Position numbers and translations under genes: made by a program
Assembly: GCF_037042905.1 (NCBI RefSeq)
Contig: NC_087250.1
Coordinates: 13,332,001 to 13,396,000, forward strand
Source: Lytechinus pictus
Taxonomy: Eukaryota
Reading direction: 5' to 3'
DNA length: 64,000 nucleotides
Shown: positions 1 to 64,000 of the stretch, one piece after another
Layout of the letters: every line of letters begins with the position of its first letter
How positions within the stretch are numbered: position 1 is the stretch's first letter
Notes under the pieces: generated by a model
Told to the model about the DNA's origin: nothing
Seen by the model: the letters and a program-made list of their open reading frames with translations, nothing else
Database searches by the model: none

Positions 1-357
1 CAGGATAGTTGTATGCGAGGAACTTTGGCTCCAGAGACAAGTTGTCAAATAACGTGTGTGTGTGTGAGGGTGTGTGTGTACCATCGGCTGGTAGTATTCC
101 ATGCTGTCTACGACTTCAAACCGCTTCGGAGAGAGTGCAATTCGGTAAAACGAAGTTTCCGATATAAAGAGATAATAACACTATATGTGGTACGTTGGGA
201 GGCAAATGTCAGATCAGGGGAGGCAGGATCTTACAATCAGGTTTTTTAAAGGGAAGAATAGTGTAGAATAAAAGGTATCATATATAGCCAATTGATCTAG
301 TAGAGTGAAGTGAACAATTATGTTGTTTTTTTAAAGAATGAATATACCTTACGTGGA

Positions 358-3300
358 TATGGTGAAGCCAATTTAAAAGGAGGTGAGACAAGTTTCAATG
401 GAGGTTTTTAAAAAGAATAAACTGCATTATGGTGAAGCCAATTTAAAAGGAGGTGAGGCAAGTTTCAATGGAGGTTTTTAAAAGAATAAACTGCATTATG
501 GTGAAGCCAATTTAAAAGGAGGTGAGACAAGTTTCAATGGAGGTTTTTTTTTAAGAATAAACTGTCCTACAAATTTAAATGGAGGTGAGGCATTAAGTTT
601 CAATGGAGGTTTTTAAAAAGAATAAACTGTACTACAAATTAAAAAAGAGGTGAGACAAGTTTCAATGGAGGTTTTTAAAAAGAATAAACTGTACTACAAA
701 CTTAAAAGGAGGTGAGGCAAGTTTCAATGGAGGTTTTTAAAAAGAATAAACTGTATTATGGTGATGCAAATTTTAAAGGAGGTGCGGCAAGTTTCAATGG
801 AGGTTTTTATAAAAAAGAATAGACTGCATTATGGTGAAGCCAATTTAAAAGCAGGTGAGGCAAGTTTCAATGGAGGTTTTTAAAAAGAATAAACTGTACA
901 TGGTGATGCAAATTTAAAAGGAGGTGAGGCAAGTTTCAATGGAGGTTTTTATAAAAAAAAATAGACTGCATTATGGTGAAGCCAATTTAAAAGCAGGTGA
1001 GGCAAGTTTCAATGGAGGTTTTTAAAAGAAATTAACTGTACTACAAATTTAAAAGGAGGTGATCGAGGCAAGTTTCAATGGAGGTTTAAAAAAAAGAATA
1101 AACTGTACTACAAACTTAAAAGGAGGTGAGGCAAGTTTCAATGGAGGTTTTCAAAAAGAATAAACTGTACTACAAACTTAAAAGGAGGTGAGGCAAGTTT
1201 CAATGGAGGTTTTTAAAAAGAATAAACTGTACTACAAATTATGGTGAAGCGAATTTAAAAGGAGGTGAGGCAAGTTTCAATGGAGGTTTTTTTTTAAAGA
1301 ATAAACTGTACTACAAATTAAAAAAGAGGTGAGACAAGTTTCAATGGAGGTTTTTAAAAAGAATAGACTGCATTATGGTGAAGCCTATTTAAAAGGAGGT
1401 GAGGCAAGTTTCAATGGAGGTTTTTAAAAAGAATAAACTGTACTACAAATTATGGTGAAGCGAATTTAAAAGGAGGTGAGGCAAGTTTCAATGGAGGTTT
1501 TTTTTTAAGAATAAACTGTACTACAAATTTAAAAGGAGGTGAGGCAAGTTTCAATGGAGGTTTTTTTAAAAGAATAAACTGTACTACAAATTTAAAAGGA
1601 GGTGAGGCAAGTTTCAATGGAGGTTTTTAAAAAGAATAGACTGCATTATGGTGAAGCCAATTTAAAAGGAGGTGAGGCAAGTTTCATGGAGGTTTTTAAA
1701 AGAAATTAACTGTACTTACAAATTTAAAAGGAGGTGAGGCAAGTTTCAATGGAGGTTTTTATAAAAAGAATAGACTGCATTATGGTGAAGCCAATTTAAA
1801 AGCAGGTGAGGCAAGTTTCAATGGAGGTTTTTAAAAGAAATTAACTGTACTACAAATTTAAAAGGAGGTGAGGCAAGTTTCAATGGATGTTTTAAAAAAG
1901 AATAAACTGTACTACAAACTTAAAAGGAGGTGAGGCAAGTTTCAATGGAGGTTTTTAAAAAGAATAAACTGTACTACAAACTTAAAAGGAGGTGAGGCAA
2001 GTTTCAATGGAGGTTTTTAAAAAGAATAAACTGTATTATGGTGAAGCAAATTTAAAAGGAGGTGAGGCAAGTTTCAATGGAGGTTTTTAAAAAGAATAAA
2101 CTGTACTACAAACTTAAAAGGAGGTGAGGCAAGTTTCATTGGAGGTTTTTAAAAAGAATAAACTGTACTACAAACTTAAAAGGAGGTGAGGCAAGTTTCA
2201 ATGGAGGTTTTTAAAAAGAATAAACTGTCTGTACTACACATGGGTGTCAATCGGTATTCTTGGTTCGGGGGGGGGATGATTGACACAAATGTTCTTGGGG
2301 ATGGGGATCTTTCAACATTACCCCCACTAAAATCACAAGTTAGAACATTTGGGAGTGGTTGATATGCATGGTGTTCTTGGAAATTCCTTCATTGTTGCAG
2401 TGTACTGTATTATGTATAATTTTTTTTGAAAATTCAATTTGTGTTACAAGTAAGCATGTTCTAAGCTCATACGAAAGAAAAAATGACAAAAATTGTCTGG
2501 ACCATGAGAGTGATCTGTTTATTGAGCATGATGTATACAACTTCTCTCTTAAATCTAACCCGACTGGCAATATTTTTTTTTTTCTTAATGCATGATGATA
2601 AAATGCAGATTCGGACAAATTAAGACTAGCACAAATTACAAACTTTGTGGCTTCTCGTGCGCCATCGGGCTTACCGTCATTCCTCAGACGATTTTAACCC
2701 TGGATTTTAACATGTTTTAAATGCTTTGTAAGTGAATGAAACAAAAACAAACATAAAAACAATCAAAACTCAACTGTCTGTTATGATATTTCTCCAACAT
2801 TTTCTTGAACCATCAGTGTGTAATATCAGCTAATATATGTGTTAAAATGAAATTTACGTACCGCATGAGTGTGCTCATATAGATTGCAAACCTGTCATCC
2901 CTTTCCAAACTCAAAAGAGATTTCTTTTTGCCAAAATAAGAAAAAATCAATCAAGTTTAGTTATTCAAGTCCATAACAAGAATAACATGGAAAAAATCCG
3001 ATGTTCATATCCGAAGATACGCTTTAAAGAGAAATGAATGATTATTCTTTCTGATGGGGTCACATGATAAAATGTTTGATATTAATTACATCCAACCGCA
3101 TACAACAAAAGCACCATACACATGAGCTACTGATCACCACACGACCATTATGACTTTTTAAAAGTGATATGGGCTCACTCTTTCATGACTATAGGCACCT
3201 CATTTCCACATAAACTCCTCAAAAAAAGTTTGGAAATCTGACTTTGATCGATAATCCCTCCTCAAATTTAATATACATGTATATCAATATGTTAGTAATA

Positions 3301-4615
3301 TCACTGAATAGATCATCTAATTCTCTTTAATATGATACCCTACATGATATGATTATGGTTCACATGGAGGTGCAGTGCCTTGAAATGTGGGGCAAGGTCA
3401 AAATTCAAAAGTTGCAAAATGACATAATATTGAAAGTTACTGTTTTTATTTCCGTGGTGATGAGTTGGGAGAATTATTGGCCAAACTCAGATTTCCAAAC
3501 TTTTTTTGCTCGTTTTGCAGCTTTCAAATTCAGACCTCATCCAACACTTTTGAATCCTGTTCTTTTCGTGATGACAGAGAATTAAGTGATCTTTTGAATG
3601 ACGTCAAATATGCATTGTGTAAAATTTGGAGTTGGGAGAAATTAATAGCCAAACTGATTTCCAAACTTTTTGTGAGGAGTTTAGATAGGTAATGAGGACA
3701 TCAATGCTCTCCTGCAAAATATTATTGACCAAAACTTATCGTTCAAGTCAAGGTATACACAAGTAGAGGTGACATTCGTTTTGTGCACATCATCCTTTTG
3801 GTATAATTTCATGTTCAAAGGTTTACTGAATGCCGAACATAATATATAACAATACTACCATGACATACATCGGTATATAACCAGGCAAAGGGTTGTAGAT
3901 TAAATGGGATGGACAAACATCATGCACTTGGATGTGGGGAGGGATAAATCTGAGAAAAGTTATTTGTACTTTTTCAAGATCTACCCCTCTGGGATTTACG
4001 TCCATGGGGTTTTCCCCGTTGATCTTGCCACCCTCTTACTCCCGTTTATTTATACACCCTTTTGAATTAGTTGATTTGTTAAAATTAATTTATTAACCAC
4101 TGGTGGGATGGAACACCTATCAACTAAAGTTGTTTTTCGTCGGGGTCTTTTTATGTCATGTATTTAAAAATATCATATACATAAACGTTTCATTATTTTT
4201 CATCTTGAACCTCCATCAATCTGTTTAAAAGTCATGGAAAAGAATGTTTTTATTTAATAACAATATACACAAATTGCGATGGAAACAAACAGATTGATGG
4301 CATATAATCATCATGATCAAATTTTCATTTTTTCATCATCATTATTATAATTTTCTACCCTAAATTATAGGGGGGATGATAATACAGACCATCCCCCCAC
4401 TTGAAATAATGGGGGGGGGATATATTCCCCATCCCCCCCCCCCCCGTGATCGACATCCATGGTACTACAAATTATGGTGAAGCGAATTTAAAAGGAGGTG
4501 AGGAAAGTTTCAATGGAGGTTTTTAAAAAGAATAAACTGTAGTACAAATTATGGTGAAGCGAATTTAAAAGGAGGTGAGGCAAGTTTCAATGGAGGTTTT
4601 TTAAAAGAATAAACA
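358..4615 (+). repeat. Minisatellite array, left arm (units ~62, ~70 and ~80 bp), interrupted by the 2239-4461 insertion
   Basis: Core TTAAAAGGAGGTGAGGCAAGTTTCAATGGAGGTTTTTAAAAAGAATAAACTG followed by alternative linkers TACTACAAA, CATTATGGTGAAGCCAA, or both. Period 70 at 361/431 and 62 at 1921/1983. Confidence 0.95.
2239..4461. mobile_element. Non-autonomous hAT-like DNA transposon inserted in the minisatellite
   Basis: TIRs CATGGGTGTCAATC / GATCGACATCCATG, subterminal poly-G/poly-C, and an exact 8-bp TSD GTACTACA (2231-2238 and 4462-4469). CA..TG ends with 8-bp TSD are typical of hAT. No transposase ORF. Confidence 0.85.
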
Positions 4616-5499
4616 GTCTTTGTAAATGTTTGTGCAAAAACTTGATAAGAATGCATGCCGTTATCACACAGTACTTGCCAACTTTTAGTATATTTTATCA
4701 TGGTCCTAGGCCTGCCAGTACTGAAAATAAACGTATTTTAAACTGTATTATAGCGTATATTTTTATTTACTCAAACTGCAGTTGCTTTCCATGATCATGT
4801 CTTGGTTTTATAATACTTGCTATATGTGTCCAGCCACCCCAATACCAACAATAAATACATTGATTTAAAGATTCTCATTGATCTTGAACAATCACATCCT
4901 AAGCTGTAAAATGATTTATCTTGTTAATATTGATTAATAATATCCCTCGCTAGTACTTGATTGAATGCGAATAAGTTTGGTGAGAGCTTCAACAAATAAG
5001 AGAACAAGATTTGGGGTTCACTTACGCATGCGATGTGTAATATGTAGTTCAACTACTTAGCAGTGAGCAAAACACGGATATCAAAGTCTTGTATTTTGTC
5101 TTCAACTTTTACAACCTCACATTTTGACAATATGAAGAATTTTTTTTCTTCGGATAAACCAATATTTAAAAATGCGTTTGGAAAACTGAATTACTATTTT
5201 GGTTATTTTCTACGAACCTTCCCTGGCAACTTATTGTTGATATTTGGGTGGCTGGCCACATTTTGTTTTGTTGAGAAAAAATATCAAAGAGTATATGAAA
5301 AAAATATTTATGTAAAAAAGCTTGCCTAGCTGTTGGTATTTTCTTCTGTTGTACTTTGTCATGTAACTCTGATAGATTTAATTTCGTTACACAAAATGGG
5401 GTTCAGTATTCAGAAAAACCATTAACCTTGCCTCAACCACAACAGTACTTGCCAAACTGGATAAATCAACATTATATCAAGCTGTGTAGAAGAACTTAA

Positions 5500-6083
5500 A
5501 GGAGAATGAAACTCTTGGAGCAAGTTAGCTTTTGTGAAAGCAGAAAAATCAAAGAATAAGATCAACAAAAGTTTGAGTATAATAGGACTAGCAATAGAAG
5601 AGTTATGAGCATTTGAATGTCGAGATCACTAATGCTATGGAGATCCTCCCATTGGCAATGCGACCAAGATCTATGATGTCACAGATGAACAACTCTCCCC
5701 TTTTGGACACTGAAAATATACCCCAAAACATCTCTTTTTGCTCATTCTAATCATATGACAAACGATTCATCAATGATATAATGTTGTGAAACCTCTGTAC
5801 TTGTCCTCTCATAAAGAGAACACCTCACCTTGTGATAGACTCTATAAAAGTGAGAATATAAGTGAAATAAGTACTAAAGTAATGAGGGAGTTGTACGTGG
5901 GTGACATCACAGATCTTGGTCGCATTGCCAATAGGAGGATCTACATGGCATTAGTGATCTCAATATTCAAATGCTCATAACTTTCTTATTATTTATCCAA
6001 TCTTCCTCAAACTTTCAACAATATGTTTCTTTGATTTTTCTCTTTGATATGGATTCAGCTGGTTTCAAGGGTTTCATTCTCCT
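5500..6083. mobile_element. Kolobok/T2-type MITE
   Basis: TTAA|AGGAGAATGAAAC ... GTTTCATTCTCCT|TTAA, plus long imperfect subterminal inverted repeats (~5600-5682 vs ~5901-5985). Confidence 0.85.
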
Positions 6084-7804
6084 TTAATGATCATGTAGAT
6101 ACCATTAAGTGCATACATATGTAATGTATTTCAAGCTGTATGACATAGATATTCTTTTCCATCCAACATCAGCTTCTACTATTTTTAAGGTTAGTATTTA
6201 TTGTCATGTTGGCAAATTGTGAAATAGTTCATGTTGAAATATGTTGTATATTACCTGTAATGCATTTCTAATGTTATTTTTTTTAGAATATATTTTGTCA
6301 TCATTTTCAGTACATAAAAGTTTATTCAATGTATGCCTTTACCAAAGTTGGCCATAAGCACAGTGGGTACCAACTATCACTGAAGACAACACGACAATTA
6401 CTCAAAATATATGTATAGCCTTATAAATGTACAAGTCAATAAAATCTACTATGACTACATAGCTTTTCTTTGTGCAACACAGTCATATTTCATTTGGATC
6501 AATTCAAAATTGAGTGGTGTTTTGGGGGTAATGCTATGGTAACTGCAGTTATGTTGTCCTCTGACAGTTGGTGTTGTAATGATGTGATTGGCAGTGTGTG
6601 GACGTCATGTTATAAGAGAAAAAAAGAAAGTTAAAGTGAGAGTGTTGGCTTTGAAATGGACTCAACCTATGAAAGTTAATGCTGCAGAAACTGGTGTGGT
6701 AGTGGGATGATAATGATGATGAGGAACAGGGCCGGTATTCAATGCTACTCTTAAAGCCACAATTTTAAGTATATTTTACTCAGTATTTTGCAAAAGTAAA
6801 ATACTTATCCATCTTTGGTATTCAATTGCATTTTTTTTTTTGCTAAATATTTTGCTTAAATGTAAGTCAGCCATCTACTAGACTTAAGTCTACATATACA
6901 AAAATGATACGCACAGAAATACATTCACACATTTGGCACTATTTGGCTCAAAATTTATAACATCACAATGGGTATTAGTATTTACTTCAATTTGGATGAG
7001 GTAAATTCTTAGATCTGATCTGCATCAAGTTTAAGCATTTTGTTAAGCCAGCCAAATTGCTAAGTAAAATACTTACAAAATGAAAACTTAGAATTTAATA
7101 GGCGGCCGAGGTTTTTTTTTTCCAGAGGACATGTTCAGATTTCTTGTTGACAAAGGATGACGTGATGATTATTTTGCATAACCTGGCTTATCAAAAAATA
7201 TATTATGTATATTCCATTTCAGTGATAATTGCATTTTTGGGGAGGATATATTACATATTTGGGGAATGGAAAAGTTCAAAATCAATGCATACTTAACCTA
7301 ATTACGCAGGGGGGGGGGGGGCTCTGAGCTCTGTGATTAAAAAAAAAGTCTTTTGCATGTTTTGAGACCAGTTTTGCGAAGCCCGGGTACTGGGTACTGA
7401 AAATTACCAAACAATTTGAAGGTGCATATCAGACAAAAATGGCTCAAAATTGTGATATTTGTGTACCACGACAATGGAATATGCGTTTTCAACCAAAATT
7501 CATAAAAGCCTAATTGTTTTTAGTTTTGTTGAACTAAACTGATTTATTTTATGCTGTTACGAGAGTCCCAGCAAAGTTCGTTTAAAAAAAAAACAATGCA
7601 ATACAAAGGTAGAACACCACAAAGAGTTTCTAAACCAAAAATTAGAACATTTGGAGCTTTATTTGGGGAGTTAGAGGAATAGGTATAGTATACTAATTAT
7701 GCACAAATTAGCATAATCAATTAATAGCAATTTGCATGAAATAAATAACTACACAATTTTGAGGATTATTACAAGCAATTGCAATATATTTCTTCACTAT
7801 TCAT

Positions 7805-9800
7805 TGTTTTTAGAAACCTCATTGTAGACTTGCCTCATGCACCTCCTCTCAAGTTGGCTTCATCATTTGAATTATATTCTACACTTATCATTCTTTTAAA
7901 AAAATAATTGTAGACTTGCCTCACCTCCTCTCAAGTTGGCTTCACCATAATATTCATTCTTTGTTAAAACATCATTTTACACTTGCCTCACCTCCCCTCA
8001 AGTTGGCTTCACAATACCTTTTTCGTTAAAACATTGTACGTTTGCCTCACATCCTTTCAAGTTTGCTTCTACATAATATCCATTCTTTGTTAAAACATCA
8101 TTTTCATTTTACACTTGCCTCACCTCTCAAGTTGGCTTCACCATAATTTGTACTACAGCTTCTTTTTAAAAACCTCCATTGAAACTTGCCTTGCCTCCTT
8201 TTAAATTTGTAGTACAGTTTATTCTTTAAAAAACCCTCCATTGAAACTTGCCTCACCTCCTTTTAAATTCGCTTCACCGTAATTTGTAGTACAGTTTATT
8301 CTTTTAAAAAACCTCCATTGAAACTTGCCTCACATCCTTTTAAATTCGCTTCACCATAATGCAGTTTATTCTTTTTAAAAACCTCCATTGAAACTTGTCT
8401 CACCTTCTTTTAAATTTGTAGTACAGTTTATTCTTTAAAAAAACCTCCATTGAAACTTGCCTCACCTCCTTTTAAATTCTGTTTTTTTTTCCTTTTTCTT
8501 TCCTTTCTTCTGTCTTGCGCAACACATCCTTTACTACGAAGACCTCTTTGTGTGAAAAGTTTTGTATTAGTTCAGTAATTATATTTGCATCCGTATGATT
8601 TCTTTTGTTCTCTTTTTCTTTCTTGTAATACATATATGTACGCATATCAGAATAAGTCTACTATACTTTTTTCATTTCCAAGGGGGATCCACACTTTACA
8701 AGCTTTGCTTTTTAGTGGATCCCCCTCATTTCCATTTATGCTCTATATACTGTTTTTTTTTCTGTTTTGTTTTTTTTTCGAAGTAAGAATGCCCTTCTGT
8801 AAAATTGTACTTGATTTGTATTACTTTATATTACTTTGTATCATGTTTTGAATGGAAATGAAATAAAAAAAGAATTGAATTTGAAGTACAGTTTATTCTT
8901 TAAAAAAACCTCAATTGAAACTTGCCTCACCTCCTTTTAAATTGGCTTCACCATAATGCAGTCTATTCTTTTTAAAAACCTCCATTGAAACTTGCCTCAC
9001 CTTCTTTTAATTTGGTTCACCATAATGCAGTCTATTCTTTTTAAAAACCTCCATTGAAACTTGTCTCACCTCCTTTTAAATTTGTAGTACAGTTTATTCT
9101 TTAAAAAAACCTCCATTGAAACTTGCCTCACCTCCTTTTAAATTGGCTTCACCATATAATGCAGTTTATTCTTTTTAAAAACCTCCATTAAACTTGTCTC
9201 ACCTCCTTTTAAATTTGTAGTACAGTTTATTCTTTTAAAAAACCTCCATTGAAACTTGCCTCACATCCTTTTAAATTCGCTTCACCATAATGCAGTTTAT
9301 TCTTTTTAAAAACCTCCATTGAAACTTGTCTCACCTTAATTCTTTTAAATTTGTAGTACAGTTTATTCTTTAAAAAAACCTCCATTGAAACTTGCATCAC
9401 CTCCTTTTAAATTCGCTTCACCATAATGCAGTCTATTCTTTTTTAAAACCTCCATTGAAACTTGCCTCGCCTCCTTTTGAATTGGCTTCACCATAAGTTG
9501 TAGTACAGTTTATTCTTTTTAAAAAACCTCCATTGAAACTTGCCTCACCTCCTTTTGAATTGGCTTCACCATAATTTGTAGTACAGTTTATTCTTTTTAA
9601 AAAACCTCCATTGAAACTTGCCTCACCTCCTTTTAAATTCGCTTCACCATAATGCAGTCTATTCTTTTTAAAAACCTCCATTGAAACTTGCCTCACCTCC
9701 TTTTGAATTGGCTTCACCATAAGTTGTAGTACAGTTTATTCTTTTTTAAAAACCTCCATTGAAACTTGTCTCACCTCCTTTTAAATTGGCTTCACCATAA
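7805..9800 (-). repeat. Minisatellite array, right arm (reverse complement of the 358-4615 family), degenerate at ~7805-8150
   Basis: Repeated AAAACCTCCATTGAAACTTGCCTCACCTCCTTTTAAATT. Inner units drift to CACCTCCTCTCAAGTTGGCTTC. Confidence 0.92.
8479..8880 (+). mobile_element. Probable 5'-truncated non-LTR retrotransposon 3' end inserted in the minisatellite
   Basis: T-rich segment interrupting a repeat unit; perfect 12-bp stem AGGGGGATCCAC/GTGGATCCCCCT (8681-8726) enclosing ACAAGCTTTGCTT; ends with AATAAA and GAATTGAAT. Class assignment is inference. Confidence 0.5.
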
Positions 9801-10199
9801 TATTCAGGTAAGGAACTATTCATTCTTTTTTTACTAACAGCATTGTTCACTTCCCTCACCTAGATCATTTGGCTATATATAATACCTTTTATTCTACACT
9901 ATTCTTCCCTTTAAAAAACCTGATTGTAAGATCCTGCCTCCCCTGATCTGACATTTGCCTCCCAACGTACTGTACATATAGTGTTATTATCTCTTTATAT
10001 CGGAAACTTCGTTTTACCGAATTGCACTCTCTCCGAAGCGGTTTGAAGTCGTAGACAGCATGGAATACTACCAGCCGATGGTACACACACGCACACACAC
10101 ACACGTTATTTGACAACTTGTCTCTAGATCTGGAGCCAAAGTTCCTCGCATATAACTTTCTGCATGCCAGCTGTACTCAGTGTGTATTGAACACGCACG

Positions 10200-10334
10200 A
10201 CCACGATCTAATGAATATTCATCGGCGAGAGTGACGTCATTTTACGAGTCTCCTTTCAAACTTGGTTCATAAGTGCCTACCCAACTGAGTCAAGGATTTT
10301 TGAAATTCATTTAACTGGATACGGATAAAGCGAA
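10200..10334 (+). promoter_or_regulatory. Putative ZCCHC17 proximal promoter / 5' UTR
   Basis: Directly upstream of the start ATG. Contains palindrome ATGAATATTCAT (10211-10222), a full CRE TGACGTCA (10232-10239) and an AP-1-type TGAGTCA (10286-10292). TSS cannot be determined from sequence. Confidence 0.45.
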
Positions 10335-10376
10335 ATGGCAGAATTTCCAACCTTATATAAGATTTACAGAGGAGAT
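10335..10376 (+). CDS. ZCCHC17: ZCCHC17/pNO40 coding exon 1 (MAEFPTLYKIYRGD)
   Basis: ATG preceded by an in-frame TAA (10326-10328). Peptide resembles the S1-domain start of vertebrate ZCCHC17 (LPALYTIFQGE, recalled). GTAAGT donor, phase 0, compatible with exon 2. Confidence 0.85.
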
Positions 10377-10595
10377 GTAAGTGATTATTTATGTTTTATT
10401 TGTAAAATAAAAGTCATCATCACCGTTTTCTCTTGCCAAGATAGGTTGTAAATCATTGACGATTGACCCGCTGCCGTGTACAGACAGCAGACCCGACGGT
10501 TGCGGGGCATCTAAGCCTGGGAGCTCCGGCCCGCTTCCCGGGCCAGAGCCCAGGAGACTCGTCCGTGTATTACTTAGTAGTTAGTAGGCTACTAC

Positions 10596-11457
10596 ACCAG
10601 GCTGAAGCCAGCGCACAAACCCAGCGCACAGAATATATTGAAGCAAGCCAGCGCACAAATCCAGCGCACAGAGCTATCGCGATACAAACCGCCCTACACC
10701 GTGTGCGTAGTCTATTACTAATTAGTCGCAGACCCTAAATACAGCTTAAATTCTCAAACGTCTCGAATATTGTCATAATGCGCACGGAAATGGTATAGTA
10801 AAAAGGCATAGTTACCGGAACTTACAGATGATTGAAAATATGGAACTTCCATAATGCACTATTCCACATTATGATTGCTTCAAATATTAGTATATGACTG
10901 ATTTGTATAACATTTGAATATAATCATTAAGAATTGAATGGAGTATGTTTCTATATGGCATGAGTGCAGCTGAAAATAATACAGATAAAGAAGAATCAAA
11001 CAAAGTTGGTAAAATGTAAACAATATCGGACAAGGTTAATAGAGTTATGATATTTCAAAGATCCGCATTTCGGCCAGTTCTATATGCATTTCTTCTTTAA
11101 CATTCAATGGAGAAAAGTAATCTCTCCTGTATATTCCCACTTTTTTAATCACATGAATTCATGATTATTCAAATTTCCTCCTCCTATAGAATTACAAATA
11201 TTGTATTAAAACTATTTAATGCATTTTCTCATTAATTTATGGACATTATTTTAATAAGAGACATCACATGATTAAAAGATGATTTCATGCAAGAGCATTT
11301 TATAAGCAAAACGAAGTTGGAACACGTCATCATAAATCACTTCAAATAGATAGTTATGACTGCGTGCATTTTATTTTCACAAAATACTGCTTACTTCAAA
11401 ATTCAGTATCAGAGTTTGATGATTGCTTCCGGATTCTCTTTTGTAAATTCAACTCTT
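10596..11457 (+). repeat. Left unique TIR of the 43-kb element
   Basis: Colinear reverse complement of 53102-53932 with substitutions and indels; four subterminal CCAGCGCACA motifs at 10608-10670. Confidence 0.92.
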
Positions 11458-11468
11458 ATTAATAACTA

Positions 11469-11711
11469 TACCCAGTTGTTGTGTGTCCGGACAGGTTGTG
11501 TGTCCGGACGATCAATTTTAGAAAGTCATTTTGAAAAATTTACAAGCGATCGAAGTTTCATCAATTTTTAGTACAAAATGTTAGGAAACAATATAAAGAA
11601 CACAACAGAAGATGATAACAGCTATTGAATTCATATTTTTAGTGTAATCCAAAGACAAAAAAGAAGGCTTCAAAAATATAAAGTGTCCGGACACCCGACC
11701 TCCCATCCTAT
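11469..11711 (+). repeat. ~240-bp dispersed repeat, copy 1
   Basis: TACCCAGTTG...GTGTCCGGACGATCAATTTTAGAAAGTCATTT...GTGTCCGGACACCC...CCCATCCTAT; a second direct copy lies at 58090-58332; absent from the right arm. Confidence 0.85.
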
Positions 11712-14503
11712 CTTATTTCCAGCGCGGAGTATGCAACCATTTTATGTGTTCTGAATTTCCTATGTGTATCAATATAGTTTTTGCTTATTCCCTAAATAAA
11801 ATGCATCAGTTAATAAATTTCATATGAAAGGTCAGTCCCTCTCGCACGGGCCTTGGAACGGGGGGGGGGGGGGGGGAGACCACATTAAATTCTCAGAAAA
11901 AATTACATAACAACTTTAAAGAACTCCCTGCGTTTCGGGGCATCTTAGACGCCGTCCCCTTTTTTGTGCACCATTTAAAGTTCACCCCTAAATCGATGAA
12001 GTGATTAATGAAGATAACTCTGGTTAATTTTCATGACATAAAATGTTATTTTCGATTAGCGGCTAATTTATTACCAGCCCCCGGCCACCAAAGCGAAAAT
12101 GTTGGAATACACATACACACATAGCGCGCGCGATATTTTCGTCAACGCACCCCGACATTTCGGGGCACCCTAGACCCCGTCCCCCTTTTCTGTGCACCAA
12201 TGTTCACCCCTAGATCGATGAAGTGATTAATAAAGATCAATTTGGTTGATTTTCAAGAAATAAAATCCTGATTTCGATTAGCGGCGAATTTATTACCAGA
12301 CCAAAGCGGAATTGTTTTAATACACGTACATAATATAGCACGCCATAATAGCAAGTGCCGTATTTTCGTCAATGCACCCCCACCTTTCGGGGCATCGTAG
12401 ACCCCGTCCCCCTTTTCTGTGCACCAATGTTCACCCCTAGATCGATAAAGTGATTAATAAAGATCAATTTGGTTGATTTTCAAGAAATAAAATCCTGATT
12501 TCGATTAGCGGCGAATTTATTACCAGACCAAAGCGGAATTGTTGGAATACACGTACATAATATAGCACGCCATAATAGCAAGTGCCGTATTTTCGTCAAT
12601 GCACCCCCACCTTTCGGGGCATCGTAGACCCCGTCCCCCTTTTCTGTGCACCAATGTTCACCCCTAGATCGATGAAGTGATTGATAAAGATCAATTTGGT
12701 TGATTTTCAAGACATAAAATGGTGATTTCGATTAGCGGCGAATTTATTACCAGACCAAAGCGGAATTGTTGGAATACACGTACATAATATAGCACGCCAT
12801 AATAGCAAGTGCCGTATTTTCGTCAATGCACCCCCACCTTTCGGGGCATCGTAGACCCCGTCCCCCTTTTCTGTGCACCAATGTTCACCCCTAGATCGAT
12901 GAAGTGATTGATAAAGATCAATTTGGTTGATTTTCAAGACATAAAATGGTGATTTCGATTAGCGGCGAATTTATTACCAGACCAAAGCGGAATTGTTGGA
13001 ATACACGTACATAATATAGCACGCCATAATAGCAAGTGCCGTAGTTTCGTCAATGCACCCCCACCTTTCGGGGCATCGTAGACCCCGTCCCCCTTTTCTG
13101 TGCACCAATGTTCACCCCTAGATCGATGAAGTGATTAATAAAAATCAATTTGATTGATTTTCAGGAAATAAAATCGTGATTTCGATTAGCGGCGAATTTA
13201 TTACCAGACCAAAGCGGAATTGTTGGAATACACGTACATAATATAGCACGCCATAATAGCAAGTGCCGTATTTTCGTCAATGCATCCCCACATTTCGGGG
13301 CATCGTAGACCCCGTCCCCCTTTTCTGTGCACCAATGTTCACCCCTAGATCGATAAAGTGATTAATAAAGATCAATTTGGTTGATTTTCAAGAAATAAAA
13401 TCCTGATTTCGATTAGCGGCGAATTTATTACCAGACCAAAGCGGAATTGCTTGAATACACGTACATAATATAGCACGCCATAATATGAAGTGCCGTATTT
13501 TCGTCAATGCACCCCCACCTTTCGGGGCATCGTAGACCCCGTCCCCCTTTTCTGTGCACCAATGTTTACCCCTAGATCGATGGAGTAATTAATAAAGATC
13601 AATTTGGTTGATTTTCAAGAAATAAAATCGTGATTATGATTAGCGGCGAATTTATTACCAGACCATAGCGGAATTGTTTGAATACACGTACATAATATAG
13701 CACGCCATAATAGCAAGTGCCGTATTTTCGTCAATGCACCCCGACATTTCGGGGCATCGTATACCCCGTCCCCCTTTTCTGTGCACCAATGTTCATCCCT
13801 AGATGGATGAAGTGATTAATAAAGATCAATTTGGTTGATTTTCAAGAGATAAAATCCTGATTTCGATTAGCGGCGAATTTATTACCAGACCAAAGCGGAA
13901 TTGTTTGAATACACGTACATAATATAGCACGCCATAATAGCAAGTGCCGTATTTTCGTCAATGCACCCCCACCTTTCGGGGCATCGTAGACCCCGTCCCC
14001 CTTTTCTGTGCACCAATGTTCACCCCTAGATCGATGAAGTGATTAATAAAGATCAATTTGGCTGATTTTCAAGAAATAAAATCGTGATTTTGATTAGCGG
14101 CGAATTTATTACCAGACCAAAGCGGAATTGTTTGAATACACGTACATAATATAGCACGCCATAATAGCAAGTGCCGTATTTTCGTCAATGCACCCCCACC
14201 TTTCGGGGCATCGTAGACCCCGTCCCCCTTTTCTGTGCACCAATGTTCACCCCTAGATCGATAAAGTGATTAATAAATATCAATTTGGTTGATTTTCAAG
14301 AAATAAAATCGTGATTTCGATTAGCGGCGAATTTATTACCAGACCAAAGCGGAATTGTTTGAATACACGTACATAATATAGCACGCCATAATAGCAAGTG
14401 CCGTATTTTCGTCAATGCACCCCCATCTTTCGGTGCATCGTAGACCCCGTCCCCCTTTTCTGTGCACCAATGTTCACCCCTAGATCGATGAAGTGATTGA
14501 TAA

Positions 14504-16942
14504 TAGGAGTGGGCTATACATGGGTCAAAAATACTTTTTTTGTAATTTCAATATGACAACAGTTTTTTTTTATTCCTTGTAATGTATCTCAACATGAAAT
14601 GACAATATTTTTTGTCTCGGGTCCGAGAAAAAAGTGTGCCGGGCCAAAATCCAAAATGGCCGCCAAAACCCCCCAAAATCACAGTTTTGGCCACAACTTT
14701 TTTATTTGGTGGTCAATTTCTCTGGTTTTGGTGTCTATTCATATGTTTTGGGGGGCAGGCAATTTGTTTTTCCTATATTTAGTATTTTTAAACCATTATT
14801 TGTAGAGTTAAAAGGTAATTATACCTAAATTTTCCAATTTTTGTAGCCTTTTTTCAGCCAAAAAGTAGGTTTTATCATCCTGGGGTTCTGGGATATTAGA
14901 TGGTACGAGGTCAACAATAGCAAGCAGCTTCATATAGCTATATTGCTTTTATTCCTCCACTTTGGGTTTTACGGATATTTGTGAAATATATCTTATTAAA
15001 TAAAAAAATGTCAGTTATCCATTGGGGCTATACAGTATATACAATGTACTGTACATACATGTACATACTGCACTGCATAAATGCATTGGCCACCATGACA
15101 TATAACAAGGCTTGTATAAACTATAGTGTCATAGAAATGAGCTCTCAGGTTTAGAATTAGATGCCTCAGAAATTGAAGATATGTTTTGTCCCAGAAATTG
15201 AGGACATGTTTTGTCAAATATGCTAATTCTCGCTACCCCAAATAGCGATTTCGCCGAGATCTGGGAAAATCCCTGTAACGTGCATTGCATTATGGGATAG
15301 CTTTTTCGGTATTACAACTTCCTGTTCGGAAGTCCAATGCACTGTTTTGCCATTCAGATCAACAGTGCCGTCATGCACAACAACACAACGTCGCTTTCGC
15401 TCGGAAAGTTCGTGATCACAACCCTCTCTTTCACGATACAGTTTAACAGTTTTACAGCCTTTTCTGCTTAAGTCACTAATTCTGCCCGACGCTTTCCATT
15501 GCACGGTATTCATCTGTCAGTTAAGATTTTTTTAAGTTCCGAAACTGATTTTTATCAATTTTGTGGTCGACGAAAAATTGAACGAAATTAATGCTGTATA
15601 TATTTAGCGTCTAGTTGAATACGATCGTGATGTCAGGCCGGTCGCTAAATGCAAAATTTTAAGATATTCATTATTTGTTTGATTTTTTATAACCAAATAA
15701 AAACATGAATAAAAATTATTTTCACGTGAAATATATATTTTTTATTTTATTTATAATTCAAATGGAATCAAAACTGACCAAATGTAATAAAAAGTATTAT
15801 ACTCTGTACATATTACGCTGATTGGCATCGGTTTCAGCGTGGTGGAAAACTCAGTATCGCGAACCTCGCGCGAGCATGACTCTAAACCGGAAGTGGTGAT
15901 GACGACCCGACGGAGTGAAAATTATCTCGTCTCGCGCATTATGAGATTTTTGTTCCTATTTGGGGTAGCGAGAATTCAGGGGGCGGAGAGAGGTAATTTA
16001 CACTGTAGCTATTCTGGGCCCCGTTGCATAAAAATTTACCATTATGTTAACTTAACTTAATGGTAACTTGCATGCAATCCTTTATTCTGATTGGCTGTTG
16101 ATCAGCGTTACCATGATACTAGTAGTTATCTGACCCCATAAACATAGGCCAGTTAGACACCAGAACCAGGTTTTTAAAAAAGCCTCCAAATGAAGAAGAT
16201 ATGGCTAAAAATTTGATGTACATATATATACATGTATGTGATATTTACATGTAAGTGTAATTTATGTTGCTGGTTTCACCATGTACATCAGCTGACAAGG
16301 TATCAAATTCACAATCTAATTCTAAACCTTTGAAGCTCATTTCTATGACACTAGTTTATATACAGGCCTTGTCATATGCCATGGTGGTCAATGCATGGAT
16401 ATATGCAGTGTAGTATGTACAGTGCATTGTACACCGTATAGCCCCTATGGATAAATGACATTTTCTTTTATTTCACAAATATCCGTAAAACCCAAAGTGG
16501 AGGAATAAAAGCAATATAGCTATATGAAGCTGCTTGCTATTGTTGACCTCGTACCATCTAATATCCCAGAACCCCAGGATGATAAAACCTACTTTTTGGC
16601 TGAAAAAAGGCTACAAAAATTGGAAAATTTAGGTATAATTACCTTTTAACTCTACAAATAATGGAATAAAAGTACTAATTATAGGAAAAACAAATTGCCT
16701 GCCCCCCAAAACATATGAATAGACACCAAAACCAGAGAAATTGACCACCAAATAAAAAAGTTGTGGCCAAAACTGTGATTTTGGGGGGTTTTGGCGGCCA
16801 TTTTGGATTTTGGCCCGGCACACTTTTTTCTCGGACCCGAGACAAAAAATATTGTCATTTCATGTTGAGATAAGGTAAAAGGAACACAAAAAAACTGTTC
16901 CCACAGTAAAACCAAAAATCACCCATTTATAGCCCACTCCTA
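14504..16942. mobile_element. 2.4-kb long-TIR non-autonomous DNA element inserted in the satellite
   Basis: TAGGAGTGGGCTATA ... TATAGCCCACTCCTA; inverted arms ~14504-15162 vs ~16314-16942; TSD TTGATAA (14497-14503 and 16943-16949; boundary ambiguous, 3, 5 or 7 bp). The satellite resumes in register after it. Confidence 0.9.
15229..15972. mobile_element. MITE nested within the 2.4-kb element
   Basis: Perfect TIR CTCGCTACCCCAAATAG / CTATTTGGGGTAGCGAG flanked by AATT on both sides (a 4-bp AWWT TSD would fit Sola1; inference). Confidence 0.78.
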
Positions 16943-19900
16943 TTGATAAAGATCAATTTGGTTGATTTTCAAGAAATAAAATCGTGATTTCGATTAGCGG
17001 CGAATTTATTACCAGACCAAAGCGGAATTGTTTGAATACACGTACATATAGCACGCCATAATAGCAAGTGCCGTATTTTCGTCAATGCACCCCCACCTTT
17101 CGGGGCATCGTGACCCCGTCCCCCTTTTCTGTGCACCAATGTTCACCCCTAGATCGATGAAGTGATTAATAAAGATCAATTTGGTTGATTTTCAAGAAAT
17201 AAAATCGTGATTTCGATTAGCGGCGAATGTATTACCAGACCAAAGCGGAATTGTTTGAATACACGTACATAATATAGCACGCCATAATAGCAAGTGCCGT
17301 ATTTTCGTCAATGCACCCCCACCTTTCGGGGCATCGTAAACCCCGTCCCCCTTTTCTGTGCACCAATGTTCACCCCTAGATCGATAAAGTGATTAATAAA
17401 GATCAATTTGGTTGATTTTCAAGAAATAAAATCCTGATTTCGATTAGCGGCGAATTTATTACCAGACCAAAGCGGAATTGTTTGAATACACGTACATAAT
17501 ATAGCACGCCATAATAGCAAGTGCCGTATTTTCGTCAATGCACCCCTACCTTTCTGGGCATCGTAGACCCCGTCCCCCTTTTCTGTGCACCAATGTTCAC
17601 CCCTAGATCGATAAAGTGATTGATAAAGATCAATTTGGTTGATTTTCAAGAAATAAAATCCTGATTTCGATTAGCGGCGAATTTATTACCAGTAGACCAA
17701 AGCGGAATTGTTTGAATACACGTACATAATATAGCACGCCATAATAGCAAGTGCCGTATTTTCGTCAATGCACCCCCACCTTTCGGGGCATCGTAGACCC
17801 CGTCCCCCTTTTCTGTGCACCAATGTTCACCCCTAGATCGATGAAGTGATTGATAAAGATCAATTTGGTTGATTTTCAAGAAATAAAATCCTGATTTCGA
17901 TTAGCGGCGAATTTATTACCAGACCAAAGCGGAATTGTTTGAATACACGTACATATAGCACGCCATAATAGCAAGTGCCGTATTTTCGTCAATGCACCCC
18001 CACCTTTCGGGGCATCGTGACCCCGTCCCCCTTTTCTGTGCACCAATGTTCACCCCTAGATCGATGAAGTGATTAATAAAGATCAATTTGGTTGATTTTC
18101 AAGAAATAAAATCGTGATTTCGATTAGCGGCGAATGTATTACCAGACCAAAGCGGAATTGTTTGAATACACGTACATAATATAGCACGCCATAATAGCAA
18201 GTGCCGTATTTTCGTCAATGCACCCCCACCTTTCGGGGCATCGTAAACCCCGTCCCCCTTTTCTGTGCACCAATGTTCACCCCTAGATCGATAAAGTGAT
18301 TAATAAAGATCAATTTGGTTGATTTTCAAGAAATAAAATCCTGATTTCGATTAGCGGCGAATTTATTACCAGACCAAAGCGGAATTGTTTGAATACACGT
18401 ACATAATATAGCACGCCATAATAGCAAGTGCCGTATTTTCGTCAATGCACCCCCACCTTTCGGGGCATCGTAGACCCCGTCCCCCTTTTCTGTGCACCAA
18501 TGTTCACCCCTAGATCGATAAAGTGATTAATAAAGATCAATTTGGATGATTTTCAAGAAATAAAATCGTGATTTCGATTAGCGGCGAATTTATTACCAGA
18601 CCAAAGCGGAATTGTTGGAATACACGTACATAATATAGCACGCCATAATAGCAAGTGCCGTATTTTCGTCAATGCACCCCTACCTTTCTGGGCATCGTAG
18701 ACCCCGTCCCCCTTTTCTGTGCACCAATGTTCACCCCTAGATCGATAAAGTGATTGATAAAGATCAATTTGGTTGATTTTCAAGAAATAAAATCCTGATT
18801 TCGATTAGCGGCGAATTTATTACCAGTAGACCAAAGCGGAATTGTTTGAATACACGTACATAATATAGCACGCCATAATAGCAAGTGCCGTATTTTCGTC
18901 AATGCACCCCCACCTTTCGGGGCATCGTGACCCCGTCCCCCTTTTCTGTGCACCTATGTTCACCCCTAGATCGATGAAGTGATTAATAAAGATCAATTTG
19001 GTTGATTTTCAAGAAATAAAATCGTGATTTCGATTAGCGGCGAATGTATTACCAGACCAAAGCGGAATTGTTTGAATACACGTACATAATATAGCACGCC
19101 ATAATAGCAAGTGCCGTATTTTCGTCAATGCACCCCCACCTTTCGGGGCATCGTAAACCCCGTCCCCCTTTTCTGTGCACCAATGTTCACCCCTAGATCG
19201 ATAAAGTGATTAATAAAGATCAATTTGGATGATTTTCAAGAAATAAAATCGTGATTTCGATTAGCGGCGAATTTATTACCAGACCAAAGCGGAATTGTTG
19301 GAATACACGTACATAATATAGCACGCCATAATAGCAAGTGCCGTATTTTCGTCAATGCACCCCTACCTTTCTGGGCATCGTAGACCCCGTCCCCCTTTTC
19401 TGTGCACCAATGTTCACCCCTAGATCGATAAAGTGATTGATAAAGATCAATTTGGTTGATTTTCAAGAAATAAAATCCTGATTTCGATTAGCGGCGAATT
19501 TATTACCAGACCGAAGCGGAATTGTTTGAATACACGTACATATAGCACGCCATAATAGCAAGTGCCGTATTTTCGTCAATGCACCCCCACCTTTCGGGGC
19601 ATCGTGACCCCGTCCCCCTTTTCTGTGCACCAATGTTCACCCCTAGATCGATGAAGTGATTAATAAAGATCAATTTGGTTGATTTTCAAGAAATAAAATC
19701 GTGATTTCGATTAGCGGCGAATGTATTACCAGACCAAAGCGGAATTGTTTGAATACACGTACATAATATAGCACGCCATAATATCAAGTGCCGTATTTTC
19801 GTCAATGCACCCCCACCTTTCGGGGCATCGTAAACCCCGTCCCCCTTTTCTGTGCACCAATGTTCACCCCTAGATCGATAAAGTGATTAATAAAGATCAA

Positions 19901-22900
19901 TTTGGTTGATTTTCAAGAAATAAAATCCTGATTTCGATTAGCGGCGAATTTATTACCAGACCAAAGCGGAATTGTTTGAATACACGTACATAATATAGCA
20001 CGCCATAATAGCAAGTGCCGTATTTTCGTCAATGCACCCCTACCTTTCTGGGCATCGTAGACCCCGTCCCCCTTTTCTGTGCACCAATGTTCACCCCTAG
20101 ATCGATAAAGTGATTGATAAAGATCAATTTGGTTGATTTTCAAGAAATAAAATCCTGATTTCGATTAGCGGCGAATTTATTACCAGTAGACCAAAGCGGA
20201 ATTGTTTGAATACACGTACATAATATAGCACGCCATAATAGCAAGTGCCGTATTTTCGTCAATGCACCCCCACCTTTCGGGGCATCGTAGACCCCGTCCC
20301 CCTTTTCTGTGCACCAATGTTCACCCCTAGATCGATGAAGTGATTGATAAAGATCAATTTGGTTGATTTTCAAGAAATAAAATCGTGATTTCGATTAGCG
20401 GCGAATTTATTACCAGACCAAAGCGGAATTGTTTGAATACACGTACATATAGCACGCCATAATAGCAAGTGCCATATTTTCGTCAATGCACCCCCACCTT
20501 TCGGGGCATCGTGACCCCGTCCCCCTTTTCTGTGCACCAATGTTCACCCCTAGATCGATGAAGTGATTAATAAAGATCAATTTGGTTGATTTTCAAGAAA
20601 TAAAATCGTGATTTCGATTAGCGGCGAATGTATTACCAGACCAAAGCGGAATTGTTTGAATACACGTACATAATATAGCACGCCATAATAGCAAGTGCCG
20701 TATTTTCGTCAATGCACCCCCACCTTTCGGGGCATCGTAAACCCCGTCCCCCTTTTCTGTGCACCAATGTTCACCCCTAGATCGATAAAGTGATTAATAA
20801 AGATCAATTTGGTTGATTTTCAAGAAATAAAATCCTGATTTCGATTAGCGGCGAATTTATTACCAGACCAAAGCGGAATTGTTTGAATACACGTACATAA
20901 TATAGCACGCCATAATAGCAAGTGCCGTATTTTCGTCAATGCACCCCCACCTTTCGGGGCATCGTAGACCCCGTCCCCCTTTTCTGTGCACCAATGTTCA
21001 CCCCTAGATCGATAAAGTGATTAATAAAGATCAATTTGGATGATTTTCAAGAAATAAAATCCTGATTTCGATTAGCGGCGAATTTATTACCAGACCAAAG
21101 CGGAATTGTTGGAATACACGTACATAATATAGCACGCCATAATAGCAAGTGCCGTATTTTCGTCAATGCACCCCTACCTTTCTGGGCATCGTAGACCCCG
21201 TCCCCCTTTTCTGTGCACCAATGTTCACCCCTAGATCGATAAAGTGATTGATAAAGATCAATTTGGTTGATTTTCAAGAAATAAAATCCTGATTTCGATT
21301 AGCGGCGAATTTATTACCAGTAGACCAAAGCGGAATTGTTTGAATACACGTACATAATATAGCACGCCATAATAGCAAGTGCCGTATTTTGGTCAATGCA
21401 CCCCCACCTTTCGGGGCATCGTAGACCCCGTCCCCCTTTTCTGTGCACCAATGTTCACCCCTAGATCGATAAAGTGATTAATAAAGATCAATTTGGATGA
21501 TTTTCAAGAAATAAAATCCTGATTTCGATTAGCGGCGAATTTATTACCAGACCAAAGCGGAATTGTTGGAATACACGTACATAATATAGCACGCCATAAT
21601 AGCAAGTGCCGTATTTTCGTCAATGCACCCCTACCTTTCTGGGCATCGTAGACCCCGTCCCCCTTTTCTGTGCACCAATGTTCACCCCTAGATCGATAAA
21701 GTGATTGATAAAGATCAATTTGGTTGATTTTCAAGAAATAAAATCCTGATTTCGATTAGCGGCGAATTTATTACCAGTAGACCAAAGCGGAATTGTTTGA
21801 ATACACGTACATAATATAGCACGCCATAATAGCAAGTGCCGTATTTTCGTCAATGCACCCCCACCTTTCGGGGCATCGTGACCCCGTCCCCCTTTTCTGT
21901 GCACCTATGTTCACCCCTAGATCGATGAAGTGATTAATAAAGATCAATTTGGTTGATTTTCAAGAAATAAAATCGTGATTTCGATTAGCGGCGAATGTAT
22001 TACCAGACCAAAGCGGAATTGTTTGAATACACGTACATAATATAGCACGCCATAATAGCAAGTGCCGTATTTTCGTCAATGCACCCCCACCTTTCGGGGC
22101 ATCGTAAACCCCGTCCCCCTTTTCTGTGCACCAATGTTCACCCCTAGATCGATAAAGTGATTAATAAAGATCAATTTGGTTGATTTTCAAGAAATAAAAT
22201 CCTGATTTCGATTAGCGGCGAATTTATTACCAGACCAAAGCGGAATTGTTTGAATACACGTACATAATATAGCACGCCATAATAGCAAGTGCCGTATTTT
22301 GGTCAATGCACCCCCACCTTTCGGGGCATCGTAGACCCCGTCCCCCTTTTCTGTGCACCAATGTTCACCCCTAGATCGATAAAGTGATTAATAAAGATCA
22401 ATTTGGATGATTTTCAAGAAATAAAATCGTGATTTCGATTAGCGGCGAATTTATTACCAGACCAAAGCGGAATTGTTGGAATACACGTACATAATATAGC
22501 ACGCCATAATAGCAAGTGCCGTATTTTCGTCAATGCACCCCTACCTTTCTGGGCATCGTAGACCCCGTCCCCCTTTTCTGTGCACCAATGTTCACCCCTA
22601 GATCGATAAAGTGATTGATAAAGATCAATTTGGTTGATTTTCAAGAAATAAAATCCTGATTTCGATTAGCGGCGAATTTATTACCAGTAGACCAAAGCGG
22701 AATTGTTTGAATACACGTACATAATATAGCACGCCATAATAGCAAGTGCCGTATTTTCGTCAATGCACCCCCACCTTTCGGGGCATCGTGACCCCGTCCC
22801 CCTTTTCTGTGCACCTATGTTCACCCCTAGATCGATGAAGTGATTAATAAAGATCAATTTGGTTGATTTTCAAGAAATAAAATCGTGATTTCGATTAGCG

Positions 22901-25900
22901 GCGAATGTATTACCAGACCAAAGCGGAATTGTTTGAATACACGTACATAATATAGCACGCCATAATAGCAAGTGCCGTATTTTCGTCAATGCACCCCCAC
23001 CTTTCGGGGCATCGTAAACCCCGTCCCCCTTTTCTGTGCACCAATGTTCACCCCTAGATCGATAAAGTGATTAATAAAGATCAATTTGGATGATTTTCAA
23101 GAAATAAAATCGTGATTTCGATTAGCGGCGAATTTATTACCAGACCAAAGCGGAATTGTTGGAATACACGTACATAATATAGCACGCCATAATAGCAAGT
23201 GCCGTATTTTCGTCAATGCACCCCTACCTTTCTGGGCATCGTAGACCCCGTCCCCCTTTTCTGTGCACCAATGTTCACCCCTAGATCGATAAAGTGATTG
23301 ATAAAGATCAATTTGGTTGATTTTCAAGAAATAAAATCCTGATTTCGATTAGCGGCGAATTTATTACCAGACCAAAGCGGAATTGTTTGAATACACGTAC
23401 ATATAGCACGCCATAATAGCAAGTGCCGTATTTTCGTCAATGCACCCCCACCTTTCGGGGCATCGTGACCCCGTCCCCCTTTTCTGTGCACCAATGTTCA
23501 CCCCTAGATCGATGAAGTGATTAATAAAGATCAATTTGGTTGATTTTCAAGAAATAAAATCGTGATTTCGATTAGCGGCGAATGTATTACCAGACCAAAG
23601 CGGAATTGTTTGAATACACGTACATAATATAGCACGCCATAATAGCAAGTGCCGTATTTTCGTCAATGCACCCCCACCTTTCGGGGCATCGTAAACCCCG
23701 TCCCCCTTTTCTGTGCACCAATGTTCACCCCTAGATCGATAAAGTGATTAATAAAGATCAATTTGGTTGATTTTCAAGAAATAAAATCCTGATTTCGATT
23801 AGCGGCGAATTTATTACCAGACCAAAGCGGAATTGTTTGAATACACGTACATAATATAGCACGCCATAATAGCAAGTGCCGTATTTTCGTCAATGCACCC
23901 CTACCTTTCTGGGCATCGTAGACCCCGTCCCCCTTTTCTGTGCACCAATGTTCACCCCTAGATCGATAAAGTGATTGATAAAGATCAATTTGGTTGATTT
24001 TCAAGAAATAAAATCCTGATTTCGATTAGCGGCGAATTTATTACCAGTAGACCAAAGCGGAATTGTTTGAATACACGTACATAATATAGCACGCCATAAT
24101 AGCAAGTGCCGTATTTTCGTCAATGCACCCCCACCTTTCGGGGCATCGTAGACCCCGTCCCCCTTTTCTGTGCACCAATGTTCACCCCTAGATCGATGAA
24201 GTGATTGATAAAGATCAATTTGGTTGATTTTCAAGAAATAAAATCGTGATTTCGATTAGCGGCGAATTTATTACCAGACCAAAGCGGAATTGTTTGAATA
24301 CACGTACATATAGCACGCCATAATAGCAAGTGCCATATTTTCGTCAATGCACCCCCACCTTTCGGGGCATCGTGACCCCGTCCCCCTTTTCTGTGCACCA
24401 ATGTTCACCCCTAGATCGATGAAGTGATTAATAAAGATCAATTTGGTTGATTTTCAAGAAATAAAATCGTGATTTCGATTAGCGGCGAATGTATTACCAG
24501 ACCAAAGCGGAATTGTTTGAATACACGTACATAATATAGCACGCCATAATAGCAAGTGCCGTATTTTCGTCAATGCACCCCCACCTTTCGGGGCATCGTA
24601 AACCCCGTCCCCCTTTTCTGTGCACCAATGTTCACCCCTAGATCGATAAAGTGATTAATAAAGATCAATTTGGTTGATTTTCAAGAAATAAAATCCTGAT
24701 TTCGATTAGCGGCGAATTTATTACCAGACCAAAGCGGAATTGTTTGAATACACGTACATAATATAGCACGCCATAATAGCAAGTGCCGTATTTTCGTCAA
24801 TGCACCCCCACCTTTCGGGGCATCGTAGACCCCGTCCCCCTTTTCTGTGCACCAATGTTCACCCCTAGATCGATAAAGTGATTAATAAAGATCAATTTGG
24901 ATGATTTTCAAGAAATAAAATCCTGATTTCGATTAGCGGCGAATTTATTACCAGTAGACCAAAGCGGAATTGTTTGAATACACGTACATAATATAGCACG
25001 CCATAATAGCAAGTGCCGTATTTTCGTCAATGCACCCCCACCTTTCGGGGCATCGTAGACCCCGTCCCCCTTTTCTGTGCACCAATGTTCACCCCTAGAT
25101 CGATGAAGTGATTGATAAAGATCAATTTGGTTGATTTTCAAGAAATAAAATCGTGATTTCGATTAGCGGCGAATTTATTACCAGACCAAAGCGGAATTGT
25201 TTGAATACACGTACATATAGCACGCCATAATAGCAAGTGCCGTATTTTCGTCAATGCACCCCCACCTTTCGGGGCATCGTGACCCCGTCCCCCTTTTCTG
25301 TGCACCAATGTTCACCCCTAGATCGATGAAGTGATTAATAAAGATCAATTTGGTTGATTTTCAAGAAATAAAATCGTGATTTCGATTAGCGGCGAATGTA
25401 TTACCAGACCAAAGCGGAATTGTTTGAATACACGTACATAATATAGCACGCCATAATAGCAAGTGCCGTATTTTCGTCAATGCACCCCCACCTTTCGGGG
25501 CATCGTAAACCCCGTCCCCCTTTTCTGTGCACCAATGTTCACCCCTAGATCGATAAAGTGATTAATAAAGATCAATTTGGTTGATTTTCAAGAAATAAAA
25601 TCCTGATTTCGATTAGCGGCGAATTTATTACCAGACCAAAGCGGAATTGTTTGAATACACGTACATAATATAGCACGCCATAATAGCAAGTGCCGTATTT
25701 TCGTCAATGCACCCCCACCTTTCGGGGCATCGTAGACCCCGTCCCCCTTTTCTGTGCACCAATGTTCACCCCTAGATCGATAAAGTGATTAATAAAGATC
25801 AATTTGGATGATTTTCAAGAAATAAAATCGTGATTTCGATTAGCGGCGAATTTATTACCAGACCAAAGCGGAATTGTTGGAATACACGTACATAATATAG

Positions 25901-28900
25901 CACGCCATAATAGCAAGTGCCGTATTTTCGTCAATGCACCCCTACCTTTCTGGGCATCGTAGACCCCGTCCCCCTTTTCTGTGCACCAATGTTCACCCCT
26001 AGATCGATAAAGTGATTGATAAAGATCAATTTGGTTGATTTTCAAGAAATAAAATCCTGATTTCGATTAGCGGCGAATTTATTACCAGTAGACCAAAGCG
26101 GAATTGTTTGAATACACGTACATAATATAGCACGCCATAATAGCAAGTGCCGTATTTTCGTCAATGCACCCCCACCTTTCGGGGCATCGTGACCCCGTCC
26201 CCCTTTTCTGTGCACCTATGTTCACCCCTAGATCGATGAAGTGATTAATAAAGATCAATTTGGTTGATTTTCAAGAAATAAAATCGTGATTTCGATTAGC
26301 GGCGAATGTATTACCAGACCAAAGCGGAATTGTTTGAATACACGTACATAATATAGCACGCCATAATAGCAAGTGCCGTATTTTCGTCAATGCACCCCCA
26401 CCTTTCGGGGCATCGTAAACCCCGTCCCCCTTTTCTGTGCACCAATGTTCACCCCTAGATCGATAAAGTGATTAATAAAGATCAATTTGGATGATTTTCA
26501 AGAAATAAAATCGTGATTTCGATTAGCGGCGAATTTATTACCAGACCAAAGCGGAATTGTTGGAATACACGTACATAATATAGCACGCCATAATAGCAAG
26601 TGCCGTATTTTCGTCAATGCACCCCTACCTTTCTGGGCATCGTAGACCCCGTCCCCCTTTTCTGTGCACCAATGTTCACCCCTAGATCGATAAAGTGATT
26701 GATAAAGATCAATTTGGTTGATTTTCAAGAAATAAAATCCTGATTTCGATTAGCGGCGAATTTATTACCAGACCAAAGCGGAATTGTTTGAATACACGTA
26801 CATATAGCACGCCATAATAGCAAGTGCCGTATTTTCGTCAATGCACCCCCACCTTTCGGGGCATCGTGACCCCGTCCCCCTTTTCTGTGCACCAATGTTC
26901 ACCCCTAGATCGATGAAGTGATTAATAAAGATCAATTTGGTTGATTTTCAAGAAATAAAATCGTGATTTCGATTAGCGGCGAATGTATTACCAGACCAAA
27001 GCGGAATTGTTTGAATACACGTACATAATATAGCACGCCATAATAGCAAGTGCCGTATTTTCGTCAATGCACCCCCACCTTTCGGGGCATCGTAAACCCC
27101 GTCCCCCTTTTCTGTGCACCAATGTTCACCCCTAGATCGATAAAGTGATTAATAAAGATCAATTTGGTTGATTTTCAAGAAATAAAATCCTGATTTCGAT
27201 TAGCGGCGAATTTATTACCAGACCAAAGCGGAATTGTTTGAATACACGTACATAATATAGCACGCCATAATAGCAAGTGCCGTATTTTCGTCAATGCACC
27301 CCTACCTTTCTGGGCATCGTAGACCCCGTCCCCCTTTTCTGTGCACCAATGTTCACCCCTAGATCGATAAAGTGATTGATAAAGATCAATTTGGTTGATT
27401 TTCAAGAAATAAAATCCTGATTTCGATTAGCGGCGAATTTATTACCAGTAGACCAAAGCGGAATTGTTTGAATACACGTACATAATATAGCACGCCATAA
27501 TAGCAAGTGCCGTATTTTCGTCAATGCACCCCCACCTTTCGGGGCATCGTAGACCCCGTCCCCCTTTTCTGTGCACCAATGTTCACCCCTAGATCGATGA
27601 AGTGATTGATAAAGATCAATTTGGTTGATTTTCAAGAAATAAAATCGTGATTTCGATTAGCGGCGAATTTATTACCAGACCAAAGCGGAATTGTTTGAAT
27701 ACACGTACATATAGCACGCCATAATAGCAAGTGCCATATTTTCGTCAATGCACCCCCACCTTTCGGGGCATCGTGACCCCGTCCCCCTTTTCTGTGCACC
27801 AATGTTCACCCCTAGATCGATGAAGTGATTAATAAAGATCAATTTGGTTGATTTTCAAGAAATAAAATCGTGATTTCGATTAGCGGCGAATGTATTACCA
27901 GACCAAAGCGGAATTGTTTGAATACACGTACATAATATAGCACGCCATAATAGCAAGTGCCGTATTTTCGTCAATGCACCCCCACCTTTCGGGGCATCGT
28001 AAACCCCGTCCCCCTTTTCTGTGCACCAATGTTCACCCCTAGATCGATAAAGTGATTAATAAAGATCAATTTGGTTGATTTTCAAGAAATAAAATCCTGA
28101 TTTCGATTAGCGGCGAATTTATTACCAGACCAAAGCGGAATTGTTTGAATACACGTACATAATATAGCACGCCATAATAGCAAGTGCCGTATTTTCGTCA
28201 ATGCACCCCCACCTTTCGGGGCATCGTAGACCCCGTCCCCCTTTTCTGTGCACCAATGTTCACCCCTAGATCGATAAAGTGATTAATAAAGATCAATTTG
28301 GATGATTTTCAAGAAATAAAATCCTGATTTCGATTAGCGGCGAATTTATTACCAGACCAAAGCGGAATTGTTGGAATACACGTACATAATATAGCACGCC
28401 ATAATAGCAAGTGCCGTATTTTCGTCAATGCACCCCTACCTTTCTGGGCATCGTAGACCCCGTCCCCCTTTTCTGTGCACCAATGTTCACCCCTAGATCG
28501 ATAAAGTGATTGATAAAGATCAATTTGGTTGATTTTCAAGAAATAAAATCCTGATTTCGATTAGCGGCGAATTTATTACCAGTAGACCAAAGCGGAATTG
28601 TTTGAATACACGTACATAATATAGCACGCCATAATAGCAAGTGCCGTATTTTCGTCAATGCACCCCCACCTTTCGGGGCATCGTGACCCCGTCCCCCTTT
28701 TCTGTGCACCTATGTTCACCCCTAGATCGATGAAGTGATTAATAAAGATCAATTTGGTTGATTTTCAAGAAATAAAATCGTGATTTCGATTAGCGGCGAA
28801 TGTATTACCAGACCAAAGCGGAATTGTTTGAATACACGTACATAATATAGCACGCCATAATAGCAAGTGCCGTATTTTCGTCAATGCACCCCCACCTTTC

Positions 28901-31900
28901 TGGGCATCGTAGACCCCGTCCCCTTTTTCTGTGCACCAATGTTCACCCCTAGATCGATAAAGTGATTAATAAAGATCAATTTGGTTGATTTTCAAGAAAT
29001 AAAATCCTGATTTCGATTAGCGGCGAATTTATTACCAGACCAAAGCGGAATTGTTTGAATACACGTACATAATATAGCACGCCATAATAGCAAGTGCCGT
29101 ATTTTGGTCAATGCACCCCCACCTTTCGGGGCATCGTAGACCCCGTCCCCCTTTTCTGTGCACCAATGTTCACCCCTAGATCGATAAAGTGATTAATAAA
29201 GATCAATTTGGATGATTTTCAAGAAATAAAATCGTGATTTCGATTAGCGGCGAATTTATTACCAGACCAAAGCGGAATTGTTGGAATACACGTACATAAT
29301 ATAGCACGCCATAATAGCAAGTGCCGTATTTTCGTCAATGCACCCCTACCTTTCTGGGCATCGTAGACCCCGTCCCCCTTTTCTGTGCACCAATGTTCAC
29401 CCCTAGATCGATAAAGTGATTGATAAAGATCAATTTGGTTGATTTTCAAGAAATAAAATCCTGATTTCGATTAGCGGCGAATTTATTACCAGTAGACCAA
29501 AGCGGAATTGTTTGAATACACGTACATAATATAGCACGCCATAATAGCAAGTGCCGTATTTTCGTCAATGCACCCCCACCTTTCGGGGCATCGTGACCCC
29601 GTCCCCCTTTTCTGTGCACCTATGTTCACCCCTAGATCGATGAAGTGATTAATAAAGATCAATTTGGTTGATTTTCAAGAAATAAAATCGTGATTTCGAT
29701 TAGCGGCGAATGTATTACCAGACCAAAGCGGAATTGTTTGAATACACGTACATAATATAGCACGCCATAATAGCAAGTGCCGTATTTTCGTCAATGCACC
29801 CCTACCTTTCTGGGCATCGTAGACCCCGTCCCCCTTTTCTGTGCACCAATGTTCACCCCTAGATCGATAAAGTGATTGATAAAGATCAATTTGGTTGATT
29901 TTCAAGAAATAAAATCCTGATTTCGATTAGCGGCGAATTTATTACCAGTAGACCAAAGCGGAATTGTTTGAATACACGTACATAATATAGCACGCCATAA
30001 TAGCAAGTGCCGTATTTTCGTCAATGCACCCCCACCTTTCGGGGCATCGTGACCCCGTCCCCCTTTTCTGTGCACCTATGTTCACCCCTAGATCGATGAA
30101 GTGATTAATAAAGATCAATTTGGTTGATTTTCAAGAAATAAAATCGTGATTTCGATTAGCGGCGAATGTATTACCAGACCAAAGCGGAATTGTTTGAATA
30201 CACGTACATAATATAGCACGCCATAATAGCAAGTGCCGTATTTTCGTCAATGCACCCCTACCTTTCTGGGCATCGTAGACCCCGTCCCCCTTTTCTGTGC
30301 ACCAATGTTCACCCCTAGATCGATAAAGTGATTGATAAAGATCAATTTGGTTGATTTTCAAGAAATAAAATCCTGATTTCGATTAGCGGCGAATTTATTA
30401 CCAGTAGACCAAAGCGGAATTGTTTGAATACACGTACATAATATAGCACGCCATAATAGCAAGTGCCGTATTTTCGTCAATGCACCCCCACCTTTCGGGG
30501 CATCGTAGACCCCGTCCCCCTTTTCTGTGCACCAATGTTCACCCCTAGATCGATGAAGTGATTGATAAAGATCAATTTGGTTGATTTTCAAGAAATAAAA
30601 TCGTGATTTCGATTAGCGGCGAATTTATTACCAGACCAAAGCGGAATTGTTTGAATACACGTACATATAGCACGCCATAATAGCAAGTGCCATATTTTCG
30701 TCAATGCACCCCCACCTTTCGGGGCATCGTGACCCCGTCCCCCTTTTCTGTGCACCAATGTTCACCCCTAGATCGATGAAGTGATTAATAAAGATCAATT
30801 TGGTTGATTTTCAAGAAATAAAATCGTGATTTCGATTAGCGGCGAATGTATTACCAGACCAAAGCGGAATTGTTTGAATACACGTACATAATATAGCACG
30901 CCATAATAGCAAGTGCCGTATTTTCGTCAATGCACCCCCACCTTTCGGGGCATCGTAAACCCCGTCCCCCTTTTCTGTGCACCAATGTTCACCCCTAGAT
31001 CGATAAAGTGATTAATAAAGATCAATTTGGTTGATTTTCAAGAAATAAAATCCTGATTTCGATTAGCGGCGAATTTATTACCAGACCAAAGCGGAATTGT
31101 TTGAATACACGTACATAATATAGCACGCCATAATAGCAAGTGCCGTATTTTCGTCAATGCACCCCCACCTTTCGGGGCATCGTAGACCCCGTCCCCCTTT
31201 TCTGTGCACCAATGTTCACCCCTAGATCGATAAAGTGATTAATAAAGATCAATTTGGATGATTTTCAAGAAATAAAATCCTGATTTCGATTAGCGGCGAA
31301 TTTATTACCAGTAGACCAAAGCGGAATTGTTTGAATACACGTACATAATATAGCACGCCATAATAGCAAGTGCCGTATTTTCGTCAATGCACCCCCACCT
31401 TTCGGGGCATCGTAGACCCCGTCCCCCTTTTCTGTGCACCAATGTTCACCCCTAGATCGATGAAGTGATTGATAAAGATCAATTTGGTTGATTTTCAAGA
31501 AATAAAATCGTGATTTCGATTAGCGGCGAATTTATTACCAGACCAAGGCGGAATTGTTTGAATACACGTACATATAGCACGCCATAATAGCAAGTGCCGT
31601 ATTTTCGTCAATGCACCCCCACCTTTCGGGGCATCGTGACCCCGTCCCCCTTTTCTGTGCACCAATGTTCACCCCTAGATCGATGAAGTGATTAATAAAG
31701 ATCAATTTGGTTGATTTTCAAGAAATAAAATCGTGATTTCGATTAGCGGCGAATGTATTACCAGACCAAAGCGGAATTGTTTGAATACACGTACATAATA
31801 TAGCACGCCATAATAGCAAGTGCCGTATTTTCGTCAATGCACCCCCACCTTTCGGGGCATCGTAAACCCCGTCCCCCTTTTCTGTGCACCAATGTTCACC

Positions 31901-34900
31901 CCTAGATCGATAAAGTGATTAATAAAGATCAATTTGGTTGATTTTCAAGAAATAAAATCCTGATTTCGATTAGCGGCGAATTTATTACCAGACCAAAGCG
32001 GAATTGTTTGAATACACGTACATAATATAGCACGCCATAATAGCAAGTGCCGTATTTTCGTCAATGCACCCCCACCTTTCGGGGCATCGTAGACCCCGTC
32101 CCCCTTTTCTGTGCACCAATGTTCACCCCTAGATCGATAAAGTGATTAATAAAGATCAATTTGGATGATTTTCAAGAAATAAAATCGTGATTTCGATTAG
32201 CGGCGAATTTATTACCAGACCAAAGCGGAATTGTTGGAATACACGTACATAATATAGCACGCCATAATAGCAAGTGCCGTATTTTCGTCAATGCACCCCT
32301 ACCTTTCTGGGCATCGTAGACCCCGTCCCCCTTTTCTGTGCACCAATGTTCACCCCTAGATCGATAAAGTGATTGATAAAGATCAATTTGGTTGATTTTC
32401 AAGAAATAAAATCCTGATTTCGATTAGCGGCGAATTTATTACCAGTAGACCAAAGCGGAATTGTTTGAATACACGTACATAATATAGCACGCCATAATAG
32501 CAAGTGCCGTATTTTCGTCAATGCACCCCCACCTTTCGGGGCATCGTGACCCCGTCCCCCTTTTCTGTGCACCTATGTTCACCCCTAGATCGATGAAGTG
32601 ATTAATAAAGATCAATTTGGTTGATTTTCAAGAAATAAAATCGTGATTTCGATTAGCGGCGAATGTATTACCAGACCAAAGCGGAATTGTTTGAATACAC
32701 GTACATAATATAGCACGCCATAATAGCAAGTGCCGTATTTTCGTCAATGCACCCCCACCTTTCGGGGCATCGTAAACCCCGTCCCCCTTTTCTGTGCACC
32801 AATGTTCACCCCTAGATCGATAAAGTGATTAATAAAGATCAATTTGGATGATTTTCAAGAAATAAAATCGTGATTTCGATTAGCGGCGAATTTATTACCA
32901 GACCAAAGCGGAATTGTTGGAATACACGTACATAATATAGCACGCCATAATAGCAAGTGCCGTATTTTCGTCAATGCACCCCTACCTTTCTGGGCATCGT
33001 AGACCCCGTCCCCCTTTTCTGTGCACCAATGTTCACCCCTAGATCGATAAAGTGATTGATAAAGATCAATTTGGTTGATTTTCAAGAAATAAAATCCTGA
33101 TTTCGATTAGCGGCGAATTTATTACCAGACCAAAGCGGAATTGTTTGAATACACGTACATATAGCACGCCATAATAGCAAGTGCCGTATTTTCGTCAATG
33201 CACCCCCACCTTTCGGGGCATCGTGACCCCGTCCCCCTTTTCTGTGCACCAATGTTCACCCCTAGATCGATGAAGTGATTAATAAAGATCAATTTGGTTG
33301 ATTTTCAAGAAATAAAATCGTGATTTCGATTAGCGGCGAATGTATTACCAGACCAAAGCGGAATTGTTTGAATACACGTACATAATATAGCACGCCATAA
33401 TAGCAAGTGCCGTATTTTCGTCAATGCACCCCCACCTTTCGGGGCATCGTAAACCCCGTCCCCCTTTTCTGTGCACCAATGTTCACCCCTAGATCGATAA
33501 AGTGATTAATAAAGATCAATTTGGTTGATTTTCAAGAAATAAAATCCTGATTTCGATTAGCGGCGAATTTATTACCAGACCAAAGCGGAATTGTTTGAAT
33601 ACACGTACATAATATAGCACGCCATAATAGCAAGTGCCGTATTTTCGTCAATGCACCCCTACCTTTCTGGGCATCGTAGACCCCGTCCCCCTTTTCTGTG
33701 CACCAATGTTCACCCCTAGATCGATAAAGTGATTGATAAAGATCAATTTGGTTGATTTTCAAGAAATAAAATCCTGATTTCGATTAGCGGCGAATTTATT
33801 ACCAGTAGACCAAAGCGGAATTGTTTGAATACACGTACATAATATAGCACGCCATAATAGCAAGTGCCGTATTTTCGTCAATGCACCCCCACCTTTCGGG
33901 GCATCGTAGACCCCGTCCCCCTTTTCTGTGCACCAATGTTCACCCCTAGATCGATGAAGTGATTGATAAAGATCAATTTGGTTGATTTTCAAGAAATAAA
34001 ATCGTGATTTCGATTAGCGGCGAATTTATTACCAGACCAAAGCGGAATTGTTTGAATACACGTACATATAGCACGCCATAATAGCAAGTGCCATATTTTC
34101 GTCAATGCACCCCCACCTTTCGGAGCATCGTGACCCCGTCCCCCTTTTCTGTGCACCAATGTTCACCCCTAGATCGATGAAGTGATTAATAAAGATCAAT
34201 TTGGTTGATTTTCAAGAAATAAAATCGTGATTTCGATTAGCGGCGAATGTATTACCAGACCAAAGCGGAATTGTTTGAATACACGTACATAATATAGCAC
34301 GCCATAATAGCAAGTGCCGTATTTTCGTCAATGCACCCCCACCTTTCGGGGCATCGTAAACCCCGTCCCCCTTTTCTGTGCACCAATGTTCACCCCTAGA
34401 TCGATAAAGTGATTAATAAAGATCAATTTGGTTGATTTTCAAGAAATAAAATCCTGATTTCGATTAGCGGCGAATTTATTACCAGACCAAAGCGGAATTG
34501 TTTGAATACACGTACATAATATAGCACGCCATAATAGCAAGTGCCGTATTTTCGTCAATGCACCCCCACCTTTCGGGGCATCGTAGACCCCGTCCCCCTT
34601 TTCTGTGCACCAATGTTCACCCCTAGATCGATAAAGTGATTAATAAAGATCAATTTGGATGATTTTCAAGAAATAAAATCCTGATTTCGATTAGCGGCGA
34701 ATTTATTACCAGACCAAAGCGGAATTGTTGGAATACACGTACATAATATAGCACGCCATAATAGCAAGTGCCGTATTTTCGTCAATGCACCCCTACCTTT
34801 CTGGGCATCGTAGACCCCGTCCCCCTTTTCTGTGCACCAATGTTCACCCCTAGATCGATAAAGTGATTGATAAAGATCAATTTGGTTGATTTTCAAGAAA

Positions 34901-37900
34901 TAAAATCCTGATTTCGATTAGCGGCGAATTTATTACCAGTAGACCAAAGCGGAATTGTTTGAATACACGTACATAATATAGCACGCCATAATAGCAAGTG
35001 CCGTATTTTCGTCAATGCACCCCCACCTTTCGGGGCATCGTGACCCCGTCCCCCTTTTCTGTGCACCTATGTTCACCCCTAGATCGATGAAGTGATTAAT
35101 AAAGATCAATTTGGTTGATTTTCAAGAAATAAAATCGTGATTTCGATTAGCGGCGAATGTATTACCAGACCAAAGCGGAATTGTTTGAATACACGTACAT
35201 AATATAGCACGCCATAATAGCAAGTGCCGTATTTTCGTCAATGCACCCCCACCTTTCGGGGCATCGTAAACCCCGTCCCCCTTTTCTGTGCACCAATGTT
35301 CACCCCTAGATCGATAAAGTGATTAATAAAGATCAATTTGGTTGATTTTCAAGAAATAAAATCCTGATTTCGATTAGCGGCGAATTTATTACCAGACCAA
35401 AGCGGAATTGTTTGAATACACGTACATAATATAGCACGCCATAATAGCAAGTGCCGTATTTTGGTCAATGCACCCCCACCTTTCGGGGCATCGTAGACCC
35501 CGTCCCCCTTTTCTGTGCACCAATGTTCACCCCTAGATCGATAAAGTGATTAATAAAGATCAATTTGGATGATTTTCAAGAAATAAAATCGTGATTTCGA
35601 TTAGCGGCGAATTTATTACCAGACCAAAGCGGAATTGTTGGAATACACGTACATAATATAGCACGCCATAATAGCAAGTGCCGTATTTTCGTCAATGCAC
35701 CCCTACCTTTCTGGGCATCGTAGACCCCGTCCCCCTTTTCTGTGCACCAATGTTCACCCCTAGATCGATAAAGTGATTGATAAAGATCAATTTGGTTGAT
35801 TTTCAAGAAATAAAATCCTGATTTCGATTAGCGGCGAATTTATTACCAGTAGACCAAAGCGGAATTGTTTGAATACACGTACATAATATAGCACGCCATA
35901 ATAGCAAGTGCCGTATTTTCGTCAATGCACCCCCACCTTTCGGGGCATCGTGACCCCGTCCCCCTTTTCTGTGCACCTATGTTCACCCCTAGATCGATGA
36001 AGTGATTAATAAAGATCAATTTGGTTGATTTTCAAGAAATAAAATCGTGATTTCGATTAGCGGCGAATGTATTACCAGACCAAAGCGGAATTGTTTGAAT
36101 ACACGTACATAATATAGCACGCCATAATAGCAAGTGCCGTATTTTCGTCAATGCACCCCCACCTTTCGGGGCATCGTAAACCCCGTCCCCCTTTTCTGTG
36201 CACCAATGTTCACCCCTAGATCGATAAAGTGATTAATAAAGATCAATTTGGATGATTTTCAAGAAATAAAATCGTGATTTCGATTAGCGGCGAATTTATT
36301 ACCAGACCAAAGCGGAATTGTTGGAATACACGTACATAATATAGCACGCCATAATAGCAAGTGCCGTATTTTCGTCAATGCACCCCTACCTTTCTGGGCA
36401 TCGTAGACCCCGTCCCCCTTTTCTGTGCACCAATGTTCACCCCTAGATCGATAAAGTGATTGATAAAGATCAATTTGGTTGATTTTCAAGAAATAAAATC
36501 CTGATTTCGATTAGCGGCGAATTTATTACCAGACCAAAGCGGAATTGTTTGAATACACGTACATATAGCACGCCATAATAGCAAGTGCCGTATTTTCGTC
36601 AATGCACCCCCACCTTTCGGGGCATCGTGACCCCGTCCCCCTTTTCTGTGCACCAATGTTCACCCCTAGATCGATGAAGTGATTAATAAAGATCAATTTG
36701 GTTGATTTTCAAGAAATAAAATCGTGATTTCGATTAGCGGCGAATGTATTACCAGACCAAAGCGGAATTGTTTGAATACACGTACATAATATAGCACGCC
36801 ATAATAGCAAGTGCCGTATTTTCGTCAATGCACCCCCACCTTTCGGGGCATCGTAAACCCCGTCCCCCTTTTCTGTGCACCAATGTTCACCCCTAGATCG
36901 ATAAAGTGATTAATAAAGATCAATTTGGTTGATTTTCAAGAAATAAAATCCTGATTTCCATTAGCGGCGAATTTATTACCAGACCAAAGCGGAATTGTTT
37001 GAATACACGTACATAATATAGCACGCCATAATAGCAAGTGCCGTATTTTCGTCAATGCACCCCTACCTTTCTGGGCATCGTAGACCCCGTCCCCCTTTTC
37101 TGTGCACCAATGTTCACCCCTAGATCGATAAAGTGATTGATAAAGATCAATTTGGTTGATTTTCAAGAAATAAAATCCTGATTTCGATTAGCGGCGAATT
37201 TATTACCAGTAGACCAAAGCGGAATTGTTTGAATACACGTACATAATATAGCACGCCATAATAGCAAGTGCCGTATTTTCGTCAATGCACCCCCACCTTT
37301 CGGGGCATCGTAGACCCCGTCCCCCTTTTCTGTGCACCAATGTTCACCCCTAGATCGATGAAGTGATTGATAAAGATCAATTTGGTTGATTTTCAAGAAA
37401 TAAAATCGTGATTTCGATTAGCGGCGAATTTATTACCAGACCAAAGCGGAATTGTTTGAATACACGTACATATAGCACGCCATAATAGCAAGTGCCATAT
37501 TTTCGTCAATGCACCCCCACCTTTCGGGGCATCGTGACCCCGTCCCCCTTTTCTGTGCACCAATGTTCACCCCTAGATCGATGAAGTGATTAATAAAGAT
37601 CAATTTGGTTGATTTTCAAGAAATAAAATCGTGATTTCGATTAGCGGCGAATGTATTACCAGACCAAAGCGGAATTGTTTGAATACACGTACATAATATA
37701 GCACGCCATAATAGCAAGTGCCGTATTTTCGTCAATGCACCCCCACCTTTCGGGGCATCGTAAACCCCGTCCCCCTTTTCTGTGCACCAATGTTCACCCC
37801 TAGATCGATAAAGTGATTAATAAAGATCAATTTGGTTGATTTTCAAGAAATAAAATCCTGATTTCGATTAGCGGCGAATTTATTACCAGACCAAAGCGGA

Positions 37901-40900
37901 ATTGTTTGAATACACGTACATAATATAGCACGCCATAATAGCAAGTGCCGTATTTTCGTCAATGCACCCCTACCTTTCTGGGCATCGTAGACCCCGTCCC
38001 CCTTTTCTGTGCACCAATGTTCACCCCTAGATCGATAAAGTGATTGATAAAGATCAATTTGGTTGATTTTCAAGAAATAAAATCCTGATTTCGATTAGCG
38101 GCGAATTTATTACCAGTAGACCAAAGCGGAATTGTTTGAATACACGTACATAATATAGCACGCCATAATAGCAAGTGCCGTATTTTCGTCAATGCACCCC
38201 CACCTTTCGGGGCATCGTGACCCCGTCCCCCTTTTCTGTGCACCTATGTTCACCCCTAGATCGATGAAGTGATTAATAAAGATCAATTTGGTTGATTTTC
38301 AAGAAATAAAATCGTGATTTCGATTAGCGGCGAATGTATTACCAGACCAAAGCGGAATTGTTTGAATACACGTACATAATATAGCACGCCATAATAGCAA
38401 GTGCCGTATTTTCGTCAATGCACCCCCACCTTTCGGGGCATCGTAAACCCCGTCCCCCTTTTCTGTGCACCAATGTTCACCCCTAGATCGATAAAGTGAT
38501 TAATAAAGATCAATTTGGTTGATTTTCAAGAAATAAAATCCTGATTTCGATTAGCGGCGAATTTATTACCAGACCAAAGCGGAATTGTTTGAATACACGT
38601 ACATAATATAGCACGCCATAATAGCAAGTGCCGTATTTTGGTCAATGCACCCCCACCTTTCGGGGCATCGTAGACCCCGTCCCCCTTTTCTGTGCACCAA
38701 TGTTCACCCCTAGATCGATAAAGTGATTAATAAAGATCAATTTGGATGATTTTCAAGAAATAAAATCGTGATTTCGATTAGCGGCGAATTTATTACCAGA
38801 CCAAAGCGGAATTGTTGGAATACACGTACATAATATAGCACGCCATAATAGCAAGTGCCGTATTTTCGTCAATGCACCCCTACCTTTCTGGGCATCGTAG
38901 ACCCCGTCCCCCTTTTCTGTGCACCAATGTTCACCCCTAGATCGATAAAGTGATTGATAAAGATCAATTTGGTTGATTTTCAAGAAATAAAATCCTGATT
39001 TCGATTAGCGGCGAATTTATTACCAGTAGACCAAAGCGGAATTGTTTGAATACACGTACATAATATAGCACGCCATAATAGCAAGTGCCGTATTTTCGTC
39101 AATGCACCCCCACCTTTCGGGGCATCGTGACCCCGTCCCCCTTTTCTGTGCACCTATGTTCACCCCTAGATCGATGAAGTGATTAATAAAGATCAATTTG
39201 GTTGATTTTCAAGAAATAAAATCGTGATTTCGATTAGCGGCGAATGTATTACCAGACCAAAGCGGAATTGTTTGAATACACGTACATAATATAGCACGCC
39301 ATAATAGCAAGTGCCGTATTTTCGTCAATGCACCCCCACCTTTCGGGGCATCGTAAACCCCGTCCCCCTTTTCTGTGCACCAATGTTCACCCCTAGATCG
39401 ATAAAGTGATTAATAAAGATCAATTTGGTTGATTTTCAAGAAATAAAATCCTGATTTCGATTAGCGGCGAATTTATTACCAGACCAAAGCGGAATTGTTT
39501 GAATACACGTACATAATATAGCACGCCATAATAGCAAGTGCCGTATTTTGGTCAATGCACCCCCACCTTTCGGGGCATCGTAGACCCCGTCCCCCTTTTC
39601 TGTGCACCAATGTTCACCCCTAGATCGATAAAGTGATTAATAAAGATCAATTTGGATGATTTTCAAGAAATAAAATCGTGATTTCGATTAGCGGCGAATT
39701 TATTACCAGACCAAAGCGGAATTGTTGGAATACACGTACATAATATAGCACGCCATAATAGCAAGTGCCGTATTTTCGTCAATGCACCCCTACCTTTCTG
39801 GGCATCGTAGACCCCGTCCCCCTTTTCTGTGCACCAATGTTCACCCCTAGATCGATAAAGTGATTGATAAAGATCAATTTGGTTGATTTTCAAGAAATAA
39901 AATCCTGATTTCGATTAGCGGCGAATTTATTACCAGTAGACCAAAGCGGAATTGTTTGAATACACGTACATAATATAGCACGCCATAATAGCAAGTGCCG
40001 TATTTTCGTCAATGCACCCCCACCTTTCGGGGCATCGTGACCCCGTCCCCCTTTTCTGTGCACCTATGTTCACCCCTAGATCGATAAAGTGATTAATAAA
40101 GATCAATTTGGTTGATTTTCAAGAAATAAAATCGTGATTTCGATTAGCGGCGAATGTATTACCAGACCAAAGCGGAATTGTTTGAATACACGAACATAAT
40201 ATAGCACGCCATAATAGCAAGTGCCGTATTTTCGTCAATGCACCCCCACCTTTCGGGGCATCGTAAACCCCGTCCCCCTTTTCTGTGCACCAATGTTCAC
40301 CCCTAGATCGATAAAGTGATTAATAAAGATCAATTTGGTTGATTTTCAAGAAATAAAATCCTGATTTCGATTAGCGGCGAATTTATTACCAGACCAAAGC
40401 GGAATTGTTTGAATACACGTACATAATATAGCACGCCATAATAGCAAGTGCCGTATTTTGGTCAATGCACCCCCACCTTTCGGGGCATCGTAGACCCCGT
40501 CCCCCTTTTCTGTGCACCAATGTTCACCCCTAGATCGATAAAGTGATTAATAAAGATCAATTTGGATGATTTTCAAGAAATAAAATCGTGATTTCGATTA
40601 GCGGCGAATTTATTACCAGACCAAAGCGGAATTGTTGGAATACACGTACATAATATAGCACGCCATAATAGCAAGTGCCGTATTTTCGTCACTGCACCCC
40701 TACCTTTCTGGGCATCGTAGACCCCGTCCCCCTTTTCTGTGCACCAATGTTCACCCCTAGATCGATAAAGTGATTGATAAAGATCAATTTGGTTGATTTT
40801 CAAGAAATAAAATCCTGATTTCGATTAGCGGCGAATTTATTACCAGTAGACCAAAGCGGAATTGTTTGAATACACGTACATAATATAGCACGCCATAATA

Positions 40901-43875
40901 GCAAGTGCCGTATTTTCGTCAATGCACCCCCACCTTTCGGGGCATCGTGACCCCGTCCCCCTTTTCTGTGCACCTATGTTCACCCCTAGATCGATGAAGT
41001 GATTAATAAAGATCAATTTGGTTGATTTTCAAGAAATAAAATCGTGATTTCGATTAGCGGCGAATGTATTACCAGACCAAAGCGGAATTGTTTGAATACA
41101 CGTACATAATATAGCACGCCATAATAGCAAGTGCCGTATTTTCGTCAATGCACCCCCACCTTTCGGGGCATCGTAAACCCCGTCCCCCTTTTCTGTGCAC
41201 CAATGTTCACCCCTAGATCGATAAAGTGATTAATAAAGATCAATTTGGTTGATTTTCAAGAAATAAAATCCTGATTTCGATTAGCGGCGAATTTATTACC
41301 AGACCAAAGCGGAATTGTTTGAATACACGTACATAATATAGCACGCCATAATAGCAAGTGCCGTATTTTCGTCAATGCACCCCCACCTTTCGGGGCATCG
41401 TAGACCCCGTCCCCCTTTTCTGTGCACCAATGTTCACCCCTAGATCGATAAAGTGATTGATAAAGATCAATTTGGTTGATTTTCAAGAAATAAAATCCTG
41501 ATTTCGATTAGCGGCGAATTTATTACCAGTAGACCAAAGCGGAATTGTTTGAATACACGTACATAATATAGCACGCCATAATAGCAAGTGCCGTATTTTC
41601 GTCAATGCACCCCCACCTTTCGGGGCATCGTGACCCCGTCCCCCTTTTCTGTGCACCTATGTTCACCCCTAGATCGATAAAGTGATTAATAAAGATCAAT
41701 TTGGTTGATTTTCAAGAAATAAAATCGTAATTTCGATTAGCGGCGAATGTATTACCAGACCAAAGCGGAATTGTTTGAATACACGTACATAATATAGCAC
41801 GCCATAATAGCAAGTGCCGTATTTTCGTCAATGCACCCCCACCTTTCGGGGCATCGTAAACCCCGTCCCCCTTTTCTGTGCACCAATGTTCACCCCTAGA
41901 TCGATAAAGTGATTAATAAAGATCAATTTGGTTGATTTTCAAGAAATAAAATCCTGATTTCGATTAGCGGCGAATTTATTACCAGACCAAAGCGGAATTG
42001 TTTGAATACACGTACATAATATAGCACGCCATAATAGCAAGTGCCGTATTTTGGTCAATGCACCCCCACCTTTCGGGGCATCGTAGACCCCGTCCCCCTT
42101 TTCTGTGCACCAATGTTCACCCCTAGATCGATAAAGTGATTAATAAAGATCAATTTGGATGATTTTCAAGAAATAAAATCCTGATTTCGATTAGCGGCGA
42201 ATTTATTACCAGACCAAAGCGGAATTGTTGGAATACACGTACATAATATAGCACGCCATAATAGCAAGTGCCGTATTTTCGTCAATGCACCCCTACCTTT
42301 CTGGGCATCGTAGACCCCGTCCCCCTTTTCTGTGCACCAATGTTCACCCCTAGATCGATAAAGTGATTGATAAAGATCAATTTGGTTGATTTTCAAGAAA
42401 TAAAATCCTGATTTCGATTAGCGGCGAATTTATTACCAGTAGACCAAAGCGGAATTGTTTGAATACACGTACATAATATAGCACGCCATAATAGCAAGTG
42501 CCGTATTTTCGTCAATGCACCCCCACCTTTCGGGGCATCGTGACCCCGTCCCCCTTTTCTGTGCACCTATGTTCACCCCTAGATCGATGAAGTGATTAAT
42601 AAAGATCAATTTGGTTGATTTTCAAGAAATAAAATCGTGATTTCGATTAGCGGCGAATGTATTACCAGACCAAAGCGGAATTGTTTGAATACACGTACAT
42701 AATATAGCACGCCATAATAGCAAGTGCCGTATTTTCGTCAATGCACCCCCACCTTTCGGGGCATCGTAAACCCCGTCCCCCTTTTCTGTGCACCAATGTT
42801 CACCCCTAGATCGATAAAGTGATTAATAAAGATCAATTTGGTTGATTTTCAAGAAATAAAATCCTGATTTCGATTAGCGGCGAATTTATTACCAGACCAA
42901 AGCGGAATTGTTTGAATACACGTACATAATATAGCACGCCATAATAGCAAGTGCCGTATTTTCGTCAATGCACCCCCACCTTTCGGGGCATCGTAGACCC
43001 CGTCCCCCTTTTCTGTGCACCAATGTTCACCCCTAGATCGATAAAGTGATTAATAAAGATCAATTTGGATGATTTTCAAGAAATAAAATCGTGATTTCGA
43101 TTAGCGGCGAATTTATTACCAGACCAAAGCGGAATTGTTGGAATACACGTACATAATATAGCACGCCATAATAGCAAGTGCCGTATTTTCGTCAATGCAC
43201 CCCTACCTTTCTGGGCATCGTAGACCCCGTCCCCCTTTTCTGTGCACCAATGTTCACCCCTAGATCGATAAAGTGATTGATAAAGATCAATTTGGTTGAT
43301 TTTCAAGAAATAAAATCCTGATTTCGATTAGCGGCGAATTTATTACCAGTAGACCAAAGCGGAATTGTTTGAATACACGTACATAATATAGCACGCCATA
43401 ATAGCAAGTGCCGTATTTTCGTCAATGCACCCCCACCTTTCGGGGCATCGTGACCCCGTCCCCCTTTTCTGTGCACCTATGTTCACCCCTAGATCGATAA
43501 AGTGATTAATAAAGATCAATTTGGTTGATTTTCAAGAAATAAAATCGTGATTTCGATTAGCGGCGAATGTATTACCAGACCAAAGCGGAATTGTTTGAAT
43601 ACACGTACATAATATAGCACGCCATAATAGCAAGTGCCGTATTTTCGTCAATGCACCCCCACCTTTCGGGGCATCGTAAACCCCGTCCCCCTTTTCTGTG
43701 CACCAATGTTCACCCCTAGATCGATAAAGTGATTAATAAAGATCAATTTGGTTGATTTTCAAGAAATAAAATCCTGATTTCGATTAGCGGCGAATTTATT
43801 ACCAGACCAAAGCGGAATTGTTTGAATACACGTACATAATATAGCACGCCATAATAGCAAGTGCCGTATTTTCGT

Positions 43876-43909
43876 CACTGAACTAGAGATACGTATCTCT
43901 AGTTCAGTG
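43876..43909. mobile_element. 34-bp perfect palindrome with 8-bp TSD; probable transposon excision footprint
   Basis: CACTGAACTAGAGATAC|GTATCTCTAGTTCAGTG flanked by ATTTTCGT (43868-43875 and 43910-43917); neighbouring monomers show the empty site. Confidence 0.85.
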
Positions 43910-44098
43910 ATTTTCGTCAATGCACCCCCACCTTTCGGGGCATCGTAGACCCCGTCCCCCTTTTCTGTGCACCAATGTTCACCCCTAGATCCATGAAGTG
44001 ATTAATAAAGATCAATTTGGTTGTTTTCAAGAAATAAAATCGTGATTTCGATTAGCGGCGAATTTATTACCAGACCAAACCGGAATTGTTGGAATACA

Positions 44099-44451
44099 AC
44101 TATTAAATTCGTCAATTGAAACAGTAAAATAGCCCTAATTTTTCCGCCACAGTAAAAAAATAGTTCCAAAGTCATTGATATATCTTCCCAATTTGGGCAA
44201 AGGAAGTTCAGTAGTTACCATTTTTAGAATCAGTGTTAGATTTTTATTGATATTCATACACTTTTGTTAATCATCAATATCATATTATAGAAAAATCGAA
44301 TGGGTTGGGTCGAACGAATATCTTTTGCATTCTTGCTGTAATTAGTCTAATGGCATCCGTAGTGCGCTTATAATCGTTCCGATGTATGAATCGCTATATA
44401 AATTGGATTACTGAATTTTAATTATTGTTACTTTTATTATTATTCTCATAG
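44099..44451. other. 353-bp unique AT-rich central spacer of the 43-kb foldback
   Basis: The left array stops at ...GGAATACA (44098) and the inverted array starts at ATTGGTGCACAG (44452). No recognisable ORF. Confidence 0.9.
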
Positions 44452-47400
44452 ATTGGTGCACAGAAAAAGGGGACGGGGTCTACGATGCCCCGAAAGGTGG
44501 GGGTGCATTGACGAACATACGGCGCCTGCTATTATGGCGTGCTATATATATTATGTACGTGTATATTCCAACAATTCCACTTTGGTCTGGTAATAAATTC
44601 GCCGCTAATCGAAATCACCATTTTATGTCTTGAAAATCAACCAAGTTGATTTTTATTAATCACTTCATCGATCTAGGGGTGAACATTGGTGCACAGAAAA
44701 GGGGTCTACGATGCCCCGAAAGGTAGGGGGTGCAAGGACGAAAATATAGCGCGTGCTATATATGTATTATATACTGTACGTGTATTCCAACAATTCCACT
44801 TTGGTCTGGTAATAAATTCGCCGCTAATCGAAATCACCATTTTATGTCTTGAAAATCAACCAAATTGATCTTCATTAATCACTACATCGATCAAGGGGTG
44901 AACATTGGTGCACAGAAAAGGGGGACGGGGTCTACGATGCCCCGAAAGGTAGGGGGTGCAAGGACGAAAATATAGCGCGTGCTATATATGTATTATATAC
45001 TGTACGTGTATTCCAACAATTCCACTTTGGTCTGGTAATAAATTCGCCGCTAATCGAAATCACCATTTTATGTCTTGAAAATCAACCAAATTGATCTTCA
45101 TTAATCACTTCATCGATCTAGGGGTGAACATTGGTGCACAGAAAAGGGGGACGGGGTCTACGATGCCCCGAAAGGTAGGGGGTGCAAGGACGAAAATATA
45201 GCGCGTGCTATATATGTATTATATACGTGTATTCCAACAATTCCACTTTGGTCTGGTAATAAATTCGCCGCTAATCGAAATCACCATTTTATGTCTTGAA
45301 AATCAACCAAATTGATCTTCATTAATCACTTCATCGATCTAGGGGTAAACATTGGTGCACAGAAAAGGGGGACGGGGTCTACGATGCCCCGAAAGGTAGG
45401 GGGTGCATTGACGAAAATACGGCGCCTGCTATTATGGCGTGCTATATATATTATGTACGTGTATATTCCAACAATTCCACTTTGGTCTGGTAATAAATTC
45501 GCCGCTAATCGAAATCACCATTTTATGTCTTGAAAATCAACCAAATTGATCTTTAATAATCACTTCATCGATCTAGGGGTAAACATTGGTGCACAGAAAA
45601 GGGGGACGGGGTCTACGATGCCCCGAAAGGTAGGGGGTGCAAGGACGAAAATATAGCGCGTGCTATATATATACGTGTATTCCAACAATTCCACTTTGGT
45701 CCGGTAATAAATTCGCCGCTAATCGAAATCACCATTTTATGTCTTGAAAATCAACCAAATTGATCTTTATTAATCACTTCATCGATCTAGGGGTGAACAT
45801 TGGTGCACAGAAAAGGGGGACGGGGTCTACGATGCCCCGAAAGGTGGGGGTGCATTGACGAAAATACGGCGCCTGCTATTATGGCGTGCTATATATATTA
45901 TGTACGTGTATATTCCAACAATTCCACTTTGGTCTGGTAATAAATTCGCCGCTAATCGAAATCACCATTTTATGTCTTGAAAATCAACCAAATTGATCTT
46001 CATTAATCACTTCATCGATCTAGGGGTGAACATTGGTGCACGGAAAAGGGGGACGGGGTCTACGATGCCCCGAAAGGTAGGGGGTGCAAGGACGAAAATA
46101 TAGCGCGTGCTATATATGTATTATATACGTGTATTCCAACAATTCCACTTTGGTCTGGTAATAAATTCGCCGCTAATCGAAATCACCATTTTATGTCTTG
46201 AAAATCAACCAAATTGATCTTCATTAATCACTTCATCGATCTAGGGGTTAACATTGGTGCACAGAAAAGGGGGACGGGGTCTACGATGCCCCGAAAGGTA
46301 GGGGGTGCAAGGACGAAAATATAGCGCGTGCTATATATGTATTATATACGTGTATTCCAACAATTCCACTTTGGTCTGGTAATAAATTCGCCGCTAATCG
46401 AAATCACCATTTTATGTCTTGAAAATCAACCAAATTGATCTTCATTAATCACTACATCGATCTAGGGGTGAACATTGGTGCACAGAAAAGGGGGACGGGG
46501 TCTACGATGCCCCGAAAGGTAGGGGGTGCAAGGACGAAAATATAGCGCGTGCTATATATGTATTATATACTGTACGTGTATTCCAACAATTCCACTTTGG
46601 TCTGGTAATAAATTCGCCGCTAATCGAAATCACCATTTTATGTCTTGAAAATCAACCAAATTGATCTTTATTAATCACTTCATCGATCTAGGGGTGAACA
46701 TTGGTGCACAGAAAAGGGGGACGGGGTCTACGATGCCCCGAAAGGTGGGGGTGCATTGACGAAAATACGGCGCCTGCTATTATGGCGTGCTATATATATT
46801 ATGTACGTGTATATTCCAACAATTCCACTTTGGTCTGGTAATAAATTCGCCGCTAATCGAAATCACCATTTTATGTCTTGAAAATCAACCAAATTGATCT
46901 TCATTAATCACTTCATCGATCTAGGGGTGAACATTGGTGCACAGAAAAGGGGGACGGGGTCTACGATGCCCCGAAAGGTAGGGGGTGCAAGGACGAAAAT
47001 ATAGCGCGTGCTATATATGTATTATATACGTGTATTCCAACAATTCCACTTTGGTCTGGTAATAAATTCGCCGCTAATCGAAATCACCATTTTATGTCTT
47101 GAAAATCAACCAAATTGATCTTCATTAATCACTACATCGATCTAGGGGTGAACATTGGTGCACAGAAAAGGGGGACGGGGTCTACGATGCCCCGAAAGGT
47201 AGGGGGTGCAAGGACGAAAATATAGCGCGTGCTATATATGTATTATATACGTGTATTCCAACAATTCCACTTTGGTCTGGTAATAAATTCGCCGCTAATC
47301 GAAATCACCATTTTATGTCTTGAAAATCAACCAAATTGATCTTCATTAATCACTTCATCGATCTAGGGGTGAACATTGGTGCACAGAAAAGGGGGACGGG

Positions 47401-50400
47401 GTCTACGATGCCCCGAAAGGTAGGGGGTGCAAGGACGAAAATATAGCGCGTGCTATATATGTATTATATACGTGTATTCCAACAATTCCACTTTGGTCTG
47501 GTAATAAATTCGCCGCTAATCGAAATCACCATTTTATGTCTTGAAAATCAACCAAATTGATCTTCATTAATCACTACATCGATCTAGGGGTGAACATTGG
47601 TGCACAGAAAAGGGGGACGGGGTCTACGATGCCCCGAAAGGTAGGGGGTGCAAGGACGAAAATATAGCGCGTGCTATATATGTATTATATACTGTACGTG
47701 TATTCCAACAATTCCACTTTGGTCTGGTAATAAATTCGCCGCTAATCGAAATCACCATTTTATGTCTTGAAAATCAACCAAATTGATCTTCAATAATCAC
47801 TTCATCGATCTAGGGGTGAACATTGGTGCACAGAAAAAAGGGACGGGGTCTACGATGCCCCGAAAGGTGGGGGTGCATTGACGAAAATACGGCGCCTGCT
47901 ATTATGGCGTGCTATATATATTATGTACGTGTATATTCCAACAATTCCACTTTGGTCTGGTAAAAATTCGCCGCTAATCGAAATCACCATTTTATGTCTT
48001 GAAAATCAACCAAATTGATCTTCATTAATCACTACATCGATCTAGGGGTGAACATTGGTGCACAGAAAAGGGGGACGGGGTCTACGATGCCCCGAAAGGT
48101 AGGGGGTGCAAGGACGAAAATATAGCGCGTGCTATATATGTATTATATACGTGTATTCCAACAATTCCACTTTGGTCTGGTAATAAATTCGCCGCTAATC
48201 GAAATCACCATTTTATGTCTTGAAAATCAACCAAATTGATCTTCATTAATCACTTCATCGATCTAGGGGTAAACATTGGTGCACAGAAAAAGGGGACGGG
48301 GTCTACGATGCCCCGAAAGGTGGGGGTGCATTGACGAAAATACGGCGCCTGCTATTATGGCGTGCTATATATATTATGTACGTGTATATTCCAACAATTC
48401 CACTTTGGTCTGGTAATAAATTCGCCGCTAATCGAAATCACCATTTTATGTCTTGAAAATCGACCAAATTGATCTTCATTAATCACTTCATCGATCTAGG
48501 GGTAAACATTGGTGCACAGAAAAGGGGGACGGGGTCTACGATGCCCCGAAAGGTAGGGGGTGCAAGGACGAAAATATAGCGCGTGCTATATATATACGTG
48601 TATTCCAACAATTCCACTTTGGTCTGGTAATAAATTCGCCGCTAATCGAAATCACCATTTTATGTCTTGAAAATCAACCAAATTGATCTTTATTAATCAC
48701 TTCATCGATCTAGGGGTGAACATTGGTGCACAGAAAAAGGGGACGGGGTCTACGATGCCCCGAAAGGTGGGGGTGCATTGACGAAAATACGGCGCCTGCT
48801 ATTATGGCGTGCTATATATATTATGTACGTGTATATTCCAACAATTCCACTTTGGTCTGGTAATAAATTCGCCGCTAATCGAAATCACCATTTTATGTCT
48901 TGAAAATCAACCAAATTGATCTTCATTAATCACTTCATCGATCTAGGGGTGAACATTGGTGCACAGAAAAGGGGGACGGGGTCTACGATGCCCCGAAAGG
49001 TAGGGGGTGCAAGGACGAAAATATAGCGCGTGCTATATATGTATTATATACTGTACGTGTATTCCAACAATTCCACTTTGGTCTGGTAATAAATTCGCCG
49101 CTAATCGAAATCACCATTTTATGTCTTGAAAATCAACCAAATTGATCTATATTAATCACTTCATCGATCTAGGGGTGAATATTGGTGCACAGAAAAAGGG
49201 GACGGGGTCTACGATGCCCCGAAAGGTGGGGGTGCATTGACGAAAATACGGCGCCTGCTATTATGGCGTGCTATATATATTATGTACGTGTATATTCCAA
49301 CAATTCCACTTTGGTCTGGTAATAAATTCGCCGCTAATCGAAATCACCATTTTATGTCTTGAAAATCAACCAAATTGATCTTCATTAATCACTTTATCGA
49401 TCTAGGGGTGAACATTGGTGCACAGAAAAGGGGGACGGGGTCTACGATGCCCCGAAAGGTAGGGGGTGCAAGGACGAAAATATAGCGCGTGCTATATATG
49501 TATTATATACGTGTATTCCAACAATTCCACTTTGGTCTGGTAATAAATTCGCCGCTAATCGAAATCACCATTTTATGTCTTGAAAATCAACCAAATTGAT
49601 CTTTATTAATCACTTCATCGATCTAGGGGTGAACATTGGTGCACAGAAAAATGGGACGGGGTCTACGATGCCCCGAAAGGTGGGGGTGCATTGACGAAAA
49701 TACGGCGCCTGCTATTATGGCGTGCTATATATATTATGTACGTGTATATTCCAACAATTCCACTTTGGTCTGGTAATAAATTCGCCGCTAATCGAAATCA
49801 CCATTTTATGTCTTGAAAATCAACCAAATTGATCTTTATTAATCACTTCATCGATCTAGGGGTGAACATTGGTGCACAGAAAAGGGGGACGGGGTCTACG
49901 ATGCCCCGAAAGGTAGGGGGTGCAAGGACGAAAATATAGCGCGTGCTATATATGTATTATATACTGTACGTGTATTCCAACAATTCCACTTTGGTCTGGT
50001 AATAAATTCGCCGCTAATCGAAATCACCATTTTATGTCTTGAAAATCAACCAAATTGATCTTTATTAATCACTTCATCGATCTAGGGGTGAACATTGGTG
50101 CACAGAAAAAGGGGACGGGGTCTACGATGCCCCGAAAGGTGGGGGTGCATTGACGAAAATACGGCGCCTGCTATTATGGCGTGCTATATATATTATGTAC
50201 GTGTATATTCCAACAATTCCACTTTGGTCTGGTAATAAATTCGCCGCTAATCGAAATCACCATTTTATGTCTTGAAAATCAACCAAATTGATCTTCATTA
50301 ATCACTTCATCGATCTAGGGGTGAACATTGGTGCACAGAAAAAGGGGACGGGGTCTACGATGCCCCGAAAGGTGGGGGTGCATTGACGAAAATACGGCGC

Positions 50401-52870
50401 CTGCTATTATGGCGTGCTATATATATTATGTACGTGTATATTCCAACAATTCCACTTTGGTCTGGTAATAAATTCGCCGCTAATCGAAATCACCATTTTA
50501 TGTCTTGAAAATCAACCAAATTGATCTTCATTAATCACTTCATCGATCTAGGGGTGAACATTGGTGCACAGAAAAGGAGGACGGGGTCTACGATGCCCCG
50601 AAAGGTAGGGGGTGCAAGGACGAAAATATAGCGCGTGCTATATATGTATTATATACTGTACGTGTATTCCAACAATTCCACTTTGGTCTGGTAATAAATT
50701 CGCCGCTAATCGAAATCACCATTTTATGTCTTGAAAATCAACCAAATTGATCTTCATTAATCACTTCATCGATCTAGGGGTGAACATTGGTGCACAGAAA
50801 AGGGGGACGGGGTCTACGATGCCCCGAAAGGTAGGGGGTGCAAGGACGAAAATATAGCGCGTGCTATATATGTATTATATACGTGTATTCCAACAATTCC
50901 ACTTTGGTCTGGTAATAAATTCGCCGCTAATCGAAATCACCATTTTATGTCTTGAAAATCAACCAAATTGATCTTCATTAATCACTTCATCGATCTATAT
51001 AGGGGTAAACATTGGTGCACAGAAAAGGAGGACGGGGTCTACGATGCCCCGAAAGGTAGGGGGTGCAAGGACGAAAATATAGCGCGTGCTATATATGTAT
51101 TATATACTGTACGTGTATTCCAACAATTCCACTTTGGTCTGGTAATAAATTCGCCGCTAATCGAAATCACCATTTTATGTCTTGAAAATCAACCAAATTG
51201 ATCTTCATTAATCACTACATCGATCTAGGGGTGAACATTGGTGCACAGAAAAGGGGGACGGGGTCTACGATGCCCCGAAAGGTAGGGGGTGCAAGGACGA
51301 AAATATAGCGCGTGCTATATATGTATTATATACTGTACGTGTATTCCAACAATTCCACTTTGGTCTGGTAATAAATTCGCCGCTAATCGAAATCACCATT
51401 TTATGTCTTGAAAATCAACCAAATTGATCTTCATTAATCACTTCATCGATCTAGGGGTGAACATTGGTGCACAGAAAAGGGGGACGGGGTCTACGATGCC
51501 CCGAAAGGTAGGGGGTGCAAGGACGAAAATATAGCGCGTGCTATATATGTATTATATACGTGTATTCCAACAATTCCACTTTGGTCTGGTAATAAATTCG
51601 CCGCTAATCGAAATCACCATTTTATGTCTTGAAAATCAACCAAATTGATCTTCATTAATCACTTCATCGATCTAGGGGTAAACATTGGTGCACAGAAAAG
51701 GGGGACGGGGTCTACGATGCCCCGAAAGGTAGGGGGTGCATTGACGAAAATACGGCGCCTGCTATTATGGCGTGCTATATATATTATGTACGTGTATATT
51801 CCAACAATTCCACTTTGGTCTGGTAATAAATTCGCCGCTAATCGAAATCACCATTTTATGTCTTGAAAATCAACCAAATTGATCTTCATTAATCACTTCA
51901 TCGATCTAGGGGTAAACATTGGTGCACAGAAAAGGGGGACGGGGTCTACGATGCCCCGAAAGGTAGGGGGTGCAAGGACGAAAATATAGCGCGTGCTATA
52001 TATATACGTGTATTCCAACAATTCCACTTTGGTCTGGTAATAAATTCGCCGCTAATCGAAATCACCATTTTATGTCTTGAAAATCAACCAAATTGATCTT
52101 TATTAATCACTTCATCGATCTAGGGGTAAACATTGGAGCACAGAAAAATGGGACGGGGTCTACGATGCCCCGAAAGGTGGGGGTGCATTGACGAAAATAC
52201 GGCGCCTGCTATTATGGCGTGCTATATATATTATGTACGTGTATATTCCAACAATTCCACTTTGGTCTGGTAATAAATTCGCCGCTAATCGAAATCACCA
52301 TTTTATGTCTTGAAAATCAACCAAATTGATCTTTATTAATCACTTCATCGATCTAGGGGTGAACATTGGTGCACAGAAAAGGGGGACGGGGTCTACGATG
52401 CCCCGAAAGGTAGGGGGTGCAAGGACGAAAATATAGCGCGTGCTATATATGTATTATATACTGTACGTGTATTCCAACAATTCCACTTTGGTCTGGTAAT
52501 AAATTCGCCGCTAATCGAAATCACCATTTTATGTCTTGAAAATCAACCAAATTGATCTTCATTAATAACTTCATCGATCTAGGGGTGAACATTGGTGCAC
52601 AGAAAAGGGGGACGGGGTCTACGATGCCCCGAAAGGTGGAGGTGCATTGACGAAAATACGGCACTTGCTATTATGGCGTGCTATATTATGTACGTGTATT
52701 CCAACAATTCCGCTTTGGTCTGGTAGTAAATTCGCCGCTAATCGAAATCACGATTTTATGTCTTGAAAATCAACCAAATTGATCTTTAATAATCACTTAA
52801 TCGATCTAGGGGTGAACATTGGTGCACAGAAAAGGGGGACGGGGTCTACGATGCCCCGAAATGCAGGGGG
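44452..52870 (-). repeat. Satellite array, right arm (~37 monomers; variants of 214/221/226/233 bp), inverted relative to the left array
   Basis: Reverse complement of the left monomer with arm-specific variants (CCATTTTATGTCTTG, TTCCACTTTGG, GCAAGGACGAAAATATAGCGCGTG). Confidence 0.98.
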
Positions 52871-53101
52871 TGTAATTTTTATTGAGAATTTGATATAGAT
52901 ATTAATGTCTTCATGAATATTCATTAGGTGGGCTGATGATATCATATCGGTTATCCCCACTCGTTCTTTTGTATTTTATTATATGATTTTCTACCACTTT
53001 ATTTTTACCTGGGACTAAAACAGTTGGAACTGATTCATTACTTCAGTTATTTGTTGTTGCAACTTCTTTCATCATAATACTAATAGAGACATCATTTACA
53101 A

Positions 53102-53932
53102 AAGAGTCAAATTTACAAAAGAGAATTTTGAGGTCAGCAGTATTTTGTGAAAATAAAATGCACGCAGTCATGACTATCCATTTGAAGTTATCATGATGTC
53201 GTGTTCCAACTTTCGTTTCGCTTATAAAATGTTCTTACATGAAGTCGTTTTTTAAATCATGTAATGTCTCTTATATTAAAATAATATCCATGAATTAATG
53301 AACAAATGCATTAAATTTTGTTTGATACAATATTTTTTATTCTAGGGGGAGGAAATTTGAATATTCATAAATTCATATGATTCAAAAAGATGGAATATAC
53401 AGGAGAGATTACTTTTCTCCAATGAATGTTAAAGAAGAAATTTAAGGCATATAGAACTGGCCGAAATGCGGATCTTTAGAATATCATAACTCTGTTATCC
53501 TTGTCCGATTTTGTTTACATTTTACCAAATTTGTTTGATTCTTCTTGATCTCAATTACTTTCAGCTGCATTCATGCCATGTCATATAGAAACATACTTCC
53601 TTTAATTCTTAATATATTCAAATGTTATACAAATCAGTCATATACTAATATTTGAAGCAATCATATTGTGGAATAGTGCATTATTAAAATTCCATATTAT
53701 CAGCCATCTGTAAGTTTGGATAACTATGCCTTTTATCTGCATACCATTTTCGTGCGCATTATGACAATCTTCGAGACGTTTGAATTTAAGCTGTATTTAG
53801 GGTCTGCAACTATTAGACTATGCATACGGTGTAGGGCGGTTTGTATCGCGATAGCTCTGTGCGCTGGATTTGTGCGCTGGCTTGCTTCAATATATTCTGT
53901 GCGCTGGGTTTGTGCGCTGGCTTCAGCCTGGT
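53102..53932 (-). repeat. Right unique TIR of the 43-kb element
   Basis: Reverse complement of 10596-11457, including four TGTGCGCTGG motifs. Confidence 0.92.
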
Positions 53933-54031
53933 GGCTACTACTACTAGGCAGTCGTCAGACATCACCCATGTCATGGTAACCCACTCATTCAATAAACAAG
54001 GTTATGATATAACCTTGTTCTCAGTTATATC

Positions 54032-54651
54032 CATAGGCGGATCCAGCTTTTGGCGAAAGGGGGGGCGCACTGCCGAGCGGCGCACATATTTTTGCACTTC
54101 ACCGGCGCCATAAAAGAAAATGTTGAAAAAGGGGTAAAGTCTGACCCTGTCAAATGCTCTTTTCAAAATGTAGGATTTCCAGTCATGCCATTTTGCATGA
54201 CCACACGCAGATAATATTTCCGGGGGGGGGGGGGGGGGGCAAGACTAGCCAGGCGGCTTCTAGAGAGTAAAAATTATTTACTAACGTAAGGTCACTCTCA
54301 GTACGAAGCCAGGGCCTCAGTCATACACTTTTGCATGTACCACCAAAAAACCTGAAACTTTCGCCCCCGAGATTTCTACTTTCTTTCTAAAAGATCTAGC
54401 CCTAAATCATGTACATGGGATACAACTTCATTTCCGACATTTCTATGCTATGGATTTTATTTTTAGACAAGAATTCATTAAAAAAAATGAGAAAAATATC
54501 ATGAATAGACGGAAGAGACTTGCCCGATGTTTACGCCGCCATCTTGTTTTCTATTGTTCTTCCCCAACGTTACGCGACGCAAGCGTCCGTACCTCTCAAA
54601 TATTAGGGGGGGGCGCGCGCCCCCTGCGCCACCCCCCTGGATCCGCCACTG
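54032..54651. mobile_element. hAT-like MITE with poly-G/C subtermini
   Basis: TIRs CATAGGCGGATCCAG / CTGGATCCGCCACTG; the flanking direct repeat is only ATATC (5 bp). Confidence 0.72.
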
Positions 54652-55371
54652 ATATCTCCATGTGTGGCAAAATAAGGATGGCAATGTTTGGCTTATTTTA
54701 TCTTTTTCTTTGGGACAAATGCTTGATTTTTTTACACTGACAGTTTCCATCACACCTATTCGTCATACAACTTGGCCGGCTTAAGTAAATTTGATTCTTT
54801 AAATTATTTTTTTCTTAATTAAAAATAAAAATAGAGATAAAAAAATGAAAATTTTCTTGCCATATTATTTTCCACCAATAGAGGGCATACACAAAAATAT
54901 GCCCAAAATTCAAGTATTTGAGTGCTCTAGTGAATACAAAAATTATTCCCAAGTTACTTATGAAAAATAAATTGCAACTGTATGGAAATTAGTAATTTTG
55001 GTCACAAAATTGATATTTTAATGATTTTTTAAAGTGTGTGCTCTGTACAGCATTGGCATGCCATAGTCTAGACAGGAATAACCGTCATTTCTGGGGATTT
55101 ATTCAACAATTTCTGACATTTTACTATAATCCCCATGAGTGAGCCAACGCAGTTCAGCGGAACAACCAAAATACAGAGACTGAAGCTTTTGGTCTAGCCA
55201 TAGTCCTACCTGTAGGCTGTAGTGTAGTACAGGCAGGGTGATTGCTGTGAACAAGTGTGGTAACCCAGCCCCAGGGAGCTCCGGCCCGCGAAGTGGGCCG
55301 GAGCCCAGGCCAGGAGCTCATCGTGCATTTACTCATACTCACGGGACTAGCAGGGACTAGGGTAGATTGTG

Positions 55372-56497
55372 GTCACAATAACTTGGAAAGAAAAATGTGA
55401 AAACAGAAATTATTTGGATTGAACTTTTTGAAGGTCTATATGGTGTGGTACCTCGTCAGGCGATGTTCGTGCAGGCTCTACTTCACTACCGCTCCACCTA
55501 CCCGAACATCGGGACCGTGAACCATTTCGGATATACCGAGTCACGAAGGTGGGATGGAAATCATGTTTATCGTAAAAATTAAACAAAAAAATATAACGAA
55601 TAAGAATTATGATGATTGACTTAATATCTTACTCTACACCCGTATTTCACTCCGTTTCCGTCCTCCGGTTATCCTCAAAATTTGTGATTTTGGGCCAGTA
55701 TCAAATTCCTCACACGTATTATTCACGGCCGATTACAAAACGCGTATCGAGTGGACCTTCCTAATATAATAATAGCAACACTGATATGTGTTGCTGCCCT
55801 CTACGTTTGTTGCATACAATGTTTTGAAATCGGCCGTGAATAATACGTGTGAGGAATTTGATACTGGCCCAAAATCACCAATTTTGAGGATAACCGGAGG
55901 ATGGAAACGGAGTGAGATACGGGTGTAGAGTAAGATATTAAGTCAATCATCTTTTTCGTTATATTTTTTTTGTTTAATTTTTATGATAAACATGATTTCC
56001 ATCCCACCTTTGTGACTCTGTATATCTGAAATGGTTCACGGTCCCGATGTTCGGGTAGGTGGAGCGGAGTGTAGCGGTAGTGAAGTGGAGTGGAGCCTGC
56101 ACGAACATCGCCTGAGATAATCGTGTGGCAGCATCCTGACATCGAGGCATAGCCACAGACTGGAACCTCAAAAAAACGAAAAGTTCTGTCGCGATACCTC
56201 TCCTTTCAAAATTCAAAACAAAATGGCCGATCCAGACCGAGGCTATAGCACTAGTTAGCGCATGTAGACTTGGTCAAAAAATTTGTGCATGCGCCCTACA
56301 CCCTCTGTACCGGTCTCGATCGGCCATTTTGCTATGAATTCTGAAAGAAGCGCTACCGCGACAGAACTTTTCGTTTTTTTGAGGTTCCAGTCTGTGCCTC
56401 GATTTCAGGACACTGCCACACGATAGACCTTCATCCATATAATCGTGGTAAGTGCATAATTTCTGTTTTCACAATTTTCTTTCCAAGTTATTGTGAC
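55372..56497. mobile_element. Palindromic MITE carrying a nested second palindromic MITE
   Basis: GTCACAATAACTTGGAAAGAAAA..GTGAAAACAGAAATTA vs its reverse complement at 56457-56497; inner arms ~56120-56240 vs ~56311-56425. Confidence 0.78.
55456..56115. mobile_element. Nested palindromic MITE (~285-bp arms)
   Basis: TCAGGCGATGTTCGTGCAGGCTC ... GAGCCTGCACGAACATCGCCTGA; arms ~55456-55741 vs ~55821-56115 (seen as mirror ORFs 55397+ and 55974-). Confidence 0.85.
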
Positions 56498-56618
56498 TGC
56501 AAATATTGCAAAAATCGCTCCATTGTACGGCGATTCTAATGACAATGTACTTGACTTTTCTATGATTAAACCTAATTCAAATACCAGTACCTTTTTCTTT
56601 GTTTTACTCCTTATATAG

Positions 56619-56676
56619 GTTGCGTCAATTCAACCATATGGTGCCTTTGTGAAATTAGATGGATACAAGAAAAATG
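56619..56676 (+). CDS. ZCCHC17: ZCCHC17 coding exon 2 (VASIQPYGAFVKLDGYKKN-G)
   Basis: Polypyrimidine tract and TAG acceptor, GTGAGT donor (phase 1), S1-domain motif YGAFV. Confidence 0.92.
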
Positions 56677-57247
56677 GTGAGTTCCTTTAATTTCACTGTT
56701 TGTTTTTTATTTTTTAAAGGGAAGGGGGTTGGTCATGTTCCTTGATTCAAAATGAAATAATTTAAATGTAGATCTCACATTTACAATCAATCTTAAGTTA
56801 TAATTATGCATGTGCCTTTTTTATCCGTTTCCGGGGGTGGGGGGGGGGTGAAAATGAATATATTTTACATTTCCTTTTCTTTTTCCCCTATCATGTTTGT
56901 ATTTCGAGATGAGTGTACTATATGTGATGTAATCAATCGCAAGTCAAATGTACATGTAGGTTTTACAATCAATCTTAAGAGTTATGCTTTTGATTTTCTG
57001 ATCATTTTCTTGCAACAGAAGGTGTTAGTTGATGAATTGTTAGCCCTAAAACAACCTTCTGAACCATGCTGTAAATGAATGGATGGATTTTCCATTTTTT
57101 CTGATCTTTGCTCATCATAGCCCTGCAATTATATTTTCCTGACAGATTGTTTTGGCAGATAGTTATTATTATTATTTATATGTGCAATTTGTTCAATTCT
57201 GTGAGCTTTTTATTTTCTGTTGTTACCAGTACCAGAGTAATCTTTAA

Positions 57248-57865
57248 AGGGGAATCCAGCCCTGGTCACAAAATGTTGTATTTGAAAAGAGAAAAATAGA
57301 TAAAATAGAAAGTTCTGTGAAAGTTTGAAAGGGAATCAGACCAGTAATAAGAAAGTTATGGCTGTTTTAAAATTGAGATCCCTATTAAAGACTATGTAGA
57401 TTTCAAATTGGCAACTGGGTACCAATTATCACAAGGGGTAAGGACAACTTTCACACAGGCCATGTACTTTATTATCAGTGATTAGTGGTTTTCTTCTATA
57501 AAAGTACCCGGTTCCCCTGGGGCAGTAATCTAAATATCGCCCAGGTAGTATATTGTTTAATGTCCTCATGAAAGAAAAATGTGATTTGAAGTTAAACTAT
57601 TGAACAAAAATGTCATTTTAGCCATTTAATGTATTGGAGTAAATGGAAGAGTAGTCCTTGCCTTACATCACTATGACATCACATAAACTGCCAATTTGAA
57701 ACCTCCATGGATATAGTGATTACCGATATTCACAACTTTTGAAAATTCTTAACTTTTTTATTGTTTGTTGACTTTGTTCGATATTGTTCAAACTTTCACC
57801 TTGTCCGATTATTCCTTTTCCCCTAAAATTGTAAAAACAAGTTTTTATTTGGGTTAGATTCCCCT
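57248..57865. mobile_element. Kolobok/T2-type MITE, diverged
   Basis: TTAA|AGGGGAATCCAGCCC ... GGGTTAGATTCCCCT|TTTA, with weak internal inverted similarity (GAAAGTTTGAA / TTCAAACTTTC). Confidence 0.65.
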
Positions 57866-57928
57866 TTTACTGTAATCACTGTCTCCTCTCCCCCCCCCCC
57901 ATTCACTCCCCACCCCCACCCAAATCAG

Positions 57929-58032
57929 GTCTTGTTCACAAGAGTCAGATTTCACGGACCAAGCGTGTGGAGGATGTATCTGAGGTTCTCTCTGTTGGAG
58001 ATGCCGTCTGGTCAAAGGTTATATCACTTGGG
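57929..58032 (+). CDS. ZCCHC17: ZCCHC17 coding exon 3 (GLVHKSQISRTKRVEDVSEVLSVGDAVWSKVISLG)
   Basis: CAG acceptor (phase 1) and GTAGGT donor (phase 0); S1 motifs GLVHxS and VGDxVWxKVI. Confidence 0.93.
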
Positions 58033-58089
58033 GTAGGTGCATTCAAGGGAAGGAGGGGGGGGGGGCAGTATAAAGAAGAAGTACATGTA

Positions 58090-58332
58090 TACCCAGTTGT
58101 GTGTCCAGACAGGTTGTGTGTCCGGACGATCAATTTTAGAAAGTCATTTGGACAAATTCCAAGGGAAGTTTCATCAATTTTTAGTACAAAATGTGAGGAA
58201 ATATTATAGAGAACAAAATAGAAGATGATAACAACTATTGAATTCATGTTTTTAGTATTATCCAAAGACAAAAAAGAAGGCTTCATAAATATTAAGTGTC
58301 CGGACACCCAACCCCCCCCCCCCCCCATCCTA
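58090..58332 (+). repeat. ~240-bp dispersed repeat, copy 2
   Basis: Aligns over its full length with 11469-11711. Confidence 0.85.
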
Positions 58333-58490
58333 TTCCTTTTTTAGGTACAAGCTTATTTTTTATTTTTTGCTGTTTGAATACCACATGGCCATTTATAGAG
58401 AACCTTCACTGTTGAATGGCGACTTGTTGGTTTTGGGGTGGGTGGTTATTGTTTTCTCTATTTTTTTATTTTATTGAGGGCAATTAACGG

Positions 58491-58855
58491 TAAATTGCCA
58501 ATTTGTTTACTGCCAACTTGTCCACTCACCGTATGTTCTACTTTCGTAGTCTAATGCCATTCCGTCCATCATCATTTCTTCGACAAACTTTTGGTCCAAT
58601 CATCGCTTCGTCTAATCACCATTTCGTCTTTGACCATTTTGTCTCATAACGGTTTGGTCTAAATTCCATTTCATTTTCATTCATCCTGCACAAACAACAA
58701 TTGGTCAAATTAGATCAATTATGGTATATGGACTAAATGGCTTTTGGACCAATGGACGAAATGGTGAGTGGACGAATTGGCAATTAGACGCTGTGGATAG
58801 TGGACGAACTGACGGTAGACCAAATGAAAGTAGACAAGTTGGCAATTGGCATTTA
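58491..58855. mobile_element. Small foldback element built of degenerate 15-16-bp tandem units in inverted orientation
   Basis: Left half repeats (T)TCGTCYA/TTGTCYA, right half repeats TRGACGAA/TAGACCAA at ~15-16-bp spacing; ends TAAATTGCCAATT / AATTGGCATTTA. A related fragment lies at ~62320-62415. Confidence 0.6.
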
Positions 58856-58983
58856 GATGAATCAGAAATAAACAAAAAAATCATAGGTGGCGCCCCTACC
58901 CCTCCCTGGGCGATACTCGGGTGAAACTGGTCACTGTAGCTTAATTTGTTATACCGTGTGAAGAAAAATAAAACTTGACACAT

Positions 58984-59551
58984 CATAAATCCCCAATAAA
59001 AAAAATGTCATAAACACATGATCATTATATATGACTGGAAAGTGTATCTTTTCCCAAATAATTTGATACCATATTTGTATGTCTTCATGCTTGGATTATC
59101 AGTAGATATTCTTTTCAGTGATGCATGTATGCAATTAATGAATCCAGATGTCAATGATGTCATAATTCTACAAGGGTTGCATTAAAATCCATTGCAAAAC
59201 GCCTTTTCAATAATTAATGCAGGAATTGTTTAATAAATGCATTCAGGCATCTATGTTTGAAGTTAATTTCATTGAATAGGGATTTGCGAATTTGATTACT
59301 AAACTCCAGTAGGATCATGACACCATTGGCATCTGATCTGGATTCATTCATTGCAGATTTTTGCAGCCATGCTTTAGTTTGGCACAAATCAAATTTTACA
59401 TCACAGTAAAAAAAAAAATTCCTCCCGATTATCCGGGCTTTAAGTACCACAAAAATAACAAAGTATTTTAGAAAAGATACTCTTTCAGGCCATATACATA
59501 ATAAAAAATGTGTTCATCAAATATTTTTTTTCCTTAAATTGGGGATTTGTG
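58984..59551. mobile_element. Diverged MITE with imperfect inverted arms
   Basis: CATAAATCCCCAAT vs ATTGGGGATTTGTG, and GAAAGTGTATCTTTTC vs GAAAAGATACTCTTTC. Confidence 0.5.
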
Positions 59552-60040
59552 AGGGGTTATTTTTTTTAAAGGTTAAATTAAAGTTTCTCGAGATCATCCT
59601 CCCAGCCACTATTTAATTCCCTTCACTGGCTTCCTTTGAAACAGAGAATAATGTTCAAATTACTCTCAATTGTCTACAAAACACTGAATAAACAGGCTCC
59701 AGATTTTTTATGTCCTGTTTGACGCTGTATACATACCAAGAAGAGAACTTAGGTTGGCCTTTGACCCTCTTCAGTAACTCGCACTCATACATGAGCCGGT
59801 GATAGAATTTTTACTGTGTCAGCTTCACTGAAATGATTTGCCACCTATAATACAACTTTCTCCATCTCTAGCAATGTTCAGAAAGACATTAAAAATCCAT
59901 TTCTCTTGTAGCTTAAAGTCTTAGCATTGCATAATTCCTTTTAATTATTTCATCGTAAAGCGATTTGGGCCTTACGGAAAAGTGCCGTATTGAAGTAATA
60001 AGTTACAAGTCCAAAGACCCGTACAAAATCAGGTGATCGC

Positions 60041-60602
60041 CGGGGGGGGGGGGGGGGGCACTCACATATGGTGGTACAGGGACGTGCTGCTTTGATGACC
60101 CCCTTTTTCAGACCTAATTTTCTGTTCTCTAGGTACTCCGAATGACAAAAGTTCAGTTCAGAAGCCGCCCAGCCCCACTCGCAAGACCCTCGTTAACGAG
60201 ACATACATCTCAGTTCCCCAGCCCTGCCAAAATTGTCAAGCGCGAGCACCGCATGCGAGAGATGCACATACGGCTTCGCAACTCCGTACACATAACTAGT
60301 AGCCGCTCCATGCAAGGCTAACGCATGCACAGCGCTATGGTGCAACATACTTACAGTGCAGCGATCCTGTTTTTCACACTGCACGGTATGTATTTAGTTC
60401 CCAAGATAATATATATCTGTAAAGCGCTTAGAGACGTCGTTCTGATGTGTTAAGCGCTGTATAAATGCGGAATATTATTATTATTATTAAGACCCCGTAC
60501 TTTATCCTTTTAGTCAGTTCCCTAGACCCCCATTTCAGAGTTTCGTGAGGCACACCCCCATCAAAAAATAATTTGAGTGCCCCTCCCCCCCCCCCCCCCC
60601 CG
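60041..60602. mobile_element. Poly-G/poly-C-terminated MITE with a nested retroposon tail
   Basis: C(G)nCACTCA ... TGAGTGCCCCT(C)nG flanked by GTGATCGC (60033-60040 and 60603-60610); contains an L2/SINE-like tail AAAGCGCTTAGAGAC...TAAGCGCTGTATAAAT..(TAT)n at ~60416-60488. Confidence 0.72.
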
Positions 60603-60852
60603 GTGATCGCACTTTAACTGCTACCGCATCTAAAGAATAGAACAACATCCCCTCTTTTATTATCATCAAACACCACAAATCAGTTTAAGAAATCCCTAAA
60701 AACTTACCTCTTTTCCAACTAGTCAATTCTTATTAAAATCTTTTGTATATATGCAATTAAAAAAAAAAATATTTTGATATTCAGTGTTTGTAAACGCTGT
60801 GATATAGTTTTTATTACAGAGAGCATACTAAATGCTGGTTATTATTATTATG

Positions 60853-61276
60853 TGGAGCATTGTAGCCCAGTGGATTAGTCTCCGGACTAACAGAGGGTTG
60901 TGGGTTCAAATCCCAGCCATGGCGTAGTTTCCTTCAGCAAGAAATTAATCCACATTGTGCTGCACCCAACCCGGGTGAGGTAAATGGGTACCTGGCAGTA
61001 ATTCATTCCTTGAAATGCCGAGCGCGTGAAAGCTGCTTGAGCTACAACCAGGGTAATAATATCCAAGTCCTTTGGACGCGCATAGAGACGTTATTCATAA
61101 TGTGTTATCAGGTGAGGTAAATGGGTACCAGGCAGGAATTTATTCCTTGAATTCCTTGAAATGCCGAGCGTGTGAAAGCTGCTTGAGCTACAGCCAGGGT
61201 AATAATATCCAAATCCTTTGGAAGCGCATAGAGACGTTATTCATTATGCGCTATACAAGAACTGACTATTATTATT
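60853..61276 (+). mobile_element. tRNA-derived SINE with tandemly duplicated 3' half
   Basis: Pol III A box TAGCCCAGTGG (60863-60873) and B box GGTTCAAATCC (60903-60913); central GGTGAGGTAAATGGGTACC present twice (~60974, ~61111); tail AAGCGCATAGAGAC...ATGCGCTATACAAGAACTGAC(TAT)n; preceded by (TTA)n. Confidence 0.85.
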
Positions 61277-61277
61277 T

Positions 61278-61398
61278 TTAGAAAGTCAAAAGGGGCCTAA
61301 GCTTTCGATCCTAGCAGAATCTTCGTCAGAGGCAAAATGGTCTCCTCCGACGAAGATTCTGCTAGGATCGAAAGCTTAGGCCCGTTTTGACTTTCTAA
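61278..61398. mobile_element. Inverted dimer of a Penelope-like element terminal fragment
   Basis: ~55-bp near-perfect inverted repeat (61278-61332 vs 61344-61398); each arm carries a minimal hammerhead motif. Confidence 0.7.
61295..61333 (-). ncRNA. Minimal type I hammerhead ribozyme motif (Penelope-type)
   Basis: Minus strand reads GCCU-CUGACGA-A-GAUUC-UGCUA-GGAUC-GAAA-GC-UU-AGGC: core CUGANGA and GAAA, 5-bp stem II, palindromic AAGCUU in place of stem III, and stem I GCCU/AGGC. Confidence 0.68.
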
Positions 61399-61487
61399 TT
61401 TACTCCATTGGCTCTCTTTTATTAGATAAGCAGTTTTCAGCAGCTTCTTTTTACTATTATTATTTTTATGATATAATTTTTTTTCAG

Positions 61488-61576
61488 GAAGATGAGGAGA
61501 AAAAGATCTCACTCTCTATGAAGGTCGTGAATCAGGACAACGGCCAAGATTTGGATCCAAACATGGTCCAGACCAA
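61488..61576 (+). CDS. ZCCHC17: ZCCHC17 coding exon 4 (EDEEKKISLSMKVVNQDNGQDLDPNMVQT-K)
   Basis: TTTTCAG acceptor (phase 0) and GTATGT donor (phase 2); motif SLSMKVVNQxxGxDLDPN characteristic of ZCCHC17. Confidence 0.95.
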
Positions 61577-61625
61577 GTATGTCAACTTTCTTTCCATCTT
61601 CCCCTCTTTGAAAGGGAAATTTCTG

Positions 61626-62045
61626 CAGGGTGCTACATAACTTTTTAGAAGCACTTGCCCGGTCGCGCAAGTAGATTTTTAAATAGTTGGAATATACTTG
61701 CCCAAAAATCTGTTTCACTTGCCCGAAAAAATCCTTGAAAAAAACCTTTTACCTCTTCGAAGGAAAGTTTTGCGGTTATTCAAACCATTGACCTTTTCTC
61801 TCTTTTGACATGAACTGATCTACCTTGTTATTGCATTTCTTTTTCCAAAGTGATTTTATTTTGCCTGCCATGACCAAAACTAGGGTCAATATCATATCAT
61901 TTCGACCCTAATTTTGGTCATTCTACTGTGAGAATTTTGCTTGCCCAATTCGGGCAAGTAGTTTTGGTCTTTACATCAAAACACTTGCCTGACTCTAACT
62001 TTTACTTGCCCTGGGCAATCGGGCAAGTGCTTACGTAGCACCCTG
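61626..62045. mobile_element. hAT-like MITE (CAGGG termini)
   Basis: TIR CAGGGTGCTACATAA / TTACGTAGCACCCTG; repeated ACTTGCCC/GGGCAAGT subterminal motifs; 6-bp flanking repeat TTTCTG (61620-61625 and 62046-62051). Confidence 0.82.
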
Positions 62046-62498
62046 TTTCTGTATGAAAATGGATTGCTTTCAAGATAAACAGCGGAGTTAAAGGTCTACT
62101 CCACCCAAGATAAAATGTTGATTTGAATCAATAGAGAAAATCAAAGAAGCATTACGCTAAGAATGTGAAAAAAGATGAAATTTTGAATAAGACGTTTTAA
62201 AATGTCACTTATTTTGCACAAAACAGTTGTATGTACAACTCATACGAGAGTCAGAGTATATGATGTCCCTCACTCACTATTGATTTTGTTTGTTTTGTAT
62301 TGCTTCATTATTTGCAGATTTGACAATATTGTGAATAGTGGGCGGATTGATGGTAGACCAAATGATAGACGAGTGGTAATTGGGTGAATTGGCATCAGAC
62401 CAATTGAAAATAAATCATGTTAATGCCCTCGAGTGCGGACCATTTTCACACTCCTCTGTGCATTATTTCTTCTATAATACTTTTTGTTTGTATACCAG

Positions 62499-62599
62499 GC
62501 AAGAAGAGCAAAGGAAAAAGAAAGGAGGCTATGTACCCAAACCGAAGATAGAGCTGGGAGCTGTCCTCAACACTACTTGCAAGAAATGTGGAACTGTAG
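62499..62599 (+). CDS. ZCCHC17: ZCCHC17 coding exon 5 (QEEQRKKKGGYVPKPKIELGAVLNTTCKKCGTV-G); first half of the CCHC knuckle; gene continues beyond
   Basis: CCAG acceptor (phase 2) and GTAAGT donor; KIxLxAVLNTTCKKCG matches the recalled ZCCHC17 sequence. Confidence 0.95.
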
Positions 62600-62678
62600 G
62601 TAAGTCCGAGTGTCCATCAGCATTGCTCTGCAGACATGTATTAAAAGGAATGTTCCCCAGCTAGAGAATTATGTTAAG

Positions 62679-62904
62679 ATAGTAAATCGTCACCTTTCCG
62701 CACAAAGGCCGTTAGTGCGCACTGCACGTCGCCTTCCGCACAAAGGCCCTTAGCACGCACTGCACGTCGCCTTCCCGCGAAAGGGCTGTTTATCGTGCAG
62801 TGAAGAGTACGCACTAATGGCCTTTGTGAGGGAAGGTGACGCGCAGTCCGCGCTAGACGAAATGACTTCCATTTCATTTTAAAAAAACAGATTTTGTTTA
62901 CCAT
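62679..62904. repeat. Small GC-rich element with ~38-bp tandem units and an inverted copy
   Basis: CCGCACAAAGGCC..TTAG..CGCACTGCACGTCGCCTT twice, then inverted GCACTAATGGCCTTTGTGAGGGAAGGTGACG. Confidence 0.55.
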
Positions 62905-63098
62905 ACTCTAGGAAGAAATAGAGGATTTTTTTTCCTTTCAACAACTCATTTTTTCACCTTAGGAGTTGCAAGCTTTGCGTTGTTTTGCATTGACTGTGTG
63001 TTATGAAGAGCTAGTCTTAAAATAGAGATTTTTAGATAACTATGAAGTATAAAGCGAATAAATTTAATTTACCTTTAGTTCTATAAGAGAAAGTCAAT

Positions 63099-63517
63099 GG
63101 CCCTAATTCACAATAGTGGTTTTTTAAACCACCAGTTGAACCCATGATTTATGCAGATTTCCTGTATAGATTGCTCTTATTTACGGCGTTTATTAAAAAA
63201 ATTCCAATGCTGATGCGCGCTTTTGTCACAGTGTGCGAAATTGACACCTGTTGCCATGGTTAAGTACGCTTTTTCATTTGTGAGTCCACTGTTTGAAGAG
63301 TGGACTCATGAATTCAAAACAAACAAAACAGTGGACTCAAATAAAATAGCATGGATATATAAATAACCATGGCAACAGGCGTCAATCTTGCGCACTGTGA
63401 CAAAGCATTAGATATTTTTTGATAGAAGCTGTTAATAGCGTAATTTTTACAGGAAATCTGCATAAATCTTGGGGGTTCGACCGATGGTTTTAAAAACCAC
63501 CTTTGTGAATTCGGGCC
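63099..63517. mobile_element. Palindromic PIF/Harbinger-like MITE
   Basis: GGCCCTAATTCACAATAGTGGTTTTT ... AAAAACCACCTTTGTGAATTCGGGCC with 3-bp TSD AAT; arms remain inverted for ~170 bp. Confidence 0.78.
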
Positions 63518-64000
63518 AATTAGGATAGGTACTTGCTTTCACTACTTGTTTATTCAATTATTGCTGGATGATTGGATCGAGTAGAGAATTAAATCAAGTG
63601 GGCCTTTAGTACAAATAAGTAACCTGGTAAGAATAGTTGAGGACTCAATTACTTTCTTCAATTACAACAATTATGCAATTGAAGGAATGTTCAATTAAAA
63701 TTACTTTTCAATAAATTGCATTTTTTTTCTTCAAAATTTACAATTACCAATTACTTTTGTCAGTTACAATTACAATTTCGATTACTTTCTAGAAAAGTCA
63801 TGAATAAAACCAGTTTTTATTTTGTACATAGTTCCACATATTTCAACATAATTCTAAGTTACAGAGAAACTGAAAAGATGAAGGTTTAGGTTAAAAAGCA
63901 CGGATTCTGCCTGTTACTCTCTTTGATGCTGAAGCAGTTGACATGAAAAAGGTCATGAACTACTTAAATCATAGATGAATTTAGTTTATTGTAAGTAATT

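Follow-up and report, generated by a model that had tools for sequence, protein, structure and literature searches.

A probable foldback transposon of 43 kb, built largely from 227-bp tandem repeats, inside intron 1 of a sea-urchin gene

The window analysed here, a 64-kb stretch of Lytechinus pictus DNA, carries a conserved S1/zinc-knuckle (CCHC) gene whose first intron houses a 43-kb hairpin-shaped, non-coding and probably mobile element composed mostly of a 227-bp tandem repeat. Exon 1 of the gene (10336-10377, plus strand) contains the ATG, counts 14 codons and is followed by a GTAAGT donor at 10378. Exon 2 (56619-56677, plus strand) encodes the initial portion of the S1 domain. Intron 1 (10378-56618) is 46,241 bp long and the element lies 218 bp into it; only 2,895 bp of this first intron do not derive from the element. 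Two long inverted arms (10596-44098 and 44452-53932), a foldback feature, account for most of the element and are joined by a unique middle segment of 353 bp (44099-44451). Both arms are organised in the same order, with a flanking domain of about 850 bp, a short variable stretch and an array of 227-bp units. The middle segment displayed neither a Pfam match nor any similarity elsewhere in the window. Likewise, a Pfam search of 121 ORFs of at least 55 aa outside the arrays gave the S1 exon of the host gene as its sole credible match, and no transposase remnant was found among these ORFs. No further copy of the element was detected in the 64-kb window.

The element is bordered by two copies of the 9-bp sequence GGCTACTAC, both on the plus strand, one adjoining the left terminus (10587-10595) and the other the right terminus (53933-53941). 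These were the only two occurrences in the window, for which dinucleotide shuffles predicted 0.08 matches; two matches were reached in none of 100 shuffles. The direct repeat abutting the ends of inverted homology was exactly 9 bp long. Chance repeats of this kind are rare: when 200,000 random position pairs were drawn from outside the arrays, 165 had an abutting repeat of at least 9 bp, and even this null is raised by tandem arrays in a neighbouring element.

The left inverted terminus, or flanking domain (862 bp, 10596-11457, plus strand), and its right counterpart (831 bp, 53102-53932, minus strand) were clearly related. Over the 879 columns of their global alignment (10596-11457 versus 53932-53102), mismatches and gap columns numbered 65 each, and BLAST matched 10595-11404 to 53933-53123 with 88.5% identity over 827 columns. 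The element ends at ACCAGGCTGAAG..., and its outermost 107 bp displayed no difference at all between arms, positions 10596-10702 (plus strand) being the reverse complement of 53826-53932. The probability of 107 identical sites occurring by chance is 3e-7 at a per-site identity of 0.87 and about 1e-4 at a mismatch-only identity of 0.92. Within these 107 bp, the 12-bp motif CCAGCGCACA(A/G)A is present four times in the left terminus (10608-10672) and four times in the right one (53856-53920). The eight copies were the only ones in the window, where 0.01 were expected. These repeats are probably transposase-binding sites.

Next to the termini, the two arms displayed variable regions that share no homology (11458-11884, plus strand, on the left; 52873-53101, minus strand, on the right, described here together with a junction motif at about 52871-52891). 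An unrelated interspersed repeat of about 245 bp (11467-11711), which recurs at 58088-58325, is located inside the left variable region, between the left inverted terminus and the left array. The left junction motif (AAATTCTCAG AAAAAATTACA ..., 11885-11932, plus strand) precedes the first monomer. The junction is mirrored, AAATTCTCAGAAAAAATTACA on the left and AAATTCTCAATAAAAATTACA on the right each standing directly before the first monomer of their array. At their outer ends both arrays start at monomer position 1, that is, in the same phase; their inner ends are out of phase and correspond to monomer positions 167 (left) and 44 (right). Moreover, the outermost right monomer (52635-52861) belongs to the left-arm type, as it diverged by 3.7% from the left bulk versus 8.5% from the right bulk. 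The common outer phase and this left-type monomer therefore indicate that the repeat was present in the arms from the start.

The left array (11933-44098, plus orientation) comprised 133 monomer matches and the right array (44452-52872, minus orientation) 38. Their lengths, as taken from a single assembly, are about 29.7 and 8.4 kb respectively, or about 38 kb together, and such long head-to-tail arrays of one 227-bp unit are a feature of satellite DNA in the strict sense, another being abundance at many loci of a genome. TRF reported a period of 227 for the left array and periods of 221/447 for the right one. The outer part of the left array (11933-14503, plus strand) consists of 11 full-length, mostly unique-type monomers and one partial monomer, the first of the series being degenerate (76.6% identity to the reference unit). 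The bulk of this array (16943-43875, plus strand) is a homogeneous higher-order repeat of monomer types A-E, and its last monomers occupy 43910-44098 (plus strand). The right array is made of units of 221/226/233 bp arranged in a dimer-based higher-order repeat. The anatomy outlined so far agrees with a preliminary description of this DNA, which had reported an exact 9-bp direct repeat around a single insertion unit, inverted termini of about 0.85 kb, some 130 and 37 inverted monomers of about 227 bp around a 353-bp spacer, and a genic locus whose intron would measure about 2.9 kb at the empty site.

Neither Rfam (no family) nor a tRNA scan (no gene) over the window revealed where the monomer came from, and its best match outside the arrays in a sensitive BLAST search had an E value of 0.64. 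A kinship between the monomer and the left flank was considered, a GGGGCATC-type word appearing shared by eye, and was dropped, as sensitive BLAST gave it no support.

Two nested insertions, absent from the preliminary description, interrupt the left array. The first one is a foldback-like element of 2,439 bp (14504-16942) with perfect 15-bp ends (TAGGAGTGGGCTATA), a 7-8-bp duplication ((A)TTGATAA) and inverted arms of about 600 bp (14558-15162 versus 16899-16314, 91.6%). The second one is a perfect palindrome of 34 bp (43876-43909) located inside a monomer and flanked by the 8-bp duplication ATTTTCGT.

Monomer comparisons revealed a clear relationship between sequence and arm. The mean p-distance was 0.022 within the left arm and 0.048 within the right arm, versus 0.088 between arms, and the nearest neighbour of 162 of the 163 full-length monomers was found in the same arm. 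In the left bulk, comparison at the monomer level uncovered duplicated, near-identical blocks as long as 22 monomers; out of 8,256 pairs of monomers, 643 were identical. The arrays grew independently in each arm, with arm-specific homogenisation. Two earlier proposals are supported: that an internal repeat of the TIRs expanded into the arrays, to which separate amplification in each arm and higher-order structure can now be added, and that the tandem repeat, with its mirrored junction, is a constituent of the arms rather than a later insertion. Most of the array growth would have taken place at this site. Since the arms are about 8% apart at aligned sites, the intact TSD alone cannot date the insertion, nor does it tell whether the arrays grew before or after it.

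Altogether, the locus is quite probably occupied by a non-autonomous foldback-type class II transposon that entered intron 1 as one unit and whose arm arrays grew independently. Arrays would already have been present in both arms of an ancestor. The element would have entered the intron of the S1/CCHC gene through a transposase making a 9-bp staggered cut. Since that ancestor, unequal exchange or block duplication would have extended the left and right arrays separately to their present sizes, turning a transposon-borne repeat into an array of satellite dimensions. An argument against this scenario is that a unit of 43 kb is large for cut-and-paste transposition.

As to its class, the element displayed long inverted arms, tandem repeats inside these arms and a terminal TSD, as foldback elements do. 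Its 9-bp TSD and long TIRs (862/831 bp) are features of Mutator/MULE elements, whose TSDs range from 8 to 11 bp and are typically 9 bp long and whose TIRs measure tens to hundreds of bp, and the subterminal tandem arrays that follow the flanking domain in both arms are a Rehavkus feature. Members of this superfamily also depend on a MuDR-type DDE transposase, encoded by the element itself or by an autonomous partner with the same termini; the present element is non-coding. The 9-bp TSD and the long inverted ends suggest a transposase of Mutator/Rehavkus/FB-like type. Helitrons and Helentrons, which produce no target duplication and have no long TIRs, were rejected as carriers of these satellite-like arrays, the element having a 9-bp TSD and inverted ends of about 850 bp. 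On TSD length, a hAT or P-type foldback such as Galileo likewise fits poorly, the abutting repeat being exactly 9 bp long. A 9-bp TSD is not unique to Mutator-type elements, and Merlin-type elements are reported to generate TSDs of 8-9 bp.

A foldback transposon derived from outside the Mutator/Rehavkus/FB ensemble, i.e. from Merlin, P or hAT elements with a transposase that happened to generate 9 bp, is nevertheless conceivable and seems to us rather unlikely. A single copy provides a single TSD length, which leaves room for such an origin, but the usual 8 bp of hAT and 7-8 bp of P/Galileo elements do not fit the 9 bp observed here. Foldback elements have arisen in more than one superfamily, and the account of Tetris elements cites Galileo (P) as an exception (PMC4079207). 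Yet, Rehavkus and most MULE groups are listed with 9 bp (bioRxiv 10.1101/2024.12.02.626372; PMC6446971), and Tetris TSDs are given as 8-10 bp (PMC4079207). Moreover, long ends with subterminal tandem repeats are described as the hallmark of Rehavkus (bioRxiv 10.1101/2024.12.02.626372; PMC6446971).

It appears quite improbable that the element, although real, is much smaller than assembled, its array length or inverted layout resulting from over-expansion or a mis-join. Long arrays as homogeneous as the left one, with its low p-distance and its many identical monomer pairs, are indeed hard to assemble. Yet, the arms do not form a perfect palindrome, as seen from the mismatches and gap columns between termini; neither unit length nor higher-order pattern nor sequence is the same in the two arrays, and their inner ends are out of phase. 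In addition, the nested insertions of the left array carry duplications of their own, and the TSD together with the 2,895-bp intron remainder fits one clean insertion.

Sequencing runs bear on the same question from both sides. Eighteen runs matched the window, all of them as short-read contigs, with a best word share of 0.22, and the contigs of four (three from one organism, organism A, plus run X13) were compared with positions 52600-57600. In favour of an artefact, the junction 53932/53933 was bridged by none of the 32 matches listed out of more than 62,000, whether for the filled or for the empty site. Against it, X13 contigs among the matches listed carried both arm versions of the terminus: at least three displayed 1-3 differences from the right arm, and at least two others displayed 13 and 18 differences where the left and right arms have 14 and 18 mismatches. 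Summed depth in X13 was about 4-9 over most of the terminus and 25.6 in the outermost bin, a rise that could hint at additional copies of the conserved end but supports no conclusion, contig depth not being equivalent to copy number. In the three organism A runs, coverage of the terminus was thin and was missing from its outer 334 bp (53602-53935), a gap that in itself proves nothing. Because the terminus was almost uncovered in these runs, the element family may be lineage-specific. The flank at 53936-55271 reached a summed depth of about 10^5 in the same runs and is thus a high-copy repeat. In public collections, metagenome and viral contigs gave no match to the 12-bp terminal motif searched in doubled form, metagenome contigs none to a 41-nt invariant monomer stretch and prokaryote genome contigs none to a 37-nt monomer stretch; as these collections are poor in eukaryote DNA, such zeros are uninformative about the element family.

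Finally, tandem arrays can become duplicated in inverted orientation by means other than transposition, and the window holds one copy of the element only. It is nevertheless highly improbable that fold-back priming or breakage-fusion duplicated a prior satellite array with its flanks and that the 9-bp repeat is a coincidence. This direct repeat is found precisely where the inverted homology stops on either side, and at no other position of the window. The 12-bp motif is confined to the termini, whose outer 107 bp were perfectly kept while the rest diverged. In addition, the structure breaks an otherwise ordinary intron of 2.9 kb, and no match to the monomer was found outside the arrays in this window.

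If the locus is indeed a foldback transposon with independently grown arrays, it documents the step from transposon repeat to satellite, for which the evidence normally comes from scattered fragments. The present copy alone retains both ends, the TSD, the first old monomers and a young amplified core, which makes the succession of events legible at a single locus. Foldback elements of echinoderms were described in the 1980s and are not known to have been linked to a transposase; readable ends, as in this family, offer a handle for finding one. A further reading, which we regard as doubtful, is that the element is a still-competent member of a TU-like foldback lineage of sea urchins and that this lineage falls with Rehavkus/Mutator. 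Were this the case, the 9-bp TSD and the repeat-bearing ends would extend Rehavkus-type elements to deuterostomes, and identical 107-bp ends beside arms diverged by about 8% would reflect foldback transposition after arm divergence; transposition of a very large unit already loaded with arrays would even be conceivable.

Among known systems, FB elements of Drosophila melanogaster have 9-bp TSDs and long arms largely composed of tandem repeats, and are mostly non-coding. The element described here resembles them in its long, repeat-built inverted arms, its TSD length and its lack of coding capacity. It differs from them by its satellite-sized unit of 227 bp, in contrast to the short FB arm units of 10-31 bp, and by the phylum of its host. 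The TU elements of Strongylocentrotus purpuratus reportedly possess long TIRs divided into outer and inner domains, arms that contain tandem repeats, and variable middle segments. On that description, likeness to the present element would reside in the echinoid host, the domain-built TIRs and the tandem repeats in the arms. The Tetris paper credits the TU elements to Liebermann et al. 1983 and places FB elements in the Mutator superfamily (PMC4079207). Searches of the literature on sea-urchin foldback/TU elements and sea-urchin satellites returned nothing usable or sea-urchin-specific.

Tetris elements of Drosophila virilis display nearly the same layout, with a flanking domain of up to 866 bp, tandem repeats of about 220 bp and a non-coding middle segment (PMC4079207). 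In that account they are devoid of a transposase, their inverted repeats reach 1,735 bp, their arm repeat is the source of a satellite and only three structurally complete copies are given for the assembly (PMC4079207). Compared by layout alone, the domains of 862/831 bp, the 227-bp unit and the 9-bp TSD match closely. Tetris inhabits an insect and the present element an echinoderm, where one bounded copy has arms of about 31 and 9.5 kb, nested insertions included.

Rehavkus elements share the 9-bp TSD and the expansion of arm repeats into long arrays. In Tribolium, arm repeats are described as growing from a few copies to an array of 80.5 kb (TCsat12), and TfSat06 arrays as residing in inverted termini longer than 11 kb (bioRxiv 10.1101/2024.12.02.626372; PMC6446971). 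In the parts of these sources that deal with the 80.5-kb array, nothing describes it as delimited on both sides by termini and a TSD. The definition of Rehavkus further includes a PHD-finger transposase, and its occurrence is tabulated there only for arthropods and annelids (bioRxiv 10.1101/2024.12.02.626372; PMC6446971), whereas the present element is known from a non-coding copy alone. Since foldback elements whose arm repeats expanded into long arrays (Tetris, Rehavkus) are already in print, the high novelty implied by the preliminary description is not supported. The picture drawn from Drosophila and Tribolium is unchanged and gains a deuterostome example, a clean illustration of a known route by which transposons seed satellite DNA.

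The 9-bp sequence GGCTACTAC occurred only twice in the 64-kb window, at 10587-10595 and 53933-53941 and both times on the + strand, where dinucleotide shuffles predicted 0.08 occurrences and 0 out of 100 gave two or more matches. Directly interior to both copies lay inverted homology (10595-11404 versus 53933-53123, 88.5% identity over 827 columns by BLAST), which global alignment (879 columns, 65 of them mismatches and 65 gaps) extended to 10596-11457 versus 53932-53102. The direct repeat abutting the element ends was exactly 9 bp long; abutting repeats of at least 9 bp were obtained for 165 of 200,000 random position pairs from the non-array parts of the window, a null inflated by the tandem arrays of a neighbouring element. 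A 9-bp target site duplication flanking inverted termini had been proposed here in the preliminary description and is borne out, GGCTACTAC standing exactly at both ends of the inverted homology.

Conservation between the two termini was uneven. Their outer 107 bp displayed no difference at all, the 65 mismatches and 65 gap columns falling entirely within the remaining ~755 bp. The chance of such an identical run is 3e-7 at an identity of 0.87 per site and, by our own arithmetic, ~1e-4 at a mismatch-only identity of 0.92. Each conserved end also contains four copies of the motif CCAGCGCACA(A/G)A, all eight matches of which in the window were located inside the two termini (0.01 expected). Identity of the 107-bp ends while the arms drifted points to selection that kept the element competent for transposition, or else to conversion between the ends; under selection, the element last moved when its arms had already diverged. 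The duplication itself dates nothing, since its intact 18 bp would have had a roughly even chance of persisting (again our arithmetic) had the arms diverged at this site.

Interior to the flanking domain, each arm displayed a specific stretch (11458-11884 on the left, ~52892-53101 on the right), the two being mutually non-homologous. Most of the left one was filled by an unrelated interspersed repeat of ~245 bp (11467-11711), whose second copy, 89% identical, was found in a host-gene intron (58088-58325); GTGTCCGGAC motifs occur close to both ends of this repeat. Just before the first monomer, a common junction motif was present in both arms (left arm, AAATTCTCAGAAAAAATTACA; right arm, AAATTCTCAATAAAAATTACA). 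With monomer phase defined by cutting at TTTCGGGG, the outer array ends fell at monomer position 1 in both arms and the inner ends at position 167 in the left arm and position 44 in the right one. Since the outer boundaries are in phase and the inner ones are not, the former are homologous and the latter non-homologous, which is the pattern expected if the repeat belonged to both ancestral arms and array lengths later changed from within. The common motif and shared start position thus confirm the mirrored junction between unique and array DNA that had been noticed earlier, and the coordinates and counts initially given for the arrays (~130 and ~37 monomers) and their spacer were likewise correct: the opposed arrays of one unit comprised 133 matches on the + strand (11933-44098) and 38 on the - strand (44452-52872), separated by a 353-bp segment (44099-44451).

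Tandem Repeats Finder (TRF) periods were 227 for the left array and 221/447 for the right one, and 163 of the 171 matches were full-length monomers (129 left, 34 right). Mean p-distances amounted to 0.022 among left-arm monomers, 0.048 among right-arm monomers and 0.088 across the two arms, and the nearest neighbour belonged to the same arm for 162 of the 163 full-length monomers. The sole exception was the outermost right monomer (52635-52861), whose distance was 3.7% to the left bulk and 8.5% to the right one. This makes the left-type unit the older form and the right bulk, a dimer-based higher-order repeat with units of 221/226/233 bp, a derived one. In the left array, the first 11 full-length monomers (11933-14423) were mostly unique types, the very first one being degenerate (76.6% identity), and a partial twelfth unit extended to 14503, before a 2,439-bp nested insertion. 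The ~118 monomers beyond it fell into few types (A-E) arranged in patterns such as ACDB, with blocks of up to 22 monomers recurring almost unchanged at a 28-monomer spacing; 643 monomer pairs out of 8,256 were identical. The picture is that of an old edge adjoining a young core amplified block by block, as would typically result from unequal exchange or segmental duplication.

A sequencing or assembly fold-back would have yielded a perfect palindrome; here the arms differ in termini, unit length, higher-order pattern and length (31 kb vs 9.5 kb, array lengths being those of the assembly), and the nested insertions in the left arm, with their own duplications, further argue against such an artefact. 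Among the pieces listed from X13, a run of short-read contigs, three corresponded to the right terminus with 1-3 differences, and two overlapping ones differed from it by 13 and 18 letters. The termini display 14 and 18 mismatches in these two stretches; the latter pieces fit the left terminus, so that both arm versions are weakly supported, X13 being perhaps derived from the same source as the window. None of the short-read pieces listed crossed the right element/flank junction.

The nested insertion (14504-16942) is foldback-like, with perfect 15-bp ends TAGGAGTGGGCTATA, inverted arms of ~600 bp (91.6%) and a 7-8-bp duplication, (A)TTGATAA. Visual inspection revealed a further inverted pair inside it (aattctcgctaccccaaatag around 15226, with the complement around 15957), a possible second nested element. 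One monomer harbours a 34-bp perfect palindrome (43876-43909) composed of two abutting 17-bp arms, CACTGAACTAGAGATAC, with an 8-bp duplication, ATTTTCGT, on either side. It resembles a transposon of which only the two ends are left; no other copy was found in the window. A second, unrelated foldback-type element occupied positions 1-10240, its inverted ends (7-1240 versus 10157-8878) being 85.8% identical and its opposed arrays, 440-2228 (+) and 7888-9801 (-), made of a 62-77-bp unit; the window start truncates it on the left, and its right end lies ~100 bp upstream of the host-gene ATG. Directly right of the main element, 53936-55271 is a very high-copy repeat, with summed contig depths of ~10^5 in three runs labelled organism A, many contigs of which skip ~625 bp between 54026 and 54653.

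The S1 exon of the host gene matched a named protein of Strongylocentrotus purpuratus and another of Lytechinus pictus. In tblastn searches, both delineated four solid exons (56619-56678, 57922-58032, 61473-61577 and 62494-62601), with 86-95% and 89-100% identity, respectively, which places the window in a sea-urchin genome. The only N-terminus match in the window was a 14-codon exon 1 (10336-10377, MAEFPTLYKIYRGD vs MAAFPALYNIYKGE), with an ATG start and a GTAAGT donor at its end; a pyrimidine-rich tract and AG directly precede exon 2. This predicted exon is modestly supported (E = 0.053, coherent reading phase). Intron 1 would then span 10378-56618 (46,241 bp), the element starting 218 bp past the donor, and removal of the element with one duplication copy (43,346 bp) leaves 2,895 bp, matching the ~2.9-kb intron anticipated for the empty site. 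In the database, L. pictus protein P0002 (799 aa) has a reverse-transcriptase domain (PF00078) fused to the S1/CCHC gene instead of the first exon, and probably reflects a gene model extended into an intron-1 retroelement. Further hairpin-like repeats were found in host-gene introns: 55484-55741 versus 56071-55821 (93%), and stretches inverted on themselves at 56120-56424 (78%), 61278-61398 (90%) and 63098-63518 (74%).

Among 121 stop-to-stop ORFs of at least 55 aa outside the arrays, the S1-domain exon was the only credible Pfam match (E = 2.5e-4), and no remnant of a transposase was seen. The window yielded neither Rfam nor tRNA matches, and no relative of the monomer was found elsewhere in it (best E = 0.64). 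The element is non-autonomous. Long inverted repeats bordered by an exact duplication are the hallmark of cut-and-paste insertion, which would have proceeded here through a 9-bp staggered cut, with a transposase supplied in trans and likely binding at the motif-bearing 107-bp ends. More tandem repeats in foldback termini are described as conferring stronger transposase binding and higher excision frequency (bioRxiv 10.1101/2024.12.02.626372, citing Liu and Wessler 2017). This effect would give foldback elements a reason to keep their arm repeats.

Drosophila FB and sea-urchin TU are older examples of such foldback elements. In Tetris of Drosophila virilis, a flanking domain reaching 866 bp is described, followed by ~220-bp tandem repeats, then an inner domain and a middle segment devoid of coding sequence; its authors report 8-10-bp duplications and no known transposase, and place it tentatively in Mutator (PMC4079207). 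For Rehavkus in Tribolium, arm repeats are reported to range from 2-12 copies up to an 80.5-kb array, and one Tribolium satellite lies within inverted termini longer than 11 kb (bioRxiv 10.1101/2024.12.02.626372). The hAT, P and Helitron types do not fit, their duplications or ends being different. In its duplication length, long ends and subterminal repeats, the element agrees with Mutator/Rehavkus, a group defined by its transposase, and would be a candidate member. The structural reading of the preliminary description is supported, and the element most likely works like Tetris, Rehavkus, FB and TU elements. Its kind is already known rather than new; its merit lies in its completeness, as both ends, the duplication, an old array edge and a young core are all retained in a deuterostome host, where the gene context is clear.

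Follow-up and report, generated by a model that had tools for sequence, protein, structure and literature searches.

TU and FB elements are the classical foldback transposons, with long modular terminal inverted repeats (TIRs) that contain tandem repeats. Their tandem units measure tens of base pairs, the whole elements a few kilobases, and the target-site duplications (TSDs) of FB are 9 bp long. TU occurs in echinoids, and the sea-urchin TU elements were reportedly described by Liebermann et al. in 1983, a study cited in PMC4079207. The 43-kb element treated here can be likened to TU and FB by structure alone, through the foldback plan, the tandem-repeat TIRs and the presence in an echinoid. 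A second element in the window (the whole stretch of 64,000 nucleotides of Lytechinus pictus DNA that was analysed), 10.4 kb long and with repeats of 62-78 bp, is closer to them than the 43-kb element is. Outside the older TU-element papers, a literature search returned neither a foldback element of sea urchins whose arms consist of satellite nor a 227-bp echinoid satellite of this kind.

A more elaborate plan is that of Tetris, a foldback transposon of Drosophila virilis (Dias et al. 2014, PMC4079207). According to that paper, Tetris has long TIRs with an outer flanking domain of up to 866 bp (~810 bp here). Inward of it lie ~220-bp tandem repeats (227 bp here), whose number varies, then an inner segment and lastly a non-coding middle domain. 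The paper also gives TSDs of 8-10 bp (9 bp here), reports that no transposase was found, and describes repeats that were amplified into satellite arrays. It puts the TIRs of complete Tetris copies at up to 1.7 kb, whereas the sea-urchin elements carry 5-30 kb of satellite per arm. The present element also differs in that its host is a deuterostome, its left (L) and right (R) flanking domains are ~11% apart, and this copy lies inside a conserved gene. The likeness concerns the structural plan, and no sequence relationship is expected.

Other systems resemble the locus at the level of RNA. Mu killer of maize has been proposed to form a ~4-kb hairpin via read-through from a flanking gene, and the likeness lies in an inverted transposon duplication, a multi-kilobase hairpin RNA and siRNA proposed to act against the family (PMC3440606). 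Mu killer is reported to be a rearranged derivative, and experiments have addressed its hairpin and silencing effect, whereas here every copy is intrinsically a hairpin, and this one is intronic and read from sequence. Caenorhabditis elegans EERs (PMC5859968) and Drosophila hpRNAs (PMC10317233) are likewise long intramolecular dsRNAs arising from inverted repeats in Pol II transcripts. Known examples measure 0.1-2 kb and are defined by small RNAs or editing, whereas the arms considered here (8.4 + 0.8 kb) are predicted from the DNA.

The insert in intron 1 of ZCCHC17 is a DNA transposon of the foldback type, non-autonomous and 43.3 kb long, which occupies positions 10597-53933 (43,337 bp; Table 1). 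The 227-bp satellite makes up 87.5% of the element, in two convergent arrays separated by a 0.36-kb spacer. An alignment of the TIRs (10595-11404 and 53933-53123) over 827 columns shows 88.5% identity, and the chance of a 9/9 match at both flanks is ~4e-6. A transposon with TIRs and a TSD had been proposed here in an earlier sequence-only reading, and the ~810-bp TIRs and exact 9-bp duplication bear this out. The same reading had put the end of the element ~2.7 kb upstream of the exon 2 acceptor (2,685 bp as measured) and the intron without the element and one TSD at 2,896 bp, a figure that was reproduced exactly. It had also placed the start 219 bp past the exon 1 donor; as a small correction, the first base of the element is nucleotide 220 of the intron, not 219. 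Within one monomer, the 34-bp palindrome is a remnant of a TIR-only transposon.

Table 1. Features of the 43.3-kb element, its host gene and its upstream neighbour, in order along the window
Feature	Positions	Strand	Details
Second, unrelated foldback-like element	1..10282		starts 122 bp before the window; TIRs of 62-78-bp tandem repeats
ZCCHC17 exon 1	10335..10376	+	ATG, MAEFPTLYKIYRGD; donor GTAAGT at 10377; 10/15 identical to N-terminus of the S. purpuratus orthologue (P0001)
ZCCHC17 intron 1	10377..56618	+	46,242 bp
Left target-site duplication, 9 bp	10588..10596		GGCTACTAC
Left TIR, "L type"	10597..11404	+	begins ACCAGGCTGAAGCC; four subterminal CCAGCGCACA repeats
Unique inner segment "uniqL"	11405..11925	+	common to other copies at 94-98%; 81-88% in C20 and C21
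227-bp satellite, first block	11933..14503	+	11.3 copies
Nested TIR element, 2,438 bp	14504..16941		arms 14521-14988 and 16469-16936, 94%; TTGATAA flanks
227-bp satellite, main block	16942..43877	+	118.6 copies; mean pairwise identity 97.3%; lengths cycle 226/227/230/224
Perfect palindrome, 34 bp, within monomer	43876..43909		flanked by 8-bp ATTTTCGT repeats
Non-satellite spacer, predicted hairpin loop	44090..44451		homologous spacer in 5/7 other copies (C2, C3, C7, C20, C21)
Satellite array, opposite orientation	44452..52872	-	37.2 copies; monomers 214-234 bp, 91% alike, 87% to left monomers
Unique inner segment "uniqR"	52873..53122	+	common to C18, C3, C1, C21 and C13
Right TIR, "R type"	53123..53933	-	88.5% complementary to left TIR; 98.9% identical to C18 R-type TIR
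Right target-site duplication, 9 bp	53934..53942		GGCTACTAC
ZCCHC17 exon 2	56619..56676	+	19/20 to P0001 (tblastn)
ZCCHC17 exon 3, S1 domain	57929..58032	+	34/35 to P0001 (tblastn)
ZCCHC17 exon 4	61488..61576	+	tblastn match to P0001
ZCCHC17 exon 5, start of CCHC knuckle	62499..62599	+	tblastn match; later exons beyond the window

By homology, the gene that hosts the element in this Lytechinus-like sea urchin is the orthologue of ZCCHC17 (pNO40). With the S. purpuratus orthologue as query, tblastn returned matches to all five exons in the window, in order; the exon 1 match (10/15, E=0.076) is weak by itself. Echinoid proteins align with the window exons at 95-100% identity, and the homologues, which bear PF00575, go by the names nucleolar protein of 40 kDa or ZCCHC17. 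The CCHC zinc knuckle opens with CKKCGTVG in exon 5 and extends past the window. Only one copy of the gene is present in the 812-Mb assembly. Exons 1-5 add up to 394 nt, or 131 codons with 0 stops, and introns 1-4 (46,242, 1,252, 3,455 and 922 bp) all run from GT to AG. The named orthologues, the S1 domain with the CCHC knuckle and the five exon matches thus agree with the gene name given in the earlier reading, and its description of five in-frame exons with GT-AG sites holds.

On the evidence of genome matches, the element is one member of a family of ~20 foldback elements, whose copies are numbered here with the prefix C. The first 150 bp of the TIR gave 40 genome matches among 43 candidates, and the whole TIR gave at least 44, with 40 of 84 candidates scored. 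A common plan was found in all eight full copies examined, including the one in the window, on seven contigs: TIR, unique segment, satellite(+), middle, satellite(-), unique segment and TIR. The spacer sequence is common to six of these eight (the window copy, C2, C3, C7, C20 and C21), and the ~11% difference between L and R flanking domains is found throughout the family. Exact 9-bp TSDs were present in 11 of 13 terminus pairs (the window copy, C18 and nine of ten further pairs), each at a different target; C2 has an 8/9 match offset by one base, and the flanks of C10 gave no TSD match. Satellite per arm varies from 5 to 30 kb between copies, which suggests that at least some array growth takes place after insertion. 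The "inverted satellite" that had been described at ZCCHC17 is therefore real as regards its opposed arrays, but it is not peculiar to this gene. Because opposed arrays are the normal architecture of the family, any effect would be family-wide rather than specific to ZCCHC17.

The element contains no open reading frame (ORF) of 110 aa or more. The middle domains of other copies measure 1-4.9 kb, with a longest ORF of 143 aa in the six domains scanned. Among ten middle-domain ORFs, the sole Pfam match (PF24515) is noise, at 17.6 bits against a cut-off of 26.4. TIR searches and the ORF and Pfam scans of middle domains found no transposase. All 40 terminal matches are giant or truncated non-coding copies, and an autonomous partner with the same termini and a MULE-type DDE transposase was not found among them; an autonomous partner with diverged termini may exist. 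The foldback (FB-like) assignment is based on very long modular TIRs with tandem repeats opposed in two arms, TSDs around the whole element at many independent sites, and a short or non-coding middle, which in the window copy is the 0.36-kb spacer. The 9-bp TSD falls within the 8-11 bp of Mutator/MULE elements. Merlin TSDs are 8-9 bp, and TSD length alone is compatible with Merlin as well.

The predicted potential of the element to form a hairpin is very strong in silico. Folding of the central 1.5 kb gave a single long hairpin with a minimum free energy of -803 kcal/mol. When 37 monomer pairs were set in a centre-out register (8,583 columns), 87.0% of columns were Watson-Crick pairs, 1.7% G:U, 6.8% mismatches and 4.5% gaps, with 132 uninterrupted helices of at least 21 bp, the longest of 99 bp. 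The predicted cofold of the two TIRs reached -1135.8 kcal/mol versus -326.4 kcal/mol apart, and a shuffled partner gained only -8.4 kcal/mol; in this cofold 745 of 808 bases are paired. A thermodynamic capacity for ~9 kb of imperfect duplex, as suggested earlier, is thus confirmed by calculation, with 0.81 kb of TIR (88.5%) and 8.42 kb of right array (87% plus 1.7% G:U).

The reading that we favour, with somewhat better than even confidence, is that the ZCCHC17 pre-mRNA crosses the 43.3-kb foldback in intron 1 of this single-copy gene, is able to fold there, and can have the intron removed as a unit. Pol II starting at exon 1 would have to traverse the entire element. The emerging right array could pair progressively with the neighbouring left monomers, starting at the centre, over ~8.4 kb at 87% Watson-Crick pairing, and the TIRs would then close the base of the hairpin, while ~21 kb of left array would stay single-stranded. 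The left array would be transcribed many minutes ahead of its partner, and by that time it may be coated or have folded locally. Folding would draw together the flanks of the intron (220 nt and 2.7 kb), and intron 1 would then most likely be spliced out as a unit. dsRNA helicases, ADAR or Dicer would be able to act on the duplex; the genome encodes four loci with A_deamin (ADAR-type) domains and one with a Dicer_dimer domain. We infer that such a dsRNA substrate would be a by-product of the family architecture, with no implication that it was selected for a role in ZCCHC17.

RNA and DNA reads from runs X21, X24, X7 and X2 were mapped to positions 52400-64000 of the window at 90% likeness, a range that includes ~1.3 kb of the element. 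None of the runs is evidently from the assembled individual, their reads are 5-8% off the window sequence, and dispersed repeats dominate the output. In this repeat-dominated mapping, exon junctions accounted for none of the 15 joints listed (933 more were present), and none of the 24 loose ends listed (6,267 more) lay at 56619. Satellite RNA reads in X21 were few and of a single polarity (depth 5.57 vs 0), and could come from any of the ~20 copies. Mismatches over the mapped range, with ~1.3 kb of element covered, were symmetric, A>G versus T>C being 94 vs 106 in X21 and 98 vs 100 in X24, with no excess of A>G in this range.

An unlikely alternative, which nevertheless has several observations in its favour, is that this is a young, probably polymorphic insertion allele that is hypomorphic or silent. 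Heterochromatin or premature termination at the arms would then preclude a full-length hairpin RNA, and the exons would be intact solely for lack of time to decay. The left TIR is 98.5-98.8% identical to the TIRs of C2 and C18 and 99% identical to that of C25; because of this high identity between copies, we infer, on the favoured reading as on this one, that the insertion is evolutionarily young. The arrays contain 248 AATAAA hexamers on the sense strand, 213 in the left array (7.2 per kb) and 35 in the right, compared with 2.3 per kb for AATAAA plus ATTAAA in introns 2-4, and these hexamers, which also speak against the favoured reading, could provide early transcript ends. Between two transposons, exon 1 is left with an interval of 314 bp (10283-10596), and the right terminus of the upstream element, for which no TSD was recognisable, lies 53 bp upstream of the ATG, so that the ZCCHC17 promoter may be displaced or transposon-derived. 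Exon 1 nevertheless retains its ATG, its frame and a consensus GTAAGT donor. The very low read depth over the exon 5 bin (0.36/1.92 in X21, 2.9/3.1 in X24) would fit a silent allele, and, as the gene is single-copy, its function could be supplied by a second, empty haplotype. However, the assembly yielded neither an empty-site allele nor a haplotig of that kind: the stretch of 211 bp adjoining the insertion (10386-10596) had no second match among the 40 of 366 candidates scored. On the left, repeat-derived positions 1-185 of the query explain 39 of the 40 other matches, and on the right the other matches are unrelated repeats at positions 42-98. Large repeat-filled introns are also commonly transcribed, which counts against silencing.

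It is improbable that transcription bypasses exon 1 and the element altogether, starting instead at an alternative first exon or promoter that lies between the element and exon 2 (53943-56618) or within a repeat. This idea draws on the only Lytechinus model retrieved, the L. pictus protein P0002 (XP_054757211.1, 799 aa), which is without the MAEFP exon (exon 1) and has 323 reverse-transcriptase-like residues fused straight to the opening of exon 2, VASIQPYG. However, the reverse-transcriptase part had no window match at E<1 by tblastn, and such fusions are typical prediction artefacts near giant introns. The S. purpuratus model opens with the exon 1 peptide; the echinoid entries retrieved were those of S. 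purpuratus and L. pictus, both singleton clusters. The sole ORF above 110 aa in 53943-56618 has no Pfam match. A joint between 54026 and 54652 was rejected as a splice, since it also occurs in DNA contigs and is thus a repeat variant. For annotators this is a warning, as the giant intron, together with a second transposon that ends 53 bp short of the start codon, may be the reason for the missing exon 1 in P0002.

Although satellites and long inverted repeats are well known to provoke misassembly, it is most improbable that the opposed arrays arose in assembly, through a chimeric fold-back long read or by collapse of an array, given the recurrence of the TIR-SAT(+)-middle-SAT(-)-TIR order in 8/8 copies on seven contigs, the spacer in 6/8, and the intact 9-bp TSDs around whole elements in 11/13 pairs.

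The favoured reading, a foldable pre-mRNA that crosses the element, has consequences at several levels. Foldback elements of 20-50 kb that consist almost entirely of satellite DNA are documented here with exact target duplications. This bears on how satellites become scattered along chromosome arms, either as arrays that move as cargo or as arrays seeded by an element and grown in place. The locus also provides a natural experiment in how a gene transcribed by Pol II deals with an intron able to form ~9 kb of dsRNA. Its single-copy status, and junctions found in this copy alone (those of the nested insertion and the borders of the spacer), permit locus-specific assays. If the allele is silent, it would represent a young insertion polymorphism that disables a conserved gene. 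If the RNA is made and processed, the locus would offer an animal equivalent of Mu killer in maize; RdDM, a plant pathway, is, to our knowledge, absent from animals. A more speculative and rather doubtful extension is that each family member is a self-contained "killer" hairpin. Read-through in hosts such as ZCCHC17 would then produce satellite and TIR dsRNA that is diced or feeds piRNAs, silencing the family and dispersed 227-bp arrays in trans, with a housekeeping gene as the standing trigger. If this were true, a housekeeping gene would tame a transposon that moves tens of kilobases of satellite DNA.

The plus-strand gene in the window is, judged from protein comparisons, the orthologue of ZCCHC17/pNO40. 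A 46-aa query around exon 3 matched three proteins, namely the S. purpuratus orthologue XP_011666385.1 (P0001), a public gene model of L. pictus (P0002, XP_054757211.1), and an Acanthaster homologue (P0003) named 'nucleolar protein of 40 kDa-like'. Residues 1-150 of P0001, used as a wider query, gave 573 matches (E<=1e-10), of which the animal ones contain PF00575 and bear the name pNO40 or ZCCHC17. P0001 also matched all five exons in order (tblastn); the exon 1 match (10/15 residues, E=0.076) is weak alone and is accompanied by the ATG and the GTAAGT donor. ZCCHC17 is single-copy in the 812-Mb assembly, with later exons just past the window end. The sequence-only reading had described five exons in frame with GT-AG sites, and this was confirmed: the exons comprise 394 nt, or 131 codons, with no stops, and every intron is GT..AG. 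Its figure of 2,896 bp for intron 1 (46,242 bp) after subtraction of the 43,337-bp foldback element and one target duplication was likewise reproduced.

Features of the window around ZCCHC17 and its intron 1 element
Feature	Position in window	Orientation	Remarks
Second foldback-like element, ~10.4 kb	1-10282		Unrelated to the 43,337-bp element; left terminus 122 bp before window; right terminus ...GTGCCTACCC
ZCCHC17 exon 1	10335-10376	+	ATG, GTAAGT donor
Element TIRs	10595-11404 / 53933-53123	inverted	88.5% identity, 827 columns
Target duplication	directly outside both element ends		GGCTACTAC
227-bp satellite, left blocks	11933-14503 and 16942-43877		
Nested TIR element	14504-16941		2,438 bp, in left satellite array; arms ~470 bp, 94%; termini TAGGAGTGGGCTATA...; flanks TTGATAA
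Perfect palindrome	43876-43909		34 bp, inside satellite monomer; two abutting 17-bp TIRs
227-bp satellite, right array	44452-52872	opposite to left blocks	
ZCCHC17 exon 2	56619-56676	+	
ZCCHC17 exon 3	57929-58032	+	
ZCCHC17 exon 4	61488-61576	+	
ZCCHC17 exon 5	62499-62599	+	

Both the satellite and the TIR were found again elsewhere in the genome. With the initial 150 bp of the TIR as query, 40 of 43 candidates matched; these matches pair into approximately 20 elements with ends 7.5-115 kb apart. When the parts of the window's element were mapped onto seven other full copies, all eight copies showed the same order: TIR, unique segment, satellite(+), middle, satellite(-), unique segment, and TIR. 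Two types of unique segment occur, a 520-bp uniqL and a 250-bp uniqR, and arm length varies from ~4 to 30 kb. A ninth copy, on C13, is short, with truncated TIRs and a single array. Most pairs combine a TIR that shares 93-99% identity with the left TIR of the window and one that shares 86-89%; the 88.5% identity between the window's own TIRs is therefore a trait of a family with two TIR types and is uninformative on age. Exact 9-bp duplications, different in sequence at each site, adjoin ACCAGG...CCTGGT in 11 of 13 pairs (the window, C18, and 9 of 10 further pairs). The duplication of the C2 copy matches at 8/9 positions with a one-base offset, and the flanking 9 bp of the C10 copy do not match.

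The middle domains are of two types with a common 950-bp core, and those of the C3 and C7 copies are bracketed by inverted copies of a spacer. In the window copy, a single spacer (44090-44451) remains and the middle domain is missing, which makes this copy a deletion derivative. The window's element has no ORF of at least 110 aa. Across six middle domains, the longest ORF is 143 aa, and a Pfam scan of 10 middle-domain ORFs gave no credible match; the sole match, PF24515 at 17.6 bits, was rejected because it fell under the 26.4-bit cut-off. The family is one of non-autonomous foldback transposons. The 9-bp duplication points to Mutator/Foldback, a superfamily assignment that would need a transposase to be fixed. 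The satellite and TIR bins (52400-52786 and 53561-53947) have values of only 9.9 and 0 in the organism A DNA contigs (X2), versus 10^4-10^5 for other repeats. The same bins reach 71 and 19.9 in organism B (contig set X7) and are also covered by RNA reads of run X21. This difference suggests that the element family is restricted to one lineage.

Satellite monomers were delimited at a conserved anchor, and gaps were scored as differences. Left block 1 yielded 11 monomers, left block 2 yielded 117 of 118 intervals, and the right array yielded 37; the dropped interval (269 bp) contains the 34-bp palindrome and one of its 8-bp flanking repeats. Mean pairwise identity is 97.3% in the main left block and 91.1% in the right array, and left and right monomers share 87.0% on average (range 82.0-96.5%). 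Left monomers follow a four-monomer length cycle of 226/227/230/224, and right monomers of 214, 221, 226, and 233 bp form a ~447-bp higher-order pattern. By these identity and length patterns, each arm was homogenised on its own, and neither arm mirrors the other. The palindrome, which has 8-bp direct repeats ATTTTCGT on both sides (43868-43875 and 43910-43917), looks like a hAT-like element shrunk to both ends. The junctions of the nested element occur in no other copy and are usable for locus-specific assays.

It had been proposed that the pre-mRNA could fold into a kilobase-scale imperfect duplex, and modelling bears out this thermodynamic capacity. Arm pairing, computed monomer by monomer from the centre outwards over 8,583 columns, gave 87.0% Watson-Crick pairs, 1.7% G:U, 6.8% mismatches, and 4.5% gaps, with 132 uninterrupted helices of at least 21 bp (4.3 kb in total, longest 99 bp). 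The TIRs cofold at -1135.8 kcal/mol, compared with -326.4 when the two are folded separately; intermolecular pairs take up 745 of 808 bases, and with a shuffled partner the gain was only -8.4. For the central 1.5 kb, a single long hairpin is predicted (raw MFE -803 kcal/mol). Long dsRNA would thus be the thermodynamically expected outcome if one transcript includes both arms. In the genome, four loci encode A_deamin domains and one locus encodes a Dicer_dimer domain. The likeliest reading, which we consider probable, is a young foldback insertion tolerated by ZCCHC17, in which read-through of the element would generate hairpin RNA as an unavoidable by-product.

A rather unlikely alternative is that the insertion allele is young and either silent or hypomorphic, and the surroundings of exon 1 are relevant here. 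In the second, upstream element, 7-1240 pairs with 10157-8878 (85.8%), and the arms consist of tandemly repeated 62-78-bp units (at 440-2228, and in inverted orientation at 7888-9801). Its last part, 10100-10282, is the terminus of an abundant TIR family (366 candidate matches genome-wide), often found in inverted pairs 9-19 kb apart; no recognisable TSD was found at the window copy. The terminus at 10282, the arm pairing, and the left end outside the window indicate that this element stops 53 bp before the ZCCHC17 ATG. Exon 1 thus lies on a 314-bp island (10283-10596) with a transposon on each side, and the promoter either lies within the terminus of the upstream element or has been displaced by 10 kb. 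The arrays contain 248 sense-strand AATAAA hexamers (213 left, 7.2 per kb; 35 right), compared with 2.3 per kb in introns 2-4 for AATAAA and ATTAAA together; the presence of a hexamer by itself predicts polyadenylation poorly.

That the gene uses a first exon further downstream is more doubtful still. P0002 ('cylicin-1-like', 799 aa) lacks the exon 1 peptide and has a 323-residue RT-like (PF00078) segment that runs straight into the first residue of exon 2. The RT part has no match in the window; the fusion may reflect misprediction around a giant intron or a genuine alternative 5' exon of L. pictus. A misassembly is highly improbable.

Raw reads of two RNA runs and two sets of contigs, none evidently from the assembled individual, were mapped to 52400-64000 at 90% likeness. 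The mapped reads were swamped by dispersed repeats; under these conditions, no exon junction was present among the 15 joints listed, from a set with 933 others, and A>G and T>C differences were balanced. Depth in the exon 5 bin was 0.36/1.92 in X21 and 2.9/3.1 in the other RNA run, X24. First mates of X21 covered the satellite bin at 5.57 on the plus strand and 0 on the minus strand, from few reads that could derive from any copy. A 625-bp segment (54026-54652) was skipped in all four runs, DNA included, and was rejected as an intron; it is an insertion/deletion variant within a dispersed repeat. Another dispersed repeat, in intron 3 (60140-61300), is probably an expressed SINE-like family, with very high RNA depth and strong strand bias in the rRNA-depleted X21 (up to 1,681 vs 173). 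At 60411, 60889, and 60992, all four runs had the same loose-end consensus sequences.

The domain plan of the family matches that of Tetris in D. virilis, described in PMC4079207 as a flanking domain that reaches 866 bp, followed by ~220-bp tandem repeats, then an inner domain and a non-coding middle, with duplications of 8-10 bp. That text also cites older sea-urchin foldback elements; our literature search turned up no account of satellite-armed foldback families in sea urchins. A role of ZCCHC17 read-through in supplying small RNAs against the element family would have parallels in the Mu killer proposal (PMC3440606), intronic dsRNA regions of C. elegans (PMC5859968), and helicase targeting of hairpin transcripts (PMC4710571), and is itself unlikely. 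Tandem-repeat arms in foldback elements, satellites that derive from such elements, and read-through hairpin RNA are already known. The window's element therefore joins a known kind as a new member of unusual size, sited in a conserved gene, for which the RNA consequence is attractive but predicted.

Follow-up and report, generated by a model that had tools for sequence, protein, structure and literature searches.

The window analysed here is a 64,000-nt stretch of Lytechinus pictus DNA (assembly GCF_037042905.1, NC_087250.1:13,332,001–13,396,000, forward strand; genome 812 Mb). Most of the element it contains consists of long inverted arms (10596–44098 and 44452–53932) around a 353-bp centre (Table 1). 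An earlier note, made from the sequence alone, had described a foldback transposon with an exact 9-bp target site duplication (TSD), inverted termini of ~0.85 kb, inverted arrays of ~130 and ~37 monomers of a ~227-bp unit around a 353-bp spacer, and a mirrored junction between unique sequence and array, and each of these features was recovered. The outermost sequence of the right terminus is the reverse complement of ACCAGGCTGAAGCC..., with the TSD directly outside it. The termini align over ~0.81 kb (10595–11404 against 53933–53123; 88.5% identity, 827 columns, 33 gaps), and a further 25 bp is alignable (11433–11457 against 53126–53102). Apart from four copies of a subterminal 13-bp motif, CCAGCGCACA(A/G)A, within 10605–10685 (direct-repeat family D1), the outermost ~0.8–1.3 kb of the element is non-repetitive. 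Between terminal domain and array the two arms are non-homologous (~470 bp on the left, ~250 bp on the right), and the unique segment of the A-type arm has no counterpart in the right arm save for its last ~21 bp. The junction is mirrored in that AAATTCTCA(G/A)(A/T)AAAAATTACA precedes the first, degenerate monomer in both arms, and 11923–12077 aligns with 52871–52720 at 84%.

Table 1 Features of the foldback element in the window, in order of position.
Feature	Position	Strand	Basis or remark
Left TSD copy, 9 bp, GGCTACTAC	10587..10595		Same as 53933–53941; abuts terminus
Left terminal inverted domain, arm type A, starts ACCAGGCTGAAGCC	10596..11457	+	88.5% to right terminus
A-arm-specific unique segment, ends in junction motif AAATTCTCAGAAAAAATTACA (11887–11907)	11458..11925	+	96–97% in other A-type arms
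Outer left satellite array, 12 monomers, each ~227 bp	11926..14503	+	BLAST with one monomer
Nested unrelated 2.4-kb element, ~600-bp inverted ends (91.6%)	14504..16941		Monomers continue in phase beyond it
Inner left satellite array, 121 monomers (median identity to consensus 98.2%)	16942..44098	+	BLAST with one monomer
Central spacer, 353 bp, remnant of one inner inverted domain copy	44099..44451		99% to C7:3563422–3563774
Right satellite array, 38 monomers, 221/226/233-bp variants in ~447-bp dimer	44452..52869	-	BLAST with one monomer
B-arm-specific unique segment, ~250 bp	52870..53122	-	93.6–99.2% in other B-type arms listed
Right terminal inverted domain, arm type B	53123..53932	-	Alignment to left terminus
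Right TSD copy, 9 bp, GGCTACTAC	53933..53941		Same as left copy

Both arrays face inward, with 133 monomers on the left and 38 on the right, and they represent different sub-variants, the right monomers being 90.6–94.3% identical to the consensus of the left 227-bp monomer. A nested element with terminal inverted repeats interrupts the left array, with 7–8 bp duplicated at the insertion. Sequence of the 353-bp spacer occurs as inverted pairs around the centre in two other copies of the family described below (C7 and C3a); the window copy has neither the loop nor the second copy of the inner inverted domain. Comparison of the monomer consensus with the terminus, the unique segments and the spacer gave chance-level matches only (at most 23 bp, E at least 0.056). 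None of 52 ORFs of at least 70 aa from the flanks, nested element and centre matched Pfam at gathering score, the only matches among them being a sub-threshold S1 match and a DUF match, and by Rfam and tRNA scans the window contains no RNA genes. A different foldback element, with its end at 10281, makes up the left flank, and the right flank is a high-copy repeat as judged by contig depth in four low-coverage public contig sets over 52900–58500. With repeats on both sides and ORFs devoid of Pfam matches at gathering score, the genic locus and 2.9-kb intron proposed earlier for the insertion find no backing. None of the four contig sets bridged position 53932 or ended informatively there. The 314 bp of unique sequence in the left flank occur once in the assembly, and neither an empty-site haplotig nor a presence/absence polymorphism was found.

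Across the genome, the 22-nt terminus has 41 matches (20 on the plus strand, 21 on the minus strand; 0 for a reversed-pattern control), which form 17 inward-facing pairs 7.5–115 kb apart and 637.9 kb in total. The locus can be called a transposon copy, as proposed, although not a single one: the family comprises 17 paired copies and 8 lone ends. The left terminal domain (10596–11457) has 44 genome matches, and the 27-nt doublet of the subterminal motif (up to 3 mismatches) has 78, all at family termini. Searches with the 13-nt terminus and with this doublet led to family ends alone, except for 4 singletons where 3 were expected from the control. We sampled the family by reading its ends, four centres and one other complete copy (C18). 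Every end examined (31 of 31, at 17 loci) passes from terminus to unique segment to inward-facing array, which bears out the proposal that the arrays belong to the arms and are no later insertion. All 10 strict A-type arms start the array with the same 222-bp monomer.

The earlier note had staked its reading on 9-bp TSDs at other family copies. An exact 9-bp TSD was found in 13 of the 15 pairs checked, each different (11 of 13 other pairs, the window, and C13, whose right flank was taken from C368, a 100%-identical duplicate contig), where the chance of a 9-bp match is ~4e-6 per pair. The two pairs without a clean 9-bp TSD are C2a, with 8 bp, and C10, where it is degenerate. The two ends of a copy insert together at a new site and leave a 9-bp staggered-cut duplication. 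End-to-end alignments place the start of homology at 992–1001 in all 45 cases listed, with the terminus at 1001, so the flanks of the copies are unrelated. Spread of the copies by segmental duplication would be favoured by the high identity between them and by nothing else. It is hardly tenable, since in every one of the 45 comparisons listed homology stops exactly at the terminus and the copies have 9-bp TSDs of their own, and we regard it as refuted by the flank comparison. Termini are common to different loci, with an identity of 0.996–1.000 for several pairs, and termini up to 100% identical imply recent movement.

Array lengths and loop orientations must be read as the values given by the assembly. 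Assembling long inverted satellite arrays is difficult, and some of these loci have duplicate contigs, C368 being 100% identical to the C13 locus and C332 a mirror of C25. One could suspect a mis-join or a foldback chimera of long-read assembly behind the inverted arrays. We consider this very improbable because 17 loci show the same architecture with matching duplications, and because the arms are not identical: the termini differ by 11.5%, the array variants differ, the unique segments are arm-specific, and one arm harbours a foreign nested element.

From the outside inward, a copy is composed of a ~0.8-kb terminal domain with four 13-bp repeats, an arm-specific segment, and an inward-facing array of the ~227-bp satellite, the array being present on every arm examined. 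Better-preserved copies add inner inverted domains of ~0.7 kb on each side of a ~1.9-kb non-coding loop, as seen in the centres of C7, C3a and C5; ORFs in the first two of these centres do not exceed 121 aa. Long inverted arms around a short middle are also present in C18 and at the C7, C3a and C5 centres, and arm lengths range from 0 to ~100 kb. C5 and C3a have the same B/A arm pair, carry the same insertion of ~0.6 kb in their A terminus and are 98% identical at the centre, yet their TSDs differ, a pattern that points to inheritance as whole units. Seen against the B...A arms that the two copies share, the centre of C5 reads as the reverse complement of that of C3a (98% identity), as expected after a flip. 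An arbitrary choice by the assembler could account for loop orientation within satellite arms of 11–25 kb.

Taken together, it is very probable that 10596–53932 is one copy of a non-autonomous family of foldback DNA transposons. We hypothesize that a transposase supplied in trans would bind the subterminal repeats and move the element by cut-and-paste, after which array length may change quickly through unequal exchange. Recombination between the inverted arms could turn the centre around and move monomers across from arm to arm, which would account for the lopsided 133 and 38 monomers of the window copy, and the loop and one inner domain of this copy were probably lost by deletion.

The earlier assignment to Mutator or FB elements derives from TSD length and architecture. 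No ORF tested from the centre or flanks resembles a transposase, and no MULE transposase was found in an element or a partner. A MULE-domain Pfam search of the genome returned 17 matches, 0 of them inside an element, and an 894-aa MULE ORF on C4 has no similarity to the family ends. The autonomous partner with a MULE DDE transposase that the earlier note anticipated did not appear: searches of this assembly with the 22-nt terminus, the 13-nt terminus, the 27-nt doublet and the MULE domain located no other locus with family termini. Taken by themselves, the 9-bp TSD and the architecture suggest that the superfamily is most likely MULE/Rehavkus-like.

The family is a clear case of satellite DNA spread by transposition, with ~17 copies whose inverted arms are satellite arrays. 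The length at which these copies travel is a separate matter. Proximal arrays of related copies are collinear over ~13 monomers: C5_L and C3a_L are 0.990 identical in register and 0.85–0.90 when shifted, and C25_R and C2a_L are 0.993 in register and 0.975–0.981 when shifted. Deeper in the arrays, variant 'barcodes' differ between close copies such as C2b and C16, so movement of full-length arrays is not demonstrated. It is possible, if doubtful, that a short foldback with few monomers moves and that arrays expand in place to tens of kb, no unit of 20–115 kb ever having moved. The sister copies C2b and C16, with no deep variant positions in common, are consistent with this, as are the differing lengths of close copies (C5, 32.9 kb, vs C3a, 52.7 kb), the ~22-kb arm of C25 vs the ~12-kb arm of C2a despite 100% identical termini, and the existence of a 7.5-kb copy with a 9-bp duplication. 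However, growth after a small insertion would need 17 independent two-arm expansions while termini diverged by 0–0.4%, and it does not sit easily with the collinear proximal monomers of sister copies. The 7.5-kb copy, moreover, is a deletion derivative, its left terminal domain truncated at position 656, rather than an ancestral short form. Two other lines of argument were set aside. Arm type predicts array type only in part, the arrays being mosaic, and the equal lengths of C2b and C16 (45.3 and 45.4 kb) carry no weight as evidence, as two unrelated copies, C2a and C3b, match in length too, at 21.6 kb.

The earlier note took the satellite to be an internal repeat of the termini that had expanded, and expected the monomer mainly in arrays bounded by these termini. 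The latter expectation failed: a monomer motif has 13,243 matches genome-wide, whereas the 17 pairs hold at most ~2,800 monomers. Most monomers lie outside elements, chiefly in a satellite contig (C23, 1.799 Mb) in which 16 of 19 probes fell on satellite, always with the same orientation, and which has no family terminus. This excess does not refute transposition. It leaves the direction of the proposed expansion unproven: either the transposon or the satellite may have come first. A conventional satellite, now the megabase array of C23, may have been captured between transposon ends, making the elements passengers and not the source; we place this not far short of an even chance. The numbers outside the pairs and the terminus-free, single-orientation array of C23 argue for it, as does the monomer's dissimilarity to the terminal domain, which is unlike the situation in Tetris. 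Yet C23 monomers are no more than 93–95% identical to the element arrays, and C23 looks very homogeneous (0 matches for two of three variant patterns that gave 29–79 matches), which is as compatible with recent amplification as with an ancient source.

Transposition of the family can also be combined with the array data into one joint reading, which we regard as rather unlikely in its entirety. Intact units of 20–115 kb, ~90% satellite, would move; snap-back pairing of the arms would join the termini at any length; recombination between arms would flip the centre and redistribute monomers; and C23 would be an escaped descendant without termini. If this were true, the elements would rank with the largest non-coding cut-and-paste elements known to be bounded by duplications, each insertion would bring a finished satellite array to a new chromosomal site, and C23 would mark one way in which a transposon could give rise to heterochromatic or centromeric satellite. 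It has long been asked how satellites arrive at new sites and how transposons become satellites, and the arguments usually draw on degraded remnants. This single genome contains 17 foldbacks that are structurally complete and moved recently, with readable TSDs and varied arm lengths, as well as a megabase array of the same repeat. The family makes it testable whether arrays travel with the element, how fast they grow and shrink, whether centres flip, and which form came first.

Several known systems resemble this family. FB and FB-NOF elements of Drosophila generate a 9-bp duplication and reportedly can mobilise very large segments, and FB arms carry short tandem repeats (tens of bp) almost to their tips. 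As in FB, where most copies are non-coding, arms of tandem repeats dominate the sea urchin elements; unlike FB, a ~0.8-kb non-repetitive terminal domain precedes the 227-bp satellite. Galileo elements, which encode a P-like transposase and make 7-bp duplications, differ from the present family in that it has a 9-bp duplication and no coding capacity. The likeness to Galileo lies in long inverted arms with internal tandem repeats, which in the Drosophila buzzatii member of the P superfamily hold extra transposase-binding sites, as cited in PMC4079207.

Tetris of Drosophila virilis has the same domain layout as the family. The same text describes four domains, ~220-bp repeats, 8–10-bp duplications, a non-coding middle and no known autonomous copy, with three structurally complete copies, arrays of kb size, and the repeat also present in separate satellite-like arrays (PMC4079207). 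Compared by this description, C7, C3a and C5 share with Tetris the succession of terminal, repeat, inner inverted and middle domains. Unlike Tetris, the sea urchin family has 17 pairs of 7.5–115 kb, arms of up to ~100 kb and a free array of ~1.8 Mb. Its monomer also lacks similarity to its own terminal domain, whereas TIR-220 has 37 bp in common with the Tetris terminal domain in that account (PMC4079207).

MULE duplications are 8–11 bp and those of Rehavkus 9 bp, as tabulated in PMC6446971 (Table 1). The present elements resemble Rehavkus in duplication length and architecture; no Rehavkus transposase (PHD finger plus DDE) is linked to them here. In the portion available of a study of Tribolium, Rehavkus-type foldbacks have satellite monomers (up to 50, variable) in inverted termini that exceed 11 kb for TfSat06, spread of TfSat06 by transposition is assumed, and an expanded array of a related repeat measures 80.5 kb (bioRxiv 10.1101/2024.12.02.626372). 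The sea urchin elements are like these in having satellites in long inverted arms and a 9-bp duplication. Set against TfSat06 as described there, they differ in having 13 of 15 duplications intact and arms up to roughly ten times longer. We found no paper on sea urchin TU elements and no description of foldback elements of such size in the literature searched, which lay largely outside subscription journals and supplements. The family is a very large variant of a known foldback kind, and it extends the foldback size range roughly five- to ten-fold beyond the published cases compared, as those are described in the available texts.

The window copy has the terminal architecture that the earlier note described. 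Its 9-bp duplication, GGCTACTAC, abuts the termini from outside and directly flanks ACCAGGCTGAAGCC... at the left and the reverse complement at the right, and an alignment of the inverted termini gave 88.5% identity over 827 columns. BLAST with a single monomer query recovered the two inverted arrays, leaving a 353-bp centre between them, and the unique-to-array boundary is found in mirror image on both arms. That note had missed that terminus and array are joined by non-homologous segments in the two arms (~470 bp left, ~250 bp right); that the arms hold distinct satellite sub-variants, a 227-bp monomer at the left and, at the right, a ~447-bp dimer in which units of 221/226 and 233 bp alternate with 90.6–94.3% identity to the left consensus; and that a nested element interrupts the left array. 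This element was inserted within one satellite monomer, whose phase continues beyond it with 7–8 bp duplicated, and a Pfam search of its ORFs returned no domain.

Features of the window copy, its surroundings and related loci (window positions unless a contig is named)
Feature	Position	Details
9-bp duplication	10587-10595, 53933-53941
Inverted termini	10595-11404 vs 53933-53123
Left array	11926-14503, 16942-44098	+ strand; 12 + 121 monomers
Nested element	14504-16941	2.4 kb; ~600-bp inverted ends (91.6%)
Spacer	44099-44451	353 bp
Right array	44452-52869	- strand; 38 monomers
Second, unrelated foldback element	<1-10281 = C6:13331878-13342281	~10.4 kb; extends ~120 bp left of window
Its arms (62/77-bp tandem repeats)	440-2228 (+), 7888-9801 (-)
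Its inverted homology	7-1240 vs 10157-8878	85.8%
Single-copy left flank	10282-10595	314 bp only
Right-flank repeat	53835-58322	high-copy
Stretch skipped by many public contigs	54026-54652	~625 bp
115-kb pair, one of the largest structures	G000:C8:11291302-11406438	arms roughly 16 and 99 kb
Lone right end, one of the largest structures	C5:~56356896-56453788	- strand array of at least 97 kb
MULE transposase ORF, uninterrupted	L072:3947-6628 = G000:C4:3097446-3100127	894 aa; E 4.3e-07
Rare-variant matches inside 17 pairs		62/153
Rare-variant matches in arms joined to lone ends		32/153
Rare-variant match near a centre-like stretch on C16, outside other classes		1/153
Rare-variant matches on terminus-free contigs		58/153 (C197 48, C23 7, C332 3)

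Across the 812-Mb genome (368 contigs, the window being C6:13332001-13396000), the 22-nt terminus matched 41 times (20 +, 21 -; reversed control 0). Thirty-four of these termini form 17 inward-facing pairs of 7.5–115 kb each, 637.9 kb summed, and seven are lone ends, with an eighth added by the 13-nt terminus. The window element is one copy of a family. The 9-bp duplication recurs in its relatives: it is exact in 11 of the 13 other pairs with ends fetched, the exceptions being copies C2a (8 bp) and C10 (degenerate), and counting the window copy together with the C13 copy of 7.5 kb brings the total to 13 of 15 pairs. This count takes in 15 of the 17 pairs (C12 and C21 were left out), and for C13 the right-hand flank was taken from contig C368, which mirrors its locus at 100% identity. 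No two of the 13 duplications are alike, and homology between ends at different loci starts at position 992–1001 (terminus = 1001) in 45/45 of the comparisons listed. Because the duplications all differ and the flanks are unrelated between loci, the copies spread by transposition; segmental duplication and an assembly palindrome are ruled out. Counting mismatches only, terminus domains compared across loci are 0.996–1.000 identical for several pairs, so the last movements were recent.

All 31 ends examined share the order terminus domain, unique segment, inward array. The first 330 bp of the arms fall into three clusters, A (16 arms, including a ~94% sub-type), B (11) and D (4), with 90–93% identity between clusters and up to 100% within them. 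Both ends were read for 14 pairs, of which nine are A/B, two A/A, two A/D and one D/D, so the unlike arms of the window copy are the usual family condition, passed on through transposition. A 13-bp motif occurs four times in the terminus, and its doublet has 78 genome matches, every one at family termini; the motif copies are likely candidates for transposase-binding sites.

Copies C5 and C3a have in common B-left/A-right arms and an identical ~0.6-kb insertion within the A terminus, and their proximal arrays are 0.990 identical in register versus 0.85–0.90 at an offset of one or two monomers. Their duplications are unlike (CTTCCCAAG vs CAACGAAAG), so a progenitor with this arm pair, insertion and proximal arrays moved to a new site in one piece. 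The centres of C5 and C3a, at 98% identity, are reverse-complemented relative to the arms, a loop orientation between 11–25-kb satellite arms that is possibly an arbitrary assembler choice; the C5 inner array beside the B arm matches that beside the A arm of C3a (98.05% vs 91.15%). Recombination between inverted arrays would yield exactly such a flipped centre. It would also move monomers between arms with the total unchanged, which offers an easy explanation for arms as lopsided as those of the window copy (133 vs 38 monomers) and the C8 copy (~16 vs ~99 kb).

On whether the big arrays travelled together with the elements, the sequences point both ways. Arrays are present in both arms of all copies, yet copies that are related can be as much as 20 kb apart in length. 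Proximal monomers are arm-specific, a 222-bp unit coming first in 10/10 strict A arms, and sister copies are collinear in them, whereas the closely related C2b and C16 lack common deep variant positions, and C25 and C2a differ by ~1.5% in their arrays and by 0% in their termini. Turnover is plainly far quicker in the arrays than in the unique parts. The C8 copy includes a 64-kb stretch without any sampled variant match, and the lone right end on C5 has no matching left terminus on its contig.

Other copies also contain the window's 353-bp spacer, and in C7 and C3a it lies on both sides of the centre in inverted orientation. These two centres are 97% alike and consist of a ~1.9-kb loop between two inner inverted domains (~0.7 kb), bordered by the array end on one side and the opposite array on the other, with an additional 1.8-kb nested insertion in C3a; neither holds an ORF >121 aa. 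As its spacer is part of these fuller centres, the window copy appears to be a deletion derivative from which the loop and one of the inner domains are gone. Within the spacer, ~254 bp matches at 89–90% identity a dispersed repeat that has ~1,968 first-look candidates, and ~0.9 kb of the family loop (C18 centre, L046:2371-3453) is 75–79% identical to another with ~4,753. Such likeness to abundant dispersed repeats suggests that the loop is probably old nested repeat DNA instead of a functional core.

No coding capacity was found in tested window ORFs from the centre, nested element and flanks, nor in the centres read, and searches with the 22-nt terminus, 13-nt terminus and motif doublet found no other assembly locus sharing the family termini as an autonomous partner. 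Seventeen MULE-domain matches occur in the genome, three within open frames of 723–894 aa and none inside an element. The sole MULE locus read, on C4, has no inverted ends within the 9.9 kb read and no similarity to the family ends. Tandem repeats of ~160–190 bp lie 1.2–2 kb upstream of its ORF. Since the 9-bp duplication fits the lengths tabulated for MULEs (8–11 bp) and Rehavkus (9 bp; PMC6446971, Table 1), we regard membership in MULE/Rehavkus as an even call.

The monomer motif, with one mismatch allowed, has 13,243 genome matches (9,386 +, 3,857 -; control 0), and the 17 pairs have capacity for at most ~2,800 monomers. Rare variants were sampled by 153 matches in total; among the terminus-free contigs bearing them, C332 is a mirror of one section of the C25 element. 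Of 19 probes placed every 100 kb along C23 (1.799 Mb), 16 are ~227-bp satellite, all + strand and 93–95% identical to the window's right array, and all three terminus patterns failed to match this contig. C197 (41,396 bp) and C156 are likewise satellite-only contigs without a family terminus. By number, the monomers thus lie mostly outside terminus-bounded arrays, an outcome that the earlier note had itself named as counting against its reading. Transposition stands, but either the transposon repeat or the satellite may have come first. No similarity of the monomer to the terminus domain was found. The C197 satellite has a ~892-bp higher-order period.

Among published elements, Tetris and its TIR-220 repeat come closest, likewise with four domains, ~220-bp repeats, 8–10-bp duplications, no autonomous copy and a repeat also found in free arrays (PMC4079207). 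Next are the Rehavkus-type foldbacks of Tribolium, with satellites in inverted termini >11 kb and a related repeat extending to 80.5 kb (bioRxiv 10.1101/2024.12.02.626372). The present family differs from both in scale (arms reach ~100 kb and whole elements 115 kb), in its number of intact, duplication-flanked, near-identical copies and in a megabase array of its repeat. No foldback of such size was found in the literature searched, which included few subscription journals; the family is a new and very large form of an already known kind of element.

The genic setting proposed in the earlier note is not supported: the left neighbour is a second foldback element, the right flank is high-copy, and no flank ORF reached the Pfam threshold. 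The terminal 112 bp of the neighbour has 361 first-look candidates genome-wide, many paired 8.7–17.5 kb apart, and exact 9-bp duplications flank two of four pairs checked, the neighbour itself being without one. In this genome an enzyme of 9-bp cut spacing has therefore acted on at least two foldback families. The right-flank repeat has summed contig depths of 10^3–10^5 in three public runs, and the stretch that many public contigs skip looks like a small insertion carried by only some of its copies.
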